From positions 866,927 to 930,926 of the forward strand of contig CAXRIF010000003.1 in the NCBI GenBank assembly GCA_964231325.1: 64,000 bases of DNA, read 5' to 3'. This document shows, one piece after another, positions 1 to 64,000 of the stretch. Below the pieces are notes generated by a model. That model made no database searches. It was not told where the DNA came from and was given only the letters and a program-made list of their open reading frames with translations. A program made the position numbers and the translations under genes. The first letter of the stretch is position 1; each line of letters begins with the position of its first letter. The DNA comes from Rickettsiales bacterium. GTDB taxonomy: Bacteria > Pseudomonadota > Alphaproteobacteria > Rickettsiales > SXRF01.

Positions 1-2
1 TA

Positions 3-338
3 CAACACACCGACCCTGTGCAAAATGTGTCTGAGTATCAAGTGACCATGGAACAAGCTGCCGATATTTTAAAACAACTCAATCCGGATTTTAAGGTGGG
101 GTTTGCCACTAGTTATCAAGAAGGGTTGGATATGGAAAAAATGCAGAATGCACAAATTTGGCCAGCTAAGCAGGATACCACTTCTACGGAAGCGCTCATT
201 GGTAATTTTAAACAGATGACCGCAGAAAAAAGTATTACAGAAGCATACAATCGTGCGGTAGCTGCACTCAAACAACAGCAAATGGATGAGATGGATACGG
301 GTGTTTCCCCGAAAGACACGGGTGGAAAGTCCATCTAG
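3..338 (+). CDS. Hypothetical protein, probably the C-terminal part of a gene starting before the window
   Basis: The frame of ORF 18..338 is open back to position 3; no family recognised. Confidence 0.6.
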   Translation, partial: QHTDPVQNVSEYQVTMEQAADILKQLNPDFKVGFATSYQEGLDMEKMQNAQIWPAKQDTTSTEALIGNFKQMTAEKSITEAYNRAVAALKQQQMDEMDTGVSPKDTGGKSI

Positions 339-384
339 TTCGTCAATTGTTCACTTCCGAGGCATATTGTTTTATTATATTATC

Positions 385-417
385 GTCATTGTGAGGAACG
401 TGGTGACGACGCAATCC
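385..417. repeat. Degenerate half of a GTCATTGCGAG...GCAATCC-type short palindromic (RPE/REP-like) element
   Basis: GTCATTGTGAGGAACGTGGTGACGACGCAATCC resembles the left arm of short intergenic repeats common in Alphaproteobacteria; no right arm seen. Confidence 0.45.
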
Positions 418-539
418 GCTAAGTAAAATGAAAGCGGTTTTTTCAATAGTTTGCACGCGAACATGTCAATGAATGTCAAGCAAACGCAACAAAAAATAAA
501 AATTTTGGCGTAACTGGTTGTGTTCTATGAAAAACAGGG

Positions 540-610
540 GGTGCCATGTGGTTCTAGGCGGTGCCAAATGGTTTTAAATAGGCGCTAAACGGTCCTAAAC
601 GGTCACTAAG
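540..610. repeat. Degenerate 10-bp tandem array, about 7 units, consensus GGTNCYAAAY
   Basis: Units GGTGCCATGT, GGTTCTAGGC, GGTGCCAAAT, GGTTTTAAAT, (A)GGCGCTAAAC, GGTCCTAAAC, GGTCACTAAG. Confidence 0.6.
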
Positions 611-2549
611 CAGGCATTTTAGCTTCTTCAAGCAGTGCCTTTAGCGCCTCATCAAACGGGGTAACTTGCTGCTTTTCGGAGCCGAGGCGACGGATGGAAA
701 CGGAGCGGTTTTCTGCTTCTTTCATGCCCACTACCATGAGCACGGGTACTTTTTTGGTTGAGTGCTCGCGGACTTTGTAGTTGATCTTTTCATTGCGTAC
801 ATCCAGTTCCGCGCGGATGCCTGCGGCCTGTAGTTCGGAGCAAACTTGTGCAGCGTAATCTTTTGCAGCATCCGTAATGGTTGCAACCACAACTTGCGTA
901 GGGGTAAGCCATAGCGGGAACTTCCCGGCATATTCTTCGATCAGGATGCCGATGAAACGTTCCAGTGATCCGAGGATTGCGCGGTGGAGCATCACGGGGC
1001 GGTGTTTGTTTCCGTCTTCGCCGGTGTATTCCGCGTCGAGCCGTTCGGGTAGTACGAAGTCCACCTGCAACGTGCCACATTGCCAGTCACGACCTAGTGC
1101 ATCTCGCAGTACAAATTCTAGCTTAGGGCCATAGAATGCGCCTTCGCCGGGGTTTAGTGTCCATTCAAGGCCTGTAGCGTTCACTGCGTCTTTGAGTGCG
1201 CCTTCGGCTTTGTCCCAAGTGGCGTCTTCGCCCGCGCGCACTGGTGGGCGGTCAGAGAACTTGACCATGATGTCGGTAAAGCCAAACGCTTTATACACTT
1301 CTTTCAACAGATCGCAGAAGGCGATGGTTTCGGAAGTGATCTGGTCTTCAGTACAGAAGATATGGGCGTCATCCTGCACGAAGCCACGAATACGCATGAT
1401 GCCGTGCAGTGCGCCGGATGGTTCATTACGGTGGCAACTACCAAATTCGGCCATGCGCAGTGGAAGGTCGCGATAGCTCTTCAGTCCTTGTTTGAATATC
1501 TGTACGTGGCAAGGGCAGTTCATCGGTTTTACACATAGCACGCGGTCTTCATCCGAATTGCTGATGAACATGTTCTCGCGGAACTTTTCCCAGTGGCCAG
1601 ATGCTTCCCACAATGTGCGGTCAACAAGGGTGGGAGTTTTAACCTCAATATAGTTTTGCGTATCAAGCTTGCGGCGGATGTATTCTTCGATCAGGCGATA
1701 CATCGTCCAGCCTTTATCGTGCCAGAAGATCATGCCTGGGGAGTGTTCTTCGATGTGGAACAGGTCAAGCTCACGGCCGAGTTTGCGGTGGTCACGTTTT
1801 TCTGCTTCCTCAATCATGGTGAGGTATTTCTTCAGCTCCTTCTCGGTAGCGAACTGCACACCATAAATACGGATGAGCTGTTTGTTCTTGCTATCGCCAC
1901 GCCAGTAAGCGCCGGCTACACGTAGTAGTTTGAAGGCAGGGGAGAGATGCTTGAAATGAGGTACGTGAGGGCCGCGGCAAAGATCGATAAAGGCGTCATC
2001 ACCAGTGCCCTGACGATAGATGGATATCTTGCCGGCCTCTGTGGTGTCATCTTCGGCAGCATCACGAATAATCTCCGCCTTGTATGGCTCGCCCCTTGAT
2101 TCAAAGAGCTTGATAGCGTCTTCGCGGCTATGCATCTCACGTGTGACGGTTTGGTCTTCTGCCATGATTTCACGCATGCGTGCTTCGATCTTAGGCAAGT
2201 CATCAGAGGAGATGGGGTGTTCGGTTTCAGCGTCGTAATAGAAGCCGTTATCAACGGTAGGACCAATAGCGAGCTTGGTGCCGGGATACATCTCTTTGAG
2301 TGCGCGCGCCAGTACCTGTGCGGTAGTCGTGTGGCGAAGCACATCCAGGCCTTCGGCTTGGCGCGGAGTCAGTATCTCGATTTTGGCATCCTTGTCCACC
2401 AGCGTATAGATATCGCGCTGCACACCATCAATCTTCATGGCTAGCGCGGCTTTGGCAAGACCTTCACCAATAGATGCAGCAATCTCTTCGCCCGTGACAG
2501 GGTTAGGGTAATCGCGTGTGGAGCCGTCTGGTAGGGTGATAGTGACCAT
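606..2549 (-). CDS. thrS: Threonine--tRNA ligase
   Basis: N-terminal TGS domain (ITLPDGS), [38 protein letters not shown]; start moved to ATG 2549. Confidence 0.98.
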
Positions 2550-2677
2550 GGTTTGCTTTCTATGACAAAGGGAGTGCAAGATTTATCGTTTCTTGTCTCA
2601 TTGTCAACCGCTTAGTCAGCCCATGTTTGTCGAGCTATCACTTGTTTGCCTATTGCGGCTATGATAAACAGGCTTTC

Positions 2678-3544
2678 ATGACAGCACTCCAGCCAGAACT
2701 TAGCCCAGACGAACGCAAGGCATTTGAACGTATTATCAAAGATGCATTGGCCGAAGATATTGGCAAAGGTGATATTACCTCTGAGTTATTGGTGCCAGAA
2801 GATATGGCTGCGGAAATGCATTTCGTAGCGCATGAGGCGATGGTGGTGTGTGGTTTATTTGTGGCCGAAATGGTCTATGCCGTATTGGATAAAGATATCG
2901 AAGTGACTATTCATGCCTTTGAAGGAAAGGCAATTCCCGCGGAATACAGCCTTGTGACTGCAAAGGGAAATGCACGTTCGTTGCTAACGGGTGAGCGTGT
3001 GGCGCTTAACTTATTACAACGTATGTGTGGTGTTGCCAGCCTCACTAAGACTTATGTCGATATGGTTGCTGCTACGGGAACAACAATTTTAGATACGCGT
3101 AAAACCATGCCTGGTCTTCGTGTGGTTGATAAATATGCCGTACGTGCGGGCGGAGGGAAGAACCACCGTATGCGACTTGATGATATGGTGTTGATTAAGG
3201 ATAACCATATTGTGCTATCTGGTGGTATCAAAGAAGCTATTGAGGCAGCAAGAAAAGGAACAGACGTACCGGTGGTTGTGGAGTGCGATACGTTGGAACA
3301 ACTGCAAGAAGCTATCGCTGCTATGCCAGACAGAGTGCTTTTAGATAACATGACGCCAGAGCAGTTAAGTGAAGCCGTAAAGCTGGTGAAGGGCGCATTT
3401 CCGCTTGAAGCATCGGGCGGTGTTTCGTTAGATACGGTACGCATAATTGCGGAGACGGGCGTGGACTTTATCTCCGTAGGCAAGCTGACGCACTCCGCTC
3501 TGGCGGCGGATATTGGCGCAGATTTATTTAGTGACCAGTCTTAA
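2678..3544 (+). CDS. nadC: Nicotinate-nucleotide diphosphorylase (quinolinate phosphoribosyltransferase)
   Basis: EDIGKGDITS, ERVALN, DTRKT, NHRMRLDDMVLIKDNH, LLDNM, EASGG; start taken at ATG 2678. Confidence 0.96.
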   Translation: MTALQPELSPDERKAFERIIKDALAEDIGKGDITSELLVPEDMAAEMHFVAHEAMVVCGLFVAEMVYAVLDKDIEVTIHAFEGKAIPAEYSLVTAKGNARSLLTGERVALNLLQRMCGVASLTKTYVDMVAATGTTILDTRKTMPGLRVVDKYAVRAGGGKNHRMRLDDMVLIKDNHIVLSGGIKEAIEAARKGTDVPVVVECDTLEQLQEAIAAMPDRVLLDNMTPEQLSEAVKLVKGAFPLEASGGVSLDTVRIIAETGVDFISVGKLTHSALAADIGADLFSDQS

Positions 3545-4349
3545 AGATCAGTGCGCAGCTTACGTTGTCTGATACGGGTTTGTATGCCATTGTGCTGCTA
3601 TTATAGCAGGTGCCGGTACTATTGATCTGGCCGACAAGTTTACCTGTCCCGCCCATGCCATCATCAATTTTTGTATCCAACGTGAAGGCCTCTCCAGAAC
3701 TGATAATAGGAGTCATACGCAGTGAGTTATCGATGTTGTTGCCACCCCACCATAGCACCACACCTGGAGGAATATCGCCTAATTGATAGCCCATCTCTGT
3801 AACGTTCGGGGTGGGCAGTTCGGTAATGTCGCGTGTGGTTACTGTGAGTACACGCCAACCTGCACGGCCAAACTTTGATTCAGGGATGGTTACTCCAATG
3901 CGGTATCCCAGTGTGCCTGACGAGGCGATGCCACTATAGTTTCCGTCGATGAAGCCAGCATTGCTTAGATGTTGCCATGCGCGAAATTGTTCGTAGTACG
4001 TATCTGAATTACCAGCTCCCTGATTCATAATTCGGCCATTGCCGTCGCCATCACAGGTGACTACCCCATTGCTGGAGGCGGTGATTTTGCAGTCGTCAAA
4101 ATCAGCATCTGCTGCCCCCCATAGCGCGGTTGCTCCCGAAAAGTCTCCGGGTAGTGCGAGATACTTTTGCCGGAAGCTTCCTATCGCTTGTGTATACGCC
4201 GTTGATTCTTTGATAACGGATTGCATTTCTGAATTGCGTATAAGGCTTCTACCTGCAGCAATGCCACCAATAATCAGGGCAATAACAACCAACACTATAG
4301 AGATTTCAATAAGGGAGAATCCGCGACGTTGTATGTATGTGTTATTCAT
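3528..4349 (-). CDS. Type IV prepilin-like N-terminal cleavage/methylation domain protein (paralog 3)
   Basis: RRG|FSLIEISIVLVVIALIIGG class III signal peptide; shares LPGD, WQHLxNAG and DxKxDDG with neighbours. Confidence 0.9.
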   Translation of the reverse strand: MNNTYIQRRGFSLIEISIVLVVIALIIGGIAAGRSLIRNSEMQSVIKESTAYTQAIGSFRQKYLALPGDFSGATALWGAADADFDDCKITASSNGVVTCDGDGNGRIMNQGAGNSDTYYEQFRAWQHLSNAGFIDGNYSGIASSGTLGYRIGVTIPESKFGRAGWRVLTVTTRDITELPTPNVTEMGYQLGDIPPGVVLWWGGNNIDNSLRMTPIISSGEAFTLDTKIDDGMGGTGKLVGQINSTGTCYNSSTMAYKPVSDNVSCALIFKTGH

Positions 4350-4351
4350 AA

Positions 4352-5185
4352 CTAAAACCCTGTGATAAAGATGGCAGAACAGGCAATGTCTGTGTAACTT
4401 GTTTTATAAGTGGCTGCATCTTGCGTAGTATCGTTTTCTGTGCAGTTTTCATTATTTGCATCTGCATGAGTGCGCCACGCACGAATTTTTCCGCGCCCAG
4501 GTTTTCCGTCATCCATTTTTGTATCGATGCCGAGTAGATCTGCCGTATACATTACGGGATCAGTGGTAGCGTTTTCACTTATAGTGCCCCCCAAAAACAT
4601 AAGGTGGCCGTAATTATCTCCCCATAAAGTGTCGCTATCAGCGGTTTGGGCGTGGAAACGTAAATACCAGCCTGCACCTGTAAGCGCAGATTCAGGCACA
4701 TTTTCTGCCAATACCGCATGTTGCCCAGAGCTGGCAGCAGACCCATCAGTTCCACTAAAGAAGCCTTCTATTAGCCCTGCATTCGCCAGATGTTGCCACA
4801 TACGCAGCGGTTCCATGTATTCTGTTCCTATGGTGCCATCTTCAGTGTCGGAAATAGAGCCGATAGTGCCGCTGCCATTACCATTGCATGTTTCGCGTTG
4901 AGGAGAACTGCCTACGGTTCCTGCAGGGCAGCCATTTGAGTCTGCTCCCCAATAGCTTTCCGCATTGTTAAAATCACCTGGTAAATAAATGTATTTGTCC
5001 TGAAATTCTTGGATAGCCTTTAGGTAGCGGTCATACTCACCTAGCGCTTCACGTAGTTTCGCCGTATGTACTAGCGATTTTCCAGCTACTACACTGCCCG
5101 CAATTAATGCGATAACAATGAGTACGATCGCCATCTCTAAAAGACTGAAAGCTGATTTATGTGTAGAAGGAGTGATGGTTTTCAT
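4352..5185 (-). CDS. Type IV prepilin-like protein (paralog 2)
   Basis: KSA|FSLLEMAIVLIVIALIAG; LPGD, WQHLANAG, DTKMDDGKP. Confidence 0.9.
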   Translation of the reverse strand: MKTITPSTHKSAFSLLEMAIVLIVIALIAGSVVAGKSLVHTAKLREALGEYDRYLKAIQEFQDKYIYLPGDFNNAESYWGADSNGCPAGTVGSSPQRETCNGNGSGTIGSISDTEDGTIGTEYMEPLRMWQHLANAGLIEGFFSGTDGSAASSGQHAVLAENVPESALTGAGWYLRFHAQTADSDTLWGDNYGHLMFLGGTISENATTDPVMYTADLLGIDTKMDDGKPGRGKIRAWRTHADANNENCTENDTTQDAATYKTSYTDIACSAIFITGF

Positions 5186-5188
5186 TTC

Positions 5189-6022
5189 TTAGTATCCCGT
5201 AATGAAAATAAGCGGACATGCGTCACTTTCGGTGTTATATCCAGCGTTTGCCGCTAAGGCGCACCTTGCGCTACCGCCCGTATCAAAACTATTAGTGAAG
5301 GTTTGTACGTTTCCAGTATGTGGTCTGCCATCATCCGCTTTCATATCCAGTAGCAATGCTTCATTGCCTAAAATACCCTGCCAGTGTGTGGAATAATTAG
5401 CATTGGCAGAGGGTTTGGGGGCACCATACACTATGATATGTCTGTATTTCGTGTCATTAAAATTGGCGTTTCCATAAGTGGGGAAGGCGAAGAACATGGT
5501 AAAACCAGTGCCTTCGACCTGGCTGGCTGGAATGTTAAAACCTGGCTCAAGTTTGTTGTTGTATGGTGAATCAGCTTCTGCGCCTGTGTAGCCCCATTTG
5601 ACTAATTGCGCATTTGCCAAATGCTGCCATAATAATATGGATTCCTTGTAATCTGTGCCAATGATTTGTGGTGTTCCATCGGAGCCCCCTATGAAGCTAT
5701 CTCCGTCTCCATTACAGGTGAGTGAAACAATAACCCCCCCTGACTCATATCCCTCTGTATGGTCGGCAGACGGGGGTGGGGGGCAAGAAGCCGCCGCGCC
5801 CCAAATGCTCTCTGCGTTTGCCATGTCGCCTGGAAGAGCCTTGTATTTATCGCGGAAGGTTTGCGCTGCTTTTTTATATGTATCCATATCGACAAGAATG
5901 GATTGTAACTCTGCATTACGCATTACGTCGCGGCCGACTATTACACCGCCAATGACCAAGCCGATTACGATTATAACGATTGCCAACTCTATTAAGGCGA
6001 AGCCTCGGGAGTGTGTTTTCAT
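5189..6022 (-). CDS. Type IV prepilin-like protein (paralog 1)
   Basis: SRG|FALIELAIVIIVIGLVIGG; LPGD, WQHLANA, DMKADDGRP. Confidence 0.9.
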   Translation of the reverse strand: MKTHSRGFALIELAIVIIVIGLVIGGVIVGRDVMRNAELQSILVDMDTYKKAAQTFRDKYKALPGDMANAESIWGAAASCPPPPSADHTEGYESGGVIVSLTCNGDGDSFIGGSDGTPQIIGTDYKESILLWQHLANAQLVKWGYTGAEADSPYNNKLEPGFNIPASQVEGTGFTMFFAFPTYGNANFNDTKYRHIIVYGAPKPSANANYSTHWQGILGNEALLLDMKADDGRPHTGNVQTFTNSFDTGGSARCALAANAGYNTESDACPLIFITGY

Positions 6023-6076
6023 GTCTAAACCTCTATTTGTAATAGTATTTTATTTTACAGCTACTATCAAATGATT

Positions 6077-6092
6077 GTTAAACCAATATTAA
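6077..6092 (-). promoter_or_regulatory. CtrA-binding box (TTAA-N7-TTAAC on the minus strand) upstream of the prepilin cluster
   Basis: Plus strand GTTAA-ACCAATA-TTAA, about 55 bp upstream of the start at 6022. Confidence 0.65.
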
Positions 6093-6151
6093 ACGCTGAC
6101 TTGCCATCCTGCTATTTCCGTGTACATTCCTCTGGTAATGAATAACAAAAT

Positions 6152-6604
6152 TTGAATGAGGACAAGTTGAGCGCACCATCACGTCTTGAGCAGCTATGTA
6201 TAAAAAAAGGCCTGAAGATGACTGGCCAAAGAAGGGTTATCGCTAAGGTTATTTCAGAATCTGATGATCATCCGGATGTTGAAATGTTACATCAGCGCGC
6301 GGTGATGCATGATCCTCATATCAGCATTGCTACAGTGTACCGTACAGTGAAGCTGTTTGAAGAAGCAGGTATTACCCAAAGGCATGATTTTGGTGACGGA
6401 CGTGCACGATATGAAGAGGCGCCGGAAGAACACCACGATCACCTTATCGACCTGAAATCTGGTGAGGTGATTGAGTTCACCAATGAGGCGATAGAAAAAC
6501 TCCAGCATGATATTGCGAAGAAATTAGGGTATAAGCTGGTGGACCATCGACTTGAGCTTTATGCAGTTCCAGTTGAAAACTCTGGTAAAAAAGCTCAGAA
6601 ATAG
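6152..6604 (+). CDS. fur: Fur/Mur-family transcriptional regulator
   Basis: MTGQRRVI, DHPDVE, ISIATVYRT, HHDHLID; exact start uncertain. Confidence 0.93.
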   Translation: MNEDKLSAPSRLEQLCIKKGLKMTGQRRVIAKVISESDDHPDVEMLHQRAVMHDPHISIATVYRTVKLFEEAGITQRHDFGDGRARYEEAPEEHHDHLIDLKSGEVIEFTNEAIEKLQHDIAKKLGYKLVDHRLELYAVPVENSGKKAQK

Positions 6605-6629
6605 CGTTTGGCTACAATTACGGAATTTT

Positions 6630-7460
6630 ATGCAAGAAAATCAGGATGCCTACGAAAAGAACATAGTGCTTTGTGACCAAGGGACGTTAAAGGCTGGATC
6701 ACTTGAAGTGTTTATCGCTAATAAGCGTAGTGATATTACCGCCGCGCAGGAACTTAGATATAAGGTGTATTTTGAGGAAATGGGAGCCGTTGCCTCAGAA
6801 GAGCAGAAACGCACCCGTAGGGATGTGGATGAGTTCGATGAGGTGTGTGATCACTTGCTGGTGGTGGATCACCAGCCAGAAGGGCACTATAAAGTAGTGG
6901 GAACCTACCGTTTGCTCCGGCGCGAAGATATGAAGCGTATTGGTCGGTTTTATAGTGATGGTGAATATGACATTAGCCTCATTAAAAACTACCCGGGTGA
7001 AATCTTAGAGGTTGGGCGCTCTTGTGTTGATGCGGATTATCGTAATCGTGCCGTGATGCAGCTCTTGTGGCGTGGTATTGGTGCTTATGTCACCAAATTT
7101 AATATCGAAGTGTTGTTTGGCTGTGCCAGTTTTCATGGCACCGACCCTAAAGAACATGCTACTGCGCTTTCTTATCTCTATCATAACCATATGGCACCAA
7201 AAGAGCTGTGCCCAACAGCACTTTCAGACAGGTTCGTTGAGATGAACTATATGCCGAAAGAAGAGATTAATGAAAAACGTGCATTTGTTTCTCTTCCTAC
7301 CCTAATTAAGGGGTATATTCGTCTTAATGGTTATATCGGAATGGGAGCGGTCATAGATAAGGCATACAACACTACGGATGTAAGTATTGTGGTGAAAACC
7401 AACCTTATAAATGAGAAATATGCCCACCGTTATGGTGCTGAGGCAAAAAAATCTAGCTAG
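6630..7460 (+). CDS. olsB: Ornithine lipid N-acyltransferase (GNAT, OlsB-like)
   Basis: AAQELRYKVYFEEMGA, DVDEFDEVCDHLLV, VVGTYRL, LEVGRSCV, LIKGYIRL; directly upstream of an acyltransferase. Confidence 0.82.
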   Translation: MQENQDAYEKNIVLCDQGTLKAGSLEVFIANKRSDITAAQELRYKVYFEEMGAVASEEQKRTRRDVDEFDEVCDHLLVVDHQPEGHYKVVGTYRLLRREDMKRIGRFYSDGEYDISLIKNYPGEILEVGRSCVDADYRNRAVMQLLWRGIGAYVTKFNIEVLFGCASFHGTDPKEHATALSYLYHNHMAPKELCPTALSDRFVEMNYMPKEEINEKRAFVSLPTLIKGYIRLNGYIGMGAVIDKAYNTTDVSIVVKTNLINEKYAHRYGAEAKKSS

Positions 7461-7464
7461 TGCT

Positions 7465-8295
7465 ATGCTAAGATCTCCTTTGAAACTAGGTCTTATCGTT
7501 TTTTGGATAGCACTGTTTTATCCTCTGGTTCTTCTTGTCTATTTGCTGGGTAAAAATAATTGGCGTGATCGCCTAATGCAATTCGTTAGCGCAGGGCTAA
7601 CACGTATATGTGAGGTGCGACTACACGTATCTTCAGAGCCCACGGATAAACGCCCACTCGTGTTGGTGAGTAATCATATAAGTTATATGGATACGGTTAT
7701 TCTCGCTGGAATTATGCCGGTTTGTTTTACGCCTAAACTTGATGTTGCATCCTGGCCTGCGATCGGCAGTATTTGCAAGATATGTGGCTGTGTGTTTGTT
7801 GAGAGAACGCCTGGTAAAATTCAGCAGACAAGGGAAGTGCTTAAGCACACACTTTCTAATCGGGTGGTGTGTCTTTATCCGGAGGCAACGACAGGCAATG
7901 GGCTGGAAATGCACAACTTTAAATCCGGCTTCTTTAGCTTGGCTGAAGAACAAATCGACGGGAAGGATGTGGTTATTCAGCCGGTCACTATTGTCTATAA
8001 AGGGATTCGCGGGATGCCCATTGATCGCTCACAGTGGCCAGATATTGCATGGTATGGCGATATGGATCTTGTGCCGCATTTATGGGGGTTTCTGAAGTTA
8101 AGTTGCATTGATGTGGAGTTGGCTTTTTTAGAGCCAGTTACGCTATCTAAATTTGATGATAGAAAGGGGTTGGCAAAACATTGCCAGAGAAAGATCGCCG
8201 ACTATCTAGAGGCTTCGCGTGGTAAAGCGTTGATGACGCGCCGTCAAAAAAGTCGATTTTCGCTGCCTTTTAAAAGATCTGGGTCGCAGTCGTAG
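7465..8295 (+). CDS. olsA: Lysophospholipid / lyso-ornithine lipid acyltransferase (OlsA/PlsC-like)
   Basis: SNHISYMD (HX4D), YPEATT, AWYGDMDLVPHLW; follows olsB. Confidence 0.75.
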   Translation: MLRSPLKLGLIVFWIALFYPLVLLVYLLGKNNWRDRLMQFVSAGLTRICEVRLHVSSEPTDKRPLVLVSNHISYMDTVILAGIMPVCFTPKLDVASWPAIGSICKICGCVFVERTPGKIQQTREVLKHTLSNRVVCLYPEATTGNGLEMHNFKSGFFSLAEEQIDGKDVVIQPVTIVYKGIRGMPIDRSQWPDIAWYGDMDLVPHLWGFLKLSCIDVELAFLEPVTLSKFDDRKGLAKHCQRKIADYLEASRGKALMTRRQKSRFSLPFKRSGSQS

Positions 8296-8540
8296 CGCGA
8301 TTTAAGCATGTATTTCAGTGTGTCGTTAGGCTCTTTTTCATAGCTTTTATAGACGATGCGCCCATATTCTTTGGGGTCAGAGAAGCCGTGTTTTAGCTTT
8401 AACAGCTTGCGTAATTTTTTGGCGCTACATAGCATCACATAGTGCCCTACTACACCTTGCTGATTTCTGAAGAAAATGAGGTATAATGGCATGGCGCCGC
8501 ACCTTATGTAACGCTCTATAAAATAAAGGTTTTTCTTCAT
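8244..8540 (-). CDS. Small hypothetical protein, family shared with 21364..21726 and 39688..40005
   Basis: GGAG RBS; DPKEYGRIVYKSYEKEPNDTLKYMLKSRY motif. Confidence 0.7.
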   Translation of the reverse strand: MKKNLYFIERYIRCGAMPLYLIFFRNQQGVVGHYVMLCSAKKLRKLLKLKHGFSDPKEYGRIVYKSYEKEPNDTLKYMLKSRYDCDPDLLKGSENRLF

Positions 8541-8585
8541 TGTGCTCCTATGGGGTATACCTATTATATTATATGTTATATTTTC

Positions 8586-8600
8586 TTAATATTGCCTTAA
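8586..8600. promoter_or_regulatory. CtrA-binding box TTAA-N7-TTAA
   Basis: TTAA-TATTGCC-TTAA in the divergent spacer between the small gene and the flgC-like gene. Confidence 0.6.
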
Positions 8601-8646
8601 TTTATGTGCGCTAAACTCTATATAACAGCGTATTATAGGAGGGGTT

Positions 8647-9009
8647 ATGGTGTCGCCAATTAACACTGCTTTGTCGGGCTTGGCTGCTGCGAGTACACGC
8701 ATTGCTGTAAGCACTGAAAATGTTGCTAATCAATTCAGCAAAAACTACGTCCCCAAACAGGTTGATCAGGTTACCTTGAGTGCGGGTGCGGTACGTGCCG
8801 TTGTTAAGGATGTGGACCCGGCAACGACTCCAATATTTAATCCTTCGGATCCTGATGCAGATGTGAATGGCACGGTACAGTTGCCAAATGTTGATCTTGC
8901 CAATGAACTGGTTAATCAGTCGATCGCTTCATATGATTACAAGGCCAATTTACAGAGCATTAAAGCTGCTGATAATTTGCAAAAATCACTATTGGATATT
9001 TTGAGCTAA
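8647..9009 (+). CDS. Flagellar basal-body rod FlgC-like protein (orphan, short)
   Basis: TALSGLAAASTRIAVSTENVAN N-terminus; PDADVNGTVQLPNVDLANELV and YKANL C-terminus. Confidence 0.85.
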   Translation: MVSPINTALSGLAAASTRIAVSTENVANQFSKNYVPKQVDQVTLSAGAVRAVVKDVDPATTPIFNPSDPDADVNGTVQLPNVDLANELVNQSIASYDYKANLQSIKAADNLQKSLLDILS

Positions 9010-9087
9010 TCAAGCCAGCATTTTTCGGTTGCACATTTTCTATTAGAAGCGATGATACGGCAGCACAATTTATCCAAAGAGTTTTTT

Positions 9088-9528
9088 ATGTCTGAATTAC
9101 ACCACCGTTCCCACGAAATATTACAAGATTATTGGGATAAAGTTCGCGCTGATAAAACAATGCCTGCTGAAGGTGATATTGACCCTGATGATATAGCTGA
9201 TATTTGGTCATCTTGCTTTCTGATATGTATTGATGAGGTGACGCAGCGCATAGGTTATCGCTATAGCTACATGGGGGATAAGTTAATTGAAGCTTATGGT
9301 GATGATGTTAGTAACCCAGATGTGGCCGAAAGGTTAATTTCTACGGGAAGCCTGCCTATTATAAAAAAATTTGATGAAGCTGTTTCAGGGCAGAAGCCGG
9401 TTACAGATGAATCTGAGTTTGTTAATCTCAAGGGCCTCAATATTCGGTACAGGACTTGCATATTGCCCCTAGGACAAGATGGTAAGATTACACACCTTCT
9501 TGGCTGTATGCGTTGGAAACTGTATTGA
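9088..9528 (+). CDS. PAS-domain (PAS_5-like) protein
   Basis: LQDYWDKVRADKTMPAEGDIDPDDI, YRYSYMG, YRTCILPL. Confidence 0.75.
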   Translation: MSELHHRSHEILQDYWDKVRADKTMPAEGDIDPDDIADIWSSCFLICIDEVTQRIGYRYSYMGDKLIEAYGDDVSNPDVAERLISTGSLPIIKKFDEAVSGQKPVTDESEFVNLKGLNIRYRTCILPLGQDGKITHLLGCMRWKLY

Positions 9529-9542
9529 GGGGAATATAAATC

Positions 9543-9956
9543 ATGGCTACGGAATCGTTTGAAGAGTTGCCTATGCCGCGTAAAGATGTGGCGCAGCTTT
9601 CTATGGGAAGTTATCGTATTTACAAAAATGCGAAAGAGTTTGTAACTGTTCAGGCAAGTTCGGCTATCGAAGCATTGCAAACGAGCGGAGTTAAATCTGC
9701 TTACAAAATTGAACGAGATAGTTTTGACCATACAAAAATTTTAGGTGCATCTGATTGGGGGGACTCGAAGACAGAGCAGCCGAAAGAAAGCCCGCCTGAT
9801 GCAGCACCTGAAGAGGCTAAAGACGTTCCTGCAGAAGGGGAAAAAGAAACCGTGCTGGTTGAAGAGGCACAGCAGGCAGAAGCGGCAAAAGAGGCGTCTG
9901 CCGGGGAAGAAAGAGAGCTTTCCGGAGATGACGTCGACAAGCTGCTTAATAACTAG
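9543..9956 (+). CDS. Hypothetical protein with acidic linker and C-terminal LSGDDVDKLL motif
   Basis: RBS GAGGGG; co-oriented with the PAS gene. Confidence 0.7.
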   Translation: MATESFEELPMPRKDVAQLSMGSYRIYKNAKEFVTVQASSAIEALQTSGVKSAYKIERDSFDHTKILGASDWGDSKTEQPKESPPDAAPEEAKDVPAEGEKETVLVEEAQQAEAAKEASAGEERELSGDDVDKLLNN

Positions 9957-9968
9957 CCGGCCTCACAG

Positions 9969-10799
9969 TTATTTCTGTTTAAATGACCAGATTATTTGTT
10001 GCATAAAACCAGATGGAATTTTGCTTCCGGAAACGCCATACTTTTCTGGTACGCGGCCTTCCGGCATATAGAAGGTTCCAAATATTACATCAAGTAAGGG
10101 AAAGGTGGGAGCAAAGTTTTTGTCTATTCCCTCTGCTTGCGCAGTATGGTGCCAGCGGTGAAATACCGGGCTTGCAAAGATGTATTTAAAGGGGCCAAAC
10201 GTCCAGTTGAGGTTGGCGTGTACCATTGCCGAATAACCTAAGTTGAAGCCAGCCAATAACGCTACGGCAGCGGGAGAGAAGCCTGCTATCAATAATGCAG
10301 CGTCTAATAAGGTAAACGTACACCATACATTGATTGGGTGAAAACGAAATGTGGATAGCCAGTCTACTGTTTTTGGCGAGTGGTGAATGGCATGATAGTT
10401 CCACAGTTTACCCGTATGAAACCAGCGATGTGTCCAGTAAAGTATAAAATCGGATATAAGAAATATGACGGCTGTTTGTAGCCAAATAGGTAATTCTGTT
10501 AGTGGGCCATAGCCGTTGAGTACGTAGCTGCGTATGGCATCATCAGATTCACCGCGAAAAATAAAAAATACGCCAGCTCCTACGAACAGGATACGTACTA
10601 TTCTACTTAATAACGGAATAGTGAAACAATAGAGCAGATCTGTGGCTATTTCCTCTCTAAGGATGGGCTGTTGATTACATGGAAAGAGTTTAGATAATGC
10701 TGTAAACACAACAAAGAACACTAAAACCCATAGCGCCAAATCTGTCCAAACAGCTATAATTGAGTGTATTGCATCTGTCATATTGCTATTCATATCCAT
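9969..10799 (-). CDS. Sterol desaturase / fatty acid hydroxylase family protein
   Basis: His boxes HRWFH, HAIHH, HRWHH; several transmembrane segments. Confidence 0.9.
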   Translation of the reverse strand: MDMNSNMTDAIHSIIAVWTDLALWVLVFFVVFTALSKLFPCNQQPILREEIATDLLYCFTIPLLSRIVRILFVGAGVFFIFRGESDDAIRSYVLNGYGPLTELPIWLQTAVIFLISDFILYWTHRWFHTGKLWNYHAIHHSPKTVDWLSTFRFHPINVWCTFTLLDAALLIAGFSPAAVALLAGFNLGYSAMVHANLNWTFGPFKYIFASPVFHRWHHTAQAEGIDKNFAPTFPLLDVIFGTFYMPEGRVPEKYGVSGSKIPSGFMQQIIWSFKQK

Positions 10800-10939
10800 G
10801 TGACAACCGTATCAATATTATAGACCATAACCCCTTATAAAGCCTTAATGTTGGCATTTTAGCTATTTTGGGAAATATGGTGGCACCATTGTATTGTGCA
10901 TGATAGTTTGCGGCTGTACCGTGCTGAACAAGAGGAGAT

Positions 10940-11977
10940 ATGATGTCCAGTTTTTCGTTGCCTGTCTTTCGTGTGTTATTGTCATTTGGCATTTGTATAT
11001 TGTTTGTATCGCCCTCCATCGCTCGTGAGCAGATACGTATTGTCGGATCCTCTACCGTTTATCCTTTTATTGCCTCAGCAGCTGAGCAATTTGGGCAAGG
11101 AGATTTTAAAACCCCGATTGTGGAATCAACAGGTACTGGGGGAGGGTTTAAGCTTTTTTGCGACGGGCTGGGTGAGGATAAACCGGATATTAGCAATGCC
11201 TCACGGCCGATAAAAGACTCGGAGATAGAGAAGTGCAAGCAAAATGGTGTCTTGGATGTCATGGAAGTATCTATTGGTTATGATGGTATTGTGCTGGCTA
11301 ATAAGAGGCAGGGAAAGCAGTATAACCTGAGCAAGAAACAAATTTTTATGGCGTTGGCGCGCGAACTCCCAGATGCAGATGGGAATATGCGTGTGAATCC
11401 TTATGTAACATGGAAAGAAATTGCTCCCCATTTGCCGGACCGGCCCATTGAGGTGTATGGGCCTCCACCTACATCCGGCACGCGTGATGCGTTTGTTGAG
11501 TTGGTGATGGAGGAAGGGTGTGAGCATTTCCCAGCATTTGCAAAACATTATCCCAATAAAAAAGAACGCCACAAATTGTGTCACCTTATTAGAGAGGATG
11601 GCAGGTATATTGACTCCGGAGAGGATGACAACATTATTGTGCAGAAACTGGTCTCGAATGAAAATGCATTCGGTATACTGGGGTATGGTTTTTATGAAGA
11701 AAATTCTGCCAAGATTCAATCCAATATGATCGATGGAGTGTTGCCGAGTTATGAGAGCATTGAGTCTAATGCTTATGGTGTATCACGTAGCTTATTTATA
11801 TATGTGAAGACCCAGAATATTGGAAAGATACCAGGTATTGTGGAGTTTTTAAAAGAGGTGGTAAGCGAGCATGCGGCTGGCCCTGAAGGCTATATGACAG
11901 CAAAGGGGCTGCTTCCGCTTAATAAGACATTGCGAAGCTCTACACGGAAAAAAGTAAGGGCGCTTTCTACTCCTTAG
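10940..11977 (+). CDS. pstS: Phosphate ABC transporter substrate-binding protein (PstS-type), with no pstCAB nearby
   Basis: IVGSSTVYP, ESTGTGGG, GPPPTSGTRDAF; signal peptide. Confidence 0.9.
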   Translation: MMSSFSLPVFRVLLSFGICILFVSPSIAREQIRIVGSSTVYPFIASAAEQFGQGDFKTPIVESTGTGGGFKLFCDGLGEDKPDISNASRPIKDSEIEKCKQNGVLDVMEVSIGYDGIVLANKRQGKQYNLSKKQIFMALARELPDADGNMRVNPYVTWKEIAPHLPDRPIEVYGPPPTSGTRDAFVELVMEEGCEHFPAFAKHYPNKKERHKLCHLIREDGRYIDSGEDDNIIVQKLVSNENAFGILGYGFYEENSAKIQSNMIDGVLPSYESIESNAYGVSRSLFIYVKTQNIGKIPGIVEFLKEVVSEHAAGPEGYMTAKGLLPLNKTLRSSTRKKVRALSTP

Positions 11978-12311
11978 GATCACGTTTTTTCTTGCGTTTT
12001 TTGGGCTTGGGGCTGAGATAGCTATCCAGAATATGGCGCTTTAATGTCCTAAGCATTTTCTCAGGAGCATTGAGGGTGAAGTAACGCAATAGGATGTAGC
12101 GCTCAGCATCCAATACTTCTTGAAAAAACTTTCGTTCTTTGCGTGAGCGTAGCAGCATTCCTGTTTCTGAGTTTTCCTCACGTAGTATTTTCTTCATTTC
12201 TTGAACGAGATGTAGATCAAGTGAAGGGGAGAGGAGTGCAAGTAGGTCGTCGTTATCATTCGAAGCAACCGGTAGGAACGTGAAGTCTTGACAGCACCCT
12301 ATATATTGCAT
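11967..12311 (-). CDS. Hypothetical protein with basic C-terminal tail
   Basis: Open frame; start uncertain because TTG 12368 overlaps a terminator, so ATG 12311 or a later start is preferred. Confidence 0.5.
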   Translation of the reverse strand: MQYIGCCQDFTFLPVASNDNDDLLALLSPSLDLHLVQEMKKILREENSETGMLLRSRKERKFFQEVLDAERYILLRYFTLNAPEKMLRTLKRHILDSYLSPKPKKRKKKRDPKE

Positions 12312-12343
12312 GTTTGTACTATATAGTAATCTATATATAGGGT
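12296..12343. promoter_or_regulatory. Tandem NrdR-box-like palindromes
   Basis: accCTATATATTGcat (12296-12311) and aatCTATATATAGggt (12328-12343), 32 bp apart. Confidence 0.5.
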
Positions 12344-12360
12344 CAATCTTGTTTGCTATG

Positions 12361-12392
12361 AAAAACAAAAAGCCCGCCTCGAAGAGGCGGGC
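12361..12392 (-). terminator. Rho-independent terminator downstream of the Flp pilin gene
   Basis: GCCCGCCTC-GAA-GAGGCGGGC hairpin with an A-run on the plus strand (U-tract on minus). Confidence 0.85.
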
Positions 12393-12430
12393 CTAATTGC
12401 GCCCATAAAATATGGGTTAGATAACTGCGA

Positions 12431-12592
12431 TTAACGCAGGCTACCAGATACAGTACCGAACATAGCGCTCAGGTTACCACCTAGGGCGGTCATAGTACCA
12501 ATAGCAGCAACTGAAATCAAAGCAGCGATCAGACCATACTCAATGGCAGTCGCGCCTTCTTCTTCTTTAAATAGACGAATCATCGTTTTCAT
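12431..12592 (-). CDS. Flp/Fap type IVb pilin
   Basis: EEEG|ATAIEYGLIAALISVAAI; GGAG RBS before ATG 12592. Confidence 0.95.
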   Translation of the reverse strand: MKTMIRLFKEEEGATAIEYGLIAALISVAAIGTMTALGGNLSAMFGTVSGSLR

Positions 12593-12803
12593 AATAATAG
12601 CTCCAAATAACATTTCTAAATACGCTGAAAATATCAGCTAAGGACAAAGTACCAAACCTCAAACATGAAAGCAAGCAAAAAATCGTTTTTTTCTTATAAA
12701 AATCAATGGGTTTTAGATTAAATATTCATATTTTTTTAAATGTATTTTATATAAATATTCATGATTGTAGCGAACACACAGGTTGAGCCCTAGCTTTAAG
12801 CCG

Positions 12804-12986
12804 CTACCTTAAACCGGCAAGAGCACTAGTGAAGAAACCATCTACTGAGCCACCCACAGAAATCATAGAGCCTATAGCAATAACGGAAATGATCGTTACA
12901 ATTAAGCCGTATTCTATAGCAACAGTACCTGCGTTATCTTTGGCTAGTCGAAAAAGAATAGATTTAATGTAGCTCATTTTGAGCAC
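12804..12986 (-). CDS. Flp/Fap type IVb pilin (second copy)
   Basis: DNAG|TVAIEYGLIVTIISVIAI; GAGGAG RBS. Confidence 0.9.
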   Translation of the reverse strand: MLKMSYIKSILFRLAKDNAGTVAIEYGLIVTIISVIAIGSMISVGGSVDGFFTSALAGLR

Positions 12987-13047
12987 AAACTCTCCTCAGG
13001 GCGCTGTAATTAATATAGCACCTTAAGAAAAGTTTTGCACTCAAATA

Positions 13048-13062
13048 TTAACAAGTGTTTAA
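13048..13062. promoter_or_regulatory. CtrA-binding box upstream of the Flp pilins
   Basis: TTAA-CAAGTGT-TTAA; CtrA control of flp/pilA is established in Caulobacter. Confidence 0.65.
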
Positions 13063-13093
13063 TTTATGATAAATGCTGTGTAGTGTACGGAGA

Positions 13094-13645
13094 CTAGTTT
13101 ATTTTGGAGGGTGCTGTTGTCTTCCAGTGCGACAATAGACTATCAAACCCCGTACGAAGATCGTTGATGACATTTTCTATTTTGGTTGCATTTGCTTTTG
13201 TGACGCGCTTCTGCATTTTTAGAAATGGTGGTCTTTCGTTGTAAACGCATAAGCTGAGTAATAGCGCTGCATGATTATGTTCATGAAGTATTTTTATTGC
13301 TTCCATATATTCCTGTTCTCTTTCTTTCCTCCACTCAAGATCATATAGTTTGTTTTCAGTTCCACCCAAGTGGGTAGGGTCAATGGCGCGTGCACCTGGT
13401 GCACCATAACGTAGTGTGTAGAGCCATCTTAGATGCATCCCGCTCCAATGCTGTTCGCGAGAAATAATCTCACGCTCGAGGCATAAATCTAGTGCTTCAG
13501 CTGTTTCTCCGATGGCGCGCTTTCTTATGAGCTCTGGAGTTCCCATATCAATTTCTGGCTTAATGGTTTTGGGTCTTCCCCGTTTTCTTGGAAAGCGTAA
13601 AATTGTTGCGCTGTTCATATAATCATCGTTTTTCTTGTATTTCAT
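13094..13645 (-). CDS. DUF6456-like protein, putative GafA/GafZ-type GTA activator
   Basis: RKRGRP AT-hook-like segment; ALDLCLEREIISREQHWSGMHLRWLY and YMEAIKIL..LLLSLCVYNE resemble DUF6456; adjacent to the GTA cluster. Confidence 0.6.
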   Translation of the reverse strand: MKYKKNDDYMNSATILRFPRKRGRPKTIKPEIDMGTPELIRKRAIGETAEALDLCLEREIISREQHWSGMHLRWLYTLRYGAPGARAIDPTHLGGTENKLYDLEWRKEREQEYMEAIKILHEHNHAALLLSLCVYNERPPFLKMQKRVTKANATKIENVINDLRTGFDSLLSHWKTTAPSKIN

Positions 13646-13676
13646 TTATGATTCCTACGTAACTTTTAGGGTTGGT

Positions 13677-14171
13677 TCATTTTGTCCAAGGGCCAGCAAT
13701 TACATTGCTTGATTGCTGAGAAGGAGAAGAGGGCGGTGACGATTTGATAGATCGTTTAGCTGCCGCTGCGCGCTTGGCTTTTCTTTCCTGATAGCGCTTT
13801 CCTTTTCCTGGGGCGGCTCTCCATGCAACGGGGGAGACAAGGGCTTTTTTTGCTTTTCGGCGTACATAGTTAGGATCGAGCCCAGCGAGCGTGCAGACAT
13901 ATACAAAGTCTTTGCTGTTATCTGATAGCCAGCGAATAGCTTCATCTTTGTGGTAGCGTGCCTCAGAGTTGTTTGCTTTACTAAGCGCATCCATCATGGC
14001 CTGCGTAATAACAGCGACCCATAGGGCAGTCTCTCCTCGAACTACCGAGTGTGGATCATCAAACCAAGGGATTCCTGTGCGTTTATATTTTTTTCTTGCT
14101 ATGGGTTGTTTGTTTTGAGAGGGCTGGTTAGGATTGGCAGTATCAGTTTTGATATTCGTATCTTGATTCAT
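13677..14171 (-). CDS. Hypothetical phage-type protein, co-transcribed with the DUF6456-like gene
   Basis: AGGAGG RBS before ATG 14171; LWVAVITQAMMDA..AIRWL..DFVYVCTLAGLDP motif seen in phage-associated proteins. Confidence 0.7.
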   Translation of the reverse strand: MNQDTNIKTDTANPNQPSQNKQPIARKKYKRTGIPWFDDPHSVVRGETALWVAVITQAMMDALSKANNSEARYHKDEAIRWLSDNSKDFVYVCTLAGLDPNYVRRKAKKALVSPVAWRAAPGKGKRYQERKAKRAAAAKRSIKSSPPSSPSQQSSNVIAGPWTK

Positions 14172-14227
14172 CGGTAGCCTCCTCGATTTTGCGCTATATT
14201 GGGACAACCCGGAGTATTTATATGGGG

Positions 14228-14263
14228 TTATCTGGATATTTCCAGATAAATAGAGATATATCC
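14228..14263. promoter_or_regulatory. Operator-like palindrome upstream of the putative GTA activator operon
   Basis: Perfect inverted repeat TTATCTGGA-TATT-TCCAGATAA (14228-14249); related box AGATATATCC 20 bp after its GGATATTTCC core. Confidence 0.5.
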
Positions 14264-14360
14264 TAATATTTCGTATTGGAAGAGGAAATTATAAATTATT
14301 TCACAACTGTATTAGATGCTGAATTAAATGATGAATCGAGCCTGAAAAAATAAAATATGC

Positions 14361-14714
14361 TTACATCCAGATGTGAGCGGAAGTGCTGTCCGTTTTTTCA
14401 GATTTATCGCTATCGCGCTCTCTATCTACCTTTTCACGGTGTGTAAGAGATAATTTATCTAGAAAATGTAGCCCATGATGATCGTCGACTAGCTCGCTAT
14501 CGTAGGCACAAGCTAAAATAGCTGCCTTGAGTTCACCTGCATTGTAGCTCGCCAGAGGAATTCCAAGTAGGCGTAATTCTTCAACAACGCTCTCTGGCAA
14601 GGTTACGCCATTTATAACATGCTGATCTGCATAAGGATTTGGTGCTCCATATTGTGTTAGGTCTGTAGGCTCTAACTGACCAAGATTTGATAAAGAACAG
14701 TCTGTCATTTGCAT
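14361..14714 (-). CDS. Hypothetical protein
   Basis: AAGGAG RBS; 117 aa; C-terminal THREKVDRER motif. Confidence 0.65.
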   Translation of the reverse strand: MQMTDCSLSNLGQLEPTDLTQYGAPNPYADQHVINGVTLPESVVEELRLLGIPLASYNAGELKAAILACAYDSELVDDHHGLHFLDKLSLTHREKVDRERDSDKSEKTDSTSAHIWM

Positions 14715-14911
14715 GTAATAAATACGCTCCTTCTATGATTCTAACTATAGCACATGGCCTATTAAAAAGGGGTTATGTATCTGTGAATGCGAATATTACA
14801 GAAAAATGACGGTGATTATGACAATGAAAACCGTAGATATGCCCTTCCTGAGCAGGTTTTATTGCTTAAAATGATAGTGTAGTGCTTTGTAACCATCGCT
14901 TTAGGAGAAAA

Positions 14912-15247
14912 ATGACAGATTCTGGCGATATTCATAGGTTAGCCGGCATTACCCGCAATATGATTGGCCATCTTGAGCAAGCGGTTGAGCTTAATGACCA
15001 GGGGCTACTAGACGAAGCTAACCCACTGGCTAAAACCTATGGCAGATTGTTTGGAAGTAAGGCCTCTTATGTTGATATTCTGACGGACCTTTCGGTGTTG
15101 ATGATTAAGCTACATACGACCAGCCAAACACTGGAAAAAAAGGATGAGACTGAAGAAAGTGATGCGCAACATATTAATATGGATGCCAAAGATATGCAGC
15201 TCATCAAAGCATTTATAGATCGGCAAAAAACTCAGTCGAAACCATAA
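14912..15247 (+). CDS. Putative terminase small subunit (assigned by position)
   Basis: About 111 aa, helical-looking, AGGAG RBS, ends 17 nt before terL. Confidence 0.5.
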   Translation: MTDSGDIHRLAGITRNMIGHLEQAVELNDQGLLDEANPLAKTYGRLFGSKASYVDILTDLSVLMIKLHTTSQTLEKKDETEESDAQHINMDAKDMQLIKAFIDRQKTQSKP

Positions 15248-15264
15248 CCCTGTAATAGTAGAAA

Positions 15265-16665
15265 GTGACGTACGCCTTGTTGGACTGGTATGACGATATA
15301 GTTGCGTTTGATTTTCCAACTTTCATTGGAAAAACATTATCGACTGTAGATCCGGCAGCTGAGTATCTACCAAATTGGCATATTGATCTGTTAGCAGAAT
15401 ATTTAGAAGCGGCGCGGCGAAACGAAATATCTAGGCTTATTATTAATATGCCTCCGCGTTCGCTGAAGTCTGTTTGTGTAAGTGTGGCATGGCCAGCGTG
15501 GCTTTTAGGTAAAGATCCGCGCAGCAGAATTATTGCCGCGAGTTATGCTTCTTCCTTAAGTGTAAAACACTCGATAGATAGCCGGCTAGTGGTGACGTCT
15601 GAGTGGTATAAAAAAATATTCCCAGATGTAAAAATTAGCCGTGATCAAAATGAGAAATATAAATTCATTACCACGCAAAGAGGATATCGGCTTGCGACAT
15701 CTGTTGGCGGGAGTGTGACAGGCGAGGGCGGTAATTATCTCATCATTGATGACCCGCTTAATCCTGCGCAGGCAATGAACTCTCTTAGAAGAGATGCGGC
15801 TAATCGTTGGTTCGATCATACATTTTCAAGCAGATTAGATGATAAAAGATTAGGGGTTATTGTGCTGGTAATGCAGAGGTTGCACCAGCATGATCTAACC
15901 GGACATCTGCTTGCTAAAGGGGGATGGGAGCATTTGTGTTTACCTGCGGTGGCAACAGAACGTACGGTTTATCATTTGGGAAAAGTTGCTCATGTTCGAG
16001 AAGAAGGTGAATTGCTGCACTCTGCGCGTGAGGATGAGGGGCTGATTGCGCGCGCTAAGATAGAGCAGGGGAGCTCTGTATTTTCTGCGCAATACCAGCA
16101 GATGCCGGTGGTTGATGATGGTGAAATGGTGCGCCCATGGTGGATAGGAAGATATAAAGCTCCACCGGCTCATTTCTCTCGTATCGTACAAAGCTGGGAT
16201 ACAGCCATTAAAACCGGGATGAAAAATGATTCGAGCGCTTGTCTTACATTTGGCGAAAGTGACGGAAAAAGTTATTTGCTCGATGTATTCTCCGGAAAAG
16301 CGGAATACCCTGATTTGAAGCGGATGTTTTTTTCAACGGCAACACGTTTCCAGCCTCATGTTATTTTGATTGAGGACAAAGCCAGTGGACAACAGCTATT
16401 GCAAGATGTTCGCCGTGAAACAAAGCTCCCTGTGGTAGCTATCAACCCTAAAGCGGATAAGCTGACCAGGTTTGCTGCTGTTTCTGCCCTAATTGAAGCA
16501 GGTAGGTTACATTTGCCGGAGCAGGCGAGTTGGCTTGCTGATTTTGAAGCGGAGTTATATGCATTTCCAAATGGGAATCATGATGATCAAGTAGATGCGC
16601 TAAGCCAGTATCTTGATTGGGTGCGTGGTGAAACGTGGAATCATCTACGCATACGCAATATTTAA
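15265..16665 (+). CDS. terL: Terminase large subunit
   Basis: INMPPRSLKS Walker A variant, LIIDDP Walker B, VMQRLH, SWDTA, FPNGNHDDQVDA nuclease motif. Confidence 0.95.
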   Translation: MTYALLDWYDDIVAFDFPTFIGKTLSTVDPAAEYLPNWHIDLLAEYLEAARRNEISRLIINMPPRSLKSVCVSVAWPAWLLGKDPRSRIIAASYASSLSVKHSIDSRLVVTSEWYKKIFPDVKISRDQNEKYKFITTQRGYRLATSVGGSVTGEGGNYLIIDDPLNPAQAMNSLRRDAANRWFDHTFSSRLDDKRLGVIVLVMQRLHQHDLTGHLLAKGGWEHLCLPAVATERTVYHLGKVAHVREEGELLHSAREDEGLIARAKIEQGSSVFSAQYQQMPVVDDGEMVRPWWIGRYKAPPAHFSRIVQSWDTAIKTGMKNDSSACLTFGESDGKSYLLDVFSGKAEYPDLKRMFFSTATRFQPHVILIEDKASGQQLLQDVRRETKLPVVAINPKADKLTRFAAVSALIEAGRLHLPEQASWLADFEAELYAFPNGNHDDQVDALSQYLDWVRGETWNHLRIRNI

Positions 16666-16787
16666 AAATAAAAATTTTTTCATTTTGTCCCTTCCTGACC
16701 ATACCGGGTATGGGTACTTTATAAATATAGGCTCACATAAGTGTCTCTGAAGACAATGAGCATTCCCACATATTCCGGAGGATTCGC

Positions 16788-18062
16788 ATGGCTACTATGC
16801 ATAAGCATCGTAATCGCAAAAAAAACTCGTTTGCAGGTTTTTTGAATAATATGTTTTCTAAAAAAACAGAAAAGAAACATGCGCGAAAAAATATTTATGA
16901 TGATCTGCTCGGTAGTGCTGGTATGCGCTCATACATGGTAATGCCGGGTCAGGCGGTATGGATGGATCGTGATTATTCACAATTTGCCGAAGAAGCGTAT
17001 ATCCGAAATGTTGTGGCACATCGTGCGATAGAGATGGTGGCGTCTGCAGCTGCATCTGTGGCCATTGACTTGAATCAAATTAGTGCGAAAGGCGCGAGGC
17101 GAGAGCTTAAGGCACACCCTGTCCTCGATGTTTTGCGTAAACCAAACCCGACACAGGGAATGGGTGATTTCTTTAAGGCGCTATATAACTATCGCCTCAT
17201 TAGTGGAAATGCGTTCGTGCAGGCCGTTGGGCCGAAAAATAACGCTCCTACAGAGCTGCATTTGTTGCGTCCTGACAGGGTGGCTGTGGTGGCAGGAAAA
17301 GGTACGTTGCCATCCGGTTATCGTTACACAGTGGGCGATAAATATATTGATTTTCCAGTAGATCGGATTAGCGGGAGGTCACGTATCCTTCATATTAAGT
17401 CTTTCCACCCATATAATGATTGGTATGGTTTATCACCAGTAGAGGCGGCTGCTTATAGTATTGATCAACATAACCAGTCCAGCGCATGGAACCAGGCGCT
17501 GCTGCAAAATGGTGCAAGGCCTAGCGGGGCATTAGTTGTGAAGTCCGATGCCAACAACATGGGAACCTTATCGGAAGATCAATATACACGTGTGAAACTG
17601 CAAATTGATGAGCAGTTCACGGGTACTGTAAACGCTGGAAGGCCATTGTTGCTTGAAGGTGGGCTCGATTGGAAAGAAATGAGCCTTACACCGAAAGATA
17701 TGGATTTTGTAGAGGCAAAAAATTCATCTGCCCGCGATATTGCCCTCGCTTTTGGCGTGCCACCGCAGTTGCTAGGTATTCCTGGTGATAATCGCTACAG
17801 TAATTTGCAGGAAGCAAGGCTGGCGTTATGGGAGCAAACGGTAATTCCGTTGGTGAATTGTACGGTTGATATGCTGAATAGTTGGCTGCTACCGCAATAT
17901 GCCAATAATCTGGAATTGGTTGCTGATACAGATGCCATTTCAGCGCTTGCTGCACGTAACCAGATTATATGGGATCGCGTGGAGAAGGCGACATTCCTAA
18001 CTGATGACGAAAAACGTGCGGCAGTAGGGTATGGCCCACGCGATAAAGTAAAAAGCAATTAG
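16788..18062 (+). CDS. HK97-family portal protein (GTA g3-like)
   Basis: LHLLRPDRV, YGLSPVEAA, NGARPSGAL, LLEGGLDWK, ALAFGVPPQLLGIPGDN. Confidence 0.96.
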   Translation: MATMHKHRNRKKNSFAGFLNNMFSKKTEKKHARKNIYDDLLGSAGMRSYMVMPGQAVWMDRDYSQFAEEAYIRNVVAHRAIEMVASAAASVAIDLNQISAKGARRELKAHPVLDVLRKPNPTQGMGDFFKALYNYRLISGNAFVQAVGPKNNAPTELHLLRPDRVAVVAGKGTLPSGYRYTVGDKYIDFPVDRISGRSRILHIKSFHPYNDWYGLSPVEAAAYSIDQHNQSSAWNQALLQNGARPSGALVVKSDANNMGTLSEDQYTRVKLQIDEQFTGTVNAGRPLLLEGGLDWKEMSLTPKDMDFVEAKNSSARDIALAFGVPPQLLGIPGDNRYSNLQEARLALWEQTVIPLVNCTVDMLNSWLLPQYANNLELVADTDAISALAARNQIIWDRVEKATFLTDDEKRAAVGYGPRDKVKSN

Positions 18063-18116
18063 ACTTGCACGTTTGAAATAAATCTGTTGTGCTTCCCATG
18101 AGTGAGTTGAGGGAAG

Positions 18117-18692
18117 ATGAGATTAAAAAACACTAAATCTAGCTATGGAGCAGTTGCTAAGTGCTTTCACTGGCTTATGGCTATTTTAATTATTGGGTTG
18201 ATTATTGTTGGTTTTGTAATGACCGATATGCAAGGAAGCCCCGATAAATTTAGGCTTTATGGGCTACACAAGTCGGTAGGTGCATCTATATTGCTATTGG
18301 TTTTGTTGAGACTAATTTGGAAGTATAAAAATATATCACCCGAATTGCCGGATTCTCTAGACTCTTGGCAAAAGCTAGGAGCAAAAGCCAACCACTGGGT
18401 ATTGTACGGTTTGATGATTGCTATGCCACTTAGTGGCTGGGCTATGTCTTCTGCGGCAGGGTTTTCTGTTTCGGTTTTTGGGTGGTTTACATTGCCTGAT
18501 ATTGTGTCCGCAGATAGGGAGCTGTTTTTGCTGTTTAGGCAGGCCCACGAGACAATAGGCTACCTTATTATTATAACCGTTTTGCTACATATTACTGCTG
18601 CACTCTTGCATCATTTCTATTACGGCGATAACATATTAAGTCGGATGTTGCCGTCGTTTAAAAAGGGATTTGATGAAAAAAGCGCTGATTAG
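18117..18692 (+). CDS. Cytochrome b561 (YceJ/CybB family)
   Basis: FHWLMA, LHKSVG, HWVLYGLMIAMPLSGW, LHITAALLHH. Confidence 0.93.
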   Translation: MRLKNTKSSYGAVAKCFHWLMAILIIGLIIVGFVMTDMQGSPDKFRLYGLHKSVGASILLLVLLRLIWKYKNISPELPDSLDSWQKLGAKANHWVLYGLMIAMPLSGWAMSSAAGFSVSVFGWFTLPDIVSADRELFLLFRQAHETIGYLIIITVLLHITAALLHHFYYGDNILSRMLPSFKKGFDEKSAD

Positions 18693-19245
18693 TTTTGCCG
18701 TTGCCGCAATTAGCTTTGTCACACCTGCATTTGCAGAGGTATCGTCGTATGATGTAGTAAAGCATAAAAGCCTAGTTCGTTTTTTTGCAATTCAGAATGG
18801 CGCGCCAGTTGAGGGGCGTTTCGATGAATATACAATGGACATCAAATTCAGCCCTGATGATGTGGAAAATAGCAAAATTGTTGTTGAAATAGATATGGCT
18901 AGCCTGCGTACTGCACACGAAGATGTGTCAACAAACTTAAAGCTTCCCGAATGGCTTTCTACGGAATTATTTCCTAAAGCAAAATTTGTTTCTAAGAAAA
19001 TAAACAGGACTCCATCTACTAATAATTATTTTGCAGATGGAGATCTGACGTTACGTGGAAAAACAATGCCTGTTACCATTAATTTTCAGATGGAAGACCT
19101 GATCAACAAAGACTTTGCGCTGGCCAAAGGCTATGCCACGCTACATCGCCTTGATTTTGGTGTAGGCCAGGGTGAATGGGCTGATGACAAGGTGATTAAA
19201 AACGAAGTTCGTGTAGATTTTCGGATCGTTGCTAAGAAGCAATAA
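18670..19245 (+). CDS. YceI family periplasmic lipid/polyisoprenoid-binding protein
   Basis: Signal peptide; GDLTLRGKTMPV, RLDFGVG; typical partner of cytochrome b561. Confidence 0.92.
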   Translation: MMKKALISFAVAAISFVTPAFAEVSSYDVVKHKSLVRFFAIQNGAPVEGRFDEYTMDIKFSPDDVENSKIVVEIDMASLRTAHEDVSTNLKLPEWLSTELFPKAKFVSKKINRTPSTNNYFADGDLTLRGKTMPVTINFQMEDLINKDFALAKGYATLHRLDFGVGQGEWADDKVIKNEVRVDFRIVAKKQ

Positions 19246-19302
19246 TACCCCCTAGTAGTATTATCATTATTTTTAACTCGTAGATGTAATCTGGGAGCAC
19301 TC

Positions 19303-19902
19303 ATGTATTACGACAAAAAGATAGGAGACCGCTTGCACGAATGTAAGCGGCTTGATTTTTCATTGGACGTGAAAACATTGGATATAGATGGCCGTTTTGC
19401 TGGCTATGCCAGTGTTTTTGATGTGGTAGACAATCATCGGGATATAATCCTATACGGGGCGTTTGCTAAAACGCTTTTGGGAAGAATTCCTTCAATAAAG
19501 CTTTTGTGGCAACACCAGCAGGATGAACCTATTGGTGTCTTCAATCGTATGTTTGAAGATGAAAGAGGGTTGTATGTAGAAGGGCAGTTGTTGCTAGATG
19601 TGCAGCGGGCAAAAGAGGCCTATGCGTTATTGAAGGCGGAGGCCATTAGTGGCCTGTCAATTGGTTACTCGCCTATTAGTTATCACGTGGATGAAGAGAC
19701 GGGGATTCGCCGTTTAAGTGAAGTGGATTTATGGGAAATTAGTCTTGTGACGTTTCCGGCTAACTCCGAGGCAAATGTAACCGTTGTTAAGGGGGGTAGG
19801 CTTGAAGCATATGAGCCTGAATGGGAAACTGCGCGTAAAACGGGCCAGTTAATTGAATTGGCCGATGCCCTTGATATGGCTACGCGTAGCCTGAACAACT
19901 AA
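19303..19902 (+). CDS. HK97-family prohead protease (GTA g4-like)
   Basis: FAGYASVF, LLWQH, GLSIGY, LWEISLVTFPAN. Confidence 0.96.
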   Translation: MYYDKKIGDRLHECKRLDFSLDVKTLDIDGRFAGYASVFDVVDNHRDIILYGAFAKTLLGRIPSIKLLWQHQQDEPIGVFNRMFEDERGLYVEGQLLLDVQRAKEAYALLKAEAISGLSIGYSPISYHVDEETGIRRLSEVDLWEISLVTFPANSEANVTVVKGGRLEAYEPEWETARKTGQLIELADALDMATRSLNN

Positions 19903-19918
19903 ATATCTGAACAGACCG

Positions 19919-19948
19919 ATAGCCCACTACTGACGGGCTATTTTTTTT
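19919..19948 (+). terminator. Intrinsic terminator-like hairpin between protease and capsid genes
   Basis: ATAGCCC-ACTACTGAC-GGGCTAT followed by a T-run to 19948. Confidence 0.6.
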
Positions 19949-19974
19949 GTATTTTTAACCGTAATGAGGAAACT

Positions 19975-21174
19975 ATGAGTATATCTGAAATTACTGAACG
20001 TGTATCGACATTGGGTCATGCATGGGAACAGTTTAAACAAGTGAATGACGCTCGCTTAAATGAGATCGAGCGTAAAGGCAATGCTGATCCGCTTTATAGT
20101 GAGCATTTGCATAATATTAGTAATGTGCTGGATAATTATAAATCACGTCTTGATCAAATTGAGACTGCTTATAATCGTCCATCGCTTGATGATAACGTGC
20201 TGGGGCAAAAATCTACTTCATCTAATGGTGAATATAGCAAGGCCTTCCGTAATTATCTGCGTAAAGGTATGGATGCTGGCCTGGAGGCCCTACAAACTAA
20301 AGCGCTTTCGGTTGGCTCTGATCCTGATGGTGGTTATTTAGTAACGCCTACGATGTCTTCTAAGATTGTACAGGCGATTTTTGAAACTTCACCAATGCGT
20401 CAACTGGCATCAATTGAAACGATTTCATCTGATGCGCTTGAGATGATTGACGATCATGATGAAGCAGAGGCTGGCTGGACTACGGAGACCGCTGTAGTTA
20501 CAGAAACAGACACCCCAACTATTGCGAAACGCAATATTCCTACTCATGAACTTTATGCTCAACCAAAAGCAACACAGAAACTCGTTGATGATGCTGCTAT
20601 TGATGTTGAGTCATGGCTTGCGGACAAAATTTCGGACATTTTTGCCCGCAAAGAGAATACCGCATTTGTTAGTGGTGATGGCGTTGGTCAGCCTCGTGGT
20701 ATTTTAAGCTATGCTGCGGGTACTAGTTGGGGCCAGATTGAACAAATTGATTCCGGTTCTGATGGTGCAGTTACTGCTGATGGCCTGATTAATTTGTTTT
20801 ATTCGCTGAAGGATGAGTATAGCAAACGTGCCAGCTTCCTGATGAATCGTACTGTTGTGCAATCTGTACGTCTGTTAAAAGAAGCAACTACCAATCAATA
20901 TCTATGGCAACCGGGCCTTGCTGCTGGTACTCCGGATACCCTAATGGGGGTACCTGTGCATTTGGCGGCCGATATGCCTGTTGCTGCAAGTGATTCACTT
21001 TCAGTGGCGGTAGGTGACTTCAAATCTGCTTATCAGATTGTAGATCGTCATGGTATTCGTATTCTTCGTGATCCGTTTACCGAGAAACCTTTTATCAAAT
21101 TCTATGCAACTAAACGCGTAGGTGGCGATGTGGTTAATTATGATGCTGTTAAACTGTTGAAATTAGCAGCCTAG
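19975..21174 (+). CDS. HK97-fold major capsid protein (GTA g5-like)
   Basis: DGGYLV, ELYAQPKATQKLVDDA, GDGVGQPRG, RDPFTEKPFIKFYATKRVGG. Confidence 0.97.
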   Translation: MSISEITERVSTLGHAWEQFKQVNDARLNEIERKGNADPLYSEHLHNISNVLDNYKSRLDQIETAYNRPSLDDNVLGQKSTSSNGEYSKAFRNYLRKGMDAGLEALQTKALSVGSDPDGGYLVTPTMSSKIVQAIFETSPMRQLASIETISSDALEMIDDHDEAEAGWTTETAVVTETDTPTIAKRNIPTHELYAQPKATQKLVDDAAIDVESWLADKISDIFARKENTAFVSGDGVGQPRGILSYAAGTSWGQIEQIDSGSDGAVTADGLINLFYSLKDEYSKRASFLMNRTVVQSVRLLKEATTNQYLWQPGLAAGTPDTLMGVPVHLAADMPVAASDSLSVAVGDFKSAYQIVDRHGIRILRDPFTEKPFIKFYATKRVGGDVVNYDAVKLLKLAA

Positions 21175-21179
21175 CTATT

Positions 21180-21227
21180 CTGAAGGTTGTGGGAGGCCCG
21201 CTAATAGTGGGGTTCCCACAATTTCAG
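21180..21227 (+). terminator. Long hairpin after the capsid gene (terminator or mRNA stabiliser)
   Basis: CTGAAGGTTGTGGGAGGCCCGCTA pairs imperfectly with TAGTGGGGTTCCCACAATTTCAG. Confidence 0.6.
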
Positions 21228-21285
21228 TGCGCAAATGCCACAGAGGGTTCTGAAAATTGCTATTTCTCACAGAGTTATTGCTCAT

Positions 21286-21300
21286 TTAATGCTTTTTTAA
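21286..21300. promoter_or_regulatory. CtrA-binding box TTAA-N7-TTAA
   Basis: TTAA-TGCTTTT-TTAA, followed by TTGACC, upstream of the gene at 21364. Confidence 0.55.
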
Positions 21301-21363
21301 GCTCCTTGACCTATGAATGGGCATGAGTTAAGCTATTGAATATTGGTTATAGAGGTTATTTTA

Positions 21364-21726
21364 GTGTCTAAACTTACCCGTACAGAACAAATCATAGCAG
21401 AAAAGACTGTATGTATTTTGCTGGTTCGTGGTGAAAACCCGGATGGTGGCACGATATACGCTTATGTTGCGATCAGAGCAGATAGGCTCGAAGCCTTTAT
21501 GGAGGCGCAGCAGCAAGGTACGTTCTATCCCGAGGATTACGGCATCATTGTTGAATCTGGTGAGGGTGAACCTTCTGACGAAGTAAAAGAAAAAATGACT
21601 AAAGAATATGGGTTTAACCATGATGCGATGCTTGATATAGGGAGCACTGAAAAAGCTCACGATATTAGCAGCAATATAACAACCTACATGACCTCTTCAG
21701 GTGGAGATGAACCTAAGGAAGAGTAG
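21364..21726 (+). CDS. Small hypothetical protein (family with 8244..8540 and 39688..40005)
   Basis: GAGG RBS before GTG 21364; LLVRG..YAYV..PEDYGIIVESGEGEPSDEVKEKMTKEYGF. Confidence 0.8.
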   Translation: MSKLTRTEQIIAEKTVCILLVRGENPDGGTIYAYVAIRADRLEAFMEAQQQGTFYPEDYGIIVESGEGEPSDEVKEKMTKEYGFNHDAMLDIGSTEKAHDISSNITTYMTSSGGDEPKEE

Positions 21727-21757
21727 TCTCTTAGCCGCTCTTAGCCTGTTTTCAATA

Positions 21758-21775
21758 TTCATATAATCGTCATAT
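21758..21775 (+). promoter_or_regulatory. Pho-box-like 11-bp direct repeat
   Basis: TTCATAT-AATC-GTCATAT upstream of 21837. Confidence 0.4.
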
Positions 21776-21836
21776 TTTTGCGTTTTTGATGTGCTATCTT
21801 ATAGTGGGGTAAACTACATTCCCCGAGAGAGGGTAT

Positions 21837-22595
21837 TTGGTGACATCAAGAAGCGGACAATACAGTGGTGGCAATGGTGGCAGATCTCGGTTTGCTATCA
21901 GGGTAGCCAATTTTGTAGACTCGAATAGCTTCCGCCAGTCGGCTGGTTTTACTGGTGCTGAGTTCGTTTCCATGGGGGTTTCCCTAGGGGTTGTTGGTGT
22001 TGCAGATCAGATTGCTCCACATGCATTGGAAAAAGCCAGTAAGGCGCTCTCGAAAGCAGTAATTGAGCCTTATTTGGATAGTATCGAGGGTACGCTAAAC
22101 CGTCTCTGTAAGCTTGAAGAATGTAAAGTTGATACCAGTAAATCACGTGAGGAAAGAGCAGAAAGGCTCGCCCATACGACGATTGTGTTTAGTGCTGCCT
22201 GGGTAATAAGTATGGCGGCAAAAATTGCAACACGTCGTGTGTTAACCCAAAAAATTCCCGCACATGATCCTGATGGTGCACATTACCGTCCGCATCCTGA
22301 TGACAAAAAAGTGTTTAAGATGTCTAAGCACGAGTGGAAACTGCTGGGTGCAGATGAGGGGGTGCATTATGGCTCATTGCTTCTGCTCAATACTAGTGCG
22401 GCAAAAGTTACAGATGAATTGATTAAGACTAGTACAAATATTTTGACGAAATGTGGGATGCCTGAGAAAAAGGCGCATGAACTCTCTTCCATGGCAATGA
22501 TCTGGGAACTTCCTAATTTGCTAGGGTGGGGAGCTGGAGTTGGTGTTATATCGCACTACAACGAGCATGACTGGGGCCAGAAGGCCAAATTTTAA
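21837..22595 (+). CDS. Hypothetical membrane-associated protein
   Basis: 252-aa ORF with several hydrophobic segments; GAGAGGG RBS. Confidence 0.7.
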   Translation: MVTSRSGQYSGGNGGRSRFAIRVANFVDSNSFRQSAGFTGAEFVSMGVSLGVVGVADQIAPHALEKASKALSKAVIEPYLDSIEGTLNRLCKLEECKVDTSKSREERAERLAHTTIVFSAAWVISMAAKIATRRVLTQKIPAHDPDGAHYRPHPDDKKVFKMSKHEWKLLGADEGVHYGSLLLLNTSAAKVTDELIKTSTNILTKCGMPEKKAHELSSMAMIWELPNLLGWGAGVGVISHYNEHDWGQKAKF

Positions 22596-22789
22596 TTTCT
22601 CTTATTGTTATGAATGTTTTGATGCTATCGACCCGATATGGGTGCGAGGATGGGTTTCGTGTATCCATTTTTAGAAAAAACAATCGCTATTTAATTGCAC
22701 ACACATTAGCTGCAAGCTTTGTCCGAAATGGTTGGGCAGTGCCAATATAATATACCCACTATGGGTACTTCTATTTTCTGGAGAATTTT

Positions 22790-23341
22790 ATGACTATATT
22801 GCGTAATCGCTCTTTGGTTCGTGTTGTCGCGCCTACCAATGAACCAATTACCCTCACTGAAGCAAAACTGTATCTACGTGTAGATCGCGCAGATGAAGAT
22901 GTGTTGATTAACGACTTGATTGTGGCGGCACGTATGCACGCTGAATACTGGCTCAAGCGATCTATTTTAACGCAGACATGGAAACTGGCGTATGATGACT
23001 ACCTTACGGAAGAAGTGCTTTTGCCTATGGGCCCGGTAAGTAGTATTGATAATGTTACCATCATAGACCGTGATGAAGACAGTGAAGTCCTCGATAGTGG
23101 CTTGTATTATTTAAATGCCGCTAAAGATGCAATTATTTTTGACGAGTGCTTATCAGCGCATAGAATAGAAATTACCTATGTTACGGGATATGGCGATGCC
23201 TCTATGGTTCCCAAATCTATCAAACAAGGTATGCTTTCGCATATAGCTTCAATGTATGATGGAAGGGGCGAGGGGACTGGGCATGTGCTTCCTGAGCAAA
23301 GCGTGTGTCTTTATATGCCATTTAGAGAGGTGTCGCTATGA
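22790..23341 (+). CDS. Head-tail connector / adaptor (GTA g6-like)
   Basis: EPITLTEAKLYLRVD, AARMHAE, TYVTGYG, VPKSIKQ. Confidence 0.92.
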   Translation: MTILRNRSLVRVVAPTNEPITLTEAKLYLRVDRADEDVLINDLIVAARMHAEYWLKRSILTQTWKLAYDDYLTEEVLLPMGPVSSIDNVTIIDRDEDSEVLDSGLYYLNAAKDAIIFDECLSAHRIEITYVTGYGDASMVPKSIKQGMLSHIASMYDGRGEGTGHVLPEQSVCLYMPFREVSL

Positions 23342-23679
23342 GACGCCGTAAGCACAATACTAGTTCAAAATTGCGGCAAAGGCTTACTCTACAGCAAGAA
23401 ATGCGTACCAGTGATGAGGCTGGTGGGTATACTCGTAGCTGGATTGACATTGCTGACTTATGGGCTGAAATTATTCCTATGCGGGGAAGTGAAAAGGTTT
23501 TTGGCAACCAAGTTCAGGCAGCAGTTACTCACAAAATTAAACTACGCTACCGAGAAGATGTTAAACCGGAGATGCGTTTACAATATGATAATCGGGTATT
23601 CAATATACGCCATGTGATTAACATATCTGAAATGAATGAGGTGCTGGAAGTGCTGGCTGAAGAAGGTGTAGCCGCTTAA
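23338..23679 (+). CDS. Head closure / stopper protein (GTA g7-like)
   Basis: LRQRLTLQ, DEAGGYTRSW, WAEI, THKIKLRYR. Confidence 0.92.
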   Translation: MRRRKHNTSSKLRQRLTLQQEMRTSDEAGGYTRSWIDIADLWAEIIPMRGSEKVFGNQVQAAVTHKIKLRYREDVKPEMRLQYDNRVFNIRHVINISEMNEVLEVLAEEGVAA

Positions 23680-24140
23680 TGGCTTAGTGCAAGTTCCTGG
23701 TTGCGCCTTAATATAGACATAGAAAAGAGTAATAATTTAATGTGCTCGCGGAACCTTGCGACCCATTCACGGTTTGCCTTTAATTTACAACTAACGCACA
23801 AATCTTGAAGAAATTGGATCGCGCTATCAAAGCTGAATGTTTCCAGTGCTGTGATAAACTTTTCGGTATCAGGAAGAGGGATGCGTTTGGCTTGTAAATA
23901 GACCCCCTTGAACAAGCTATGGACGGCATCATGCCATGGTTGATAGGCTTCGGCATAGGCTGGGCCGGCATGTTCTATTATATCTTCCAGATAATATTCA
24001 ACGCGGATTAAGGTGGGCTGATAGAGTTTAAGAAACTGTTCGAAGACACGCTGTGCGCCCTCGGTATCTTCCTCTCCCTTTGGAGGTATTATTATTAATT
24101 CTTCCCCCATACTCACCACTATAGCAAATTTTTGTGACAC
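23676..24140 (-). CDS. Hypothetical protein inserted antisense between stopper and tail terminator
   Basis: 154-aa ORF filling the gap; its stop codon overlaps the stopper stop. Confidence 0.65.
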   Translation of the reverse strand: MSQKFAIVVSMGEELIIIPPKGEEDTEGAQRVFEQFLKLYQPTLIRVEYYLEDIIEHAGPAYAEAYQPWHDAVHSLFKGVYLQAKRIPLPDTEKFITALETFSFDSAIQFLQDLCVSCKLKANREWVARFREHIKLLLFSMSILRRNQELALSH

Positions 24141-24184
24141 TTTTATGAACGCATGCAGATTTTATGCATTGTTAAGGACATAAT

Positions 24185-24589
24185 ATGACGAATTTTAGCC
24201 ATCACGCCCTACACAAGGCGATCTATCAAAAGCTTACCGAAGACGCTACATTAATAAATGCTGTAAATGGTGTCTTCGATCTTGTGCCTCAAGGGCAGGA
24301 ATACCCATATATTACTATTGGGGAGTCCACGACTAGTGATTGGTCAACCAATACGACTACAGGAACTGAGCACTTGCTTACTATTCATGTCTGGAGTCGT
24401 GAAGGTGGAAAAAAAGAAACAGAGTTGTTAATGGAGAGAATTCATACTTTATTACATGATGGCAGCCTGACTATAGACGATCAGACATTAGTTTTAAGTC
24501 GGTTTCAATCCAGCTCTATTGAACTTGAAGGGGACGGGTGGACCAACCATGGGCGAATGCGTTTCAGAATGCTATTAGAAGCTGATTAG
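24185..24589 (+). CDS. Tail terminator DUF3168 (GTA g8-like)
   Basis: ALHKAIYQKL, VFDLVP, YPYITIGE, DWST, EHLLTIHVWSR. Confidence 0.92.
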   Translation: MTNFSHHALHKAIYQKLTEDATLINAVNGVFDLVPQGQEYPYITIGESTTSDWSTNTTTGTEHLLTIHVWSREGGKKETELLMERIHTLLHDGSLTIDDQTLVLSRFQSSSIELEGDGWTNHGRMRFRMLLEAD

Positions 24590-24591
24590 GT

Positions 24592-25317
24592 TTAGGAAGC
24601 AGGAAGATTCTTGGAAAGTGAAGAAATATAGTCTGCATATTGTGATTGCAGGGTTTCCATATTGCCATCGTCACAACTTATCATAGAATACATTTCTTGG
24701 TAGGAGCCCTGTGCGGCAGTTACAATATCGTATTGTAATCGACCTGGTGCGTTCATCGATGCCATTTCCTGGCTTAATGAAGAAATAATAATATGGTAAT
24801 CAGTTGGCATGGCTAACTCGCATTTTTTTAGAAAAAAATGGGTGACTAGAATTTCTTCATAGCGTTTTTTTAGTGCATCTATTTTAGGTTGAATGCCAGA
24901 GAGTGATGACTCTGGGTTATAGACATCATGCACATCTTGCGGTTCGTTTTCTTTAGAAGAAGTCGGAGGAGGCGCGGGAGAAGTGTTTTGAGTTTTTTCC
25001 ATTAATGTTAGCAACGATTCAGCTAAGGACTCTTTCTCTTTCTCGAGTTGTTGCTGCGATATTTGAAGAGTGCCAATAGTCTGATTTGCCTTATATAAGT
25101 TCCAATCGAGCAAGGCGAGAAACAAAGAATAAAAGAATATAATACAAGTTAATTGCAGAGGCTTTGATCGTACAAAATACCTGAGCCAGATTTTGGGGGG
25201 AGAATTAATTTTAAATCTCGGTTCATTTGTTTGAGATTTTCGTTCGTAGTAGTGCCAATAAAGAAAGGCGCCCAGAATTATCAGTAAGAAAAACCAAAGG
25301 ATAAAGCGTGTGAGCAT
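24592..25317 (-). CDS. Hypothetical membrane protein (two TM segments, coiled coil, C-terminal domain)
   Basis: 241-aa ORF translationally coupled to the upstream lectin-like gene. Confidence 0.7.
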   Translation of the reverse strand: MLTRFILWFFLLIILGAFLYWHYYERKSQTNEPRFKINSPPKIWLRYFVRSKPLQLTCIIFFYSLFLALLDWNLYKANQTIGTLQISQQQLEKEKESLAESLLTLMEKTQNTSPAPPPTSSKENEPQDVHDVYNPESSLSGIQPKIDALKKRYEEILVTHFFLKKCELAMPTDYHIIISSLSQEMASMNAPGRLQYDIVTAAQGSYQEMYSMISCDDGNMETLQSQYADYISSLSKNLPAS

Positions 25318-25739
25318 TATTGCTCCTCTTTCACCACGGATTCATTGCATTCGATTTGTAGTTTGCGGGAAATTGCGGATATTTCTCTAATGCGATCATA
25401 AGAGAAGCAGCGATACTCTACCTTGAGTAGTTTATCGGAGCAGCGGATAGCTGGGTCTTTTCCCAGTGTCTCAGTGTTAACTGGTATGGTACACTCTGAC
25501 TTTCCATCACAAAGGTTTGTTACGGCCTCTATCACGTTGTCGTCGCGTAGAGTTTTGGGAGGGGTTCTGTACCTTTGAATACAATTTAGCCCCCAGCTAG
25601 CATGTACTATCGAAATTTTATAAGGGTTATTATCAATAGTAACCACTTGTTTATCTGATGGGGTTTGTGAAGCCTGCCATATGAGCGATATGACAATTAC
25701 GATGGCGGCAATGACAAGCAGGTGAGCTTTAAATGACAT
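25317..25739 (-). CDS. Membrane-anchored protein with SUEL / rhamnose-galactose-binding lectin-like domain
   Basis: ISIVHASWG..C..VTNLCDGKSECTIPV..LGKDP..C..KLLKVEYRC matches the SUEL cysteine pattern. Confidence 0.7.
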   Translation of the reverse strand: MSFKAHLLVIAAIVIVISLIWQASQTPSDKQVVTIDNNPYKISIVHASWGLNCIQRYRTPPKTLRDDNVIEAVTNLCDGKSECTIPVNTETLGKDPAIRCSDKLLKVEYRCFSYDRIREISAISRKLQIECNESVVKEEQ

Positions 25740-25898
25740 ATTGCTTATTATCCAGGTTGTTAGTGGCTTATATGGCAGATTTATATTATGTTACTATGCT
25801 TGTAAAATATTAATATACTGATAAACAATAAGAAAATTTTTTGACGCTGGGTGAATGGTGTTGGGGTAATATCGTTATTTTACAGTGTATTATGCTGG

Positions 25899-25916
25899 CT
25901 GTCATAAAAGTGCCAT
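25899..25916 (+). promoter_or_regulatory. Pho-box-like site
   Basis: CTGTCATAAAAGTGCCAT matches CTGTCATAWAWCTGTCAY at 16 of 18 positions; extra TGTCATAAAA half-site at 25951. Confidence 0.5.
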
Positions 25917-26082
25917 TTTTCTTGAGAGTTTAATTCCTCCTTCTTCTAAATGTCATAAAAAACAAATGTAAGGCTTTGGGCTAACTTGTTATACTATTAC
26001 TGACTGGAAATAGGTGATTTTTTGCATTTGGTGTGCATTCGTTGCCTGATTTATAATACGATGAGGATAGTCAGTAGATAGA

Positions 26083-28077
26083 ATGTCGGGTTTTGGTGAA
26101 AATAGCTATGGTTCTCGAGGGGGCGGTAATACCGTTGTTTCTCCTGAAGACATGCGCCAAGAATATGAACGACTGCTTAGTGGAAAGGGGCTGACAAAAA
26201 GCCTTGAGATTACTACCGATAAAGACGGTAAGGCTAAGTGGATGTTCATGACGCTGCCTGCTGATGTGGCGGGGTTGTTGGAATATGGCTTGAATGTAAT
26301 GAAGCCATGGCTCAACCAAAAGGGTATTGATTTTCTTTATAAAAAGACTGAGAGTGCGTGGAAGTCTTATTCTAAGTCAGATGTTGCTGCGCACAAGGCA
26401 GGGTTAAACGCAGCCAAAATTTTTACGGCTGTTTTGGTGGGATCTGAACCCGTTAATGATCTGGTTCGTATACATTCCGACTACAGAAGCGATCGTAGAG
26501 ATCTTTTCAAAAGTATAGCGCCAGCACTGGATGCATCAGATGGGCGAAAGAAAAATAATGAAGTTATAAAGAAATCGCTAGATCGGGTTCATGGCCATGC
26601 AATGACGAACCTAAAGAAATTTGCTGCTGACCTGCCAACTTTGGCGCTCATCAGTACATATGCTGTATTGGATTATGGCGCTCTACGGGATAGAAAAACG
26701 GCCGAGTTTAAGCGACGTGAGTTGGCCTCAAAGCCTGAAAGCCAAACCTTCTCGGAGCTAGATAAATTGGCTACTCAGAGGCAAGAGTTCTTGGATACTC
26801 AAGAACATAAATTCTTTGAGGAATACCGTAATAAGAAAAACCCTCGTACTGGCAAAAACTATGAAGATGCAGAAATAGAGGGTAAATGGAATACTAAAAA
26901 AGAAGAATATATCGCCGGATTTAGGGCCAAGGATAAAATACGGAATTCTATTCCTCAGGAACACACACATAATAAATCATCTGATCGAGATACCACTATG
27001 TTGCCAGCAATGATTGGTGTGGGTGGTCTAAGTCAGATTCTAAAATCACGGCTTGATAATGCGGATCGTGAAAGACCGAAAATTGCCCTCGACCTTATCA
27101 TGGATTTGCAAAAGGATATGGATCAAGGACATCACGTTAATAACTTAAACAATAGAATTACTGAAATTTTTCAGCAAAATGAACGTGATCATGGAAGAGA
27201 TGTTATTGGCCCAAAACTTCTGCCACAACTTGAACCGGCGATTGGTGCTATTGCAGATGTTATCAACGACGGGCGCTTGAATCCACTGGCTTTGATAAAT
27301 CTGGTAGGTGAGGGCGGTATTATTGTTCGGCATGATGGTATGCGCAGTTTTGCAACAGCGCAACAAGCTGATGAGCTGATTAATAAGCAGCTAAAAATAT
27401 TAAGTTCTAGAGAGCTGATGAAGGCAGAAGAGTTCTTTGCAAACTTTGCTGACCCACAATTGGTAGAACAAACATTGAAAACTAATTTATCTTCGATGCA
27501 AGGCGTAGAAAAGGCAATGTTTGCCTCCCTTTTTCCAGAAGATATTCTGCTGAGGGCCGGTTTAAAAAAGCGTGAGATTGTGGATCTACACAAAGAAGCG
27601 CATGAACATATGTATGGTTTTGTCGCGGCTTCCGTTATTGCTCTTGCGAAAAAAGATCCTGAATATTTGATCAATGCTGGTATTACCGAAAATGACATTG
27701 ATAAACTCAAAGATTTCTCAAAACAGTTGGAGAGTGAAGGCCTGGATGCTGCAAAATCTGTAGTGGATGGTAAGGATAAAACCATCATCGATATTGTTCG
27801 CACGGCTGGCCTGAATGAGCAAATTAGTACAGGTAAAAACCCCTGGGTAGAAAGAGTGAAATCAACCAAAGATACGCATGAAAAGCTTGATAAAGTAGCC
27901 GCTGATAATTCCGCGGATGATAATGCTGAACCGCGTAGGCATGCTTCTGGTGATCGAGATAATGAAGAATATCGTCATCGTAAAAACACCAAAAATCGTG
28001 GTTCGAGCGCTAGGGAGCGGGTGACGTCTGAGCGTAATCGTGACACTGATTCATCCGATGGGCTGGCTATCAGCTAG
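26083..28077 (+). CDS. Large hypothetical protein (664 aa), helical and charged, effector-like
   Basis: Long ORF, no recognised family; disordered charged C-terminal tail. Confidence 0.8.
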   Translation: MSGFGENSYGSRGGGNTVVSPEDMRQEYERLLSGKGLTKSLEITTDKDGKAKWMFMTLPADVAGLLEYGLNVMKPWLNQKGIDFLYKKTESAWKSYSKSDVAAHKAGLNAAKIFTAVLVGSEPVNDLVRIHSDYRSDRRDLFKSIAPALDASDGRKKNNEVIKKSLDRVHGHAMTNLKKFAADLPTLALISTYAVLDYGALRDRKTAEFKRRELASKPESQTFSELDKLATQRQEFLDTQEHKFFEEYRNKKNPRTGKNYEDAEIEGKWNTKKEEYIAGFRAKDKIRNSIPQEHTHNKSSDRDTTMLPAMIGVGGLSQILKSRLDNADRERPKIALDLIMDLQKDMDQGHHVNNLNNRITEIFQQNERDHGRDVIGPKLLPQLEPAIGAIADVINDGRLNPLALINLVGEGGIIVRHDGMRSFATAQQADELINKQLKILSSRELMKAEEFFANFADPQLVEQTLKTNLSSMQGVEKAMFASLFPEDILLRAGLKKREIVDLHKEAHEHMYGFVAASVIALAKKDPEYLINAGITENDIDKLKDFSKQLESEGLDAAKSVVDGKDKTIIDIVRTAGLNEQISTGKNPWVERVKSTKDTHEKLDKVAADNSADDNAEPRRHASGDRDNEEYRHRKNTKNRGSSARERVTSERNRDTDSSDGLAIS

Positions 28078-28184
28078 ATCCCGTTGTGGTTGGGGGCGCT
28101 TAACCACCTAAAATTTATAGTGTATTCTGAGTTTTGATGCTTTTTTTGAGTTTTAGGCTCTCAAATAGCTAACCTCCTTGATCC

Positions 28185-28211
28185 GTCATAAATAATTCAT
28201 ACAAAAGCCAT
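28185..28211 (+). promoter_or_regulatory. Triple 11-bp-phased Pho-box-like repeat
   Basis: GTCAT (28185), TTCAT (28196), GCCAT (28207); TATAAT at 28234. Confidence 0.45.
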
Positions 28212-28259
28212 GGGATTTGCCTGCCTTGTCGCGTATAATCTAAGGTATGGAATTAGGTC

Positions 28260-30026
28260 TTGGATATTCAAATGGTTAATGGCACTCAGATAGCCAAAGG
28301 TGTTGATGCGGTGATAGATACGCGCCAGTCTTTGCGCGTGAGCTCTAGAGCGCGCCGTGCAGCGACGGGAAATGGCGCTGGTTCAGGAGCGCCGAATGCT
28401 GCTAAAACTGAAGCTTCGATGAGCCCAGATCAGGTGGCTGCAAGTAAACAGCTTCAAGTTGAAGATGCCATGTATGCGCCGGGTATGTCTGACAAGTTAC
28501 TTGGTGGTGCCGGTACTGCTGTTGGTATTGGTGGCATGGTACCATTTATTGGGCCTGCGGCGTTAAAAATTGCTGCGTTCCCTTTTAGCAAGATTGGTGA
28601 ATGGACTAAATCTGAAGGACTTCAGAGTTTGGGTGCGAAGATTAGCAAGCCGGCCAGAGCTTTTGAGGAGGCAACTTTTGCATCGGCGGGTGAGCGACTT
28701 GGAATTGGTGGTGCGGTGGGTAAGGCATCGCAAACGTTAGCAAATGGTGCTGGTGCTGTTGCCGAAACTGTTGATAAGCGAGTGCATGTAGGTAGAAAGC
28801 TGCAAGGGCGTGCGGTAGGCAGAGCACACAGACATCTACTCTCTGCACAGGACCATGCCACAAAATTAGAGCTTTCAGAGATTCCTGCTAAACACAGAAG
28901 TCATTTTAGAGCATTGCACGACCATGTTACTGGAGCAGCGCACACAGGAGATTTGGCGACAACGGAAACTGTACGAATTGCAGAACAGAATGCAAAAGGT
29001 GCAGTAGGTACGATTGAACGGACAGTTCCAAAAGCATCCCTTACAAATGCGTTGAGTGGTGCAGAAGAAGCGCTAGAAGATCTTGCCAAAAGTGGCGCTA
29101 GTAGGAAGACTGTTAAACAAGCGAGAAACTTTGTAAGTAGCGCTGGAAAAATGTCTGACAGCATGGCGCATGCAGGGGCAATAAACGAGGTTGGTCATTC
29201 TATTCGCTCCGTGCCCGGTAAACTAGGTCAAGCTAAGCTTGGACACGGCCTGATGAACGGCGCGTTTATCGCCGGCTCTGGCGTGTCGATGGTAAGTGAC
29301 GCAAAGACTTTCAAAGGGCGCCTAAAGATGCTCAAAGAAATGTATGCGGACATGACTGGTACTCCCATTGCGAAAGTGTCTACGGCTAAAGTAATGCTAG
29401 GTGCTGTGCCTGAGCCAGTGCGTGTGGCACGTAAACTGATCGTTAAGAAGCTGGCTATACGTGAAGCGACCGATACTATTGGTATGGGCGTAAATATTCG
29501 CCAAGCCGTGGATCGTCGTTTTAATGGTCCGCTAGCCATTGCAGCATTTATTTTACCAGAAATGATTGGTAGTAGCGCCGATAGCATGATGGGTGAAACT
29601 GTGCTACCTGCGTACACACAGTTCAAACACTTGCAGCTTGAGGCGAAGGCTGCCGGACAAGAGCTTCCAGCTGAAGCTTACGCAGGATTTGTTGGGGAAA
29701 TAAGCCCTGAATTGAAAAATCGTGGTGGTTCACAAAGCCGTTTTGCACAAGAGCTGGCTAAACAATATGCGGCGGAGAAAAAGACTGCTGCGGAAATAAT
29801 GAATGAGCTTGATAGTGGTGAGCTGCTATCTCGTGTACATAATCTAATCAAAGCGGCATCGGCTGAAAAAGCGGCGGCAGTTGCAGGAGCCGGAGCGGCT
29901 GATACGAAGCAAGTATCACATACACAGCGCCTTGCTGGCGCTAAAGAGGATATGCCAGTGCTGGGCGCGCACACAGAAAAAGTGGCTGCGGAAACACCGG
30001 CAGAAAATGGCGTGGTGAGGAGCTAG
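28260..30026 (+). CDS. Large Ala/Gly-rich hypothetical protein (588 aa) with hydrophobic helices
   Basis: Long ORF; GGAGTAVGIGGMVPFIGPAALKIAAFPF segment; stop abuts the next ATG. Confidence 0.8.
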   Translation: MDIQMVNGTQIAKGVDAVIDTRQSLRVSSRARRAATGNGAGSGAPNAAKTEASMSPDQVAASKQLQVEDAMYAPGMSDKLLGGAGTAVGIGGMVPFIGPAALKIAAFPFSKIGEWTKSEGLQSLGAKISKPARAFEEATFASAGERLGIGGAVGKASQTLANGAGAVAETVDKRVHVGRKLQGRAVGRAHRHLLSAQDHATKLELSEIPAKHRSHFRALHDHVTGAAHTGDLATTETVRIAEQNAKGAVGTIERTVPKASLTNALSGAEEALEDLAKSGASRKTVKQARNFVSSAGKMSDSMAHAGAINEVGHSIRSVPGKLGQAKLGHGLMNGAFIAGSGVSMVSDAKTFKGRLKMLKEMYADMTGTPIAKVSTAKVMLGAVPEPVRVARKLIVKKLAIREATDTIGMGVNIRQAVDRRFNGPLAIAAFILPEMIGSSADSMMGETVLPAYTQFKHLQLEAKAAGQELPAEAYAGFVGEISPELKNRGGSQSRFAQELAKQYAAEKKTAAEIMNELDSGELLSRVHNLIKAASAEKAAAVAGAGAADTKQVSHTQRLAGAKEDMPVLGAHTEKVAAETPAENGVVRS

Positions 30027-31022
30027 ATGGCGAAAGATGTAGAACATAAAGGAATGAAGACTTCTACAGCCTTAGACGCTGCAAGCCTTGGTGCTAATGG
30101 TGTAGAATTTATTGCCCCTAAAGTTATTGATGGGCTTTCGACTGGGGTTGCTCAGGGGGTGATGGGGCCTGCCGGTTTTGTTCTGCAAACGGGAGCCGGT
30201 GTTTATCGCGTATCTGAAGAAGAAGCGCGTTACGCAGAAACTCTTGGGATGAGCCCTGAACAATATGCACGTGCCTCACACACAAGTAATGCGCTTAAAG
30301 AGTTGCGCAATCGTGAAGATGAGAAGCGCGCTCATAGTGTAGGGAATGCGGCTACTTCTTCAACGGCATCATTAGCGGGAGCGGCTGTCGGTTCGGCACT
30401 CTTACCTGGTGTTGGTACTATTGTAGGGGCGATAGGTGGTGGTATTGGTGCTAGCGTGCTGTATGACATGGCATTAGTGGGTGCGGATAAAGATGTTGCT
30501 CTACTGGCTGTAGATATTGATGGGCAACAGAGAGCAATAAGCCGTGAAGAAAGCTTTGCGTTATTGACTTCTAACCTGCTTCCTGAGCAAAAATCATTAA
30601 TGCTTAAAGACTTGGAAAAGCAAACAGGGCATAACAACTTCATGGATGCACTGAATGATCAGGGTATTCCAACAGATATTATGGATAAGTACGAAAGTAC
30701 GCTTAGAACATATACACAAATTCAGCCCGATGGAACTGGGCAAGATGTTGCTACGCAATTGGCCTCACAAATTAATGCGGGGCAAATGAGCGCTAAAGAT
30801 TTGTTGTTACCTGATCAACTGATTCGTGATGCCAGCATGATTAATCAGCATGTGAATGCGCAACATATGCAGATTACGGGTGGACAGACGGTAACCAATA
30901 TAGAAAATCCACTACCTACAATGGATGGTGGCACGTTTGCACAGCATGAGGCGGGGCGTAGAAATGCCGCGCAAGGACATAGAAAGCCTGGGGTTAATAA
31001 AGCTGACCCCTCTATTGCATAA
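30027..31022 (+). CDS. Glycine-zipper hypothetical protein (331 aa) in the tape-measure position
   Basis: SLAGAAVGSALLPGVGTIVGAIGGGIGASVL; ends 32 nt before DUF2460. Confidence 0.8.
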   Translation: MAKDVEHKGMKTSTALDAASLGANGVEFIAPKVIDGLSTGVAQGVMGPAGFVLQTGAGVYRVSEEEARYAETLGMSPEQYARASHTSNALKELRNREDEKRAHSVGNAATSSTASLAGAAVGSALLPGVGTIVGAIGGGIGASVLYDMALVGADKDVALLAVDIDGQQRAISREESFALLTSNLLPEQKSLMLKDLEKQTGHNNFMDALNDQGIPTDIMDKYESTLRTYTQIQPDGTGQDVATQLASQINAGQMSAKDLLLPDQLIRDASMINQHVNAQHMQITGGQTVTNIENPLPTMDGGTFAQHEAGRRNAAQGHRKPGVNKADPSIA

Positions 31023-31054
31023 CATTTAATTTCTCACTTACATTTGGAGTTTGT

Positions 31055-31657
31055 ATGGCATTCGTAGAAATACGATTTCCGACGGATATTGCCTATGGTT
31101 CAGCCGGTGGCCCTGTCTATAGTACGGATATCGTGATTACCCGTAGCGGTCATGAACAACGTAATTCGAACTGGGCAGAGGCGCGCGCTCGATATGACGT
31201 GGCGCATGGGGTGAAGAGTCAGGCACAGCTCGATACCTTAATTGCTTTCTTTCGCGCTCGTAAAGGACGTGCGGATGGGTTCCGTTTTAAAGACTGGACC
31301 GATTTCTCTGCAACTTCTCAAGTGATTGGAACGGGTGACGATATGCAGTCTCAGTTTCAACTCGTTAAAACTTACGAAAATGGCAGTGTTATAGAGAGCA
31401 GAACAATTAGTAAGCCTGTAGATGGTACAGTTAAAATATACCTGGATGGGGTATTAGTAGACGAGGCTAATTATAGTGTAAATGTACTTAACGGACTTGT
31501 TACGTTTGTTGCTGCTCCTGCAGATGGCGTCGTCATTACTGCTGACTTTGAGTTTGATGTTCCGGTGCGTTTCGATACAGACCGCCTGTCTGCCAGCCTT
31601 GATGCTTATGGTAGTAACAGCTGGAGTAACATTCCTATTGTAGAAATCAGAACGTAA
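31055..31657 (+). CDS. DUF2460 distal tail protein (GTA g12-like)
   Basis: RFPTDIAYGSAGGP, GHEQRNSNW, FFRARKGRADGFRFKDWTD, FEFDVPVRFDTD. Confidence 0.95.
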   Translation: MAFVEIRFPTDIAYGSAGGPVYSTDIVITRSGHEQRNSNWAEARARYDVAHGVKSQAQLDTLIAFFRARKGRADGFRFKDWTDFSATSQVIGTGDDMQSQFQLVKTYENGSVIESRTISKPVDGTVKIYLDGVLVDEANYSVNVLNGLVTFVAAPADGVVITADFEFDVPVRFDTDRLSASLDAYGSNSWSNIPIVEIRT

Positions 31658-31671
31658 TTCATAGAGGGTTT

Positions 31672-32538
31672 ATGAAACAGATATCTACATCACTAGAGGC
31701 GCATATCTCCGGTGAGGTGACAACGCTTGCAACATGCTGGAAACTAAAGCGCAGAGATAATGTTATCATGGGTTTTACCAACCATGATAAAGATATTCTA
31801 TTCGATGGCGTGGTTTATAGGGCTGATACGGGATTCACACCTACCGTAGTAGAAAATACTTCAGCTGCCTCGGTTGATAACCTTGATATTGAGGGAATGA
31901 TCTCTGCCTCTAGTATTACAGAAGCGGATATATTAGCCGGGTTATATGATTTTGCAGAAATAGAAATTTTTCTGCTGAATTATAACGACACATCTCAGGG
32001 AGCATTAAAATTACGGCGTGGATGGTTAGGTGAAGTCTCATTACATAAGCAGCAATTTGTTGCTGAGGTTAGGGGGCTCACGCAGCGCTTGTCACAGACA
32101 ATAGGTGAGCTTTATTCACCATCCTGCCGTGCAACGCTGGGCGATCATCGTTGTAAGGTTGTTTTGTCAGGGCATACGGTAACAGGTAGTGTGACTAGTG
32201 TGGGGTCTACTCAGGAGTTCTTTGATACAGCGCGCACGGAAGAATCGGGGCTATTTACCTTCGGGCTAATTACTTTTACGAGCGGAGCCAATAATGGTCT
32301 TTCTATGGAAATTAAAGAATATTACTATAATGTAAGCTCTGGTGGCCGTATTATATTGGCGCTTCCTGTGCCCTATAGTATTGATAGTGGTGACACTTAT
32401 TCGCTAAGCAAGGGGTGTGATAAGACAATTACGACCTGTTTTGAGCGCTTTGACAATGTTGTTAACTTTCGTGGTGAACCAAATGTGCCGGGAATCGACA
32501 GAATGTTGGAAACAGCTGGCACACGTAGTAATTGGTGA
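31672..32538 (+). CDS. DUF2163 baseplate hub (GTA g13-like)
   Basis: TTLATCW, GFTNHD, CRATLGDHRC, GCDKTITTC, NFRGEP. Confidence 0.95.
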   Translation: MKQISTSLEAHISGEVTTLATCWKLKRRDNVIMGFTNHDKDILFDGVVYRADTGFTPTVVENTSAASVDNLDIEGMISASSITEADILAGLYDFAEIEIFLLNYNDTSQGALKLRRGWLGEVSLHKQQFVAEVRGLTQRLSQTIGELYSPSCRATLGDHRCKVVLSGHTVTGSVTSVGSTQEFFDTARTEESGLFTFGLITFTSGANNGLSMEIKEYYYNVSSGGRIILALPVPYSIDSGDTYSLSKGCDKTITTCFERFDNVVNFRGEPNVPGIDRMLETAGTRSNW

Positions 32539-32605
32539 GTTAATGATTTGGTAATGCTTTCATGGCTTAAATAGGAAAGTATTTTTCTATTTCTTTGTAG
32601 GCATT

Positions 32606-32794
32606 ATGGAGCTTTTCAAAAGTTTTTTTGTTGGTGCATTATCTGTTTTGCATGTGACTAGTAGGCCGATGCTTTATCGTTATCCTTATCGTACATCTGC
32701 GCAAGGCATACGTGCTGATTGGCAAAAAATTGCTGGAGATATAGAGAGTGTAATGGGAAAAATTAAGACAGAGGGCGATCATGGAGAAAAATAA
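32606..32794 (+). CDS. Small hypothetical protein, partner of the DUF2335-like gene
   Basis: IRADWQKIAGDI motif; overlaps the next start. Confidence 0.65.
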   Translation: MELFKSFFVGALSVLHVTSRPMLYRYPYRTSAQGIRADWQKIAGDIESVMGKIKTEGDHGEK

Positions 32795-33284
32795 GAGTAC
32801 TCCAGAACATAGCTATGCCCAGCGCCCATATAAAACGGGTGGCTATAGGAAGCCTGGTGGTAAAGAGCGAATTCAGAACCGCACTGTAGAAATTCTACCT
32901 CACCCTGAGGTGTTAGAGAGCTATAACTATGTTGTAGATGGCTCTGCCCAAATGATTCTGACTATGTTTGAAATAGAGCAAAAGCACCGTCATGAATGGG
33001 AATCTCAGGCAATAAAAATTCATAGTACGTCGACAGTATTGGGTCAGGTTCTTGGGTTTCTTATTGCTATTTCAGTATTTGTTTCTGCAACGGTGATTGG
33101 CATTTATGGCAATACTATGATTGCGGCAAGTATTTGGGTATTTGGTATGAGTATTGTCGTGATGGCTGGACTGGTTTGGGCTTATGCTAAAAGCATGGGG
33201 CAGCGTCCATTATTTGCGCGACCTACTATGCGAACTCATTTCCGCCCAGAAAAAGAGTCTAAGCAAAATACTCCTCAGGCTTAA
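32781..33284 (+). CDS. DUF2335-like membrane protein
   Basis: LPHPEVLESYN..GSAQMILTMFEIEQKHRH followed by two TM helices. Confidence 0.75.
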   Translation: MEKNKSTPEHSYAQRPYKTGGYRKPGGKERIQNRTVEILPHPEVLESYNYVVDGSAQMILTMFEIEQKHRHEWESQAIKIHSTSTVLGQVLGFLIAISVFVSATVIGIYGNTMIAASIWVFGMSIVVMAGLVWAYAKSMGQRPLFARPTMRTHFRPEKESKQNTPQA

Positions 33285-33306
33285 CTAGCTTATATTTGGA
33301 TTTTTT

Positions 33307-33759
33307 ATGAATGATGTGGACATCGTTATGGTGGCGCGCAGCTGGATTGGTACGCGTTTTCACCATCAGGGAAGACAAAAGAAAACAGAAAGACATAAGG
33401 GCGGAGTAGATTGTTTGGGGCTACTTGTTGGGGTGGCTGGCGAGCTTGGTTTGCATCTTAGTGATGGCACGCCATTAGCGAGCTTTGACTCTACAAATTA
33501 TTCACACTATCCGAACACTACAGAACTAATGCAGAAGTTAGCGCGTTTACTCGATCCTATACCTACAGAAGAGCTTTGCGCCGGTGATGTGTTGTTACTC
33601 CGTATTGATGAGAACCCTCAGCATCTTGCCATTGTTAGTAATTATCAGTCCGGTTTAGGGATGATACACGCTTATGCGCCTGCACGTGCTGTGGTTGAGC
33701 ACTCTTTGGATACATGGTGGATGAAACGCATTAAAGCTGCGTACCGCATTAAATTATAA
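33307..33759 (+). CDS. NlpC/P60 cell-wall peptidase (GTA g14-like)
   Basis: ARSWIGTRFHHQG, GVDCLGL, HLAI, MIHAY. Confidence 0.93.
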   Translation: MNDVDIVMVARSWIGTRFHHQGRQKKTERHKGGVDCLGLLVGVAGELGLHLSDGTPLASFDSTNYSHYPNTTELMQKLARLLDPIPTEELCAGDVLLLRIDENPQHLAIVSNYQSGLGMIHAYAPARAVVEHSLDTWWMKRIKAAYRIKL

Positions 33760-33774
33760 ATTAGCGAGAATATT

Positions 33775-36700
33775 ATGGCTTCGATTATACTCAGTACCGC
33801 GGGTACTGCCCTTGGTGCTGCGTCTGGAAATCCATTTATGGGGTTTCTTGGCTCTCGGTTGGGGAAAACTCTGGGCGGATTCATTGATGGTAGTATATTG
33901 GGGGGCGATGCTAAATTCCGTACACGTGGGCCGCGCCTAGCTGATCTTGGAGTGCAGACCTCTACTTATGGAAAAATGATTCCAATTTTGTATGGTACGG
34001 CACGTATTGGTGGGAATATTATTTGGTCTCGGCCTATTAAAGAGGTGGTGACTAGTACTACAAGTTCAGGCGGTGGTGCTGGTGGTAAAGGTGGCGGCGG
34101 TCGTGTAAGCCAGACTACTACAAGTTATAGCTACTTTGCTTCACTAGCTATTGGCATTTGTGAGGGTGAAGTAGATGAAGTGCTTCGTGTATGGGCGGAT
34201 GCTAAACAACTTGATCTGTCACTTTATACTGTACGTATTTATAAAGGTGATGAAGACCAGCTGCCAGATAGTCTTATTCAATCTATTGAGGGGGCCAGCT
34301 CAACACCTGCCTATAGGGGTATGGCGTATGTAGTATTAGAGGATTTCCCGCTTGCCGATTTTGGCAACCGCATACCAAATTTTACTTTCGAGGTGAGAAG
34401 GCGGCTTCTTTACCCTGATTATGAGGGTCAAGTGCTAGAGGAAATGATCAAGGGGATGGTGATGATTCCCGGAGGGGGGGAATTTGTTTACGATACCCAG
34501 ATCGAAAATAAGATTCCGGGTGCTCAGACTACCTCTGGTTGGACACAACAAGGCAATCAAGAGCCCATTAACATGCATAATGCTAATGGTGTAGCGAATG
34601 CGCTAGTGTCTTTAGACCAATTAGAAAGCACATGTCCAAATCTTGAGTGGGTATCTGTAGTTGTGTCCTGGTTCGGCACTGATATGGATGCCGGTAACTG
34701 TATCGTAGAGCCAGGAGTAGAGTTTAAAGTAGGTGCGATTACAGAACCTGATAGCTGGTCAGTGGCAGGGTATACGCGGGCAACGGCTCGCCAGATTACA
34801 TTGGTTGACGACGCTCCTCAATATGGCGGAACCCCAGATGATGACAGTATTGTACGCTATGTGCAGGAGCTTCGTAGTCGTGGATACAAGGTCATTTTTT
34901 ATCCGCTGATGTTTATGGATGTGGCCAATAAACCGTGGAGAGGTGATCTCACTGGGAGCGCAGCTGATGTGGCTGACTTTTTTACTAAAACAAATGGCTA
35001 CAACGATTTCGTTACACATTATGCAAATTTACTATCGGATAAGGTCGATGCTTTTTCTATCGGCTCAGAATATAAGGGGCTGACTAAAGTTACTGATGCA
35101 CCAGGGAACTATCCTGCTGTAAATGCGCTTGTCAGCCTTGCTGCAACCGTTAAAAGCATTGTGGAGAGCTCCGTTAAAGTAACGTATGCAGCTGATTGGT
35201 CTGAATATCACCATACTGATGGTGGCTGGTATAACATGGATCCATTATGGGCCTCCCCCAATATTGATTTTATTGGTATTGATGCATATTTCCCATTAAC
35301 AGACTCTCCGCAAGGCAGATATGATATTGATGAGGTTATTGCTGGATGGACGTCTGGTGAGGGGTATGACTGGTATTATAGTGACCCAGAAAGAACAATA
35401 CAAACCCCGTTAGACCCTGCTTACGCATGGAAAAATATTGAATGGTTCTGGAATAATACACATATTAATCCTGATGCTGTCCCAACAGCATGGGTGCCAC
35501 AATCAAAGAAGATATGGTTTACCGAATATGGTTTTCCCAGTGTGGATGGAGCCACCAATCAGCCCAATGTGTTTTTTGACCCAGATAGTAGTGTTAGTGG
35601 GTTTCCGTATTATTCAAAGGGGCGTGTAGATTTCCGTGCTCAACGTGTTGGGCTTATTGCCACTGAACATAAATGGAAAAACTCGTCATTCATTGAGCAG
35701 ATGTTTATATGGACGTGGGACGCACGTCCATTTCCTTATTGGCCCGATTTGCTTTCTATTTGGTCTGATGGAGCGTCGTGGAAAACGGGGCACTGGGTGC
35801 AAGGAAAGCTGGGGATATCAAGCTTAGCCGCTATAGTATCGGAGCTGCTTGAGAGGGGCGGGTTATCTTCAGAGGATTATGACGTTAGCAAGATAACAGA
35901 CCAAGTCGAGGGGTATGTGGTGCATGGTCAGCAATCTATTCGCGATTGTGTAGATATTCTAAAGCAAGGGTACTTTTTTGATTTGGTTGAATCAGACAAT
36001 GTTCTTAAGTTCATTCCTCGGGGTGGAGATAGTGTTCTGTCTGTTACGGAAGATAATCTGATTGCTATTGGTGATGATAATGGTGAGGCCTTTCAAATCA
36101 CGCGAGCACAGGAGATTGAGCTGCCTAAACGTGTGAATGTTGTTTATTTAAATCGTTTGGCAAATTATCAGAGTTCGACTCAATACTCACAGCGTGAAAT
36201 TAGTACTACGAGGGAAGTAACTACCATAGATCTTCCTATTGTTTTCCCGTCCCAAGTGGCTAAATCCATTGCAGATATCACGGTATTTGCCAGTTGGGTA
36301 GGGCGCACTGGATACCAATTCGACTTGCCAATGCAGTATGCTCAGATTGAGCCGACAGATGTTATTACTGTTACTGTATCTAACGTAAGTCACCGTATGC
36401 GCATTCTATCTACGCATTTGCACCCTACGGGAGCCATTCGAGTTAATGCCGTAGCAGATGATGTATCTACTTATGATTTTTATACTGCGCCGGGGGAAAC
36501 CTCTGAGGTGCCGCCTGGTGGTTTGTCTATACCTGCTACCCGTATTGAGTTTATTGATACTGCCGCATTTCCTGCCGATGAGGTGGATAAAGGCGTATTA
36601 AGGGTTGCGGGTATCGGTGTTGCTGAAGGCTGGAATGGTGCAGCGTTGTACCGGTCAGATGATAATGGAGAAAATTATACTCGTGTTGATGATATTACTA

Positions 36701-37455
36701 CGCCATCTGTTATGGGAACGGCTAACAATGTGCTCGCTAGTGGGCCGTCCGCAATATTTGATGAAATGAACACGGTAACGGTAACATTATTAGGGGATGG
36801 TGAGCTGCAAAGTGTTACCGAAATTGCCGTGCTTAATGGTGCAAATGCTGCGTTGATTGGTAATGAAATTGTGCAGTTTAAAAATGCCACATTACTAGAG
36901 CCAGGAAAATACGAATTGAGCGAATTACTGCGAGGCAGACTGGGTACTGAATGGGCTATGAGTGGTCATGTTGACGGTGAACGTTTTGTATTGCTCGATG
37001 GTCGCTTGAGCCGGCAAAGTACTCTAAATGGTGTTGTAGGCTTATTGCGTCATTATAAACCTGTAAGCTATGGAAATGCCCTCTCTGAAACTACGGCGGA
37101 GGAGTTTACGTACAGCGGTGTTGCGCTCTTACCTTATAGCCCTGTTCATATTCGAGGGGAGCGCGACGGAGCTAACAACCTCACTATCAGTTGGATTAGA
37201 CGTAGTAGATTAGGTGGTAATTGGCAGGATTTTGTTGATATTCCGCTTAATGAAACAACAGAGCAGTATGAGGTTGACATTATGAATGGTGGAGATGTGG
37301 TTAGAACGCTGTCTGGTTTAACCTCTCCTATGACTAGTTATTCTGCTGCAGATCAAATAACGGATTTTGGCAGTGTGCAGTCTTCATTAACCGTGAAGGT
37401 GTATCAACTTTCTTCTGCGATTGGCCGGGGCTATCCTGGAGAAGCGGCTGTGTAG
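33775..37455 (+). CDS. Baseplate multidomain protein (megatron; GTA g15-like, TIM-barrel)
   Basis: PAYRGMAYVV, FGNRIPNFTFEV, YGGTPDD, TYAADWSEY, SKKIWFTEYG, WTWDARP, LLRGRLGTE. Confidence 0.96.
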   Translation: MASIILSTAGTALGAASGNPFMGFLGSRLGKTLGGFIDGSILGGDAKFRTRGPRLADLGVQTSTYGKMIPILYGTARIGGNIIWSRPIKEVVTSTTSSGGGAGGKGGGGRVSQTTTSYSYFASLAIGICEGEVDEVLRVWADAKQLDLSLYTVRIYKGDEDQLPDSLIQSIEGASSTPAYRGMAYVVLEDFPLADFGNRIPNFTFEVRRRLLYPDYEGQVLEEMIKGMVMIPGGGEFVYDTQIENKIPGAQTTSGWTQQGNQEPINMHNANGVANALVSLDQLESTCPNLEWVSVVVSWFGTDMDAGNCIVEPGVEFKVGAITEPDSWSVAGYTRATARQITLVDDAPQYGGTPDDDSIVRYVQELRSRGYKVIFYPLMFMDVANKPWRGDLTGSAADVADFFTKTNGYNDFVTHYANLLSDKVDAFSIGSEYKGLTKVTDAPGNYPAVNALVSLAATVKSIVESSVKVTYAADWSEYHHTDGGWYNMDPLWASPNIDFIGIDAYFPLTDSPQGRYDIDEVIAGWTSGEGYDWYYSDPERTIQTPLDPAYAWKNIEWFWNNTHINPDAVPTAWVPQSKKIWFTEYGFPSVDGATNQPNVFFDPDSSVSGFPYYSKGRVDFRAQRVGLIATEHKWKNSSFIEQMFIWTWDARPFPYWPDLLSIWSDGASWKTGHWVQGKLGISSLAAIVSELLERGGLSSEDYDVSKITDQVEGYVVHGQQSIRDCVDILKQGYFFDLVESDNVLKFIPRGGDSVLSVTEDNLIAIGDDNGEAFQITRAQEIELPKRVNVVYLNRLANYQSSTQYSQREISTTREVTTIDLPIVFPSQVAKSIADITVFASWVGRTGYQFDLPMQYAQIEPTDVITVTVSNVSHRMRILSTHLHPTGAIRVNAVADDVSTYDFYTAPGETSEVPPGGLSIPATRIEFIDTAAFPADEVDKGVLRVAGIGVAEGWNGAALYRSDDNGENYTRVDDITTPSVMGTANNVLASGPSAIFDEMNTVTVTLLGDGELQSVTEIAVLNGANAALIGNEIVQFKNATLLEPGKYELSELLRGRLGTEWAMSGHVDGERFVLLDGRLSRQSTLNGVVGLLRHYKPVSYGNALSETTAEEFTYSGVALLPYSPVHIRGERDGANNLTISWIRRSRLGGNWQDFVDIPLNETTEQYEVDIMNGGDVVRTLSGLTSPMTSYSAADQITDFGSVQSSLTVKVYQLSSAIGRGYPGEAAV

Positions 37456-37995
37456 CTAACCTAATAAGCGCTTCTTTTGTTGTTGGAATTCCTCTTCCGT
37501 TAGGTGTCCTTTTTCCTTTAATTCGGCTAGTTTCGCTAATTGCGATGTAACATCCATATGTGTGGATGTGCCTTGTGAAGTTGAGGGTGGTGTGCTTTGA
37601 GAGAGACGTGCAGCGTGCATTGCTTCTTGCGTGGTCTTGACGAACGGCATAATGGAGCTCTTAAGTACCATTTTTATGGTAAAGGAGCTGGCGCCATCCC
37701 ATACACTTATTGAGCCAAAAACAACCGTGAATGCATGGTCTATGGATTGAATGCGATCCAGTGGAAACTGTACCTGTCTTAAGCCATAGATCATACCGCA
37801 ATTCAAGAAGACAAGGCGTCTATAGGTGCATACGCCTAGCCAAGTGGCATTGTTCATTAGTCCAGATGTAACGGCGAGAACCTCTTCATCAGAATCAAGG
37901 ATTTTGGGAAGCGCTCGGATTTCTTTCTCTGTCCAGAAAATATATTTTCCTGGGCACGCATCAATCTGACGTTTGATATCACTCAGTGAGGGCAT
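37456..37995 (-). CDS. Bacterial PH-domain protein with C-terminal SHOCT domain
   Basis: EEVLAVTSG..CTYRRLVFL..PLDRIQSI; QLAKLAELKEKGHLTEEEFQQQKKRLL; AGGAGG RBS. Confidence 0.85.
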   Translation of the reverse strand: MPSLSDIKRQIDACPGKYIFWTEKEIRALPKILDSDEEVLAVTSGLMNNATWLGVCTYRRLVFLNCGMIYGLRQVQFPLDRIQSIDHAFTVVFGSISVWDGASSFTIKMVLKSSIMPFVKTTQEAMHAARLSQSTPPSTSQGTSTHMDVTSQLAKLAELKEKGHLTEEEFQQQKKRLLG

Positions 37996-38067
37996 GTTAC
38001 CTCCTGTTTATTAACAAAATACCCCCCTCAATGTAGAGATATAATCAATTTTTGACTAGGAGAATTT

Positions 38068-38973
38068 ATGGCTACTACAAATAATCTGGGCATAACGCTG
38101 GTAGAGCAATCTCAGGCACAGAAAGAAGTTACCGTAAACCAGGCGCTAACTCGCCTTGATGCAATTTTAAACATAGGCGCGATAAGCAGGACTACAGACA
38201 CGCCTCCTGGATCTCCCGCCGAATCAGATTTGTATATTGTTGGCTCCAGCCCAACAGGAGAATGGGCGGGGCATGCCAATGAGATTGCTTATTACGAACA
38301 AAATTGGAAATTTATTGCACCTAATGAAGGGGTATCGCTATGGGTAAGTGATGAATCAACTATATACCTCTATGATGGTAGTACTTGGATACAATCAATA
38401 GGTGGTGACCTAGAGGCCATTGAGGCGCTGTCCTCTACCGGATTTTCTGTTCGAACCGGAACAGATAGCTGGGCAACTCGAATTATTACCGCTGGTACAG
38501 GTATTTCTATCTCTAATGGTAATGGTGTTGGAGGGAATACTATCGTTTCTTTTAATGCTGGTTTGTCAAACATGAATGACACTAGCATTGTTAGTCCGGT
38601 AGATGGTGAGGTGTTGACCTATAGTGGCGGGACTTGGCGTAATAAAAAGGGTCCAGCCATTACACAGTATAATTTTCAATCCGTAACTTCCTACACACTG
38701 TTAGCTAGTAATTCAGGGACTACTCTTTACTTCACCAGCTCTTCACCAGTAACCCTTTCTTTGCCTGATAGTTTGTTGGCTGGGTATAATATAAAGCTTA
38801 TTCAGGCAGGCTCTGGACAAGTGACATGTTCAACCACTGGTGGAGCTACTTTATATAACCGCCAATCTCATACTAAAACAGCTGGGCAATGGGCGGTATG
38901 TACGCTTGAAGTAGTCAATAATGTTGGGGGCGTTCTGGCAGAATACGTGTTGTCAGGGGATACTTCATCATGA
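38068..38973 (+). CDS. DUF2793 tail fibre-like protein
   Basis: SQAQKEVTVNQALTRLD, TPPGSP, YIVGSSPTGEWAGH, WKFIAPNEG. Confidence 0.88.
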   Translation: MATTNNLGITLVEQSQAQKEVTVNQALTRLDAILNIGAISRTTDTPPGSPAESDLYIVGSSPTGEWAGHANEIAYYEQNWKFIAPNEGVSLWVSDESTIYLYDGSTWIQSIGGDLEAIEALSSTGFSVRTGTDSWATRIITAGTGISISNGNGVGGNTIVSFNAGLSNMNDTSIVSPVDGEVLTYSGGTWRNKKGPAITQYNFQSVTSYTLLASNSGTTLYFTSSSPVTLSLPDSLLAGYNIKLIQAGSGQVTCSTTGGATLYNRQSHTKTAGQWAVCTLEVVNNVGGVLAEYVLSGDTSS

Positions 38974-39239
38974 TCGTGATAGACGATAAGCATTGGAAAA
39001 TTGATAAACGTATTCCTATTGCTGTAATCGTTACATTGATAATGCAGGCAGTCGCTGCCCTAATTTGGGCAACAGAACTAGATGCCCGGGTAGGGTATAT
39101 TGAAACTCAACGCTCAAAGTTTTTAGATACGAATGAGCGCTTTGTTCGCATGGAAGAACGACTTGATCACATCAAAGAAAATGTTGATTCAACAAAACGA
39201 CAGATTGATCAATTAACACGCCATTTACTTGGAAAATAA
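38970..39239 (+). CDS. Small TM plus coiled-coil protein, holin/XhlA-like or GTA g3.5-like
   Basis: WKIDKRIPIAVIVTLIMQAVAALIWA plus heptad tail; directly upstream of the lysozyme. Confidence 0.6.
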   Translation: MIVIDDKHWKIDKRIPIAVIVTLIMQAVAALIWATELDARVGYIETQRSKFLDTNERFVRMEERLDHIKENVDSTKRQIDQLTRHLLGK

Positions 39240-39257
39240 CTTATTTGGAGTGGTGTT

Positions 39258-39701
39258 ATGAAAAAAACATCGGCACTTGGTATCAATCTTATTAAAGATT
39301 TTGAAGGCTTCTCTGCCGCTAGGTACCTTTGCCCTGGTGGAAAGTTGACAATAGGGTATGGGCATGTGATCAGAGAGGATGAGCGTGATACACTACACAA
39401 CATTACCAAATTGGAGGCGGAGTCATTACTGACTAATGATGTCTGCGTTGCCGAAGATGCTATTTGTAGATTAGTAAATGTTTCTATTAACCAGAACCAG
39501 TATGATGCATTGGTTAGTTTCATTTATAATGTGGGAGTAGGGGCATTTGCGCGCTCTACACTGTTACGGCATATCAATAATGGGGAGTTTGAAAAGGCCG
39601 CTGAGCAATTTCAACGCTGGATTTATAGTTCAGGCAAAAAGCTAAGCGGACTTATCCGTAGGAGAGAGGCCGAAGCTGAGTTGTTTACTACCCCTGAATA
39701 A
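39258..39701 (+). CDS. GH24 phage lysozyme (endolysin)
   Basis: LIKDFEG, YLCPGGKLTIGYGH, NQYDALVSFIYNVG, GLIRRREAE. Confidence 0.95.
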   Translation: MKKTSALGINLIKDFEGFSAARYLCPGGKLTIGYGHVIREDERDTLHNITKLEAESLLTNDVCVAEDAICRLVNVSINQNQYDALVSFIYNVGVGAFARSTLLRHINNGEFEKAAEQFQRWIYSSGKKLSGLIRRREAEAELFTTPE

Positions 39702-40005
39702 GTTTTTGTTCATATAGGGTATGGTCAAAGCCATAGTAAGACTTAATTTTTTCTTTGGTTTCATCGGAAGGTGGAAGCCCATCGCCTTTTTCCACAACCA
39801 CTGCAAAATCAGGAATATATCCCTTCTGTAAGCACTTTAGAGTCGCTTCATGTAACATGGCACTGGCAATGGCATAATAGTAAATGTCTTTTTTGCGCTT
39901 CTCATCAAAAGCAGGAATAAAATATACATGTACTTTCTTTGCTTCCTCATACTTTGAACGGTAATGAGGTAGATCTTGCATCATATCCTGATCAGAATCA
40001 GACAT
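39688..40005 (-). CDS. Small hypothetical protein (family with 8244..8540 and 21364..21726)
   Basis: IYYYA..PDFAVVVEKGDGLPPSDETKEKIKSYYGFDH; starts 4 nt after the valS stop. Confidence 0.75.
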   Translation of the reverse strand: MSDSDQDMMQDLPHYRSKYEEAKKVHVYFIPAFDEKRKKDIYYYAIASAMLHEATLKCLQKGYIPDFAVVVEKGDGLPPSDETKEKIKSYYGFDHTLYEQKLIQG

Positions 40006-40009
40006 GGCA

Positions 40010-42697
40010 TCACTTTTGTCGTTCTACAGATTGTGGTAAATTATTTACCTGTAACTTAACCACATGCTTACTCATGTCTGGTTTTCCAGGCCCGTGAATG
40101 GCTTTGCCCTTCAACTTCTCATGTTCGCCTTGCTGAGGGTTTTTCTTTTGTTCTTCGACTTTTGCCAGCCTGACGTCAATCAAGAACCATCCATTTTCTG
40201 ATGTATGCTGCTGAGCGTTATTGCTCTCGTTAGCGCTGCTAGCATTAGCAGCTGCCAATAGATCATTTAGGGTAGGTGATATGTGCTGCCAGGTAGGATG
40301 ATTTTCACCCTGCTGGCACTGTATTTGTACATCATCTACCGGATGCTTAATGGAAAGGCTCGCTTCCGATTTTGCTTTTCGAATAACGTTCAGTATGTCT
40401 ACCGCTGCTTTTCCACTTAGCTCTGCCGTGGCATTATATGGGTAGTCTTTTGCTTCCGGCCACATGCCGCGGCTATGTATTGAGCCATGTGCAGCATAGT
40501 TCTCATCAAAGAGATGGCTGTAAATTTCTTCAGTAACATGAGGTATGAAGGGCGCAAATAACTTCAGCAATGCTTCCAGACAATGATGAATAGTATAGAG
40601 TGCCGATTCTTGGCTGCCTTTTCCTTCTCCATAAGAGCGTGCCTTTGCAAGCTCTAGGTAATTATCGCAAAAATCATTCCAGAAGAAGTCTTCAATCGCA
40701 ACTCGCGCGTCGCAATATTCAAATTTTTCGAATTCTTTTGTGGCTTTTTTAATGCATTGATTAAGGCGTGATAGAATCCATAAATCTAGTGCTTCAGTAA
40801 TATGCCCTGCCTGGGTATCTGCTATAGCAGTTGTTGGGGCGGCAGATAGTTTGTCTAAGTTCAAAGAGGCAAAATTGCTTGCATTCCATAGTTTGGTAAC
40901 GAGCTTACGGCCAATCTTAAGTAGGTCTTCAGAAAATGCAGTATCTGTTCCCAAGCGCGAGGTGGATGCCCAGTAACGCACTGCATCCGTGCCTTTCTCT
41001 TCTATCAGCGCGACAGGGGTTACGACATTCCCTTTTGATTTGCTCATTTTGGTTTTGTCGGATGCCAGACACCAGCCAGAAATCATTAGGTTCTTCCAAG
41101 GTATCGTATCGGCGTGTAGATGAGCCTTTACAATAGTGTAAAATGCCCATGTACGGATAATCTCATGTGCTTGCGGGCGTATATCTGCTGGGAACAACTT
41201 GTTAGGTGTTAGTGATTTTGCGTTGATCTGCGGGCTGATGGATGAGGTGGCCCAGGTATCCATGATATCCTTGTCTGCAACTACTTCATTAATGTTATAC
41301 CCCTTGGGGGCATCAATTGTAGGATCAATCGGTAGTTGATCCAGATCTGCATAAATAATCTTCCCTTCCTCTCCTTCGCGCTTTGAATACCACACAGGGA
41401 AGGGAACTCCGAAGAAGCGCTGGCGGCTAATGCACCAATCTTCATTCAGACCTTCAATCCATTGATTCAAGCGCACGCGCATATATTCGGGATACCAGCC
41501 GCATTCTGCGCCTTTTGCTTTTAGAGCTTCTTTTTTATCAGTAACGCGTACGAACCATTGATTGGTCGGAATGATTTCAATAGGCGTACCCGAGCGCTCA
41601 GCACATTTTACGGTATGTACCATAGCGGTTTGTTTGAGCAATTTTCCTGATTCCTGCAGCAATTCGATGATTTTGGTGTTTGCCTGCTTTGGTTTTAGTC
41701 CTTGTAGTTCTTGTAGTGGTTTATTACCAGCTATCCATGAGTCCATGTGTTCTTTGGATTCAACAAAAGAATTGATAAATAGCTCTGAATTGAAGTCGAT
41801 TCTGCCATTCTGGCCGAGTATAGCACGCAGGGGTAACTTATGTTTACGCCACCAATCCTTATCTGTGTCATCACCGAATGTGCAACACATTACCAGTCCT
41901 GTGCCTTTTTCACGCTCTACCGCTTCATCAGCGATCATCGGTACTTCGACACCAATAAGCGGGGTAATGACTTTTTTGCCTTCATACTTGGAGGCGTTTG
42001 GATCTTCCGGGTGATACATCACGGCTACGCATGCTGCGAGCAGCTCCGGGCGTGTCGTCATGATGACGATAGATGAGCCATCATCCAGAGCGAATTCGAT
42101 CTCATTCATGGTGCCGGGAAGTTCTTTATTTTCAATTTCCGCGCTGGCAATAGCTGTTTGATCTACCCAGTCCCAGTAAGTCGGACGAAAATCACGATAA
42201 GCCTGGTCTTTCTTTATGAGGTCGAGGAAAGATGCTTGACTCAACCTTCTAACATCGTCACTGATGGTCTGGTATTCTTGTCTCCAATCCACGCTGAGTG
42301 CGGTGCTTTTAAACAGCGCCCTGAACTCATCCTCAGCTTCCTTTACTACTTCACGACATAACCCTACAAAATCAGCGCGCGGCATACTATTACCGCGTAC
42401 TTTTTTGACTTTTTCGACCAGTCGTTCTGTAGGCAGGCCGTTATCATCAAACCCCATAGGATAGAATACATCTTTTCCAGCCATGCGTTGATAGCGGGCG
42501 ATGAAATCTGCTTGCGTATAGCTAAAAATATGCCCCATATGCAAAACGCCAGACACCGTGGGTGGGGGGGTATCTATTACGAAAGTTTGTTCGCGTGGCT
42601 GGTCATCATGAAAATGATAGGTGCCTTGCTCATACCAGTGGTTTTGCCACGCTTTTTCGCGCTCTTTATGATCATATTTTTTGGGTAGAGACTTCAT
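40010..42697 (-). CDS. valS: Valine--tRNA ligase, archaeal/Rickettsiales type, with a C-terminal extension
   Basis: DTPPPTVSGVLHMGH, GFDDNGLPTERLVE, WCISRQR, RPQAHEIIRTW, KMSKS; start at ATG 42697. Confidence 0.97.
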   Translation of the reverse strand: MKSLPKKYDHKEREKAWQNHWYEQGTYHFHDDQPREQTFVIDTPPPTVSGVLHMGHIFSYTQADFIARYQRMAGKDVFYPMGFDDNGLPTERLVEKVKKVRGNSMPRADFVGLCREVVKEAEDEFRALFKSTALSVDWRQEYQTISDDVRRLSQASFLDLIKKDQAYRDFRPTYWDWVDQTAIASAEIENKELPGTMNEIEFALDDGSSIVIMTTRPELLAACVAVMYHPEDPNASKYEGKKVITPLIGVEVPMIADEAVEREKGTGLVMCCTFGDDTDKDWWRKHKLPLRAILGQNGRIDFNSELFINSFVESKEHMDSWIAGNKPLQELQGLKPKQANTKIIELLQESGKLLKQTAMVHTVKCAERSGTPIEIIPTNQWFVRVTDKKEALKAKGAECGWYPEYMRVRLNQWIEGLNEDWCISRQRFFGVPFPVWYSKREGEEGKIIYADLDQLPIDPTIDAPKGYNINEVVADKDIMDTWATSSISPQINAKSLTPNKLFPADIRPQAHEIIRTWAFYTIVKAHLHADTIPWKNLMISGWCLASDKTKMSKSKGNVVTPVALIEEKGTDAVRYWASTSRLGTDTAFSEDLLKIGRKLVTKLWNASNFASLNLDKLSAAPTTAIADTQAGHITEALDLWILSRLNQCIKKATKEFEKFEYCDARVAIEDFFWNDFCDNYLELAKARSYGEGKGSQESALYTIHHCLEALLKLFAPFIPHVTEEIYSHLFDENYAAHGSIHSRGMWPEAKDYPYNATAELSGKAAVDILNVIRKAKSEASLSIKHPVDDVQIQCQQGENHPTWQHISPTLNDLLAAANASSANESNNAQQHTSENGWFLIDVRLAKVEEQKKNPQQGEHEKLKGKAIHGPGKPDMSKHVVKLQVNNLPQSVERQK

Positions 42698-42698
42698 G

Positions 42699-43733
42699 TT
42701 AGTTCGTTTTCTTTGGTGCCAGATCGCACTCATCAATTAACGTTTCTGCAATTTGCACCGCGTTCAGCGCTGCGCCTTTGCGCAAATTATCGGACACGAC
42801 CCACATGTTAAGTCCGTGTTTAACGGATGGGTCTTCACGCAGGCGAGAAATAAACACGGCGTCTTCACCGGCGCATTCTAGCGGAGTGCAATAACCTTCA
42901 TCCTTGCGCATATCGTACATGGTTATACCCGGTGCGCCATCGAGAATATTTCTGGCGTCTTTAACTGAGAGCGGTTTGTTGAATTCAATATTTACTGCCT
43001 CTGAGTGACCAACAAACACCGGTACACGTACACAAGTGACCGACACCTCAATGGATGGGTCCAGTATTTTTTTGGTTTCCTGAACCATCTTCCATTCTTC
43101 CTTGGTTGACCCATCTTCCATAAATACGTCAATATGCGGAATAACGTTGAAGGCAATACGTTTCGTGAATTTTTTAGGTTCTTTATTGTCATTCATATAA
43201 AGAGCTTTTGTTTGGTCAAATAGCTCGTCCATTGCTTCTTTTCCACCGCCACTAACCGATTGATAGGTAGACACCACTACACGCTTGATCTCTGCCGCAT
43301 CGTGCAAAGGTTTCAAGGCAACTACCATCTGCATGGTCGAGCAGTTGGGGTTAGAAATGATATTTTCTTTGCGGAAATCTTTGAGTGCATGTGCATTTAC
43401 TTCTGGCACGACCAAAGGAATTTCGGGCATCATTCGAAAGTGAGAAGTGTTGTCAATTACTACGCAGCCAGCTTCAGCAGCTTTTGGGGCAAAGACTTTC
43501 GATACAGATGCGCCGGGCGAAAAAAGGGCTATATCAGTGTCTGAGAAATCGTAGCTATCCAGCGCTTTTACGGTGAGCGTTTTTGTGTCGCCGTAGCTTA
43601 CTTTTTTTCCTGCAGATGCAGAAGAGGCGAGCGCCACCACTTCACTTGCTGGGAAGTCACGTTCGCTAAGGATTTCCAGGATTGCGCGGCCTACATTGCC
43701 GGTCGCGCCAACTACGGCTACTTTATAACTCAT
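42699..43733 (-). CDS. asd: Aspartate-semialdehyde dehydrogenase
   Basis: VVGATGNVG, NPNCST, STYQSVSG, CVRVPVFVGH, DNLRKGAALNAVQ. Confidence 0.97.
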   Translation of the reverse strand: MSYKVAVVGATGNVGRAILEILSERDFPASEVVALASSASAGKKVSYGDTKTLTVKALDSYDFSDTDIALFSPGASVSKVFAPKAAEAGCVVIDNTSHFRMMPEIPLVVPEVNAHALKDFRKENIISNPNCSTMQMVVALKPLHDAAEIKRVVVSTYQSVSGGGKEAMDELFDQTKALYMNDNKEPKKFTKRIAFNVIPHIDVFMEDGSTKEEWKMVQETKKILDPSIEVSVTCVRVPVFVGHSEAVNIEFNKPLSVKDARNILDGAPGITMYDMRKDEGYCTPLECAGEDAVFISRLREDPSVKHGLNMWVVSDNLRKGAALNAVQIAETLIDECDLAPKKTN

Positions 43734-43864
43734 ATTCTCTCTCAATATTCAATATCTTATACATCGTCCGCTTTGCGGGCGCATAACATAGCAAAACAAG
43801 AGAAGATTTGCCAATACAAATGCTTAAAGAGGCCAAAAAGCTTATAGGATGATTTTTCAGCTGC

Positions 43865-44989
43865 TTAGGCGCATGCAGAAGGCTTGTTATGAGCAGTTGT
43901 GCTGTTCTCTAAAGCTTCTACGATAGCTTCACCCATCTGTGTGGTAGAGACTAGCGTTTTTCCCTCCTGCATAATATCCGCCGTGCGTAGTCCTTGGCTT
44001 AGTACTGAGCGCACGGATGCTTCTAGTTGCTCTGCTTCTGATTTCATATCGAAAGAATAGCGGAGCATCATGGCAAAAGACAGTATGGTAGCGATAGGAT
44101 TCGCCTGATCTTTACCGGCAATGTCTGGTGCTGAACCATGAACTGGTTCATATACCCCAGGAGTACCTGCTTTTCCTAGAGATGCTGATGGTAGCATGCC
44201 TAATGAACCAGTAAGCATTGAGGCAATATCAGAGAGTATGTCCCCGAACATATTGGTAGTTACAACTACATCAAATTGCTTAGGGTTACGCACTAGTTGC
44301 ATAGATGCGTTGTCGACATACATATGGCTAAGCTCAATATTGGCAAATTCTTTGTCGCCTAACTTTTGTACTTCCTCACGCCACATCTCAGTAGTTTCCA
44401 GCACATTTGCTTTGTCTACAGAGCACACTTTTCCATTTCTTTTTTCTGCCAGATCAAAGGCTACACGAGCAATACGTTCCACTTCGCCGCTTGTGTATAC
44501 AAGGCTGTTAACGCCACGTCGTGTGCCATCTTTAAGTGTTTCCACTCCGCGTGGTTCTCCAAAATAGATGCCTCCCGTAAGCTCCCTTACGATCATGATG
44601 TCCAGCCCAGCGATGATTTCATGCTTCAGAGATGAGGCATCAGCCAATTCGTCAAAACAGATAGCGGGACGCAAGTTGGCGAAAAGTTCCAGTTCTTTGC
44701 GTAGGGCAAGCAGACCGCGTTCAGGGCGCACCGCATGTTCCAATCCTTCCCATTTGGGGCCGCCAACAGCGCCCAACAAAATGGCATCAGCTTTTTTTGC
44801 TGCAGATAGGGTTGCGTCCGGAAATGGCGTGCCGGTTTTGTCGTAGGCGCTTCCACCGATTTCTTCAGTGCTGGTTGTGAATTTCACGGTGCCATTTCCA
44901 CTGAACCAAGAAATGATTTTCTGTGTTTCACGTACTACTTCTGGACCGATTCCGTCACCGGGTAATAATAAGATATGCTTAGTTGCCAT
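43865..44989 (-). CDS. leuB: 3-isopropylmalate dehydrogenase
   Basis: [47 protein letters not shown]. Confidence 0.97.
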
Positions 44990-45578
44990 GTCGTAATTCC
45001 TTTTTTGCGTCGATAATGATTTTTAGCGCAGCGCTGCTCGCAAGCCAAGTAATAATAAGGGCTACTACCATATCTGGCCACATTGAGCCTGTGTAATGGA
45101 CAAGAAAAGCAGCTATAATGATTGCAAGGCTTGCAATGGAATCATTGCGGCTGCACAGCCATACAGATTCCATATTGCTGTCGCGCTTGCGAGTGCGGTA
45201 GAGCAGGAAGGCACTGGAAAAATTTGCAACCAAAGCCAGAGCGGCTACCCAGCCCATTGTGAAGGACTGAGGGGTATTGTTTGCAAGTAAATTATGTACG
45301 CCCTGAGATAGGGCAACGGCCGCCAGACAAAGCATTAAAATGGCTTTAAGCAATGAGGAATATGCCCGTGTCTTCAGCGATTTTTCCAAGACATATAGTG
45401 TGACTACATAGCTGAAGGAATCGCTTAAGAAGTCTACCGAGTCAGCGATAAGGGATGTGGAGTTACTTGATAGCCCTTGCCAGACTTCTATGATGAACAT
45501 GCCAAAATTGAGGGCGAGGGCTATATATAATGCGTGCCTCGCATAATCCAGGCTATGATCGTGGTGATGCCCGCCCAT
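44979..45578 (-). CDS. Cation efflux (CDF-like) transporter, short form
   Basis: His-rich N-terminus, [23 protein letters not shown]. Confidence 0.85.
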
Positions 45579-46180
45579 TAGGCGGCCAGCCAGGGGGTGC
45601 GTTCTTTTTGTTTGGTTTCGTAGTTATCAATTGCATCGAGCTTTTGCAGGGTAAGGCCTATATCATCTAGGCCATTTAGCAGGCAGTGTTTGCGGAACTC
45701 TTCTACATCGAAACCAAATTGATGATTGCCTGCGCTAACAATTTGTTTTTCTAAGTCCACAGAAACTGCGCCGCCAGTTTTCGCATACTCTGTTAGTGTG
45801 TCGATATTTTCTTGAGGCAAAATAACGGGTAATACGCCATTCTTAAAGCAATTATTAAAGAAAATATCGGCATAAGAAGGGGCAATAACGCAGCGAATAC
45901 CAAAGTCTAGTAGTGCCCATGGAGCATGTTCACGAGATGAACCACAGCCAAAATTGATACCGCCAATAAGTATCTGGGCTTTATCAAATGGTGGTTGGTG
46001 AAGAATGAAGTCATCGATCCTTTTTCCATCAACGGTGTAGCGCATTTCATAAAACAGTCCATCCTTAAGTCCGGTACGTTTGATGGTTTTTAAAAACTGC
46101 TTAGGGATAATCATATCCGTATCGATATTAGCGATAGGGAGTGGCGCGGCAACAGATGTCAGTGTTTTGAATGGTTGCAT
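45578..46180 (-). CDS. leuD: 3-isopropylmalate dehydratase small subunit
   Basis: [39 protein letters not shown]. Confidence 0.97.
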
Positions 46181-46184
46181 GGCT

Positions 46185-46472
46185 TTATCCTTGTTTGACC
46201 TTAATGATAGCGGCTTTGATACACTCATCGAGTTGGTGTTGTGCGCGAGCGGCTTCGCCTCTTGTTTTGCTATTAACCATTAATAGCAGCCCTTCCATCG
46301 CCACCGTATATTTAGGACGGATGTTGCCCGGAATGCTTTTTTCAAGTGCAGCGCGGATTTCACCAAGCAATTTATAAAGATCGTCGAGATTTTTTGCAGC
46401 AGAGAAGGTAATGCGGACTCTAATGAGATAGCCGGGTCTTTTGGGGTGTATACTAATGTCATGAGACCACAT
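46185..46472 (-). CDS. Hypothetical protein between leuC and leuD
   Basis: 95-aa ORF that fills the gap almost exactly (1 nt after the leuC stop, 4 nt before leuD). Confidence 0.6.
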
Positions 46473-46473
46473 T

Positions 46474-47880
46474 TCATAGCTTTCGTACGTCTGCCAATTT
46501 TCCTGTTAGGGCTGCCGCTGCCGCCATGGCAGGAGACATCAGATGGGTACGTCCGCCACGTCCTTGACGGCCTTCAAAGTTTCTATTTGATGTAGACGCG
46601 CAGCGTTCGCCCGGCTCTAGCTTGTCGGCATTCATGGCAAGGCACATGGAGCAGCCTGGCTCTCTCCATTCAAAGCCCGCATCTAGAAAAATTTTATCTA
46701 GGCCTTCTTGCTCGGCTTGTTCTTTAACTAAACCTGAGCCGGGGACAACCATAGCGAGCTTTACATTGTCCGCTATGTGCTTACCTTTAGCAATGTTAGC
46801 GGCTTCACGCAGATCTTCGATACGGGCATTTGTGCATGATCCGATAAATACTTTATCGATTACTACATCACATAGCGCGGTGCCGGGAGCGATACCCATA
46901 TATTCTAACGCGCGCTCAACACTTTTGCGCTGAATTTCATCTTTGATTTCGGCAGGAACAGGTACGCTTGCCGTAATTGGAAGTACATCCTGAGGGCTGG
47001 TTCCCCATGTTACTTGTGGGGCAATATCTTCTGCTTGCAGTACTACTTCTGCGTCATAGGTTGCGCCTTCATCAGAAGGTAGTGTTTTCCAATAAGCCAC
47101 AGCCTTGTCCCAGTTTTCTCCCTGAGGGGCAAGAGGGCGGCCTTTAAGGTAGTTAAAAGTGGTCTCGTCGGGGGCAATTAATCCTGCGCGTGCGCCGGCT
47201 TCAATCGTCATGTTGCAGACAGTCATGCGGCCTTCCATAGATAGGCTGCGAATCGCTTCACCTGCATATTCGATAACATAGCCTGTGCCACCTGCGGTGC
47301 CAATTTTTCCGATGATCGCTAACACAATATCTTTGCCTGTAATGCCGGGTGCGAGTTTTCCATCTATGCGAACCAACATATTTTTTGCGCGACGTTGAAT
47401 AAGTGTTTGTGTGGCCAGTACATGCTCAACTTCAGACGTGCCAATGCCGAAGGCTAGTGAACCGAAAGCGCCATGTGTGCTGGTATGAGAGTCGCCACAC
47501 ACAATGGTCATGCCCGGCTGGGTAAAGCCTTGCTCGGGGCCTACGATATGTACAATGCCTTGGCGTTTATCATCCATGTTATAGTGGGTGATGCCAAATT
47601 CTTTGCAGTTATCTGCAAGGGTACTTACTTGCACTCTGGCAGTTTCGTCCTTGATGATGCCTTGTTTGCGTTCTGGTGTGGTGGGAACGTTATGATCCGG
47701 CACGGCCAACGTTGCATCGGTACGGCGTACTTTACGTCCAGCTGTGCGTAGCCCTTCAAAAGCTTGTGGGCTGGTTACTTCATGAACGAGGTGTCGATCT
47801 ATATAAATAAGGCAGGTGCCATCATCTTGCTGATCCACAAGATGGTTTTCCCATATCTTATCATAGAGCGTTTTGGGCAT
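46474..47880 (-). CDS. leuC: 3-isopropylmalate dehydratase large subunit
   Basis: [44 protein letters not shown]. Confidence 0.98.
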
Positions 47881-47894
47881 AGGGCGACAGTAGT

Positions 47895-47929
47895 AGAAAG
47901 TAAAATGGGCCGCTTCTAAGCGACCCATT
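47895..47929 (-). terminator. Rho-independent terminator after rplS
   Basis: AATGGGCCGCTT-CT-AAGCGACCCATT hairpin with a U-rich tail on the minus strand. Confidence 0.65.
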
Positions 47930-47942
47930 CAACACCTTGGAG

Positions 47943-48344
47943 TTATTTTTTGCTTGAGGCGGCTTTTTTAGGAGTATCTTTAGCTACTTCAATTTTTTCT
48001 TTAATGCGGGCAGCTTTACCAGTCAGGCCGCGCAGATAATAAAGTTTCGCGCGGCGCACATCGCCCTTACGAACAACTTCAACGCTTTCAACGCGTGGAG
48101 AGTAGAGAGGGAACACACGCTCAACACCTTCGCCATGGCTGATTTTGCGCACAGTAAACGCAGAGCGAAGCCCAGCACTTTTCTTGCCGATTACAACGCC
48201 TTCAAATGTTTGAATACGTTCGTTAGCGCCCTCAACAATGCGCACATTTACACGTACAGTGTCGCCTTGCGAAAACTCGTCAATGCGCTTGCCTTCGGCT
48301 AGCTTCTTCATGTTGTCTTGTTCAAGTTTTTGTAGCGTATTCAT
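47943..48344 (-). CDS. rplS: 50S ribosomal protein L19
   Basis: [33 protein letters not shown]. Confidence 0.98.
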
Positions 48345-48348
48345 TTTC

Positions 48349-49059
48349 TTATTCCTTTTTATCCATCAACATATCCGGGCGGCGCAATTTGGTGATTTTT
48401 TTTGCCTGTTTGAGCCGCCAGGCTTTTATTTCTTCGTGGTTTCCGCTCATCAGTACATCTGGTACTGATTTCCCCTCCCACAAGGGCGGCCTAGTATAGT
48501 GAGAATATTCAAGCAGTCCAGCATATTCTTGGTCTAAACCGAAACTTTCTTGCGCCGTAGCATCTTCCTTGCCGATAACGCCGGGAAGTAGGCGCACACA
48601 CGTATCCAGTATGGTCATAGCGGCCACTTCTCCACCGGAAAGCACAAAATCGCCCAGACTTATCTCCAGCATATCGTGATGGTCGATGACGCGTTGGTCA
48701 ACGCCTTCAAAACGGCCGCAAAGAATAATTAAATCCAGTGACTTAAGTTCATTCGCTAAAGGTTGGGTAAGGGGGGTGCCACGTGGTGAGGTATAAATGA
48801 CTTTGGCTTTAGGTAGTTTTTCCTTCGCGGCCTCAACGGCTGCATGTACGACATCCGGGCGCATGACCATACCGGTGCCGCCACCATAAGGGCTGTCGTC
48901 TACCGAGCGGTGTTTATCCGTAGAAAAGTCACGAATATTAAGGGTTTCGAGTGACCAAATGCCATTTTCAAGGGCTTTTCCAGCCAGTGAATGCCCAAGT
49001 GGGCCGGGAAACATATCAGGAAACAGGCTGAGCACGATAGCGGAAAGCTGTGGGTTCAT
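48349..49059 (-). CDS. trmD: tRNA (guanine37-N1)-methyltransferase
   Basis: [40 protein letters not shown]. Confidence 0.97.
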
Positions 49060-49063
49060 TCGC

Positions 49064-49309
49064 TCAGTCCTCTTTAGCGATAATAAATTCAAATTGCTGA
49101 ACGATCATGGATTTTTTATCAGCACTCTGTGCCAAAAAATCGCCGGAGAGCGGTAGCATCTCGATTTTCTTATTGAGTTTGAGGATATCGCAGACTTCGC
49201 CCGCACCGAAATCGTATACGGCCGTAATTTCACCGTACTCCTTGCCATCGGCAAGGTGCACTTTCATTCCTACGTAAGGGCTGTTTTGTTTTTTGCTACC
49301 AGCGCGCAA
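49064..49309 (-). CDS. rimM: Truncated RimM (C-terminal PRC-barrel only)
   Basis: Lies between rpsP and trm[26 protein letters not shown]; only 81 aa. Confidence 0.75.
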
Positions 49310-49313
49310 TTAG

Positions 49314-49718
49314 TTATGCAGCGCTATCAGAAGCTGGTTCTTCTGTTTTAGCTTCCTCTTTAGGCGCTTCTTCGCTAGCTGCTTCAGCTGCAGGTGCTTC
49401 TGCTGGAGCTTCCTGTTCAGGTTGCTCTTTCTTCGGCTTGCGAGCAGGGCGATCAACCGGTTTGCTATCAACGATACCAGCTTGATTGAAAAAAATATGC
49501 ACGCGACGGCTCATTTGAGCGCCAACAGAAAGCCAATGCTTTGCGCGTTCAACATCGATAGTAACGCGTTTTTCGTTACCTGTTTCGAGCATCGGGTTAT
49601 AGGTGCCGATTTTCTCGATGAATTTGCTGTCACGTGGGCTGCGCGAATCTGTTACCAAAATACGGTAATATGGGCGTTTTTTAGTGCCGCTGCGCGATAA
49701 TCTAATGGTCGTTGGCAT
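49314..49718 (-). CDS. rpsP: 30S ribosomal protein S16
   Basis: [39 protein letters not shown]. Confidence 0.98.
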
Positions 49719-49790
49719 AGTTTCCTGCAATACGTTATATGTTTAAGGCCGCGCTTTCTACCAGCATTTAGGCTGTAGGTAAAGCATAAA

Positions 49791-50594
49791 ATGTCCCTAA
49801 ATACGGAAAAAAGTAGCTCAGACGGTGATCTGTCACATTGCTTGCAAATAATTAACCTATTTCATGCTATTATAGTACTGAGGAATATGATTATTATGCG
49901 TGCTTATGCAATGGACACACTCAATAAAATAGGACATCTAAGACAGATGAAATTGCCTAAGCCGGATTTTACCTTTGATATCAGGGCGTTTTACCGAAAA
50001 ATAGTCCATACGCTGACCATTTGGGTGTATCGACCTAAATATATAGGGTTTGAAAATATTCCTGAATCGGGGCCGGCTATCCTGATCTGCAATCACGTAT
50101 CTTACATGGATGGGCCGGTGATTGATGCGGGGTGCAAACGCCCGGCACGATATCTCATTGACGAAGACATCTATAATGCGCCTGGGGTGAATTATTTGAT
50201 GAAGCTTGATCGAGCTATTCCCATTGCGCCGAATCGTAAAAGTGTGGAGAAGGCATTTGATGAAATCTCCGATGCGCTAAGAAACGGTGAGATGGTGTGT
50301 ATTTTTCCCGAAGGCTTTCTAACCTTTACTGGAGGGCTTGGGCGTTTTCGTCCGGGAATCGAGTGGATCATTAAGCGTGACCCTGTACCGATCATTCCGA
50401 TGACCATTTCCGGTCTATGGGGCAGTGTGTTCAGCCGTAAATATTTGAAATCACCATTGCGCTGGTTTCCGCGTCATTGGGATTTGAATGTAGTAGTGAA
50501 ATGTGGTGAGCCGATTGATCCTACCAAAGAGAGGGTGACGGTAAACTATCTGCAAAAAGTAATCTTAAAACTGAAATATTCGATCAACGATTAA
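49791..50594 (+). CDS. 1-acyl-sn-glycerol-3-phosphate acyltransferase family protein
   Basis: CNHVSYMD, IFPEG, GLWGSVFSR; true start probably downstream (49887-49911). Confidence 0.85.
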   Translation: MSLNTEKSSSDGDLSHCLQIINLFHAIIVLRNMIIMRAYAMDTLNKIGHLRQMKLPKPDFTFDIRAFYRKIVHTLTIWVYRPKYIGFENIPESGPAILICNHVSYMDGPVIDAGCKRPARYLIDEDIYNAPGVNYLMKLDRAIPIAPNRKSVEKAFDEISDALRNGEMVCIFPEGFLTFTGGLGRFRPGIEWIIKRDPVPIIPMTISGLWGSVFSRKYLKSPLRWFPRHWDLNVVVKCGEPIDPTKERVTVNYLQKVILKLKYSIND

Positions 50595-51943
50595 CGCAGG
50601 CCGTTAAATAGTTGGTTTAGCCCGCCGCGCGCCATTCCTTTTTTGCCCATCTTTTTCATTTTTTTCATCATGCCTTCCATTTGCTGGCGTTGTTTTAGGA
50701 TACGGTTCACATCCTGAACCTCTACCCCGGAGCCAGCAGCAATACGTTTGCGGCGTGAGGCGTTGATGAGTTTTGGGTGTATGCGTTCATTCTTGGTCAT
50801 AGATAGAATAATGGCCTCTTGCCTTGCCATCATTCCTTCATCAATTTTTCCTTCAAGCTGCTCTTTCATTTTTCCCATACCGGGGATCATGCCCATCATG
50901 CTACCAATCCCACCCATTTTTTTCATCTTGCGCATCTGATCAAGCAGGTCATTAAAGTCAAAATTCCCCTCCATCATTTTAGCGGCCATTTTTTCCGCTT
51001 CTTCCTGATCAATATTTTCAGACGCTTTTTCTACCAGCGATACGATGTCACCCATATCAAGAATACGTGAGGCGATGCGGTCAGGGTGGAATTCTTCAAA
51101 CTCGTCAATTTTTTCACCCACACCCATGAATTTAATGGGTTGGCCTGTCACGGCACGCATGGATAGCGCTGCACCACCGCGCCCATCACCATCTACACGG
51201 GTGAGAATAATACCGCTTACGCCAATTTGTTCGTTGAAGTTCTTGGCGATATTGACGGCATCCTGGCCGGTAAGAGAGTCGGCGACGAGCAGTGTCTCAA
51301 TAGGGTTGGATATTTTTTTGACGGCTTTCAGCTCGTCCATCAGCTCTTCATCAATGTGCAACCGACCTGCCGTATCAAGTAGCAATACGTCGTAACCTTC
51401 CAGTTTTGCCATTTTCAGCGCGCGCTCGGTAATAGCGGCAGGCTTTTCACCTTCAACGATTGGCAGGGAGGCTATTTCTGCTTTGGTGGCCACTTGTTCA
51501 AGCTGTTGTTGCGCCGCGGGGCGGTAAACGTCAAGCGAGGCAACCAGTACTTTTTTGCCCTGTTTGTTTTTCAGGCGCAGGGCGAGTTTGCCGGTTGAGG
51601 TGGTTTTACCTGAGCCTTGCAAGCCCACCATCATAATAACAGCGGGTGGGGTAGTGCTCAGGTTTAATTCTTGATGTTCGCTGCCTAGCAGTTCGGCCAA
51701 ATGGTCGTTTACCAGTTTGATGACCATCTGTGCCGGGTTCACGTTCTGAATAACTTCTGTGCCAAGTGCTTTTTCTTTTAGTGAGGCGATGAACTCCTTA
51801 ACGACGGGCAGAGCAACGTCCGCTTCAAGCAATGCGATACGTACCTCACGCATTGCGCCATCAATATCAGCTGCGCTAAGCACACCGCGACCGCGCAGTT
51901 TACTAAAGGCGTTGTTTAGTTTATCAGAAAGATTAGCAAACAT
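50591..51943 (-). CDS. ffh: Signal recognition particle protein
   Basis: ALLEADV, GLQGSGKTT, DTAGR, DGDGRGGAALS, RILDMGD, M-domain. Confidence 0.98.
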   Translation of the reverse strand: MFANLSDKLNNAFSKLRGRGVLSAADIDGAMREVRIALLEADVALPVVKEFIASLKEKALGTEVIQNVNPAQMVIKLVNDHLAELLGSEHQELNLSTTPPAVIMMVGLQGSGKTTSTGKLALRLKNKQGKKVLVASLDVYRPAAQQQLEQVATKAEIASLPIVEGEKPAAITERALKMAKLEGYDVLLLDTAGRLHIDEELMDELKAVKKISNPIETLLVADSLTGQDAVNIAKNFNEQIGVSGIILTRVDGDGRGGAALSMRAVTGQPIKFMGVGEKIDEFEEFHPDRIASRILDMGDIVSLVEKASENIDQEEAEKMAAKMMEGNFDFNDLLDQMRKMKKMGGIGSMMGMIPGMGKMKEQLEGKIDEGMMARQEAIILSMTKNERIHPKLINASRRKRIAAGSGVEVQDVNRILKQRQQMEGMMKKMKKMGKKGMARGGLNQLFNGLR

Positions 51944-51949
51944 TACGTA

Positions 51950-52261
51950 TTATCCGGGTAGTTTGAGTGATTTAACAATGCGCCCATTTTCTACATGTTC
52001 TTTAATCACTAAATCAACATCTTCCTTAGTTTTGCAGCGATACCATATCCCTTCAGGATATACGACCACGCATGGCCCCAGTTCGCAGCGATCCAAGCAA
52101 CCGGCATTATTTACCCGTACTTTGCGAATACCGAGTTCTTTTACTCGTGCTTTCATATAATCTCTGAGTTCGTTCGCGTTTTTACTGGAACAGCAGCCGC
52201 GTTGATGACCTGCCTCGCGCTGGTTCGTGCAGCAGAAAATGTGATGATCAAAAATGGCCAT
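51950..52261 (-). CDS. Thioredoxin-like (2Fe-2S) ferredoxin
   Basis: HIFCCTN..GCC..GCLDRCELGPCVVVYPEGIWY. Confidence 0.92.
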   Translation of the reverse strand: MAIFDHHIFCCTNQREAGHQRGCCSSKNANELRDYMKARVKELGIRKVRVNNAGCLDRCELGPCVVVYPEGIWYRCKTKEDVDLVIKEHVENGRIVKSLKLPG

Positions 52262-52548
52262 TAGAAATTATAGAAGTAGGTATAAAGTGCGTTTTGAGCG
52301 AAGTTGAGCAACAGGATGAGCAGGATCGGAGAAATATCGATGCCCCCCATATCGGGTAGAAATTTGCGAATCGGGCGCAATACAGGATCTACCAGGCGAT
52401 CCAAGGCGTACATAATTTTTTGTACAATGGGTTGGTAGCCATTGATGATTTTAAAAGAAATCAGGGTGGCGGTCACTGCCCATACGATCACACAGATCAT
52501 GTACAGATGAATAATATTGGCAAGCAGGTCGACAAATGGGTTTAGCAT
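52261..52548 (-). CDS. YggT family membrane protein
   Basis: DPVLRPIRKFLPDMGGIDISP. Confidence 0.92.
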   Translation of the reverse strand: MLNPFVDLLANIIHLYMICVIVWAVTATLISFKIINGYQPIVQKIMYALDRLVDPVLRPIRKFLPDMGGIDISPILLILLLNFAQNALYTYFYNF

Positions 52549-52571
52549 AGGAATTCCGTGTTGTTAGTAAT

Positions 52572-53366
52572 TCAGGCGGCCACTTTTTTAGCTGTAGGCA
52601 TATATTTAGGATTAAACAGCATAGGTTTTTTATGATGGTTAGCATGGTAGTACAAACCAAACCAGAAGAGATTTGCAAATTTATAGTACCAGCCCTCATC
52701 TATATTTACTGCTTCTGACTTGCCCGTTTTGGAATCATATGGGTGTCCATAATAATTTAGGTGGGCAAAAACGAAATAACTCATGATGTAGGATGGAAGA
52801 TAAAAAAACAGCATACCTTCAGGCCCCAAAAGCAAATACCAAAGAGATAAATTGCAAATGAGTAGAGTTAAAAACAGTGTAAAAGATATTTTACGCCTCG
52901 TTCTGGTTTCTGGAGTGTCGCCCCAATGTTCATAGTATCGTTTTGAGATAACCTGCGATGGATGGGAGTACATACACTTCATGTATTCTGTAAAGGTTCG
53001 TTGTAAGGGGGTGTGAGGGTCTCTATCGGGGTGATCTACGTACTGATGATGATATACATGAATTAATTTCCAGCCGGTAAAACCCCATAGCTGGTGCATG
53101 CCAGAAAGATGCCCAAGCAATGGATTCAATATCTTAATGGGAAAGCTGTCGTGAGTGGCATTGTGAATAAAAACGACTGATAAGCCGCCAATATAAAAAG
53201 CTAAAGGAAGTAGCAGTAGTAGTTCGAGAGAAAAGCTAAATTGATAAAATTCATCAGGGCGGATTTGGTATAATGCAAAGCAGCAGGACGCACTAAAAAT
53301 TATAGCGCCACCTAATTTCTTAATATGAAAAAAGGGATCGGAATAAAACTGCTTTTGCGCTTGCAT
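52572..53366 (-). CDS. Membrane fatty acid desaturase family protein
   Basis: His boxes HNATH, HVYHH, HANHH; DPH; transmembrane helices. Confidence 0.88.
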   Translation of the reverse strand: MQAQKQFYSDPFFHIKKLGGAIIFSASCCFALYQIRPDEFYQFSFSLELLLLLPLAFYIGGLSVVFIHNATHDSFPIKILNPLLGHLSGMHQLWGFTGWKLIHVYHHQYVDHPDRDPHTPLQRTFTEYMKCMYSHPSQVISKRYYEHWGDTPETRTRRKISFTLFLTLLICNLSLWYLLLGPEGMLFFYLPSYIMSYFVFAHLNYYGHPYDSKTGKSEAVNIDEGWYYKFANLFWFGLYYHANHHKKPMLFNPKYMPTAKKVAA

Positions 53367-53470
53367 CGTTATGCGTATCCTTGCTTTCTGGTTGCATATA
53401 CAACAATCTGCTTTATACAGCTTTTATCTGTGAATCTCAACCTATCCATTCTGTATAAATAAAATGGGGC

Positions 53471-54517
53471 GTGAAAATGGTATTGGAACATGTAGAAACC
53501 TATGAATTACCAGATGAGCCCAATGAAGGGGTGGTATATTTCATGCCCCCAAATCAGCCGGATAGTGAGTATTATGAACAGCGCACTGATCGAAATATTG
53601 GCTGGCTCAGTAATAAAGAGCAGGAGATATTAAAGAATACCACCATTGGAATTGCTGGTCTTGGTGGAATGGGAGGGGCGGTTGCCCCTGCATTAATGCG
53701 TATGGGTATTGGTGCGCTAAAAATTGCAGATATTGAAGAGTTTGATGCATCGAACATTAATAGGCAGTTTGGGGCAACCCGCTCTACGATTGGCAAGTCT
53801 AAAGCTATAGAAAGTGCAAGAGCGTTGCGGGCAATTACTGATGATGTAGCAATTACAGTTTATCCGCACGGTATCCAGAAAGACAATGTCGATGACTTTG
53901 TGGATGGTTGTGATTTGGTGTTGGATATGGTTGAGTTTTGGGCAGTATCCCCAAGAATCATGCTGCATAAGGCTGCGCGGTCAAAAAATATTACAGTGAT
54001 GAGTGCAAATCCCGTAGGGATGGGCGCACGGCTTTTTATTTTTGATGAGCATACCTGTGACATAGAGAGCTTTATGGGGATGACTGAAGAAAAGGCAGAT
54101 GAGTTTGAGCAAAAAACTAAGGCGGGCACCATAACAAAGAAAGAGCAGCTTTTAGTGTTAGCGTCTGTAATGACAAATTTTGTGCCAGAACTTCCATTTT
54201 ATGCGCCGGAAACTGAGATCGCGAGTAGTCACAACGCATTGCGTAAGCGAATGCTAGAAGATAGTAAGCCCTCAGTATTAGGGGGTAATATAATGATGGC
54301 GGGGGGCTTCCTGGCCAATCATGTCGCTTTGTATTTACTTCAGGGCTCTGATGTGAAGCGTAGTAAGTTGCCTCGATATCCACGGGCTCCGGGTTATCTC
54401 TATTTAGATACTGCGTTTATGCGTTCTAAACTATGTCATGATGGTTTTGTCGTTAGGGCTAAGCGTTGGCTTTATAACGCTATGGTTAAGCGACTGGCTG
54501 CGCGCATGGATGAATAA
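53471..54517 (+). CDS. ThiF-family adenylyltransferase
   Basis: RNIGWLSNKEQEILK, IAGLGGMGG, DIEEFDASNINRQ, GKSK. Confidence 0.88.
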   Translation: MKMVLEHVETYELPDEPNEGVVYFMPPNQPDSEYYEQRTDRNIGWLSNKEQEILKNTTIGIAGLGGMGGAVAPALMRMGIGALKIADIEEFDASNINRQFGATRSTIGKSKAIESARALRAITDDVAITVYPHGIQKDNVDDFVDGCDLVLDMVEFWAVSPRIMLHKAARSKNITVMSANPVGMGARLFIFDEHTCDIESFMGMTEEKADEFEQKTKAGTITKKEQLLVLASVMTNFVPELPFYAPETEIASSHNALRKRMLEDSKPSVLGGNIMMAGGFLANHVALYLLQGSDVKRSKLPRYPRAPGYLYLDTAFMRSKLCHDGFVVRAKRWLYNAMVKRLAARMDE

Positions 54518-54684
54518 CAAAAGGTTAATTTGTTGGTGCATATAAGCAACGTTAGACTAGATAAAGGCTGATATCAGTCCTAAGGGGCTGGGTGTAAGGT
54601 ATTTTAGTAAAATTTTATAATCTTTTATTAACCACTGCTTGTTAGAAACAAGGCATAGACCCAACCTGAGGGAAGTATTGTCTT

Positions 54685-56706
54685 ATGTTTCGTTCTGCAG
54701 CACTAACAACTACTACCATACTATCTTCTATTGCCTTAGTCTTGTCTGGCCCTGTTCAGGCGGCAGATGACGTAGATGCCGGAGATCTCTTAAACTTATC
54801 GCTAGAGCAGTTATCTAATATATCTGTAACGTCTGTTTCAAAGCGTTCGGAAAAGGCTAGTGAGGCTGCGGCTGCGATTTATGTCATTACGCAAGATGAT
54901 ATTCGTCGAAGCGGTATGACTTCAATACCTGAATTGCTTCGTATGGTTCCCGGTTTGAGTGTCGCGCAAGCAGGGGCACATCAGTGGGCCATTACGGCTC
55001 GCGGTTTCAGCGGACACTTTTCAAATAAATTGCTTGTGTTGATTGATGGTCGTTCGGTTTATACACCATTATATTCCGGTGTGTACTGGGATGCGCAGGA
55101 TACGATGCTTGAGGATATTGAGCGTATTGAGGTGATTCGTGGGCCTGGTGCTACCTTGTGGGGAGCCAACGCAGTAAATGGTGTTATCAACATTATTACG
55201 AAAAGGGCGGAGGACACTCAAGGCACGCTAGTTGCGGCTACTGTTGGTAATATAGAAAATGGGCTAGTTCGTGCGCGCCATGGTATGAAGATCGGTGAAG
55301 ATGATTATCTGCGTGCTTATGCAAAATATGATGATCGGGATGATACGCAAACCACAACAGACAGAGTTGGTGGAGATGCGTGGAATAAACTACAGGCTGG
55401 TTTTAGAGCCGATATGAAGGGTGCAGAAAGGCACAAGTTAACTCTTCAGGGCGATGTTTATCGTTCAGGTTTGAGTGGTGAGCTGTCTGTTCCTAGTCTT
55501 GCGGCGCCGCCTACAATAACTTACAAAGACAGAGAGTTTGTCCAGGGGGCTAATATTATGGCTCGCTGGGATTATAATTATGCCGAGAACAATGATGTCA
55601 GCGCGCAGTTTTATGTAGACAATACTCAACGAGATAATCTTATCTTTGATGATAGTCGAACTACATTTGATGTTGAGCTTCAGCATTCGCTGGTCCCTCA
55701 TGAGCGCCATGAGCTGGTTTATGGTGCGGGTTACCGTTTGGTTACGGATGAGATTAATGGATCAACAGTGTTCTCGCTTTCAAAGGATGACAGAAGTGAC
55801 AATCTCTTCAGTGCGTTTTTGCAGGACAAAATTGCAATTGTACCAGACAGCTTCTTTATAACTCTTGGATCAAAGTTTGAGCATAATGATTATACTGGTT
55901 TTGAGTATCAACCGAGTGGTCGTTTTACATGGTTAGTGGATGATTCGCAAACTTTGTGGGGGTCTGTTGCTCGTGCTGTACGAACTCCAAATCGTTTTTC
56001 GGATGATGGGGCGCTTGCAACCGTTGTAACCGATGTCGATCCAGGGCCAGGTGTAACATTAGGTTATCTTGGTACTATAGGTAATCCAAATCTAGATTCA
56101 GAAACATTGATGGCTTATGAGCTAGGGTATCGTATTGAGGTGGATGAGCGCCTATCGTTTGATTTTGCTGGTTTCTACAATGATTACGATAACATAGTCT
56201 TGGGTCAGCTTGGCTCCACAGTGACTACAGTTAATTTTCCTGGTTTAGGTGCGGTGCCATATATCGCGGTTACACCGCAGAACTTTAATGAGGCAAAATC
56301 ATATGGTTTTGAGGCCTCTTCTAAATGGCAGGTGTTCTCTAATTTTGATTTAAGTGCTGCGTATAGTTTTCTTATCTTAAAGCTGGATCAGGGAGATCCG
56401 TTTGGTTTTGAATATACAGGGAAAACCCCTAATCACCAATTTAATGTACGTACCAACTGGTTTATAACGGATAATATAGAGTGGAATAACGCCGTATATT
56501 ACGTCGATTCGCTTAAGAATCCGAATATTGCCAGCTACGCGCGCTATGATACTCGGATTTCTTGGAAGCTATCAGATTCATTAGAGCTTTCCCTTGTGGG
56601 GCAGAACTTGCTTGATCCAAATCATCCTGAATTTGTTGGCTACGTTTATCAAAATAGCGTAGAAGTCCCACGTAGCGTTTATGGTAATATCACGTGGAAG
56701 TTTTAG
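54685..56706 (+). CDS. TonB-dependent receptor
   Basis: LSLEQL, plug domain ELLRMVPG, IERIEVIRGPGATLWGANAVNGVINIIT, C-terminal WKF. Confidence 0.95.
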   Translation: MFRSAALTTTTILSSIALVLSGPVQAADDVDAGDLLNLSLEQLSNISVTSVSKRSEKASEAAAAIYVITQDDIRRSGMTSIPELLRMVPGLSVAQAGAHQWAITARGFSGHFSNKLLVLIDGRSVYTPLYSGVYWDAQDTMLEDIERIEVIRGPGATLWGANAVNGVINIITKRAEDTQGTLVAATVGNIENGLVRARHGMKIGEDDYLRAYAKYDDRDDTQTTTDRVGGDAWNKLQAGFRADMKGAERHKLTLQGDVYRSGLSGELSVPSLAAPPTITYKDREFVQGANIMARWDYNYAENNDVSAQFYVDNTQRDNLIFDDSRTTFDVELQHSLVPHERHELVYGAGYRLVTDEINGSTVFSLSKDDRSDNLFSAFLQDKIAIVPDSFFITLGSKFEHNDYTGFEYQPSGRFTWLVDDSQTLWGSVARAVRTPNRFSDDGALATVVTDVDPGPGVTLGYLGTIGNPNLDSETLMAYELGYRIEVDERLSFDFAGFYNDYDNIVLGQLGSTVTTVNFPGLGAVPYIAVTPQNFNEAKSYGFEASSKWQVFSNFDLSAAYSFLILKLDQGDPFGFEYTGKTPNHQFNVRTNWFITDNIEWNNAVYYVDSLKNPNIASYARYDTRISWKLSDSLELSLVGQNLLDPNHPEFVGYVYQNSVEVPRSVYGNITWKF

Positions 56707-56709
56707 CGA

Positions 56710-57279
56710 GTGCGATTTAGGGCATTATTATATCAACATCTGCTGATTTGTATTGTCTGCGTTTTTGTTTCGTATAGCGCATATGCGGGTACAGATTACC
56801 AAGTGAAGGCAATGCAAACCATAAAGTTTATGGGGTATGTGGAATGGCCTGGTGCTAAGAAGAAAAGTGAGCAGAATCATCTAAATATCTGCGTGTATGG
56901 CGATACGGAATTTTCTAAACTTAAGAGCTTTATTGCAGGGATATCAAAGACGGCATTTCAGAAAAAAACCTGGCACTACACATTTTCTTTGAAAAAAATA
57001 CCTAATCTGGGAAGTGCGGCAGATACTTGTCATGCGTTGTTCCTTGGTGAATCTAGTGCTTCGACACAAAGAAATCTTGCTCTACTAAAGGGGCGACCAA
57101 TCTTAGTGCTTAGTGACACATCGAATTTTGCAGAACAGGGAGGGATGATAGGATTTGTTCTGCAAAAAACACCCGCTGGGGTAAAAGTAAAGTTTGAGAT
57201 CAATTTGCGCTCTCTTAAAGCTGCCAATATGGAAATCAGTGCTGATGTGCTCGATATTGCAAACAAGGTGGTACAGTAG
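56710..57279 (+). CDS. YfiR / DUF4154 family periplasmic protein
   Basis: YQVKA..KFMGYVEWP, ICVYG, CHALF, GGMIGF, FEINL. Confidence 0.88.
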   Translation: MRFRALLYQHLLICIVCVFVSYSAYAGTDYQVKAMQTIKFMGYVEWPGAKKKSEQNHLNICVYGDTEFSKLKSFIAGISKTAFQKKTWHYTFSLKKIPNLGSAADTCHALFLGESSASTQRNLALLKGRPILVLSDTSNFAEQGGMIGFVLQKTPAGVKVKFEINLRSLKAANMEISADVLDIANKVVQ

Positions 57280-57288
57280 GGGGATGAG

Positions 57289-58833
57289 ATGAGATTGTTT
57301 CAGAACATATCCATTCGTCAGAAGTTGACCTACATTATCATGGCGGTGAGCACAGTTTCTGTGTTGCTGACTACTTTGGCAATCTCAATTATCGGTGTGT
57401 ATAACCTTAGAAACAATATCATTAGTGAGCTCAATGTTTCCGCTTCTATCGTTGGTGATAGGAATACTTCCGCGCTAGAGTTCGACAATTATGATCAAGT
57501 TGAAAGCAATCTTTCCGTATTCAGTGTGAAGCAGCCAATTGTGCAGGCCTGTTTGTATGATAAAGCAGAGCTGTCGCTGGATAGCGCCAAGGATGTTTTG
57601 GTGGGGCAGTATTTTGCAATGGAATATGGGGCTCAGACGTGCCCTGAACCGCCAGAAAGTCAGCAGGTAGAGGTAACCAATTCCAGAATTAAAATTTCTA
57701 AGGCTGTGACCAATTTCGCTGGGGAAATTATAGGTTATATTTATATCGAATCTACGCTGGTACAAATTCACGACTATATCCAAAAGCAAACATTTATCGC
57801 TTTGCTGGTAGGTCTTATGGCGCTGGTTATTTCGTATCTACTGGCTATTGGCCTGCAAAATGCTATTTCTAGACCTATCCTACGTTTGGCGGATACGGCA
57901 AAGCAGGTGACTACGCTTAAAGATTACTCAATTCGTGCAGAACAGGCAGGGGACCCACACAAAGAATTTAATAACGAGCTTGTGCATCTAACGACTGCAT
58001 TCAACGAGATGTTAACTGAAATTGGCACGCGCGATCAGCAGTTAAAAAAGCAGAATATTGATCTCGAAAAAGCGAAAGACTTAGCGGAGAGTGCCAACCG
58101 TGCGAAGTCACAGTTCCTTGCCAACATTAGTCATGAGCTGCGCACCCCATTAAACGCGATTATTGGTTTCTCCTCAATTCTGATGAACCAGCTGTTTGGG
58201 CCATTGGGAGATAATAAATACCTTGAATATTCAAAAGATATCAATGAATCGGGAACGCACTTGCTCGACATTATTAACGATATCCTTGATTTATCTAAAG
58301 CTGAAGCTGGTAAGCTCGATATCAATTATGAAGAAGTGAATATTGGAAAATCGATCAACAAATGCCTTACTATTCTGGCAGAGCGTGCAGAGAAGGGGCG
58401 GGTTACTATTAGTGTTGATGCGCCGAAAACATTACCTGCATTGGTTGCAGATCGTTTGCGCTTTATCCAGATTCTACTCAACATCATGTCTAATGCAGTT
58501 AAGTTTACGGAGCCTGATGGCAAGGTGCATATTGCTGCCAAAACGCTTGAGGCCGATGGAGAGATTACGGATTTCGTCGTAACTATTCAGGATACGGGTA
58601 TTGGTATGTCTAAAGAGGATCTCGATAAGGCCTTCCAGAGCTTCGGACAGGTGGATAGCGGCTTGAACCGCAAATATGAAGGTACGGGTCTTGGCTTGCC
58701 GTTAACACGTAAACTAGTAGAGCTACATTACGGTAAAATTGAAATGGAAAGCGAAATGGGCAAAGGGACATTGGTTCGTGTGACTATTCCAGCCGTACCT
58801 CCGCCAGAAGCGGGGTATGTTCCACTTGATTGA
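57289..58833 (+). CDS. Membrane sensor histidine kinase (periplasmic sensor, HAMP, HisKA, HATPase)
   Basis: SIRQKL, HAMP, FLANISHELRTPLNAIIGF, NAVKFT, DTGIG, GTGLGL. Confidence 0.95.
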   Translation: MRLFQNISIRQKLTYIIMAVSTVSVLLTTLAISIIGVYNLRNNIISELNVSASIVGDRNTSALEFDNYDQVESNLSVFSVKQPIVQACLYDKAELSLDSAKDVLVGQYFAMEYGAQTCPEPPESQQVEVTNSRIKISKAVTNFAGEIIGYIYIESTLVQIHDYIQKQTFIALLVGLMALVISYLLAIGLQNAISRPILRLADTAKQVTTLKDYSIRAEQAGDPHKEFNNELVHLTTAFNEMLTEIGTRDQQLKKQNIDLEKAKDLAESANRAKSQFLANISHELRTPLNAIIGFSSILMNQLFGPLGDNKYLEYSKDINESGTHLLDIINDILDLSKAEAGKLDINYEEVNIGKSINKCLTILAERAEKGRVTISVDAPKTLPALVADRLRFIQILLNIMSNAVKFTEPDGKVHIAAKTLEADGEITDFVVTIQDTGIGMSKEDLDKAFQSFGQVDSGLNRKYEGTGLGLPLTRKLVELHYGKIEMESEMGKGTLVRVTIPAVPPPEAGYVPLD

Positions 58834-58921
58834 GGCTATTTATTAACCATATAAATTATAAATGGTTTTTTAACGATTGTTGGCCTAGAGTACAGATTAT
58901 ACACAATTTAATGAGGGTGCT

Positions 58922-59380
58922 TTGAAGGATATATATACAGAATCGATTTTGCTGATTGAGCGTTTACACCGTCGTTTTCTTGACGTAGTGAAAACGGAAT
59001 TGGATCGACTTAAGGTAGACGATGTTAACAACGTGCAGACACTGATATTGTATAATATCAATAGTGAGCAGCTGACTATCGGTGAATTGACTAATCGCGG
59101 TTATTATCTTGGTTCAAACGTGTCTTACAATGTAAAAAAGCTTGTAGAGAATGGCTATTTGGTACAAGAACGTGCGCCACATGATAAGCGCTCTACACGT
59201 ATTAAATTGTCTGATAAGGGGCTTTCTTTATGTCAGCAGATTGATGCGCTATATGGTCGTAATGTTGAGGAGCTCGGTAAAGAGATTGATGCGGTGGGGC
59301 TGTCCGGTCTTAACAACACCTTATCTCAGCTAGAACGTTTCTGGACAGATTATATAAATAATATTCATAAAATTAAGTAG
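58922..59380 (+). CDS. MarR-family regulator, LdtR-like
   Basis: IERLHRRFLDVVKTELDR, GYYLGSNVSYNVKKL. Confidence 0.88.
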   Translation: MKDIYTESILLIERLHRRFLDVVKTELDRLKVDDVNNVQTLILYNINSEQLTIGELTNRGYYLGSNVSYNVKKLVENGYLVQERAPHDKRSTRIKLSDKGLSLCQQIDALYGRNVEELGKEIDAVGLSGLNNTLSQLERFWTDYINNIHKIK

Positions 59381-59507
59381 GTTATATTTTCTCATCTTTC
59401 TTGAGAGATATGCTGTTTTTTGCTAGTTTGCGCTTGACTTTGCTGCGTAAAAGGCCTAAAAACTCAGCCTTTCTAACGATTACACTACAAATACGAAGGA
59501 TAATACT

Positions 59508-59801
59508 ATGGCAAGGCGTTGTTCACTGACCGGCACTGGTTCTCAATCAGGAAACAATGTGTCCCATTCAAATCGTAAGAGCAAAACTCGCTTTTTGCCA
59601 AACTTGCAAAAAGTATCGCTTCCTAGCGATATTCTTGGCTCGCGTGTGTCGCTACGTATAACGGCTGCTACATTGCGTAGCATCGAGCATAATGGCGGAC
59701 TCGATTCGTATTTGATGAAGATGTCGTCTCGTAAGCTGACTGACGAAGCCGCTAAGCTGAAGCGTCAAATCGAGCGCAAAGCTGCTAAACAAGCTGCTTA
59801 A
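59508..59801 (+). CDS. rpmB: 50S ribosomal protein L28
   Basis: [27 protein letters not shown]. Confidence 0.97.
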
Positions 59802-61555
59802 TTTCCTTTTTTACTGAATAGCTGCGTTAGCTGTTCTGTCATGGTTTCACCAAGTTTATCAAGTTCGGTAATGGTAACCGCATTCTTGTAATAGCGTGTT
59901 ACGTCGTGACCGATGCCGATAGCTGTGAGTTCTATAGGCATTTTTGTTTCGACTAGTTCAATGACTTTGCGTAAGTGTTTATCCAGGTAGTTTCCGCTGT
60001 TAGCTGATAATGTGCTGTCATCAACGGGGGCGCCATCCGAGATTACCATTAAAATACGTCGTTGTTCTGGGCGTGAAAGCAGTCGATCGCACGCCCAGAG
60101 AATTGCCTCTCCATCAATATTCTCTTTCAAAATACCGTCTTTAAGCATCAGCCCTAGATTCTTTTTAGCTTTGCGCCAGCTCACATCGGCGGGTTTATAG
60201 ATAATGTGGCGCAGGTCATTTAGTCGGCCAGGGTGTGACGGTTTATCATCATCGTTCCATGCTTTTTGGGATTTGCCACCTTTCCATTCTTTAGTGGTAA
60301 AGCCGAGTATTTCAGTTTTTACCCCGCAGCGATCCAGCGTGCGGGCAATGATGTCGGCACTTAAGGCTGCCATGGTAATAGGGCGGCCGCGCATAGAGCC
60401 GGAGTTATCAATTAGTAGGCTCACAACTGTATCGCGAAACTCGCTGTCTTCTTCGCGTTTGTATATATATTCATAGTCGGGATGAATAATAAGGCGGGAG
60501 AGTTTACGGCTATCAATCATGCCGTCTTCTTCGTCGAATATCCAGCGGCGTGCCTGACGTGCCAGCAGTAGTCGTTGCAGGCGATTTGCCAATCTTGCTG
60601 TTACGCTCTGAAATTGTGACAGCCTTTGATCTAGCTGTGCACGCAACGTTTCTAGTTCCGTCGTTGTAGCTAGGGCGTTGGCGGGCACAGTTTCATCATA
60701 TTTTGTCGTAAAGGCATGGTAGATTTTTCGTAAATCATGTCGGTCGTCATTCCAAGGGTAGGGAGATGAGCTGCGTGAGTCATCCTCCTCTACAGTGGTT
60801 TCTTCTGATTCCTGAACGGGCGTGTCATCCACTGGCATAGGCACCATGCCCGGTTGCGAGCTGCCATCCTGTGTCAGTAGCTCCATCGTGAAGTCACTTG
60901 CTTCTTTTTGCTGCTCATCAGAAGTGTTTGGCTGATCATCAGGGGCTGGTGTGGCGTTCTCCTTCTCTTCACTGTCTATCGATTGGCGGATATATGCCAA
61001 TTCCTCGATGAGCTTTAATGCTATTTTCGCGTAGTCCGTTTGAGCTCCAATTTGTGCTTTCATGGAGTCAAGCAGCGGTAACAGCTTCTTTAGCTCGTCA
61101 TGTGGGAAGGCTGCTATTTCCTGTAAGTTGCCTGGGGCAGCCTGATTTGCGATATGGACTCTACTCAACAACTCAACAATGGTTGGTAGGGAAATATTTT
61201 CAGTAGTTATCTGGTGTTCGATGCATTCTTTTTCAAATCGTTTAGCCAGATTATGTTGTACGCCGGTCATATTTTGGCTGCCTAGTGCTTCCACACGCAC
61301 ATTTTCTAGCATATCAAATAATCTGGCAGAAGCAGGTTGTGTAGGGCGAATGACGTAATGTTGCTGGGCGTCATGCAATCGGAAATAAAGAGCGTTATTA
61401 TCAGCTATTCCGCGTATGCCAGCTATATCTGCTTTGTGGAGTTGACTGGGAATAACTGGGGTGGAGGGTACGTCTTTACTACGGGCGAGGGCGCGCATGG
61501 TAGCGCTTAATGCTTGTTTGAAGCTACTTTGTGTGCCTTCAGAATCAGGCTTCAT
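59798..61555 (-). CDS. cobT: CobT family protein (VWA domain)
   Basis: [49 protein letters not shown]. Confidence 0.93.
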
Positions 61556-62531
61556 CTTCTTCCAATATGCCTATATTGAAGCAGCGTTGATAATATTCTG
61601 CGATAATCGTTTTTTCATTCTCATCACATTTATTCATAAATGTTAGGCGGAAGGCGCGGTGAACATCGCCAAAGATTTTGGTGTTCTCTGCCCAGTTAAT
61701 TACTGTGCGAGGCGACATCACGGTAGATAAGTCTCCCTGAATAAAACCTTCACGTGTAAGCCCTGCCATAGCAACCATGCTTTTAATGGTTTCTTTGCTC
61801 TTAGCGCCCATGTCTTTCACTTTTGCACTAACGATTTTTAGCTCGTCTTCTTCGGGCAAGTAATTAAGTGTTGCTACGATATTCCAGCGATCCATTTGCC
61901 CTTGGTTGATAGGGTGTGTACCGTGATAGATGCCAGTGGCATCTCCTAGCCCAACGGTATTTGCGGTAGCAAACATTCTAAAAAACGGGTGAGGGGTGAT
62001 GACGCGATTTTGATCTAGTAGTGTAAACTTTCCATGTGCCTCTAAGACACGTTGGATCACGAACATCACATCCGGCCTCCCTGCGTCATATTCATCAAAC
62101 ACTAGTGCCACTGGGCGACCTAATGACCATGGCAAAATGCCTTCTTGGAATTTGGTGATTTGTTTGCCGTCTTGCAGCTTAATCACATCGCGGCCGATCA
62201 AATCAGTGCGGCTAATATGGCTATCAAGATTTACACGAATACATGGCCAATTTAGGCGGGCAGCTATTTGTTCAATATGCGTAGATTTCCCCGTGCCATG
62301 ATACCCTTGTACGATCACGCGTTTATTGTGTGTAAACCCTGCGAGCAGGGCGGCCGTGGTTTCTGGTTCAAAGTGATAATCCGGGTCAATTTCTGGTACA
62401 TGTTCAGATGTTTCTGCAAAAGCAGGAATCTGGAAGCCAAGCTTTACCCCGAAAAGTTTATCGGCGGATACAAGTTTATCAGGCGAATCAGTGGTCATAT
62501 CATTGTCTGTTTTAAGCGGTGATTGTGTCAT
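61545..62531 (-). CDS. cobS: CobS family AAA+ ATPase
   Basis: [42 protein letters not shown]. Confidence 0.95.
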
Positions 62532-62534
62532 AGC

Positions 62535-63098
62535 TTATGCTTTATAGCTGTCTGATTTAAGATGTGCAGCAAGTAAGTGGTAAGATTCAGTGATTTTTTT
62601 GAATTTTTCTTCTGATAATTTATTGCCTTCATTCAGATCCGGGTGGTGTTTTTTGACTAGTAGGCGGTAGGTGCTTTTCAATTCCTTGATATTATATGGA
62701 TACTCTAGGTCTAGCAATGCTAAGGCTTTTCGAACTTTTACAGGTAGCGGAGGCTGTGGTTTCTTCGCTCTTCTTTTATCGCCGGCAATAAATTCATATA
62801 GTGCGTCCTGTAGGGCGGCCATGGGTTCACGCATGCGTGTTTCACGGTTCCATGTAGGGCGATGGCCGGTGACGGCATCGTGGTGAAAATTTTCAATTTC
62901 CTGCGCATCCATGCCCTTAAAGTAATCCCATTGTTTATTATGCTCACGGATATGCTCAAGGCAAAGCCATTGATATTCATTTAATCGGTCGTTTGCCTTA
63001 GGGGCCTTATAGGTGCCTTTTTCCATGCAGCCTTTTGCCTCGCAGTTAGAGGCCTGCTCTGGGGGAATATGGGGAACAAAATCATTCTTACTTGGCAT
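62535..63098 (-). CDS. J-domain protein (alphaproteobacterial type found upstream of cobS)
   Basis: C..GC...G.YKAP, CLEHIREHNKQWDYF, HRPTW, HPD. Confidence 0.9.
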   Translation of the reverse strand: MPSKNDFVPHIPPEQASNCEAKGCMEKGTYKAPKANDRLNEYQWLCLEHIREHNKQWDYFKGMDAQEIENFHHDAVTGHRPTWNRETRMREPMAALQDALYEFIAGDKRRAKKPQPPLPVKVRKALALLDLEYPYNIKELKSTYRLLVKKHHPDLNEGNKLSEEKFKKITESYHLLAAHLKSDSYKA

Positions 63099-63153
63099 AG
63101 TGCAATAATATCATAAATCGGGCAGATGTTTAGCACTATAGTAATAGTAAAGC

Positions 63154-63831
63154 TTAGGCTTCTTCTAGAGCTTTCTGCTGTTTATTGGTTTTTAATTCTG
63201 GCTCGCTATCTTGGACGAGTAAAAGCAGTTCTTTGACTAGTTTTTTAATTTCACGAGAAGCGGGACTGGTTGGTGCTATTTCGGTTGCGGTGCGCCCTTC
63301 CATCAATGATGAAGCGAATAGTACGCGGTTTCCAATAGTGTTTTCGGCGAGTTCGGGCAATTCATCAGCTATAACATTTGCCAGTTTTGAGTTTGGGTTC
63401 ACACGATTTAAAACCACACGTACAGCGGTTCTTTCTGTCTTTGCCAGTTCCAGTGTTGCTTTTGTGGCCCATAAATCGGTAGGGCTTGGTTGAATGGGGA
63501 TGACGATTAAATCAGCGCTACGTATGGCTGCTCTGGCTTCAGTTTCCGTATGGGGAGGGCTATCAATAATGACATAATCTTGCGACTTTTTTAGCCGTGC
63601 TACCTCACTACCCACACGCCATCCAGACAGGGCGTTAAAGGTTATCCCAGTATATCCTTCGCCAAACCTTTCTTCACGTATATTATGCCAATAGCTTAAG
63701 CTACCTTGCGGATCGATATCGATTGCTGCCACTCGATTTCCCCGCTGGCTTAATGCAATCGCAATATGTGCGGCCAGTGTGGTTTTTCCTGCCCCGCCTT
63801 TTTGCTGTGCAATCGTGATAATTTTTGCCAT
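63154..63831 (-). CDS. ParA-family ATPase
   Basis: QQKGGAGKTT, DIDPQGS, IIDSPP, PIQPSPTD. Confidence 0.92.
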   Translation of the reverse strand: MAKIITIAQQKGGAGKTTLAAHIAIALSQRGNRVAAIDIDPQGSLSYWHNIREERFGEGYTGITFNALSGWRVGSEVARLKKSQDYVIIDSPPHTETEARAAIRSADLIVIPIQPSPTDLWATKATLELAKTERTAVRVVLNRVNPNSKLANVIADELPELAENTIGNRVLFASSLMEGRTATEIAPTSPASREIKKLVKELLLLVQDSEPELKTNKQQKALEEA

Positions 63832-64000
63832 AGTGCGCTCCGTTTAAAAAATGGTTATAGAGAAATAGCAAAAATAATTGTTTGCACAACTTTATTTGGG
63901 GCAGTGTTATATTTTGCTACATAAAATGATGTCGGATACTTCAAAAGCAGCAATATATCTTAAGCAAGACAAGTTAGTCGCATTCCCTACGGAAACGGTA

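Follow-up and report, generated by a model that had tools for sequence, protein, structure and literature searches.

In the Caulobacter model of GTA control, GafY aids RpoD at promoters with a degenerate -35 and GafZ anti-terminates, according to the available text of PMC11150451. The published RogA site is GGAA-N4-TTCC (PMC9632790, in its available part), and Q21, BrrG, GafZ and GafA are described as sharing similar features in the accessible portion of 10.1101/2024.11.20.624540. GTA genes are widely kept in Rickettsiales; the words "gafA" and "promoter" occur 0 times in the main text, as far as it was available, of the Rickettsiales GTA survey PMC9254644, and a search of largely non-subscription literature returned no description of the genes or of the CTTCC motif reported here.

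What the present locus offers is a pair of putative activator genes, a putative operator and a motif by which unlinked GTA genes can be picked out; together they make the question of GTA regulation testable with reporters. The main new result is the motif itself, a promoter-like CTTCC-(18/19 nt)-TA that stands before terS, the portal gene and unlinked GTA genes.

A gene pair beside an RcGTA-type cluster

The window (the whole 64,000-nt stretch of DNA that was analysed) belongs to a 1.95-Mb genome in 4 contigs, rated 100% complete, whose nearest relatives are MAGs labelled Rickettsiales or unclassified Alphaproteobacteria. The genes considered here are:

13094..13645, minus strand: gene Z, 183 aa, remotely DUF6456/GafZ-like by profile and fold comparison, predicted anti-terminator
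13677..14171, minus strand: gene Y, 164 aa, small helical phage-type protein with a remote DUF6280 likeness, proposed activator
14361..14714, minus strand: conserved 117-aa ORF, on the same strand as Y and Z, between Y and the cluster
14912..15247, plus strand: ORF in the small-terminase (terS) position, without family match
15265..16665, plus strand: terL, terminase large subunit, by family match
16788..39701, plus strand: RcGTA-type genes by family matches, with non-phage genes between them

The last of these stretches holds portal, prohead protease, capsid, gp6, head completion, gp17, DUF2460, hub, NlpC/P60, GTA-TIM megatron, DUF2793 fibre and lysozyme types, and with the terminase included the RcGTA-type genes span 15265 to 39701. 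By its genes the element is of RcGTA type, with g2-g15-type head-tail genes, dispersed accessory genes and a GTA holin; its tail tube gene lies about 680 kb from the cluster in the same genome, and the search for a tape-measure gene gave weak matches only and no clear identification. Non-phage genes interrupt the cluster at 18117-19245, 21343-22595 and 23676-31022 of the window and include a cytochrome b561-YceI pair (in the same place in relatives), a SUEL-lectin-domain gene and three large ORFs without family. Two Flp/Fap pilin genes (window 12431-12986) lie directly 3' of Z on the same strand and are kept in many loci, and 4352-6022 holds a tandem pair of 277-aa ORFs, each with a type IV pilin-like methylation motif at the N-terminus.

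A preliminary description of this DNA had proposed an activator pair that is linked to the structural cluster and divergent from it. Both genes are real and conserved on the minus strand (Y being 164 aa from its ATG), and Y is present in 47 of 49 related loci. Synteny in relatives likewise bears out a conserved linkage to the RcGTA-type cluster: at loci with at least 5 kb of flank, a divergent terL stands beside the pair in 25/36. It is absent from the other 11, however, and the linkage of Y-Z to the cluster is common, not fixed.

Z as a remote relative of DUF6456

Z had also been said to resemble DUF6456, a likeness that profile and fold methods uphold and Pfam does not. We found 246 relatives of Z; 0 of 52 Z members reach the Pfam gathering threshold of DUF6456 (PF20057), and nothing in the whole genome does. 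In contrast, when compared by hhalign with 30 DUF6456 loci out of a 201-genome class sample, the Z profile matched in register over 128-138 columns, at 91.9% for all 30 loci and 94.2% for the 14 divergent ones, values that became 96.8% and 97.2% with a deeper 191-sequence alignment. Reversed controls gave about 1%, and shuffled ones scored at most half the real score. Against the 16 strongest, canonical GafA/GafZ-type DUF6456 members the match was just 0.9% and 15.8%, and against one Caulobacter GafZ it was 0.15%. A 50-row tree places Z on a long branch of its own beside short divergent members (85/81) and outside the canonical GafZ/GafA set without firm support.

The structural model of Z (pLDDT 82) has a DUF6456 phage protein as its top fold match in BFVD (E 1.2e-3), and Atlas clusters agree; Foldseek against the PDB returned no match. 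In a ranking of 48,161 chains of solved structures the first place went to AlpA (Z-score 5.6, rmsd 4.7, 103 aligned) and the second to a Q complex (5.5, rmsd 5.6, 107 aligned), both scores being under 6 and below the tool's own meaningful level. Several sigma-factor chains came next, with weak matches to sigma region 4. The likeness to AlpA and Q is suggestive only. By profile and by modelled fold, then, Z is a remote relative of DUF6456, through collinear homology or a shared fold, and it is likely to be an anti-terminator of the predicted Q/AlpA/GafZ type. An N-terminal RGRP (AT-hook-like) is near-invariant in Z, and the segment that matches the helix-turn-helix of GafZ is variable, with residues 141-160 conserved at 0.19-0.24. 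Most positive genomes, from many families, carry Z in single copy. Two genomes of a small-genome family in which Y was not detected have Z no more than about 2 kb from the portal gene (L353, L355; G615, G572).

Y as a phage-type protein unrelated to GafY

The two-gene, gafYZ-like order had raised the possibility that Y is a GafY homologue, and profile comparison rejects it: hhalign gave 0.06% against 10 DnaA-like proteins in the gafY position and 0.06-0.08% against Caulobacter GafY, or 1.0% with a deeper alignment. When the genome was searched with a GafY profile, the sole match was a DnaA-sized frame. We found 127 relatives of Y. It matches uncharacterised phage proteins, including 158 stretches in IMG/VR. 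The surroundings of these phage relatives, judged from 69 proteins of the 23 representative loci scanned, are not constant, and some of the relatives lie among head or packaging genes. The core of Y matched DUF6280 (PF19796) at 78.5% over 51 columns in hhalign; this family is matched by 4/58 Y members, under its threshold, and its neighbours at six loci are not GTA genes. DUF6280 is nearly invariant in 26/31 genomes of one alphaproteobacterial family (L305-L324), and no paper in the literature searched names it. Y itself matched no DNA-binding family and no clear fold, VIA-align giving nothing clear. Neither Y nor Z nor the 117-aa ORF was assigned a family by Pfam, PHROGs or NCBIfam, the last being a source that returned no GafY- or GafZ-named match even for canonical examples.

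When 151 genomes of the order were surveyed, 106 proved to carry Y, 69 to carry Z and 109 to carry DUF2460, a marker of the GTA. Y and DUF2460 occurred together in 94 genomes, Y alone in 12, DUF2460 alone in 15 and neither in 30, and the corresponding figures for Z were 59, 10, 50 and 32, kin not being independent in either comparison. The Y family is phage-type and found in most genomes of the order. At 40 wider Y loci, chosen from the 106, Z adjoins Y in 10 and a GTA gene is near in 9; the other neighbours are mostly housekeeping genes, and in several families Y or Y-Z sits among such genes.

A CTTCC promoter-like motif before GTA genes

Three sites in the window carry the motif or its first half:

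14842..14872, plus strand: GTA promoter-like motif (CTTCC ... TAAAAT) before the terS position, matrix score 18.6
16689..16720, plus strand: GTA promoter-like motif ahead of portal, scoring 28.5 on the matrix
14278..14282, minus strand: CTTCC element of the motif at the -35 position of the Y promoter

The motif consists of CTTCC, then about 18-19 nt, then TA...T/C; it stands in this form before terS and portal and with a shorter spacer before Y. Among related loci it precedes the portal gene in 14/24 and terminase genes in 10/28 (two of these apparently misplaced), compared with 0/19 for protease, 0/12 for capsid and 0/27 for pilin genes and a background of 0.024 per 200 nt. The Y promoter scores just 6.8 on the matrix described below; CTTCC lies ahead of the TATATC inside box 1 of that promoter (see below) with -35/-10-like spacing at 14 of 32 loci, and it precedes Y at 10 of the 40 wider loci, where 0.73 would be expected. 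A scan for consensus promoters and terminators gave nothing above chance.

These counts bear on the idea that Y and Z remain from a prophage, or control the Flp pilin genes, and stand beside the GTA genes by inheritance only. The pilin genes that follow Z on the same strand at many loci would fit such an origin, as would the families in which Y or Y-Z lies among housekeeping genes. Even so, we consider it very improbable: Y shares its promoter element with GTA genes and not with pilins (0/27), Y co-occurs with DUF2460, and Z is kept in single copy in most positive genomes across many families.

With a matrix built from 27 relatives' sites (16 portal and 11 hand-picked terS sites, window excluded), 18 sites of the genome score above 20; shuffled single strands of 0.6 Mb, three in number, gave 0, 1 and 0. 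Seven of these 18 precede phage- or GTA-type genes or operons, namely portal, tail tube, a GTA-gp10-like chaperone, a GTA 3TM holin, an HTH small-terminase-like gene, a tail-fibre-assembly operon and an operon with a Mu F-like protein, and six of the seven are unlinked to the cluster. The rest comprise four before a degenerate repeat and seven unassigned ones, not before GTA genes. Of the 2,596 ORFs that start with ATG and encode 100 aa or more, only 11 are preceded by a site above 15, 7 of the 11 being GTA-type or in GTA position, a list from which the tail tube drops through start choice. In three other genomes the motif precedes two tail-tube genes and one holin (0, 1 and 0 of 200 shuffles), and two second copies there are without it; among the test genomes, the tail tube was found in 2/5 and the holin in 1/5. 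No motif site was seen at the capsid, tail and lysozyme genes of the cluster. Scattered GTA genes of this genome share one unusual upstream sequence.

The degenerate repeat occurs in six copies (C2:123158, C2:297731, C3:177607, C3:1174558, C3:998606 and C3:288240; L328, L331, L332, L335, L336). It starts like the small-terminase-like gene at C3:815721 and continues in 10-11-nt tandem units, and five of the six copies have the motif upstream with a score above 18. The repeats may represent decayed copies of a gene, a non-coding RNA or sites with a role in packaging.

Alternatively, CTTCC may be recognised by a host factor, such as an alternative sigma or a cell-cycle regulator, with Y and Z as downstream helpers. 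The arrangement CTTCC-spacer-TA is close to the alphaproteobacterial sigma-70/RpoH promoter consensus, the genome holds a second sigma-70-family gene, and seven of the top sites are not before GTA genes. A host regulon is unlikely to be as narrow as 11 of 2,596 ORFs, 7 of them GTA-type or in GTA position, and the motif is absent from two gafYZ-type controls; on this evidence we regard a host factor as an unlikely reader, marginally less probable than regulation by Z alone (next section).

Which protein reads the motif

Genomes in which one member of the pair was detected offer a contrast. In eight genomes of two families in which Y was found and Z was not, CTTCC stands 58-78 nt before the portal gene in 7/8; in those with Z and no detected Y it does so in 0/5, and in gafYZ controls in 0/2. 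The motif is kept where Y was found without Z and missing where Z was found without Y, which favours Y as the reader. The second half of the contrast is confounded because the genomes concerned are also AT-rich, kinship is a further confounder of the whole comparison, and "not found" in it does not equal absence. Small-genome families that keep Y have the portal motif in just 1/13 genomes.

The same contrast weighs against a division of roles in which regulation falls to Z alone, as a sigma-4-like activator or an anti-terminator, while Y belongs to the regulon and only assists packaging or assembly. A known regulatory fold is present in Z and not in Y, head or packaging genes surround some of the phage relatives of Y, and Y carries an upstream CTTCC like other members of the regulon, all of which would suit an accessory Y. 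However, the variable segment of Z that corresponds to a helix-turn-helix also speaks against it, and we judge regulation by Z alone to be unlikely. The Y-Z pair is likely to be what reads the shared CTTCC sequence.

A candidate operator over the Y promoter

Two elements lie over the Y promoter:

14254..14263, minus strand: box 1, conserved, with the probable -10 of the Y promoter at 14260-14255
14228..14249, no strand: perfect 9-bp inverted repeat, whose core (14234-14243) is a second, less conserved box copy

The preliminary description had drawn attention to the perfect repeat, and to a second related box upstream, as what a RogA-like operator would look like. The repeat is present as described; its perfection is modest evidence, because dinucleotide shuffling of the 189-nt intergenic sequence yields a 9-bp repeat 9 times in 500 and the 64-kb window contains five repeats of this kind. 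The exact repeat was found in 0/79 loci elsewhere. The upstream box, box 1 above, is also present and proves to be the conserved element: matches to GGATATATCC that differ by no more than 1 letter stand ahead of Y in 31/47 loci, window included (one locus with a short flank left out, one mis-cut locus scored as a miss), compared with 21 sites in 594,601 other bases. A weaker copy of the box follows 19-23 bp further in 18/30 loci, against 3/120 control windows, and the two copies in the window are 20 bp apart. The perfect repeat is this window's version of the weaker second copy. Box 1 probably holds the -10 and is probably the first copy of the operator. The box does not define a wide regulon, since the second-best genome match to the palindrome is inside an ORF and most other box matches are in genes.

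The RogA part of the earlier proposal did not stand. The palindrome has the wrong sequence for a RogA site: no GGAA-N4-TTCC with at most 1 mismatch occurs near the Y and Z genes, and with its 10 bp (GG...CC) the conserved box falls 2 bp short of the RogA site. With 213-aa Caulobacteraceae proteins that match both rogA primers published in the available part of PMC9632790 as query, RogA was found in 0/36 genomes (this genome and 35 relatives) and in 3/3 positive controls; the best E in the complete window genome was 0.14.

These results also bear on whether the Caulobacter RogA-GafY-GafZ circuit itself has moved beside the cluster. The two-gene order, the relationship of Z to DUF6456 and the two boxes about 20 bp apart over a core promoter are what such a move would leave. 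But Y is unrelated to GafY and a GafY profile finds just a DnaA-sized frame; the shorter box and the 36 genomes without a RogA match add to this, and the tree puts Z outside canonical GafZ/GafA with moderate support (85/81-87). As far as orthology of Y and RogA goes, the circuit is refuted, and we give its transfer to this place very little credence.

A candidate for the repressor that would bind the box is an HTH-S24 regulator (L085:1183-1875, contig C1) that is divergent from chpT and has a weak match, below cut-off, to the ECH_1013 family. The gene was found beside chpT in 26/35 genomes and was missed in nine that also lack the box, nine that may be one clade. A weaker homologue occurs in three box-less genomes, the gene's own promoter is without the box, and it was not found in five other alphaproteobacterial genomes; it is a weak candidate. 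Another HTH-S24 gene, near trpD, was rejected, being found in 9/35 genomes.

Relatives without the GGATATATCC box are L033, L034, L037, L038, L041-L043 and L045-L047, and six of these loci have a different inverted element upstream of Y. A swap of repressor and operator is possible in the box-less relatives.

A conserved ORF upstream of Y

The preliminary description had missed the 117-aa ORF, which has 19 copies among related loci, window included, and a conserved core. It is preceded at a fixed distance by one further element:

14794..14829, minus strand: TGTCA-type direct repeats, phased at about 11 bp, OmpR/PhoB-family-like, upstream of the 117-aa ORF

A pair score of at least 11/12 for these phased repeats was reached in 11/19 loci with the ORF and in 0/27 without it. 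In a check for a Pho box, made by comparison with the repeats before the phosphate-binding-protein gene, the values were 11/12 in the window and 9/12 in 4/4 relatives. Between the ORF and the Y promoter no clear terminator was seen. PhoB control, with read-through from the 117-aa ORF into Y-Z, is possible.

A proposed GTA switch

The genes, their linkage, the boxes, and the motif with its targets are established from sequence. On this footing we propose, as a somewhat better than even bet, that Y and Z form the on-switch of the GTA, Y activating the CTTCC promoters and Z acting as anti-terminator. A host repressor other than RogA, with the chpT-linked HTH-S24 protein as a weak candidate, would occupy both boxes, which are spaced 20-22 bp and cover the -10 and the start of the Y promoter; by holding this tandem box it would keep Y-Z off. 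Once made, Y would read, or compensate for, the CTTCC that stands in for a normal -35. It might also activate its own promoter through its CTTCC, which would amount to positive feedback. The capsid, tail and lysozyme genes are without the motif and would therefore need read-through from the portal promoter, a job that we propose for Z, which would let RNA polymerase continue from there over about 23 kb that hold genes for head, tail and lysis.

A broader reading is that Rickettsiales GTAs are run by a switch of their own, in which a phage-derived Y family, unrelated to GafY and GafA, reads CTTCC as a fixed non-canonical -35 across a dispersed regulon, together with a divergent Q-like anti-terminator; this we hold more tentatively, as somewhat less than an even chance. 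If true, GTAs can arrive at a logic of activator plus anti-terminator anew, from parts that are not homologous, and Y, kept across most of the order including small host-associated genomes, would be the missing regulator of GTA genes that have long gone unexplained.

Comparison with known systems

DUF6280 (PF19796) is like the Y core by remote similarity and unlike it in that the match lies under the family threshold and its neighbours at six loci are not GTA genes. Lambdoid Q, Pseudomonas aeruginosa AlpA and Bartonella BrrG are the anti-terminators with which Z may be compared, AlpA and the Q complex being its two best solved-structure matches; the locus differs in that this match is weak (Z-scores 5.5-5.6) and that neither a pause element nor a Z-binding element was identified there. 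With GafA of Rhodobacter capsulatus and the split gafA of Hyphomicrobiales, as described in the available text of PMC9638019, Z shares a DUF6456-type domain. Unlike them it is a standalone 183-aa protein, with no DnaA-like N-terminal partner and no sufE/mucR neighbourhood.

The closest comparison is with the control of the Caulobacter crescentus CcGTA, as far as the available texts of PMC9632790 and PMC11150451 describe it. The locus differs in that the first gene is unrelated to GafY, RogA was not found and the box is different; the targets here carry a fixed CTTCC at -35, whereas those papers could derive no GafY motif; the pair is often divergent from the cluster; and the helix-turn-helix segment of Z is variable. 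Both systems nevertheless have a two-gene operon with a DUF6456-related second gene, a degenerate -35 at GTA promoters and a main cluster with scattered accessory genes, and, as at the gafYZ promoter, tandem boxes lie over the core promoter of the operon. The best reading of this combination is that Y-Z may be a non-orthologous GafYZ-like switch outside the RogA-GafY-GafZ circuit; the work in it would be divided as in Caulobacter GafYZ, with other proteins as activator and repressor.

Follow-up and report, generated by a model that had tools for sequence, protein, structure and literature searches.

The 64,000-nucleotide stretch of DNA analysed here (the window) comes from an uncultured marine relative of Rickettsia and contains its main particle-gene locus, a 24.8 kb series of phage head and tail genes with genes of other kinds lodged between them. 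The locus raises the question of whether such an arrangement is a gene transfer agent (GTA), a prophage into which host genes have drifted, a step towards the dispersed GTA genes that host-associated Rickettsiales carry or a particle put to some other use. The reading that we favour, with a probability of about 0.7, is that of a phage-derived and chromosomally fixed particle locus, probably a GTA, which has been inherited through the Rickettsiales, carries old inserts and probably has its genes co-expressed by means of a shared promoter-like motif and a predicted antiterminator.

Gene content and order

A preliminary description of the window had reported the canonical GTA order over about 25 kb with uninterrupted structural ORFs, and both observations hold: head-tail homologues of RcGTA (Rhodobacter capsulatus) g3-g8 and g12-g15 are present in the canonical order (Table 1) and all ORFs of the cluster from g1 to the lysozyme are open. 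The capsid finds its best PDB match in the RcGTA capsid (PDB code 6tb9, E = 5.8e-82) and the megatron scores 1203 bits against the NCBIfam model GTA_megatron NF048004 (cut-off 800). The 46-aa ORF preceding the adaptor is probably a native cluster gene. Misassembly can be excluded, since both 12500-27500 and 25500-41500 are matched without a break by a contig of 109,904 bases that a different study produced, the mismatches numbering 115 and 206 with a single 1-base gap and no joint, and since the layout is common to relatives; the flanks (pstS/upA-C and valS-asd-leuB) recur in five of them.

Table 1. Features of the particle-gene locus and its upstream neighbours
Feature	Position	Strand	Remarks
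upA, 183 aa	13094..13645	-	distant DUF6456/GafZ relative; divergent, adjoins cluster
upB, 176 aa	13677..14207	-	conserved phage-derived helical protein; same orientation as upA
Weak motif copy before upB-upA	14252..14289	-	score 8.7; at least 13 in 11/12 family relatives
upC, 117 aa	14361..14714	-	family-conserved
Promoter-like motif before g1	14837..14872	+	CCTTCCTG-N16-TAAAAT
g1	14912..15247	+	probable small terminase by position; ATG 14912; no family match
Large terminase (TerL)	15265..16665	+	phrog_38/TIGR01630 type, not RcGTA-cluster type
Portal promoter (predicted)	16684..16733	+	CCTTCCTG-N17-TACTTT, then second TAGGCT
Portal (g3)	16788..18062	+	family match
Insert: cytochrome b561, yceI	18117..19245	+	portal/protease slot; 20/22 family loci
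Prohead protease (g4)	19303..19902	+	family match
Terminator-like hairpin and T run	19910..19948	+	protease/capsid gap; -10.7 kcal/mol; weak signal across relatives
Major capsid protein (g5)	19975..21174	+	family match and PDB match
Insert: 127 aa, 252 aa	21343..22595	+	capsid/adaptor slot
46-aa ORF	22610..22750	+	before adaptor; same-slot homologues in several other families
Adaptor (g6), stopper (g7)	22790..23679	+	from 22790 and 23338; family match
Insert: 154 aa	23676..24140	-	stopper/terminator slot; 11/20 family loci
Tail terminator (g8)	24185..24589	+	family match
Insert: 241-aa membrane-anchored protein, SUEL-lectin protein	24592..25739	-	after terminator
Insert: 664, 588, 331 aa	26083..31022	+	tail-tube/tape-measure slot; lineage-restricted
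Distal tail DUF2460 (g12), baseplate hub (g13)	31055..32538	+	from 31055 and 31672
62-aa ORF, DUF2335 membrane protein	32606..33284	+	hub/NlpC slot
NlpC/P60 peptidase (g14), megatron (g15)	33307..37455	+	from 33307 and 33775
Insert: bPH_3 and SHOCT	37456..37995	-	megatron/fibre slot; phrog_2700
Tail fibre DUF2793, 89-aa membrane protein, phage lysozyme	38068..39701	+	from 38068, 38970 and 39258

The set is nevertheless not intact. The genes g9-g11 (tail tube, chaperones and tape measure) are not within the cluster here; the tail tube and a chaperone gene of fused type, which many relatives have in the cluster, lie about 680 kb away, divergent from each other (C3:201087-202182), and phrog_5707, a gene of 137 aa located behind the capsid in 4/4 relatives, was not found in the genome studied. 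No tape-measure gene was identified with confidence anywhere in the genome; the TIGR01541 profile gave no match, and the candidate at C3:199107-200102 was missed by a second profile made from 15 short tape-measure C-termini, so that its designation is based on position and visual inspection. Across the family, genes of the head last longer than those of the tail: the tail tube was not found in 15 of the 36 family genomes, nor the terminator in 3/3 genomes of the same genus, and in one genome the megatron is down to a fragment. With the tail eroding in this way, delivery of DNA may have ceased in some cases.

Inserted genes

The inserted genes occupy the module junctions as they were originally listed, five of them (two antisense and three sense) at the terminator/DUF2460 junction. 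Not all of them are foreign: the DUF2335 protein follows the hub in Rickettsiaceae loci too and matches phrog_3996, and the PH/SHOCT and cytochrome b561 inserts also match phage families. The inserts are under selection of their own and the 127-aa protein is highly conserved, with paralogues elsewhere. Within one deep-branching Rickettsiales clade 49/49 loci have the capsid/adaptor insert, against 0/12 in its sister clade, in which the insert families between terminator and distal tail are likewise absent (0/8 loci); six of 79 loci were left out of these synteny counts. This distribution marks the inserts as probably ancient and fixed within the first of these clades.

Inheritance and relationships

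Capsid (35/36), megatron (35/36) and GTA holin (34/36) are present throughout the family, and the cluster is single-copy in 35 of the 36 genomes. In four genome pairs the structural genes show purifying selection (dN/dS 0.02-0.37, with dS near saturation), the capsid (0.02-0.06) resembling RpoB (0.02-0.05), and the terminase and portal remain under selection. All 52 capsids from Rickettsiales fall into a single clade (SH-aLRT 99), within which one planctomycete copy is nested, in a tree from which a genome with its capsid gene split between two stretches was left out. Capsid and RpoB distances are correlated over 46 genomes (Mantel r = 0.88, p = 0.001) and the RpoB tree holds 12 of the 15 well-supported capsid splits, two well-supported ones being in conflict. 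The capsid tree thus tracks that of RpoB, a comparison of the kind that had been suggested for checking. For the portal, a first tree seemed to unite all chromosomal portals, a grouping that was lost once closer phage portals were added, leaving a fork that is compatible with a single origin.

When the RpoB tree is rooted on other alphaproteobacteria, the insert-bearing genomes constitute one clade (SH-aLRT 96), to which the inserts are confined. The sister clade (SH-aLRT 99) comprises environmental genomes with compact clusters, Rickettsiaceae and Jidaibacter, and some of its clusters (three examples) are almost uninterrupted.

The order from portal to megatron is that of RcGTA and CcGTA (Caulobacter crescentus), which also resemble the present system in having the GTA 3TM holin elsewhere, a putative DUF6456-like regulator and accessory genes at distant promoters (PMC11150451). 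The large terminase, however, is of a different family. Two phage terminases match 15 of 17 non-Rickettsiales cluster loci (40-57% identity over ~400 aa), whereas the window terminase reaches at most 27% over 150-230 aa in these loci, whose RcGTA-type label is inferred and among which RcGTA g2 itself is not included, and 43-68% in 3/3 Rickettsiales loci. By sequence comparison, the window terminase is not of the RcGTA-like lineage (as defined in PMC7947584). Neither the capsid nor the megatron is sister to those of RcGTA-type clusters: a one-clade capsid with Rhodobacterales, Caulobacterales and Rhizobiales is rejected by the AU test (p = 4.5e-5 and p = 1.3e-4), and the megatron, in a tree from which two genomes were left out, is nearer to prophages than to RcGTA-type clusters. 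Further differences from RcGTA and CcGTA are the 14 inserted genes, the regulator, which is beside the cluster and divergent, the lysozyme within the cluster, the moved tail tube and promoters unlike the CcGTA boxes AATCAT/TATCTTT. Other counterparts are the sets of host-associated Rickettsiales described by George et al. (2022; PMC9254644), which belong to the same capsid clade, have likewise kept head, distal tail, hub and megatron under purifying selection and often lack the tail tube.

Promoter-like motif and candidate regulators

A promoter-like motif (CTTCC-G, 17 nt, TA) precedes g1, the portal, the moved tail tube, the chaperone, the holin and a MuF locus. It occurs in 5/5 upstream regions of g1 and, upstream of the portal, on the sense strand of 21/36 regions and on the reverse strand of none. 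A score matrix trained on the portal promoters of 18 relatives was run on the 1,902 ORFs of the genome and ranked at the top a TerS-like HTH gene, the portal, the tail chaperone, the GTA holin, the first gene of the MuF locus and a DUF6973 ORF of the tail locus; equally high are the scores of the tail tube, at 20.0, and of a fibre-assembly gene, at 23.3. Two independent test sets agree: scores of at least 12 were obtained for 16/30 holin loci compared with 3.6% of 525 background ORFs, and scores of at least 18 for 6/6 stand-alone family tail tubes compared with 0/21 in-cluster ones, the six representing at most three events (four are from one genus). Genome-wide the motif is loose, with 73 matches on C3 at a score of at least 13 (70 in a shuffle) and 20 at a score of at least 16 (8 in a shuffle), and several top matches fall inside housekeeping genes or repeats. 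A match in a prophage of one relative falls inside the terminase gene and was taken as chance, and a palindrome shared by portal and adaptor (TACCC-N5-GGGTA) was discarded, having 68 genome-wide matches and being lost in most relatives. In a scan of positions 12000-31500, sigma-70 consensus promoters and terminators did not exceed shuffles (33 versus 45 and 21 versus 16, respectively). None of the six sigma factors in the genome was tied to the motif.

The gene adjoining the cluster, upA, aligns with 20 DUF6456 proteins in HHalign (P 94.2, E = 1.1e-7, 142 columns), and an Atlas lead also points to DUF6456/GafZ. It scores below the PF20057 cut-off, a PF20057 search of its own genome finding none. 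Foldseek finds no match for it in the PDB; the top two of 48,161 chains in a fold comparison were Q (6jnx_P, Z = 5.8) and AlpA (7xyb_G, Z = 5.5), both below the value of 8 that is the tool's level for a clear match. upA is predicted to be a Q-like processive antiterminator; read-through by GafZ has been demonstrated in Caulobacter (PMC11150451). Its neighbour upB is conserved in alignment and has phage look-alikes, a homologue preceding the terminase genes of a prophage in one relative; its fold has no clear PDB match, and it is a candidate co-regulator. No GafY-like gene was identified.

Antitermination by BrrG in Bartonella needs a -10-like element (10.1101/2024.11.20.624540), and by analogy the second TAGGCT of the portal promoter, at about +2 to +7, is a candidate -10-like pause element. 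Lambdoid late control and BrrG of BaGTA share with the present locus an antiterminator-like gene beside the late genes and a conserved promoter that is followed closely by another -10-like element; they differ in that here the -35 box is non-consensus and several predicted promoters share the motif.

In the mechanism that we propose, the motif would be a sigma-70-type promoter with TTCC(G/T)G as its -35 box, read with an activator, and upB-upA would autoactivate from their own copy. upA would load at the portal promoter, where the second TANNNT lies at +2 to +7, and the polymerase would then transcribe some 23 kb, from the portal up to the lysozyme, passing the inserts and the terminator-like site that precedes the capsid; within this stretch no further motif copy was found, and terminator-like sites before the capsid occur in 7/27 family loci on each strand. 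Genes leaving the cluster, such as tail tube, chaperone and holin, might survive if they land behind a new motif copy, and new copies may have been a route to scattered GTA genes. The particle would have a small head, a neck, a short tail and a megatron baseplate and would package host DNA.

Alternative explanations

A resident or decaying prophage with drifted-in host genes would fit the closest megatron relatives, which are mobile prophages of the same hosts, and the capsid of Azospirillum phage Cd (47%), the nearest one from a phage, which branches beside the Rickettsiales clade. We nevertheless judge this highly improbable, given the single conserved copy, the purifying selection and the vertical tree. 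No integrase is nearby (three tyrosine-recombinase matches are on C2 and at C3:122172, and a resolvase is on C4), no excisionase, replication or repressor gene was found near the cluster and there is no tRNA in the window, whereas true prophages in relatives have their own head module, a long tape measure and, in one case (on C2 of that relative), an integrase. A GTA-like rather than a prophage nature is therefore supported. The preliminary description had seen in the cluster a possible intermediate between a single operon and the dispersed GTA genes found in host-associated Rickettsiales. The cluster is indeed longer than that of RcGTA and its tail tube has already gone; the separate move of this gene, with its own promoter-motif copy, resembles the start of scattering. 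This proposal has become very improbable, however, since the insert families are missing from the sister clade leading to the host-associated families, whose remaining gene blocks are contiguous; scattering in the latter did not, on these trees, go through the interleaved layout, which is a side branch and not an intermediate.

Independent expression, in which each module has its own promoter, the inserts are separate host operons and read-through is unneeded, is rather improbable: gaps of 57-343 nt precede several modules and the inserts are selected in their own right, but the protease, adaptor, terminator, distal tail, NlpC and fibre upstream regions have no shared motif (scores below 6) and an antiterminator-like gene adjoins the cluster. 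It is unlikely, although George et al. (PMC9254644) raise repurposing of GTAs, that the particle delivers proteins, namely MuF toxins or the 664-, 588- and 331-aa products, instead of or besides host DNA. The MuF locus at C3:783108-784127 encodes a MuF domain (E = 6.9e-14) and is followed by four small ORFs, an architecture which, with its variable C-terminus, recalls the MuF polymorphic toxins of temperate phages (PMC5576092), from which it differs in that here muf genes stand alone, off the portal genes and in many cases preceded by the GTA motif. That motif is found immediately ahead of stand-alone MuF genes in 9/29 loci (one gene upstream in the genome studied), 2/21 scanned MuF proteins have a colicin E5 RNase domain at their end, the MuF of SPP1 binds the portal and gets into heads (PMC5576092) and head genes persist longer than tail genes. 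Against delivery of proteins, the two loci with a colicin E5 domain have no motif match, the extension of the MuF protein in this genome belongs to no family, MuF is present in just 14/36 family genomes, terminase and portal are still selected and the three sense inserts matched no phage family.

Implications

Extending the favoured reading, we suggest tentatively that the Rickettsiales have had a separately domesticated GTA since their last common ancestor, that its regulon took in stand-alone MuF polymorphic toxins and that promoter capture explains the scatter in Rickettsia- and Wolbachia-like descendants. If so, this GTA lineage would have a different packaging motor, its own promoter class and a Q-like regulator beside the cluster, and its particles would combine DNA with a kin-discriminating toxin as their cargo. 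The motif and upA make co-regulation of fragmented GTAs, and other particle cargo, testable. Literature searches with subscription papers and supplements outside their scope gave nothing on GafA homologs in Rickettsiales or on a Wolbachia GTA promoter with CTTCC (titles and abstracts) and no paper joining gene transfer agent, MuF and toxin (whole-word search); the main texts of PMC9352585 and PMC10847448 do not discuss phage or gene transfer agents.

Surveys have placed large RcGTA-like clusters outside the Rickettsiales and dated the origin of the element thereby, Shakya et al. (PMC5721377, section 3.4) finding none in this order and Kogay et al. (PMC6821227, table) reporting them in 0/24 Rickettsiales OTUs. 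That environmental Rickettsiales have a nearly complete cluster, inherited vertically and with a different terminase, reopens this dating question and would provide the ancestral context for the GTA remnants of endosymbionts. With ten RcGTA homologues besides the terminase in one locus, the cluster counts as large under the rule of Shakya et al. (at least nine).

Gene content and genomic context

ORF matches between 14912 and 39701 follow the RcGTA order of portal, protease, HK97 capsid, adaptor, stopper, terminator, DUF2460, hub, NlpC, GTA megatron, DUF2793 fibre and lysozyme, bearing out both the gene order and the list of inserts in the preliminary description. The interleaved layout is real; a 109,904-base contig from an independent study, consulted as a check on misassembly, holds both cluster halves unbroken and without joints. 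The claim that the cluster is intact holds for the canonical sequence of modules and fails for completeness: the tail tube and chaperone lie 680 kb away, and a 137-aa post-capsid gene (phrog_5707), present in 22 of 23 loci of the family, was not found in this genome.

The window is part of contig C3 of a host genome that is 1.95 Mb in size, 47% GC and 100% complete. Homologues of the capsid come mostly from uncultured Rickettsiales, and the leucine-synthesis genes and Flp pilins near the cluster are in keeping with the environmental basal families that PMC9352585 describes. A Flp/Fap pilin gene pair adjoins the divergent putative regulators upA and upB, with three prepilin-like genes in tandem farther left.

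Locations of features discussed in the text (bare coordinates refer to the window; C2 and C3 are contigs of this genome)
Feature	Location	Remarks
Prepilin-like genes	3528-6022	three in tandem
Flp/Fap pilin pair	12431-12986	
upA	13094..13645, -	
upB	13677..14207, -	
105-127-aa family	21343-21726; 39688-40005; C3:303111; C3:974200	four paralogues
DUF6973-like ORF with two small genes (L082)	C3:199107-201217	
Tail tube and fused g10/g10.1 chaperone	C3:201087-202182	back to back; tube PF06199, E 9e-36
Stand-alone MuF gene (L155)	C3:781500-784815	C-terminus without assigned family; 213-aa gene before, four small ORFs behind, under GTA motif; locus ranked by the matrix at C3:784760
TerS-like HTH	C3:815721	
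Fibre operon (L152)	C3:1138690-1140645	118, 170, 158, 203 aa; tail-fibre and fibre-assembly matches; scored by the matrix at C3:1140645
GTA holin	C2:296478	
Motif-bearing repeat	C2:297570; C2:122997; C3:1174745	small, intergenic
Lone capsid gene (L045)	Limnoglobus roseus chromosome 10001-11140	70% identical

Origin of the cluster and its inserts

A prophage reading was rejected. No tRNA or recombinase was found near the cluster, its flanks recur across genera and dN/dS is low (0.02-0.37, with dS near saturation). The Rickettsiales capsids form one clade (52/52; SH-aLRT 99; support 93 with 17 rows under LG+C20) and their distances follow RpoB (r 0.88 over 46 genomes); 12 of 15 strong capsid splits agree with RpoB and two conflict. 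Genuine prophages of relatives differ, having other head genes, tape measures of 630-760 aa and megatrons that are near-identical between distant hosts. Lambda-like prophages (L407-L420, L303, L319) carry GTA-type tail tips nearly identical in hosts from different orders, with a megatron at about 52% to that of the window. The planctomycete capsid gene L045 nests within the family's capsids with no further cluster gene alongside; it was probably acquired by horizontal capture and perhaps serves as a shell protein.

Inserts were counted over 73 loci, which the capsid tree separates into groups of 61 and 12. Members of the 127/252-aa families occupy the capsid/adaptor slot in 49 of 49 loci versus 0 of 12, and the 241/SUEL/664 families come after the terminator in 43 of 45 versus 0 of 9. 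These inserts are old and clade-specific; the b561-yceI insert (20/22 family loci) and the 154-aa gene (11/20) are later additions at the family level. In an RpoB tree, from one gene and a quick search, the interleaved genomes are the sister group (96) of a clade (99) that includes compact-cluster genomes, Jidaibacter and Rickettsiaceae. Because the inserts are clade-specific, being absent from the sister clade, and because of this placement, the layout is a side branch and not a stage preceding host-associated scattering, contrary to the intermediate initially proposed.

The unnamed 105-127-aa family has 553 homologues and no Pfam match, and its post-capsid copy is conserved like the capsid (dN/dS 0.03-0.07). 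Three loci of one genus (L020, L021, L094) contain a gene pair between protease and capsid, which we take to be DUF5131-like/three-Cys-motif.

Relocated genes and a promoter-like motif

Head and baseplate are near universal in the family (capsid and megatron each in 35/36 genomes); the tail tube was detected in 21/36 and the terminator in 0/3 same-genus genomes. Those three (G001, G002, G003) have a cluster without stopper and terminator, and G001 and G003 retain a fast-evolving tail tube within it, the opposite of this genome. Two genes beyond the relocated tube and chaperone, a 331-aa ORF shows a weak DUF6973 match and, as judged by eye, a tape-measure-like end; a tape-measure profile did not pick it up. 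Two small membrane/lipoprotein-like genes separate this ORF from the chaperone, and in G050 the DUF6973 gene follows the distal tail gene. Homologues of the fibre operon are located behind the fibre gene in relatives' prophages.

A motif (C/A-CTTCC-G/T-G, 17 nt, TA-N4) lies upstream of g1, the probable small terminase gene, in 5/5 regions and upstream of portal in 21/36 on the sense strand and 0 on the reverse; a TA(G/C)GCT element is also conserved in the portal promoter, at about +2 to +7. A matrix trained on portal promoters of 18 relatives and scored over the 1,902 ORFs of this genome gave its top ranks to phage-derived genes (TerS-like HTH, portal, chaperone, GTA holin, MuF locus and DUF6973 ORF), with scores of 20-23 before the tube and the fibre operon. 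Genome-wide the motif is loose, with 73 matches versus 70 shuffled at score 13 and 20 versus 8 at 16. In an independent set it occurs at 16 of 30 holins versus 3.6% of 525 background ORFs, and among tail tubes at 6/6 stand-alone family copies (at most three events) versus 0/21 in-cluster copies. A small intergenic repeat that starts with a motif copy may be a source of new promoters or may simply resemble them.

The regulatory roles of motif, upA and upB are all predicted. The motif before g1, portal and the separated genes would provide shared control of the broken-up set. No copy was found inside the cluster beyond the portal promoter, so that about 23 kb would require read-through, for which upA may act as a GafZ/Q-like antiterminator. 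upA matches the DUF6456/GafZ profile (P 94.2, E 1e-7), and the best two structural matches of its model, both with modest Z, are Q and AlpA, which are antiterminators; PF20057 itself gave no match to upA, and a Foldseek search of PDB found nothing. upB-upA carry their own motif copy in 11/12 family relatives and a weak one here. GafZ is described as allowing polymerase past terminators in the Caulobacter cluster (PMC11150451), and BrrG of Bartonella as requiring a -10-like element right behind its promoter (10.1101/2024.11.20.624540).

The motif directly precedes stand-alone MuF genes in 9/29 loci and lies one gene upstream in this genome. Colicin E5 ends 2/21 MuF proteins, with no motif match in those two loci. 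In SPP1, MuF is reported to bind portal (PMC5576092); our literature search found no paper connecting MuF with GTAs, and MuF as particle cargo is a lead.

Comparison with known GTAs

Under the rule of Shakya et al. (nine or more homologues) the cluster is a large cluster, a class of which they report none in Rickettsiales and Kogay et al. 0/24 OTUs; George et al. describe scattered GTA genes under selection in endosymbionts. Membership in RcGTA proper is doubtful from the sequences, because the terminase belongs to a family other than the RcGTA type, AU tests reject a capsid clade joining the cluster with RcGTA-type clusters (a label assigned in this analysis; one is Rhodoplanes elegans), and the megatron is closer to prophages. 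RcGTA-like terminases have been treated as a single lineage (PMC7947584). The portal tree leaves the relation as a fork. The cluster could descend by separate domestication out of a shared phage pool or from a single origin with module exchange. An RcGTA-like mode of working is predicted from its genes. Another alphaproteobacterial lineage (L424, L425; G174, G152) has its own GTA-like cluster, with capsid and portal clades that mirror RpoB; that of G152 is likewise rich in inserts.

What the first reader, a model, noticed from the sequence alone, without database searches (positions are those of the whole stretch)
24590..31054. Tail tube, chaperone and tape-measure module missing; three large unknown proteins fill the slot (candidate tube-less or protein-delivering GTA derivative)
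RcGTA-like clusters carry the tail tube (g9), chaperones (g10/10.1) and tape measure (g11) between the tail terminator (g8) and DUF2460 (g12). None is recognisable here, and the two intergenic gaps (about 340 and 180 nt) are too short to hide a tube gene. Neck, complete baseplate, fibre and lysis genes are intact. The slot holds co-oriented 664-, 588- and 331-aa proteins. The last two are translationally coupled and end 32 nt before DUF2460, and the 331-aa protein has a glycine zipper in the exact g11 position. Three hypotheses: (a) a head-plus-baseplate particle with novel ejection or pore proteins; (b) a GTA-derived device delivering protein cargo; (c) secreted effectors inserted here, with the tail genes located elsewhere.
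Basis: partly seen in the sequence, partly recalled or inferred. Interest (0 to 1): 0.88.

Follow-up and report, generated by a model that had tools for sequence, protein, structure and literature searches.

The report
Unknown protein block inside GTA cluster
This bacterium's tamed-virus gene transfer agent is not tube-less, because its tail tube and chaperone genes sit elsewhere in the genome; its tail-ruler gene cannot be found, and the gap holds a clade-conserved set of unknown helical proteins that likely travel with the particle and would help it breach the recipient's envelope.

Summary
Between g8 (24185-24589) and g12/DUF2460 (31055-31657) there is no g9, g10 or g11. The gap holds two reverse-strand genes and three forward ORFs of 664, 588 and 331 aa.

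An intact tail tube (PF06199, E 9e-36) and a fused g10+g10.1 chaperone lie about 0.69 Mb away on the same contig. No tape measure was found anywhere: canonical g11 profile, a profile of the relatives' reduced g11, and three Pfam tape-measure families.

In relatives the three proteins belong to a four-gene block, 664-like, ~390 aa, 588-like and 331-like. The block sits between a shortened g11 (89-152 aa) and g12, so it is an insertion and not a replacement of g9-g11. The fourth member of this genome lies on another contig.

The 588 family occurs in 41 of 201 genomes of the order, and 40 of those 41 have DUF2460. Tube, chaperones and g11 are lost or moved in a mosaic pattern.

All three proteins are all-helical with no known family. 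The 588 and 331 proteins carry conserved hydrophobic glycine-rich segments.

Function is inferred: particle-borne membrane-inserting proteins (about 0.4) or co-expressed cargo (about 0.25). The scan has reported tail-reduced GTAs before, on other DNA.

The parts
24185..24589 (+). g8, tail terminator / tail completion protein (134 aa)
   Evidence: PF11367, E 1.7e-28
24592..25317 (-). 241-aa protein with an N-terminal membrane helix and coiled coil; reverse strand; conserved at this place in relatives
   Evidence: No Pfam family. tblastn hits in 16 of 19 family loci
25317..25739 (-). 140-aa membrane-anchored SUEL-type lectin protein; reverse strand; partner of the 241-aa gene
   Evidence: PF02140, E 2.6e-8. 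Hits in 12 of 19 family loci
25740..26082 (.). AT-rich non-coding gap, where 14 of 20 relatives carry a shortened g11 (tape measure). No ORF or remnant here
   Evidence: Stops in all three forward frames. A profile of the relatives' shortened g11, run against all six-frame ORFs of 20 aa or more in the genome, gives a best E of 0.44, a coiled-coil false hit
26083..28077 (+). p664: all-helical, 31% charged residues, disordered basic C-terminal tail, no hydrophobic segment. First gene of the conserved block
   Evidence: No Pfam, NCBIfam or PHROG family. AF2 pLDDT 73. Family present in 21 of 22 family loci
28260..30026 (+). p588: all-helical, Ala/Gly-rich, with a conserved hydrophobic segment at about residues 80-107. 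Third gene of the block
   Evidence: AF2 pLDDT 66. Hydropathy. 19 of 19 family loci. 360 representatives at E <= 1e-3 among 1.84 billion proteins
30027..31022 (+). p331: conserved glycine-zipper hydrophobic hairpin (residues 114-151) followed by a helical domain. Start abuts the p588 stop. Last gene of the block
   Evidence: PHROG matches to tape-measure and tail-lysin families; those with listed positions cover this segment
31055..31657 (+). g12, distal tail protein (DUF2460)
   Evidence: PF09343, E 5.8e-79
31672..37455 (+). Rest of the baseplate: g13 hub (31672-32538), DUF2335 membrane protein (32781-33284), g14 NlpC/P60 peptidase (33307-33759), g15 megatron (33775-37455)
   Evidence: Pfam hits
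15265..23679 (+). Head and neck module: terminase, portal, (cytochrome b561 and YceI inserts), protease, capsid, two unknown ORFs, g6, g7
   Evidence: Pfam hits

Best explanation
The window holds an RcGTA-type gene transfer agent cluster whose tail tube and fused g10/g10.1 chaperone genes lie about 0.69 Mb away, whose tape-measure gene is not detectable anywhere in the genome, and whose g8-g12 gap carries three of four genes of a clade-conserved block of all-helical proteins that are likely particle-borne, membrane-inserting 'ejection' proteins.

Shown here:
- In relatives the block (664-like, ~390 aa, 588-like, 331-like) is inserted between a shortened g11 and g12 of the tail operon.
- It forms two translationally coupled pairs.
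- It co-occurs with the DUF2460 baseplate gene.
- It persists while tube, chaperones and g11 are lost or moved in different lineages.
- The ~390-aa member of this genome sits on contig C2.

Inferred: the proteins would be made with the tail and baseplate, loaded into the particle, and released on attachment. The hydrophobic glycine/alanine-rich hairpins of p588 and p331 would then insert into the recipient's envelope. This would take over or extend what the glycine-rich middle of a full tape measure does, as the tail shortens.
For: Position and linkage
- All 19 full family loci carry the 664 and 588 families in the slot upstream of g12. 18 of 19 also carry the 331 family and g12; the 19th ends at a contig end.
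- In G004 the order g8, tube, g10 (PF11836, 2.7e-12), g10.1 (PF09550, 3.8e-16), 110-aa g11, block, g12 is unbroken on one strand.

The small ORF upstream of the block is a real g11
- The G016 copy (152 aa) hits my g11 profile at E 4.6e-17.
- Its family profile hits the last ~35 residues of 7 of 7 full-length 638-853-aa tape measures upstream of DUF2460 elsewhere (E 5e-8 to 6e-5).

Coupling
- Gaps or overlaps of 0-8 nt between 664/390 and between 588/331 in relatives.
- 0 nt between p588 and p331 here, and 32 nt to g12.

Co-occurrence
- The 588 profile is in 41 of 201 genomes of the order. 40 of those 41 have DUF2460, against 104 of the 160 without it. Kin are not independent.
- In 16 of these genomes the hit lies 0.1-2.5 kb from g12 on the same strand.

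Sequence features
- No N-terminal signal-like segment.
- Conserved internal hydrophobic segments in p588 (~80-107) and p331 (114-151) across the family.
- In the 331 family, 6 of 19 members match tape-measure PHROG 167, 6 match tail-lysin PHROG 1047, 7 match phrog_10341 (labelled endolysin) and 2 match tape-measure PHROG 794 (best 5.9e-7). One member matches phrog_6922 over 140 residues at E 4.3e-11.
- The block evolves fastest in the cluster: median identity 27-31%, against 64-80% for capsid, g12, g13 and g15.

Tail erosion alongside the block (family relatives)
- Tube in 15 of 24.
- g10.1 in 4 of 24.
- Shortened g11 in 14 of 20 loci.
Against: - No sequence or fold link to any known ejection protein. 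For the 664 and 588 families, no PHROG family is matched by more than 1 of 20 members.
- Foldseek against PDB and BFVD finds nothing at E <= 0.001. VIA-align best Z is 9.6 and 8.1, within the range of generic helical matches.
- ComEC (PF03772) is present in 41 of 41 genomes, so the usual periplasm-plus-competence entry route is available and no extra inner-membrane conduit is required.
- G036 (one contig, 100% complete) keeps open 617-, 624- and 295-aa copies although g12-g15 are deleted and no DUF2460 is left.
- G209 keeps a 648-aa open frame beside a broken capsid gene and has no DUF2460.
- In several genomes of family f9 the genes are unlinked from GTA genes. Here the ~390-aa member moved to another contig.
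- In two other families the same gap holds an ankyrin-repeat or a HEAT-repeat protein, so the site also collects genes that look non-structural.
- A small RcGTA-type head leaves little room for about 2000 residues of extra protein (my inference from PMC7296036, passages).
Confidence: 0.4

Rival explanations
1. The block is accessory cargo (effector-like or pore-forming proteins) that settled in a permissive site of the tail operon. It would be co-expressed with the GTA and released by GTA-linked lysis or another route, without being part of the particle.
For: - The same tube-to-g12 gap holds a 590-aa ankyrin-repeat protein in G037 (PF12796, 1e-34) and a HEAT-repeat protein in G029.
- Block ORFs stay open where the baseplate or capsid is gone (G036, G209).
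- Genes are unlinked in several f9 genomes, and the 390-aa member has moved here.
- Weak, non-significant leads point to pore formers: ESM Atlas score 0.80 to RTX N-terminal clusters for p588, and AhlB/SmhB at E 0.07-0.15 for the 331 profile.
Against: - 40 of 41 genomes with the 588 family also have DUF2460.
- The position immediately upstream of g12 is kept in at least five families of the order (f1, f11, f13, f140, f154).
- No eukaryote-like domain, signal peptide or enzymatic domain.
- No copy in 50,697 phage records by tblastn.
Confidence: 0.25
2. The proteins are non-virion GTA accessory factors (assembly chaperones, scaffolds for the baseplate, or release/maturation factors) needed in the producer cell only.
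For: - Operon position and coupling.
- Co-occurrence with DUF2460.
- The 664 and 390 families share a domain (hhalign probability 81%, E 1.2e-5), as paralogous assembly partners might.
Against: - Conserved membrane-type hairpins in p588 and p331 and very fast divergence fit contact with the outside better than housekeeping assembly.
- ORFs persist without a baseplate in G036.
Confidence: 0.15
3. The block is a long phage tape measure that was captured and split into three or four ORFs, so p331 is the true g11 equivalent.
For: - Summed length of about 1980 aa, and position just upstream of the distal tail protein.
- The p331 glycine zipper matches tape-measure PHROGs.
- No other tape measure exists in this genome although a chaperone is kept.
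Against: - Relatives keep a separate g11 upstream of the block.
- hhalign of all four families against g11 gives probability of 1.1% or less.
- The 588 profile scores 10-12 bits on long tape measures, against up to 9 bits on unrelated proteins of this genome and 5 bits on reversed sequences.
- None of the four profiles reaches E <= 0.01 for a whole protein on full-length tape measures except that borderline 588 signal.
- The tail is being shortened or lost in this clade, not lengthened.
Confidence: 0.08
4. One reading: this genome builds a tube-less head-plus-baseplate particle.
For: - The tube was not found in 9 of 24 family relatives, including G012 and G014 (100% complete) and G007 (97%).
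- No tape measure in this genome.
Against: - An intact 136-aa tube gene covers the whole of PF06199 (E 8.9e-36).
- It is 79-82% identical to the relocated tube genes of two other species.
- It stands beside an intact chaperone fusion.
Confidence: 0.04

Closest known systems
RcGTA of Rhodobacter capsulatus (g1-g15 head-tail cluster; Bardy et al. 2020, PMC7296036, passages read)
   Same: Terminase, portal, S78 protease, HK97-type capsid, g6, g7, g8, g12 (DUF2460), g13, g14 peptidase and g15 megatron are in the same order. The tube family is PF06199 and the chaperone families are g10/g10.1.
   Different: g9 and g10/g10.1 are at a second locus, and the chaperone is a single fused ORF. No g11 was found. 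A four-gene block of unknown helical proteins sits where g11 meets g12. Several reverse-strand and metabolic genes are inserted in the cluster.
Reduced GTA clusters of Rickettsiales and Holosporaceae endosymbionts (George et al. 2022, PMC9254644, abstract and passages read)
   Same: Small-genome Alphaproteobacteria keep head genes under purifying selection while tail components are missing, divergent or scattered. That paper also notes unknown genes that might be tail genes.
   Different: Here the baseplate (g12-g15) is complete and well conserved (59-74% identity). The losses concern only tube, chaperones and g11. A defined conserved block of new proteins occupies the g11/g12 junction. No such block appears in the passages I read.
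Ejection (internal virion) proteins of short-tailed phages, such as T7 gp14/gp15/gp16 and P22 gp7/gp20/gp16 (recalled from the literature; only listings of related papers seen)
   Same: Three to four consecutive structural-module genes encode large helical proteins without enzymatic domains, some with membrane-inserting segments. In P22 they follow the needle gene, and Bardy et al. liken the RcGTA g11 to that needle.
   Different: No detectable homology. The best weak rows are T7 core 9jyy_G (E 0.33, TM 0.09) and an RSB3 internal virion protein (E 0.02, TM 0.10). Presence in particles is untested.
Glycine-rich hydrophobic segments of long phage tape measures and tail-associated lysins (PHROGs 167, 794, 23574, 973, 1047)
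   Same: In the rows with listed positions, the p331 family matches these profiles at its glycine-zipper hairpin. 6 of 19 members match PHROG 167 and 6 match PHROG 1047; the best E for PHROG 794 is 5.9e-7.
   Different: The match covers 45-90 residues of low-complexity hydrophobic sequence. The C-terminal signature shared by DUF2460-linked tape measures is absent from p331.

Membership tests
RcGTA-like gene transfer agent cluster | Head module: large terminase, portal, prohead protease, HK97-type capsid | tested here: met
   PF17289, PF04860, PF04586, PF05065
RcGTA-like gene transfer agent cluster | Neck: g6 adaptor, g7 head completion, g8 tail terminator | tested here: met
   PF05135, PF05521, PF11367
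RcGTA-like gene transfer agent cluster | g9 tail tube (PF06199) | tested here: met
   Not in the window. Found at G000:C3:201772-202170, E 8.9e-36, full profile coverage
RcGTA-like gene transfer agent cluster | g10 and g10.1 tail assembly chaperones (PF11836, PF09550) | tested here: met
   One fused 183-aa ORF beside the tube. Pfam gives 21.9 bits each, under the cut-offs. The whole-genome search gives 24.7 bits 'with its neighbours' for PF09550. BLASTP E 4.7e-9 and 2.3e-10 to relatives' g10 and g10.1
RcGTA-like gene transfer agent cluster | g11 tape measure with the conserved C-terminal signature | tested here: not met
   g11 profile from 11 Alphaproteobacteria: best E 0.035. Profile of the shortened g11: best E 0.44. 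PF10145 and PF06791: no hit. PF09718: 17.7 bits, under the cut-off, in an HTH-bearing protein
RcGTA-like gene transfer agent cluster | Baseplate: g12 DUF2460, g13 hub, g14 peptidase, g15 megatron | tested here: met
   PF09343, PF09931+PF09356, PF00877, PF13547+PF13550+PF23666
RcGTA-like gene transfer agent cluster | Packages and transfers random host DNA | not testable with these tools
   Needs particles and transfer assays
Tape measure protein (for p331, p588, p664) | Homology to the tape measures that accompany DUF2460 baseplates | tested here: not met
   hhalign probability of 1.1% or less for all four families against g11. Only a noise-level 588 signal on full-length tape measures
Tape measure protein (for p331, p588, p664) | Glycine-rich hydrophobic segment | tested here: met
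   p331 residues 114-151 and p588 residues ~80-107, conserved in the family. PHROG matches
Tape measure protein (for p331, p588, p664) | The only long gene between chaperones and distal tail protein | tested here: not met
   Relatives have a separate g11 upstream of the block
Podovirus ejection / internal virion proteins | Sequence or fold similarity to T7 gp14-16, P22 gp7/20/16 or related families | tested here: inconclusive
   No PHROG family shared by more than 1 of 20 members. Foldseek E 0.02-0.33 only. Only the 664 model went to the viral library
Podovirus ejection / internal virion proteins | Present in the particle and released on attachment | not testable with these tools
   Needs proteomics or cryo-EM of particles
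Alpha-helical pore-forming toxins (ClyA/AhlB type, RTX N-terminal domain) | Significant profile or fold match | tested here: inconclusive
   AhlB/SmhB E 0.07-0.15. ESM Atlas 0.80, below the 0.9 mark. VIA-align rows are generic helical bundles

The most novel reading that the evidence does not exclude
A whole clade of small-genome Alphaproteobacteria is turning a long-tailed (siphovirus-type) gene transfer agent into a stub-tailed one. It first acquired its own four-protein 'ejectosome' between tape measure and baseplate. It then shrank the tape measure and is now shedding tube and chaperones lineage by lineage. This would be a convergent re-invention of the podovirus way of crossing the cell envelope inside a domesticated element.
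Probability: 0.2. Interest if true: 0.8.

Novelty: new variant of a known kind. Interest (0 to 1): 0.5.

Why it matters
GTAs are the best-studied case of a virus tamed by its host, and how their tails evolve after domestication is an open question. Loss of tail parts in symbiont GTAs has been reported without a view of what replaces them.

This clade offers a defined, conserved set of four unknown proteins at the tape-measure/baseplate junction. It also offers a natural series of genomes with a full, moved, shortened or missing tube, chaperone and ruler.

That series makes two questions directly testable:
- Can a siphovirus-type baseplate work on a stub tail?
- What is then needed to get DNA, or protein, across the recipient's envelope?

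If the block turns out to be cargo, it would be a case of host-interaction genes riding a GTA operon.

Tried and rejected
Homology searches on the three proteins
- Pfam, NCBIfam and PHROGs found nothing for p664 and p588.
- PDB sequence profiles found nothing below E 0.05.
- The word-indexed protein search returned only unnamed 'hypothetical' relatives.
- 0 of 40 scanned representatives of the 588 family carry any Pfam domain.
- tblastn of p588, p664 and the G016 331-like protein against 50,697 phage records gave no match.
- IMG/VR gave one contig, with the same layout as relative G003.

Structure and atlas searches
- Foldseek on PDB for both models, and on BFVD for the 664 model, gave nothing at E <= 0.001.
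- VIA-align wide returned only generic helical rows. The C-terminal domain of p664 was barely tested.
- ESM Atlas gave a score of 0.80 for p588 and no usable hit for p664 residues 325-615.

Other tests
- The idea that p588 resembles long tape measures was rejected as noise.
- Complex prediction of p588 with p331 returned 'no answer' (score 0.00, controls not run). This is no evidence either way.
- The CtrA-type box TTAA-N7-TTAA (motif recalled) has 5 sites in the window, none near the block, and 11 of 100 shuffles reach 5.
- Promoter- and terminator-like sites are not above shuffles.
- I tested whether the clade lacks ComEC and so needs its own inner-membrane conduit. ComEC is present in 41 of 41 genomes.
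- No paralogues of the three proteins exist in the genome.
- The weak PF09718 hit lies in a 358-aa HTH-bearing protein and is not a tape measure.

Not done
- A scan of genome contigs with alignment A2 was not possible because the alignment has no conserved stretch, and I did not repeat it. Organism names were therefore not obtained.

Full report
**What is in the window.** ORF listing and Pfam scans show an RcGTA-type head-tail cluster on the + strand.
- Head: terminase (15265-16665), portal (16788-18062), two inserted genes (cytochrome b561 and YceI), protease (19303-19902), capsid (19975-21174) and two unknown ORFs.
- Neck: g6 (22790-23341), g7 (23338-23679), a reverse-strand 154-aa ORF and g8 (24185-24589, PF11367).
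- After the region in question: g12/DUF2460 (31055-31657), g13, a DUF2335 membrane protein, g14, g15 (1226 aa), a reverse bPH/SHOCT gene, DUF2793 and a lysozyme.
- Between g8 and g12: two reverse-strand genes (241 aa; 140 aa with a SUEL lectin domain), a 343-nt gap, then forward ORFs of 664, 588 and 331 aa.
No tube, chaperone or tape-measure family is found in this stretch.

**The 'missing' tail genes.**
- A whole-genome search with PF06199 finds one intact tube gene at G000:C3:201772-202170 (E 8.9e-36, full profile, no stops). This is about 0.69 Mb before g8 on the same contig.
- Beside it, on the opposite strand, is a 183-aa ORF. Its N-terminal part matches PF11836 (g10) and its C-terminal part PF09550/TIGR02216 (g10.1), just under the cut-offs.
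- BLASTP to a relative's g10 (E 4.7e-9) and another relative's g10.1 (E 2.3e-10) confirms a g10-g10.1 fusion.
- The neighbours are housekeeping genes (Mla, MotAB, MTHFR), so this is a two-gene island and not a prophage.

**No tape measure was found.** For g11 I built a profile from the ORFs directly upstream of DUF2460 in 11 Alphaproteobacteria.
- Against all six-frame ORFs of the genome its best E is 0.035.
- Three generic tape-measure Pfam families give nothing above cut-off.
- The one weak PF09718 row lies in an HTH-bearing 358-aa protein.

**What the three proteins are in relatives.**
- Single-protein searches find the 588 protein in 23 of 24 relatives of the same family. The 24th has a contig end inside the locus.
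- I fetched 19 full and 3 partial loci and mapped all cluster genes.
- The layout is constant: g8, often g9, sometimes g10/g10.1, usually the reverse 241/140-aa pair, a small ORF, a 664-like protein (562-992 aa), a ~390-aa protein (15 of 19 loci), a 588-like protein (19 of 19), a 331-like protein (18 of 19, the other at a contig end), then g12.

**The small ORF is a shortened g11.**
- The 152-aa copy of G016 hits my g11 profile at E 4.6e-17 in its N- and C-terminal parts.
- The others (89-129 aa) keep the C-terminal signature.
- A profile of them hits the last ~35 residues of all 7 full-length 638-853-aa tape measures that I fetched from upstream of DUF2460 in other Alphaproteobacteria (E 5e-8 to 6e-5).
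- In G004 everything is collinear on one strand: g8, g9, g10 (PF11836, 2.7e-12), g10.1 (PF09550, 3.8e-16), 110-aa g11, 672, 411, 514 and 309 aa, g12.
- The large proteins are therefore an insertion between g11 and g12, not substitutes for g9-g11.

**The state of this genome.**
- The shortened g11 is not detectable. The 343-nt gap upstream of p664 has stops in all frames. The profile's best genome-wide hit (E 0.44) is coiled-coil noise.
- The ~390-aa family, which seemed absent, has a 400-aa member on contig C2 (300722-301924; profile E 1.1e-59; 48% identical to the in-cluster copy of G021). It lies 3.8 kb from a GTA-type holin (PF11351, 1.9e-22).
- The GTA genes of this genome are thus spread over the main cluster, the tube/chaperone island, the 390-aa gene and the holin.
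I did not check it.

**Erosion of the tail module in the clade.**
- Among 24 relatives of the family, PF06199 is found in 15. It is not found in G002, G006, G007, G008, G010, G012, G014, G020 and G024, whose completeness ranges from 71 to 100%.
- PF09550 is found in 4 of 24.
- The shortened g11 is found in 14 of 20 loci that cover its place.
- The relocated tubes of G011 and G023 are 79-82% identical to this genome's tube.
- Head and baseplate genes are well conserved (median identity: capsid 80%, g12 70%, g13 69%, g15 64%). The block is the fastest-evolving part (27-31%).

**Elsewhere in the same order.**
- G026 has a canonical tube-g10-g11 island (193-aa g11, E 1e-31).
- G039 has a 1064-aa ORF after the tube.
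- G037 has 6 kb with a 590-aa ankyrin-repeat protein between tube and g12, and G029 has a HEAT-repeat protein there.
- G034 has 664-like and 588-like genes directly upstream of g12.
- G036 keeps tube and the three proteins but has a clean deletion of g12 to g15 and no DUF2460 anywhere.
- G032 has the 588/331 pair, the 664-like gene, the capsid gene and g12 at separate places.
- In a sample of 200 genomes of the order plus this one, the 588 profile is in 41 and DUF2460 in 144. 40 of the 41 have DUF2460. The exception, G209, has a broken capsid gene. That search missed G034 and G036, so its sensitivity is limited.

**What the proteins look like.**
- None has a Pfam, NCBIfam or (for p664 and p588) PHROG family. 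None has a paralogue in the genome.
- The 588 family has 360 representatives at E <= 1e-3 among 1.84 billion proteins. The 150 listed are 219-768 aa long, and none of the 40 scanned has a Pfam domain.
- AlphaFold2 with the family alignments gives all-helical models: p588 pLDDT 66 and pTM 0.47; p664 pLDDT 73 and pTM 0.54.
- Neither Foldseek (PDB for both; BFVD for p664) nor VIA-align gives a match above what generic helical proteins give.
- The top BFVD rows are internal virion proteins, tail lysins and tape measures, but at E 0.02-0.5 and TM about 0.1. I do not count that as evidence.
- p664 is 31% charged, has no hydrophobic segment, and shares a domain with the 390 family (hhalign probability 81%).
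- p588 and p331 have conserved internal hydrophobic Gly/Ala-rich segments and no N-terminal signal-like segment.
- The 331 family repeatedly matches large phage virion families. The matches with listed positions cover this hydrophobic segment: tape-measure PHROG 167 in 6 of 19 members, tail-lysin PHROG 1047 in 6, tape-measure PHROG 794 in 2 (best 5.9e-7). One member matches phrog_6922 (function unknown) over 140 residues at E 4.3e-11.
- None of the four families resembles g11. The weak 588 signal on long tape measures is at noise level.

**How it most likely works.**
- Shown: the block is part of the tail/baseplate operon, is tightly coupled internally, is tied to DUF2460-bearing genomes, and stays while tube, chaperones and ruler decay.
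- Inferred: the proteins are loaded into the particle and released on attachment. p588 and p331 would insert into the recipient's envelope, a role that the glycine-rich middle of full tape measures is thought to play and that the shortened g11 has lost.
- The layout recalls short-tailed phages, where ejection-protein genes follow the needle gene. That gene order is recalled, not read here. Bardy et al. (PMC7296036, passages) liken RcGTA g11 to the P22 needle.
- I put this at about 0.4.

**Evidence against this reading.**
- There is no homology to known ejection proteins.
- ComEC is universal in the order (41 of 41).
- ORFs stay open in G036 and G209 without a baseplate.
- Genes are unlinked in family f9.
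- Ankyrin and HEAT proteins occupy the same gap in other families.

These points feed the main rival, co-expressed cargo or effector proteins (0.25). Further rivals are producer-side assembly factors (0.15), a split tape measure (0.08) and a tube-less particle in this genome (0.04).

**What is known.**
- Tail-component loss in GTAs of Rickettsiales and Holosporaceae is published (George et al. 2022, PMC9254644, abstract and passages). That paper speculates that unknown genes could be divergent tail genes.
- Three full-text searches returned no listed title or abstract about a conserved protein block between g11 and g12, about a shortened g11, or about ejection-type proteins in a GTA. Supplements were not opened.
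- Earlier notes of this scan describe tube-less or miniaturised GTAs in other genomes. I did not test those. None overlaps this DNA.
- I therefore file this as a new variant of a known kind.

**Verdict.** The real point of interest is the conserved four-gene insertion and the mosaic decay of the tail module around it. Its function remains inferred.

Noticed in passing
window 18117-19245: A cytochrome b561 gene (PF01292) and a YceI gene (PF04264) are inserted between the portal and protease genes of the GTA cluster.
   Followed up: no
window 23676-24140 (-): A reverse-strand 154-aa ORF of no known family lies between g7 and g8. It is conserved at the same place in 11 of 19 family loci, at 45-61% identity.
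   Followed up: partly
window 24592-25739 (-): A reverse-strand pair (241-aa membrane/coiled-coil protein and 140-aa SUEL-lectin membrane protein) is conserved inside the tail operon of the family and of G036. In G016 it sits between g10.1 and g11, and it is absent from G004.
   Followed up: partly
window 32781-33284: A DUF2335 membrane protein lies between g13 and g14. It is among the best-conserved genes of the cluster, with median identity 78% in 15 loci.
   Followed up: no
L002:7108-9218 (= G000:C3:199107-201217, - strand): Downstream of the fused chaperone are two similar small membrane proteins (183 and 152 aa) and a 331-aa glycine-rich protein. None has a known family or hits in relatives' GTA loci. 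The 331-aa protein is not related to p331.
   Followed up: partly
L002:9088-9639 (-): g10 and g10.1 are two overlapping ORFs in G004 and G016 but a single in-frame fusion in this genome, like a permanent version of a chaperone frameshift product.
   Followed up: partly
L070:4479-4898 (= G000:C2:296478-296897): A GTA-type 3TM holin (PF11351, E 1.9e-22) lies 3.8 kb upstream of the relocated 390-aa block gene. PagL, a pilin-like gene and the cell-cycle regulator TrcR lie between them.
   Followed up: no
L070:9943-11068: Two similar unknown ORFs (177 and 222 aa) directly follow the relocated 390-aa gene. They have no hits in relatives' GTA loci.
   Followed up: partly
L067:4183-10185 (G037) and L066:1984-2952 (G029): In two other families of the order the tube-to-g12 gap holds a 590-aa ankyrin-repeat protein (with a 408-aa unknown protein and small paralogous ORFs) or a 322-aa HEAT-repeat protein.
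   Followed up: partly
L015 and L016 (G001, G003, same genus as the window): No g7 or g8 was found in the cluster. A diverged tube gene (30-38% identity, PF06199 E 3.5e-10 and 4.7e-18) stands where g8 should be.
   Followed up: no
L062:15058-15866 (G036): There is a clean deletion of the baseplate. The first 20 codons of g12 are followed about 0.5 kb downstream by the last ~77 codons of g15, and no DUF2460 is left in this complete one-contig genome.
   Followed up: yes
G012, G014, G016, G032, G268 and other relatives: Two to six DUF2460 genes per genome suggest extra prophages or further GTA-like elements in these small genomes.
   Followed up: no
G000:C3:347863-348936 (-): A 358-aa protein with an HTH / sigma region-4-like stretch gave the weak PF09718 row. 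By eye it looks like a regulator, and I wondered about a GafA-like GTA activator. This was not tested.
   Followed up: no
window 21343-21726: The 127-aa ORF after the capsid gene has three distant paralogue hits elsewhere on the contig (C3:974200, 303326, 906811; 31-44% identity).
   Followed up: no
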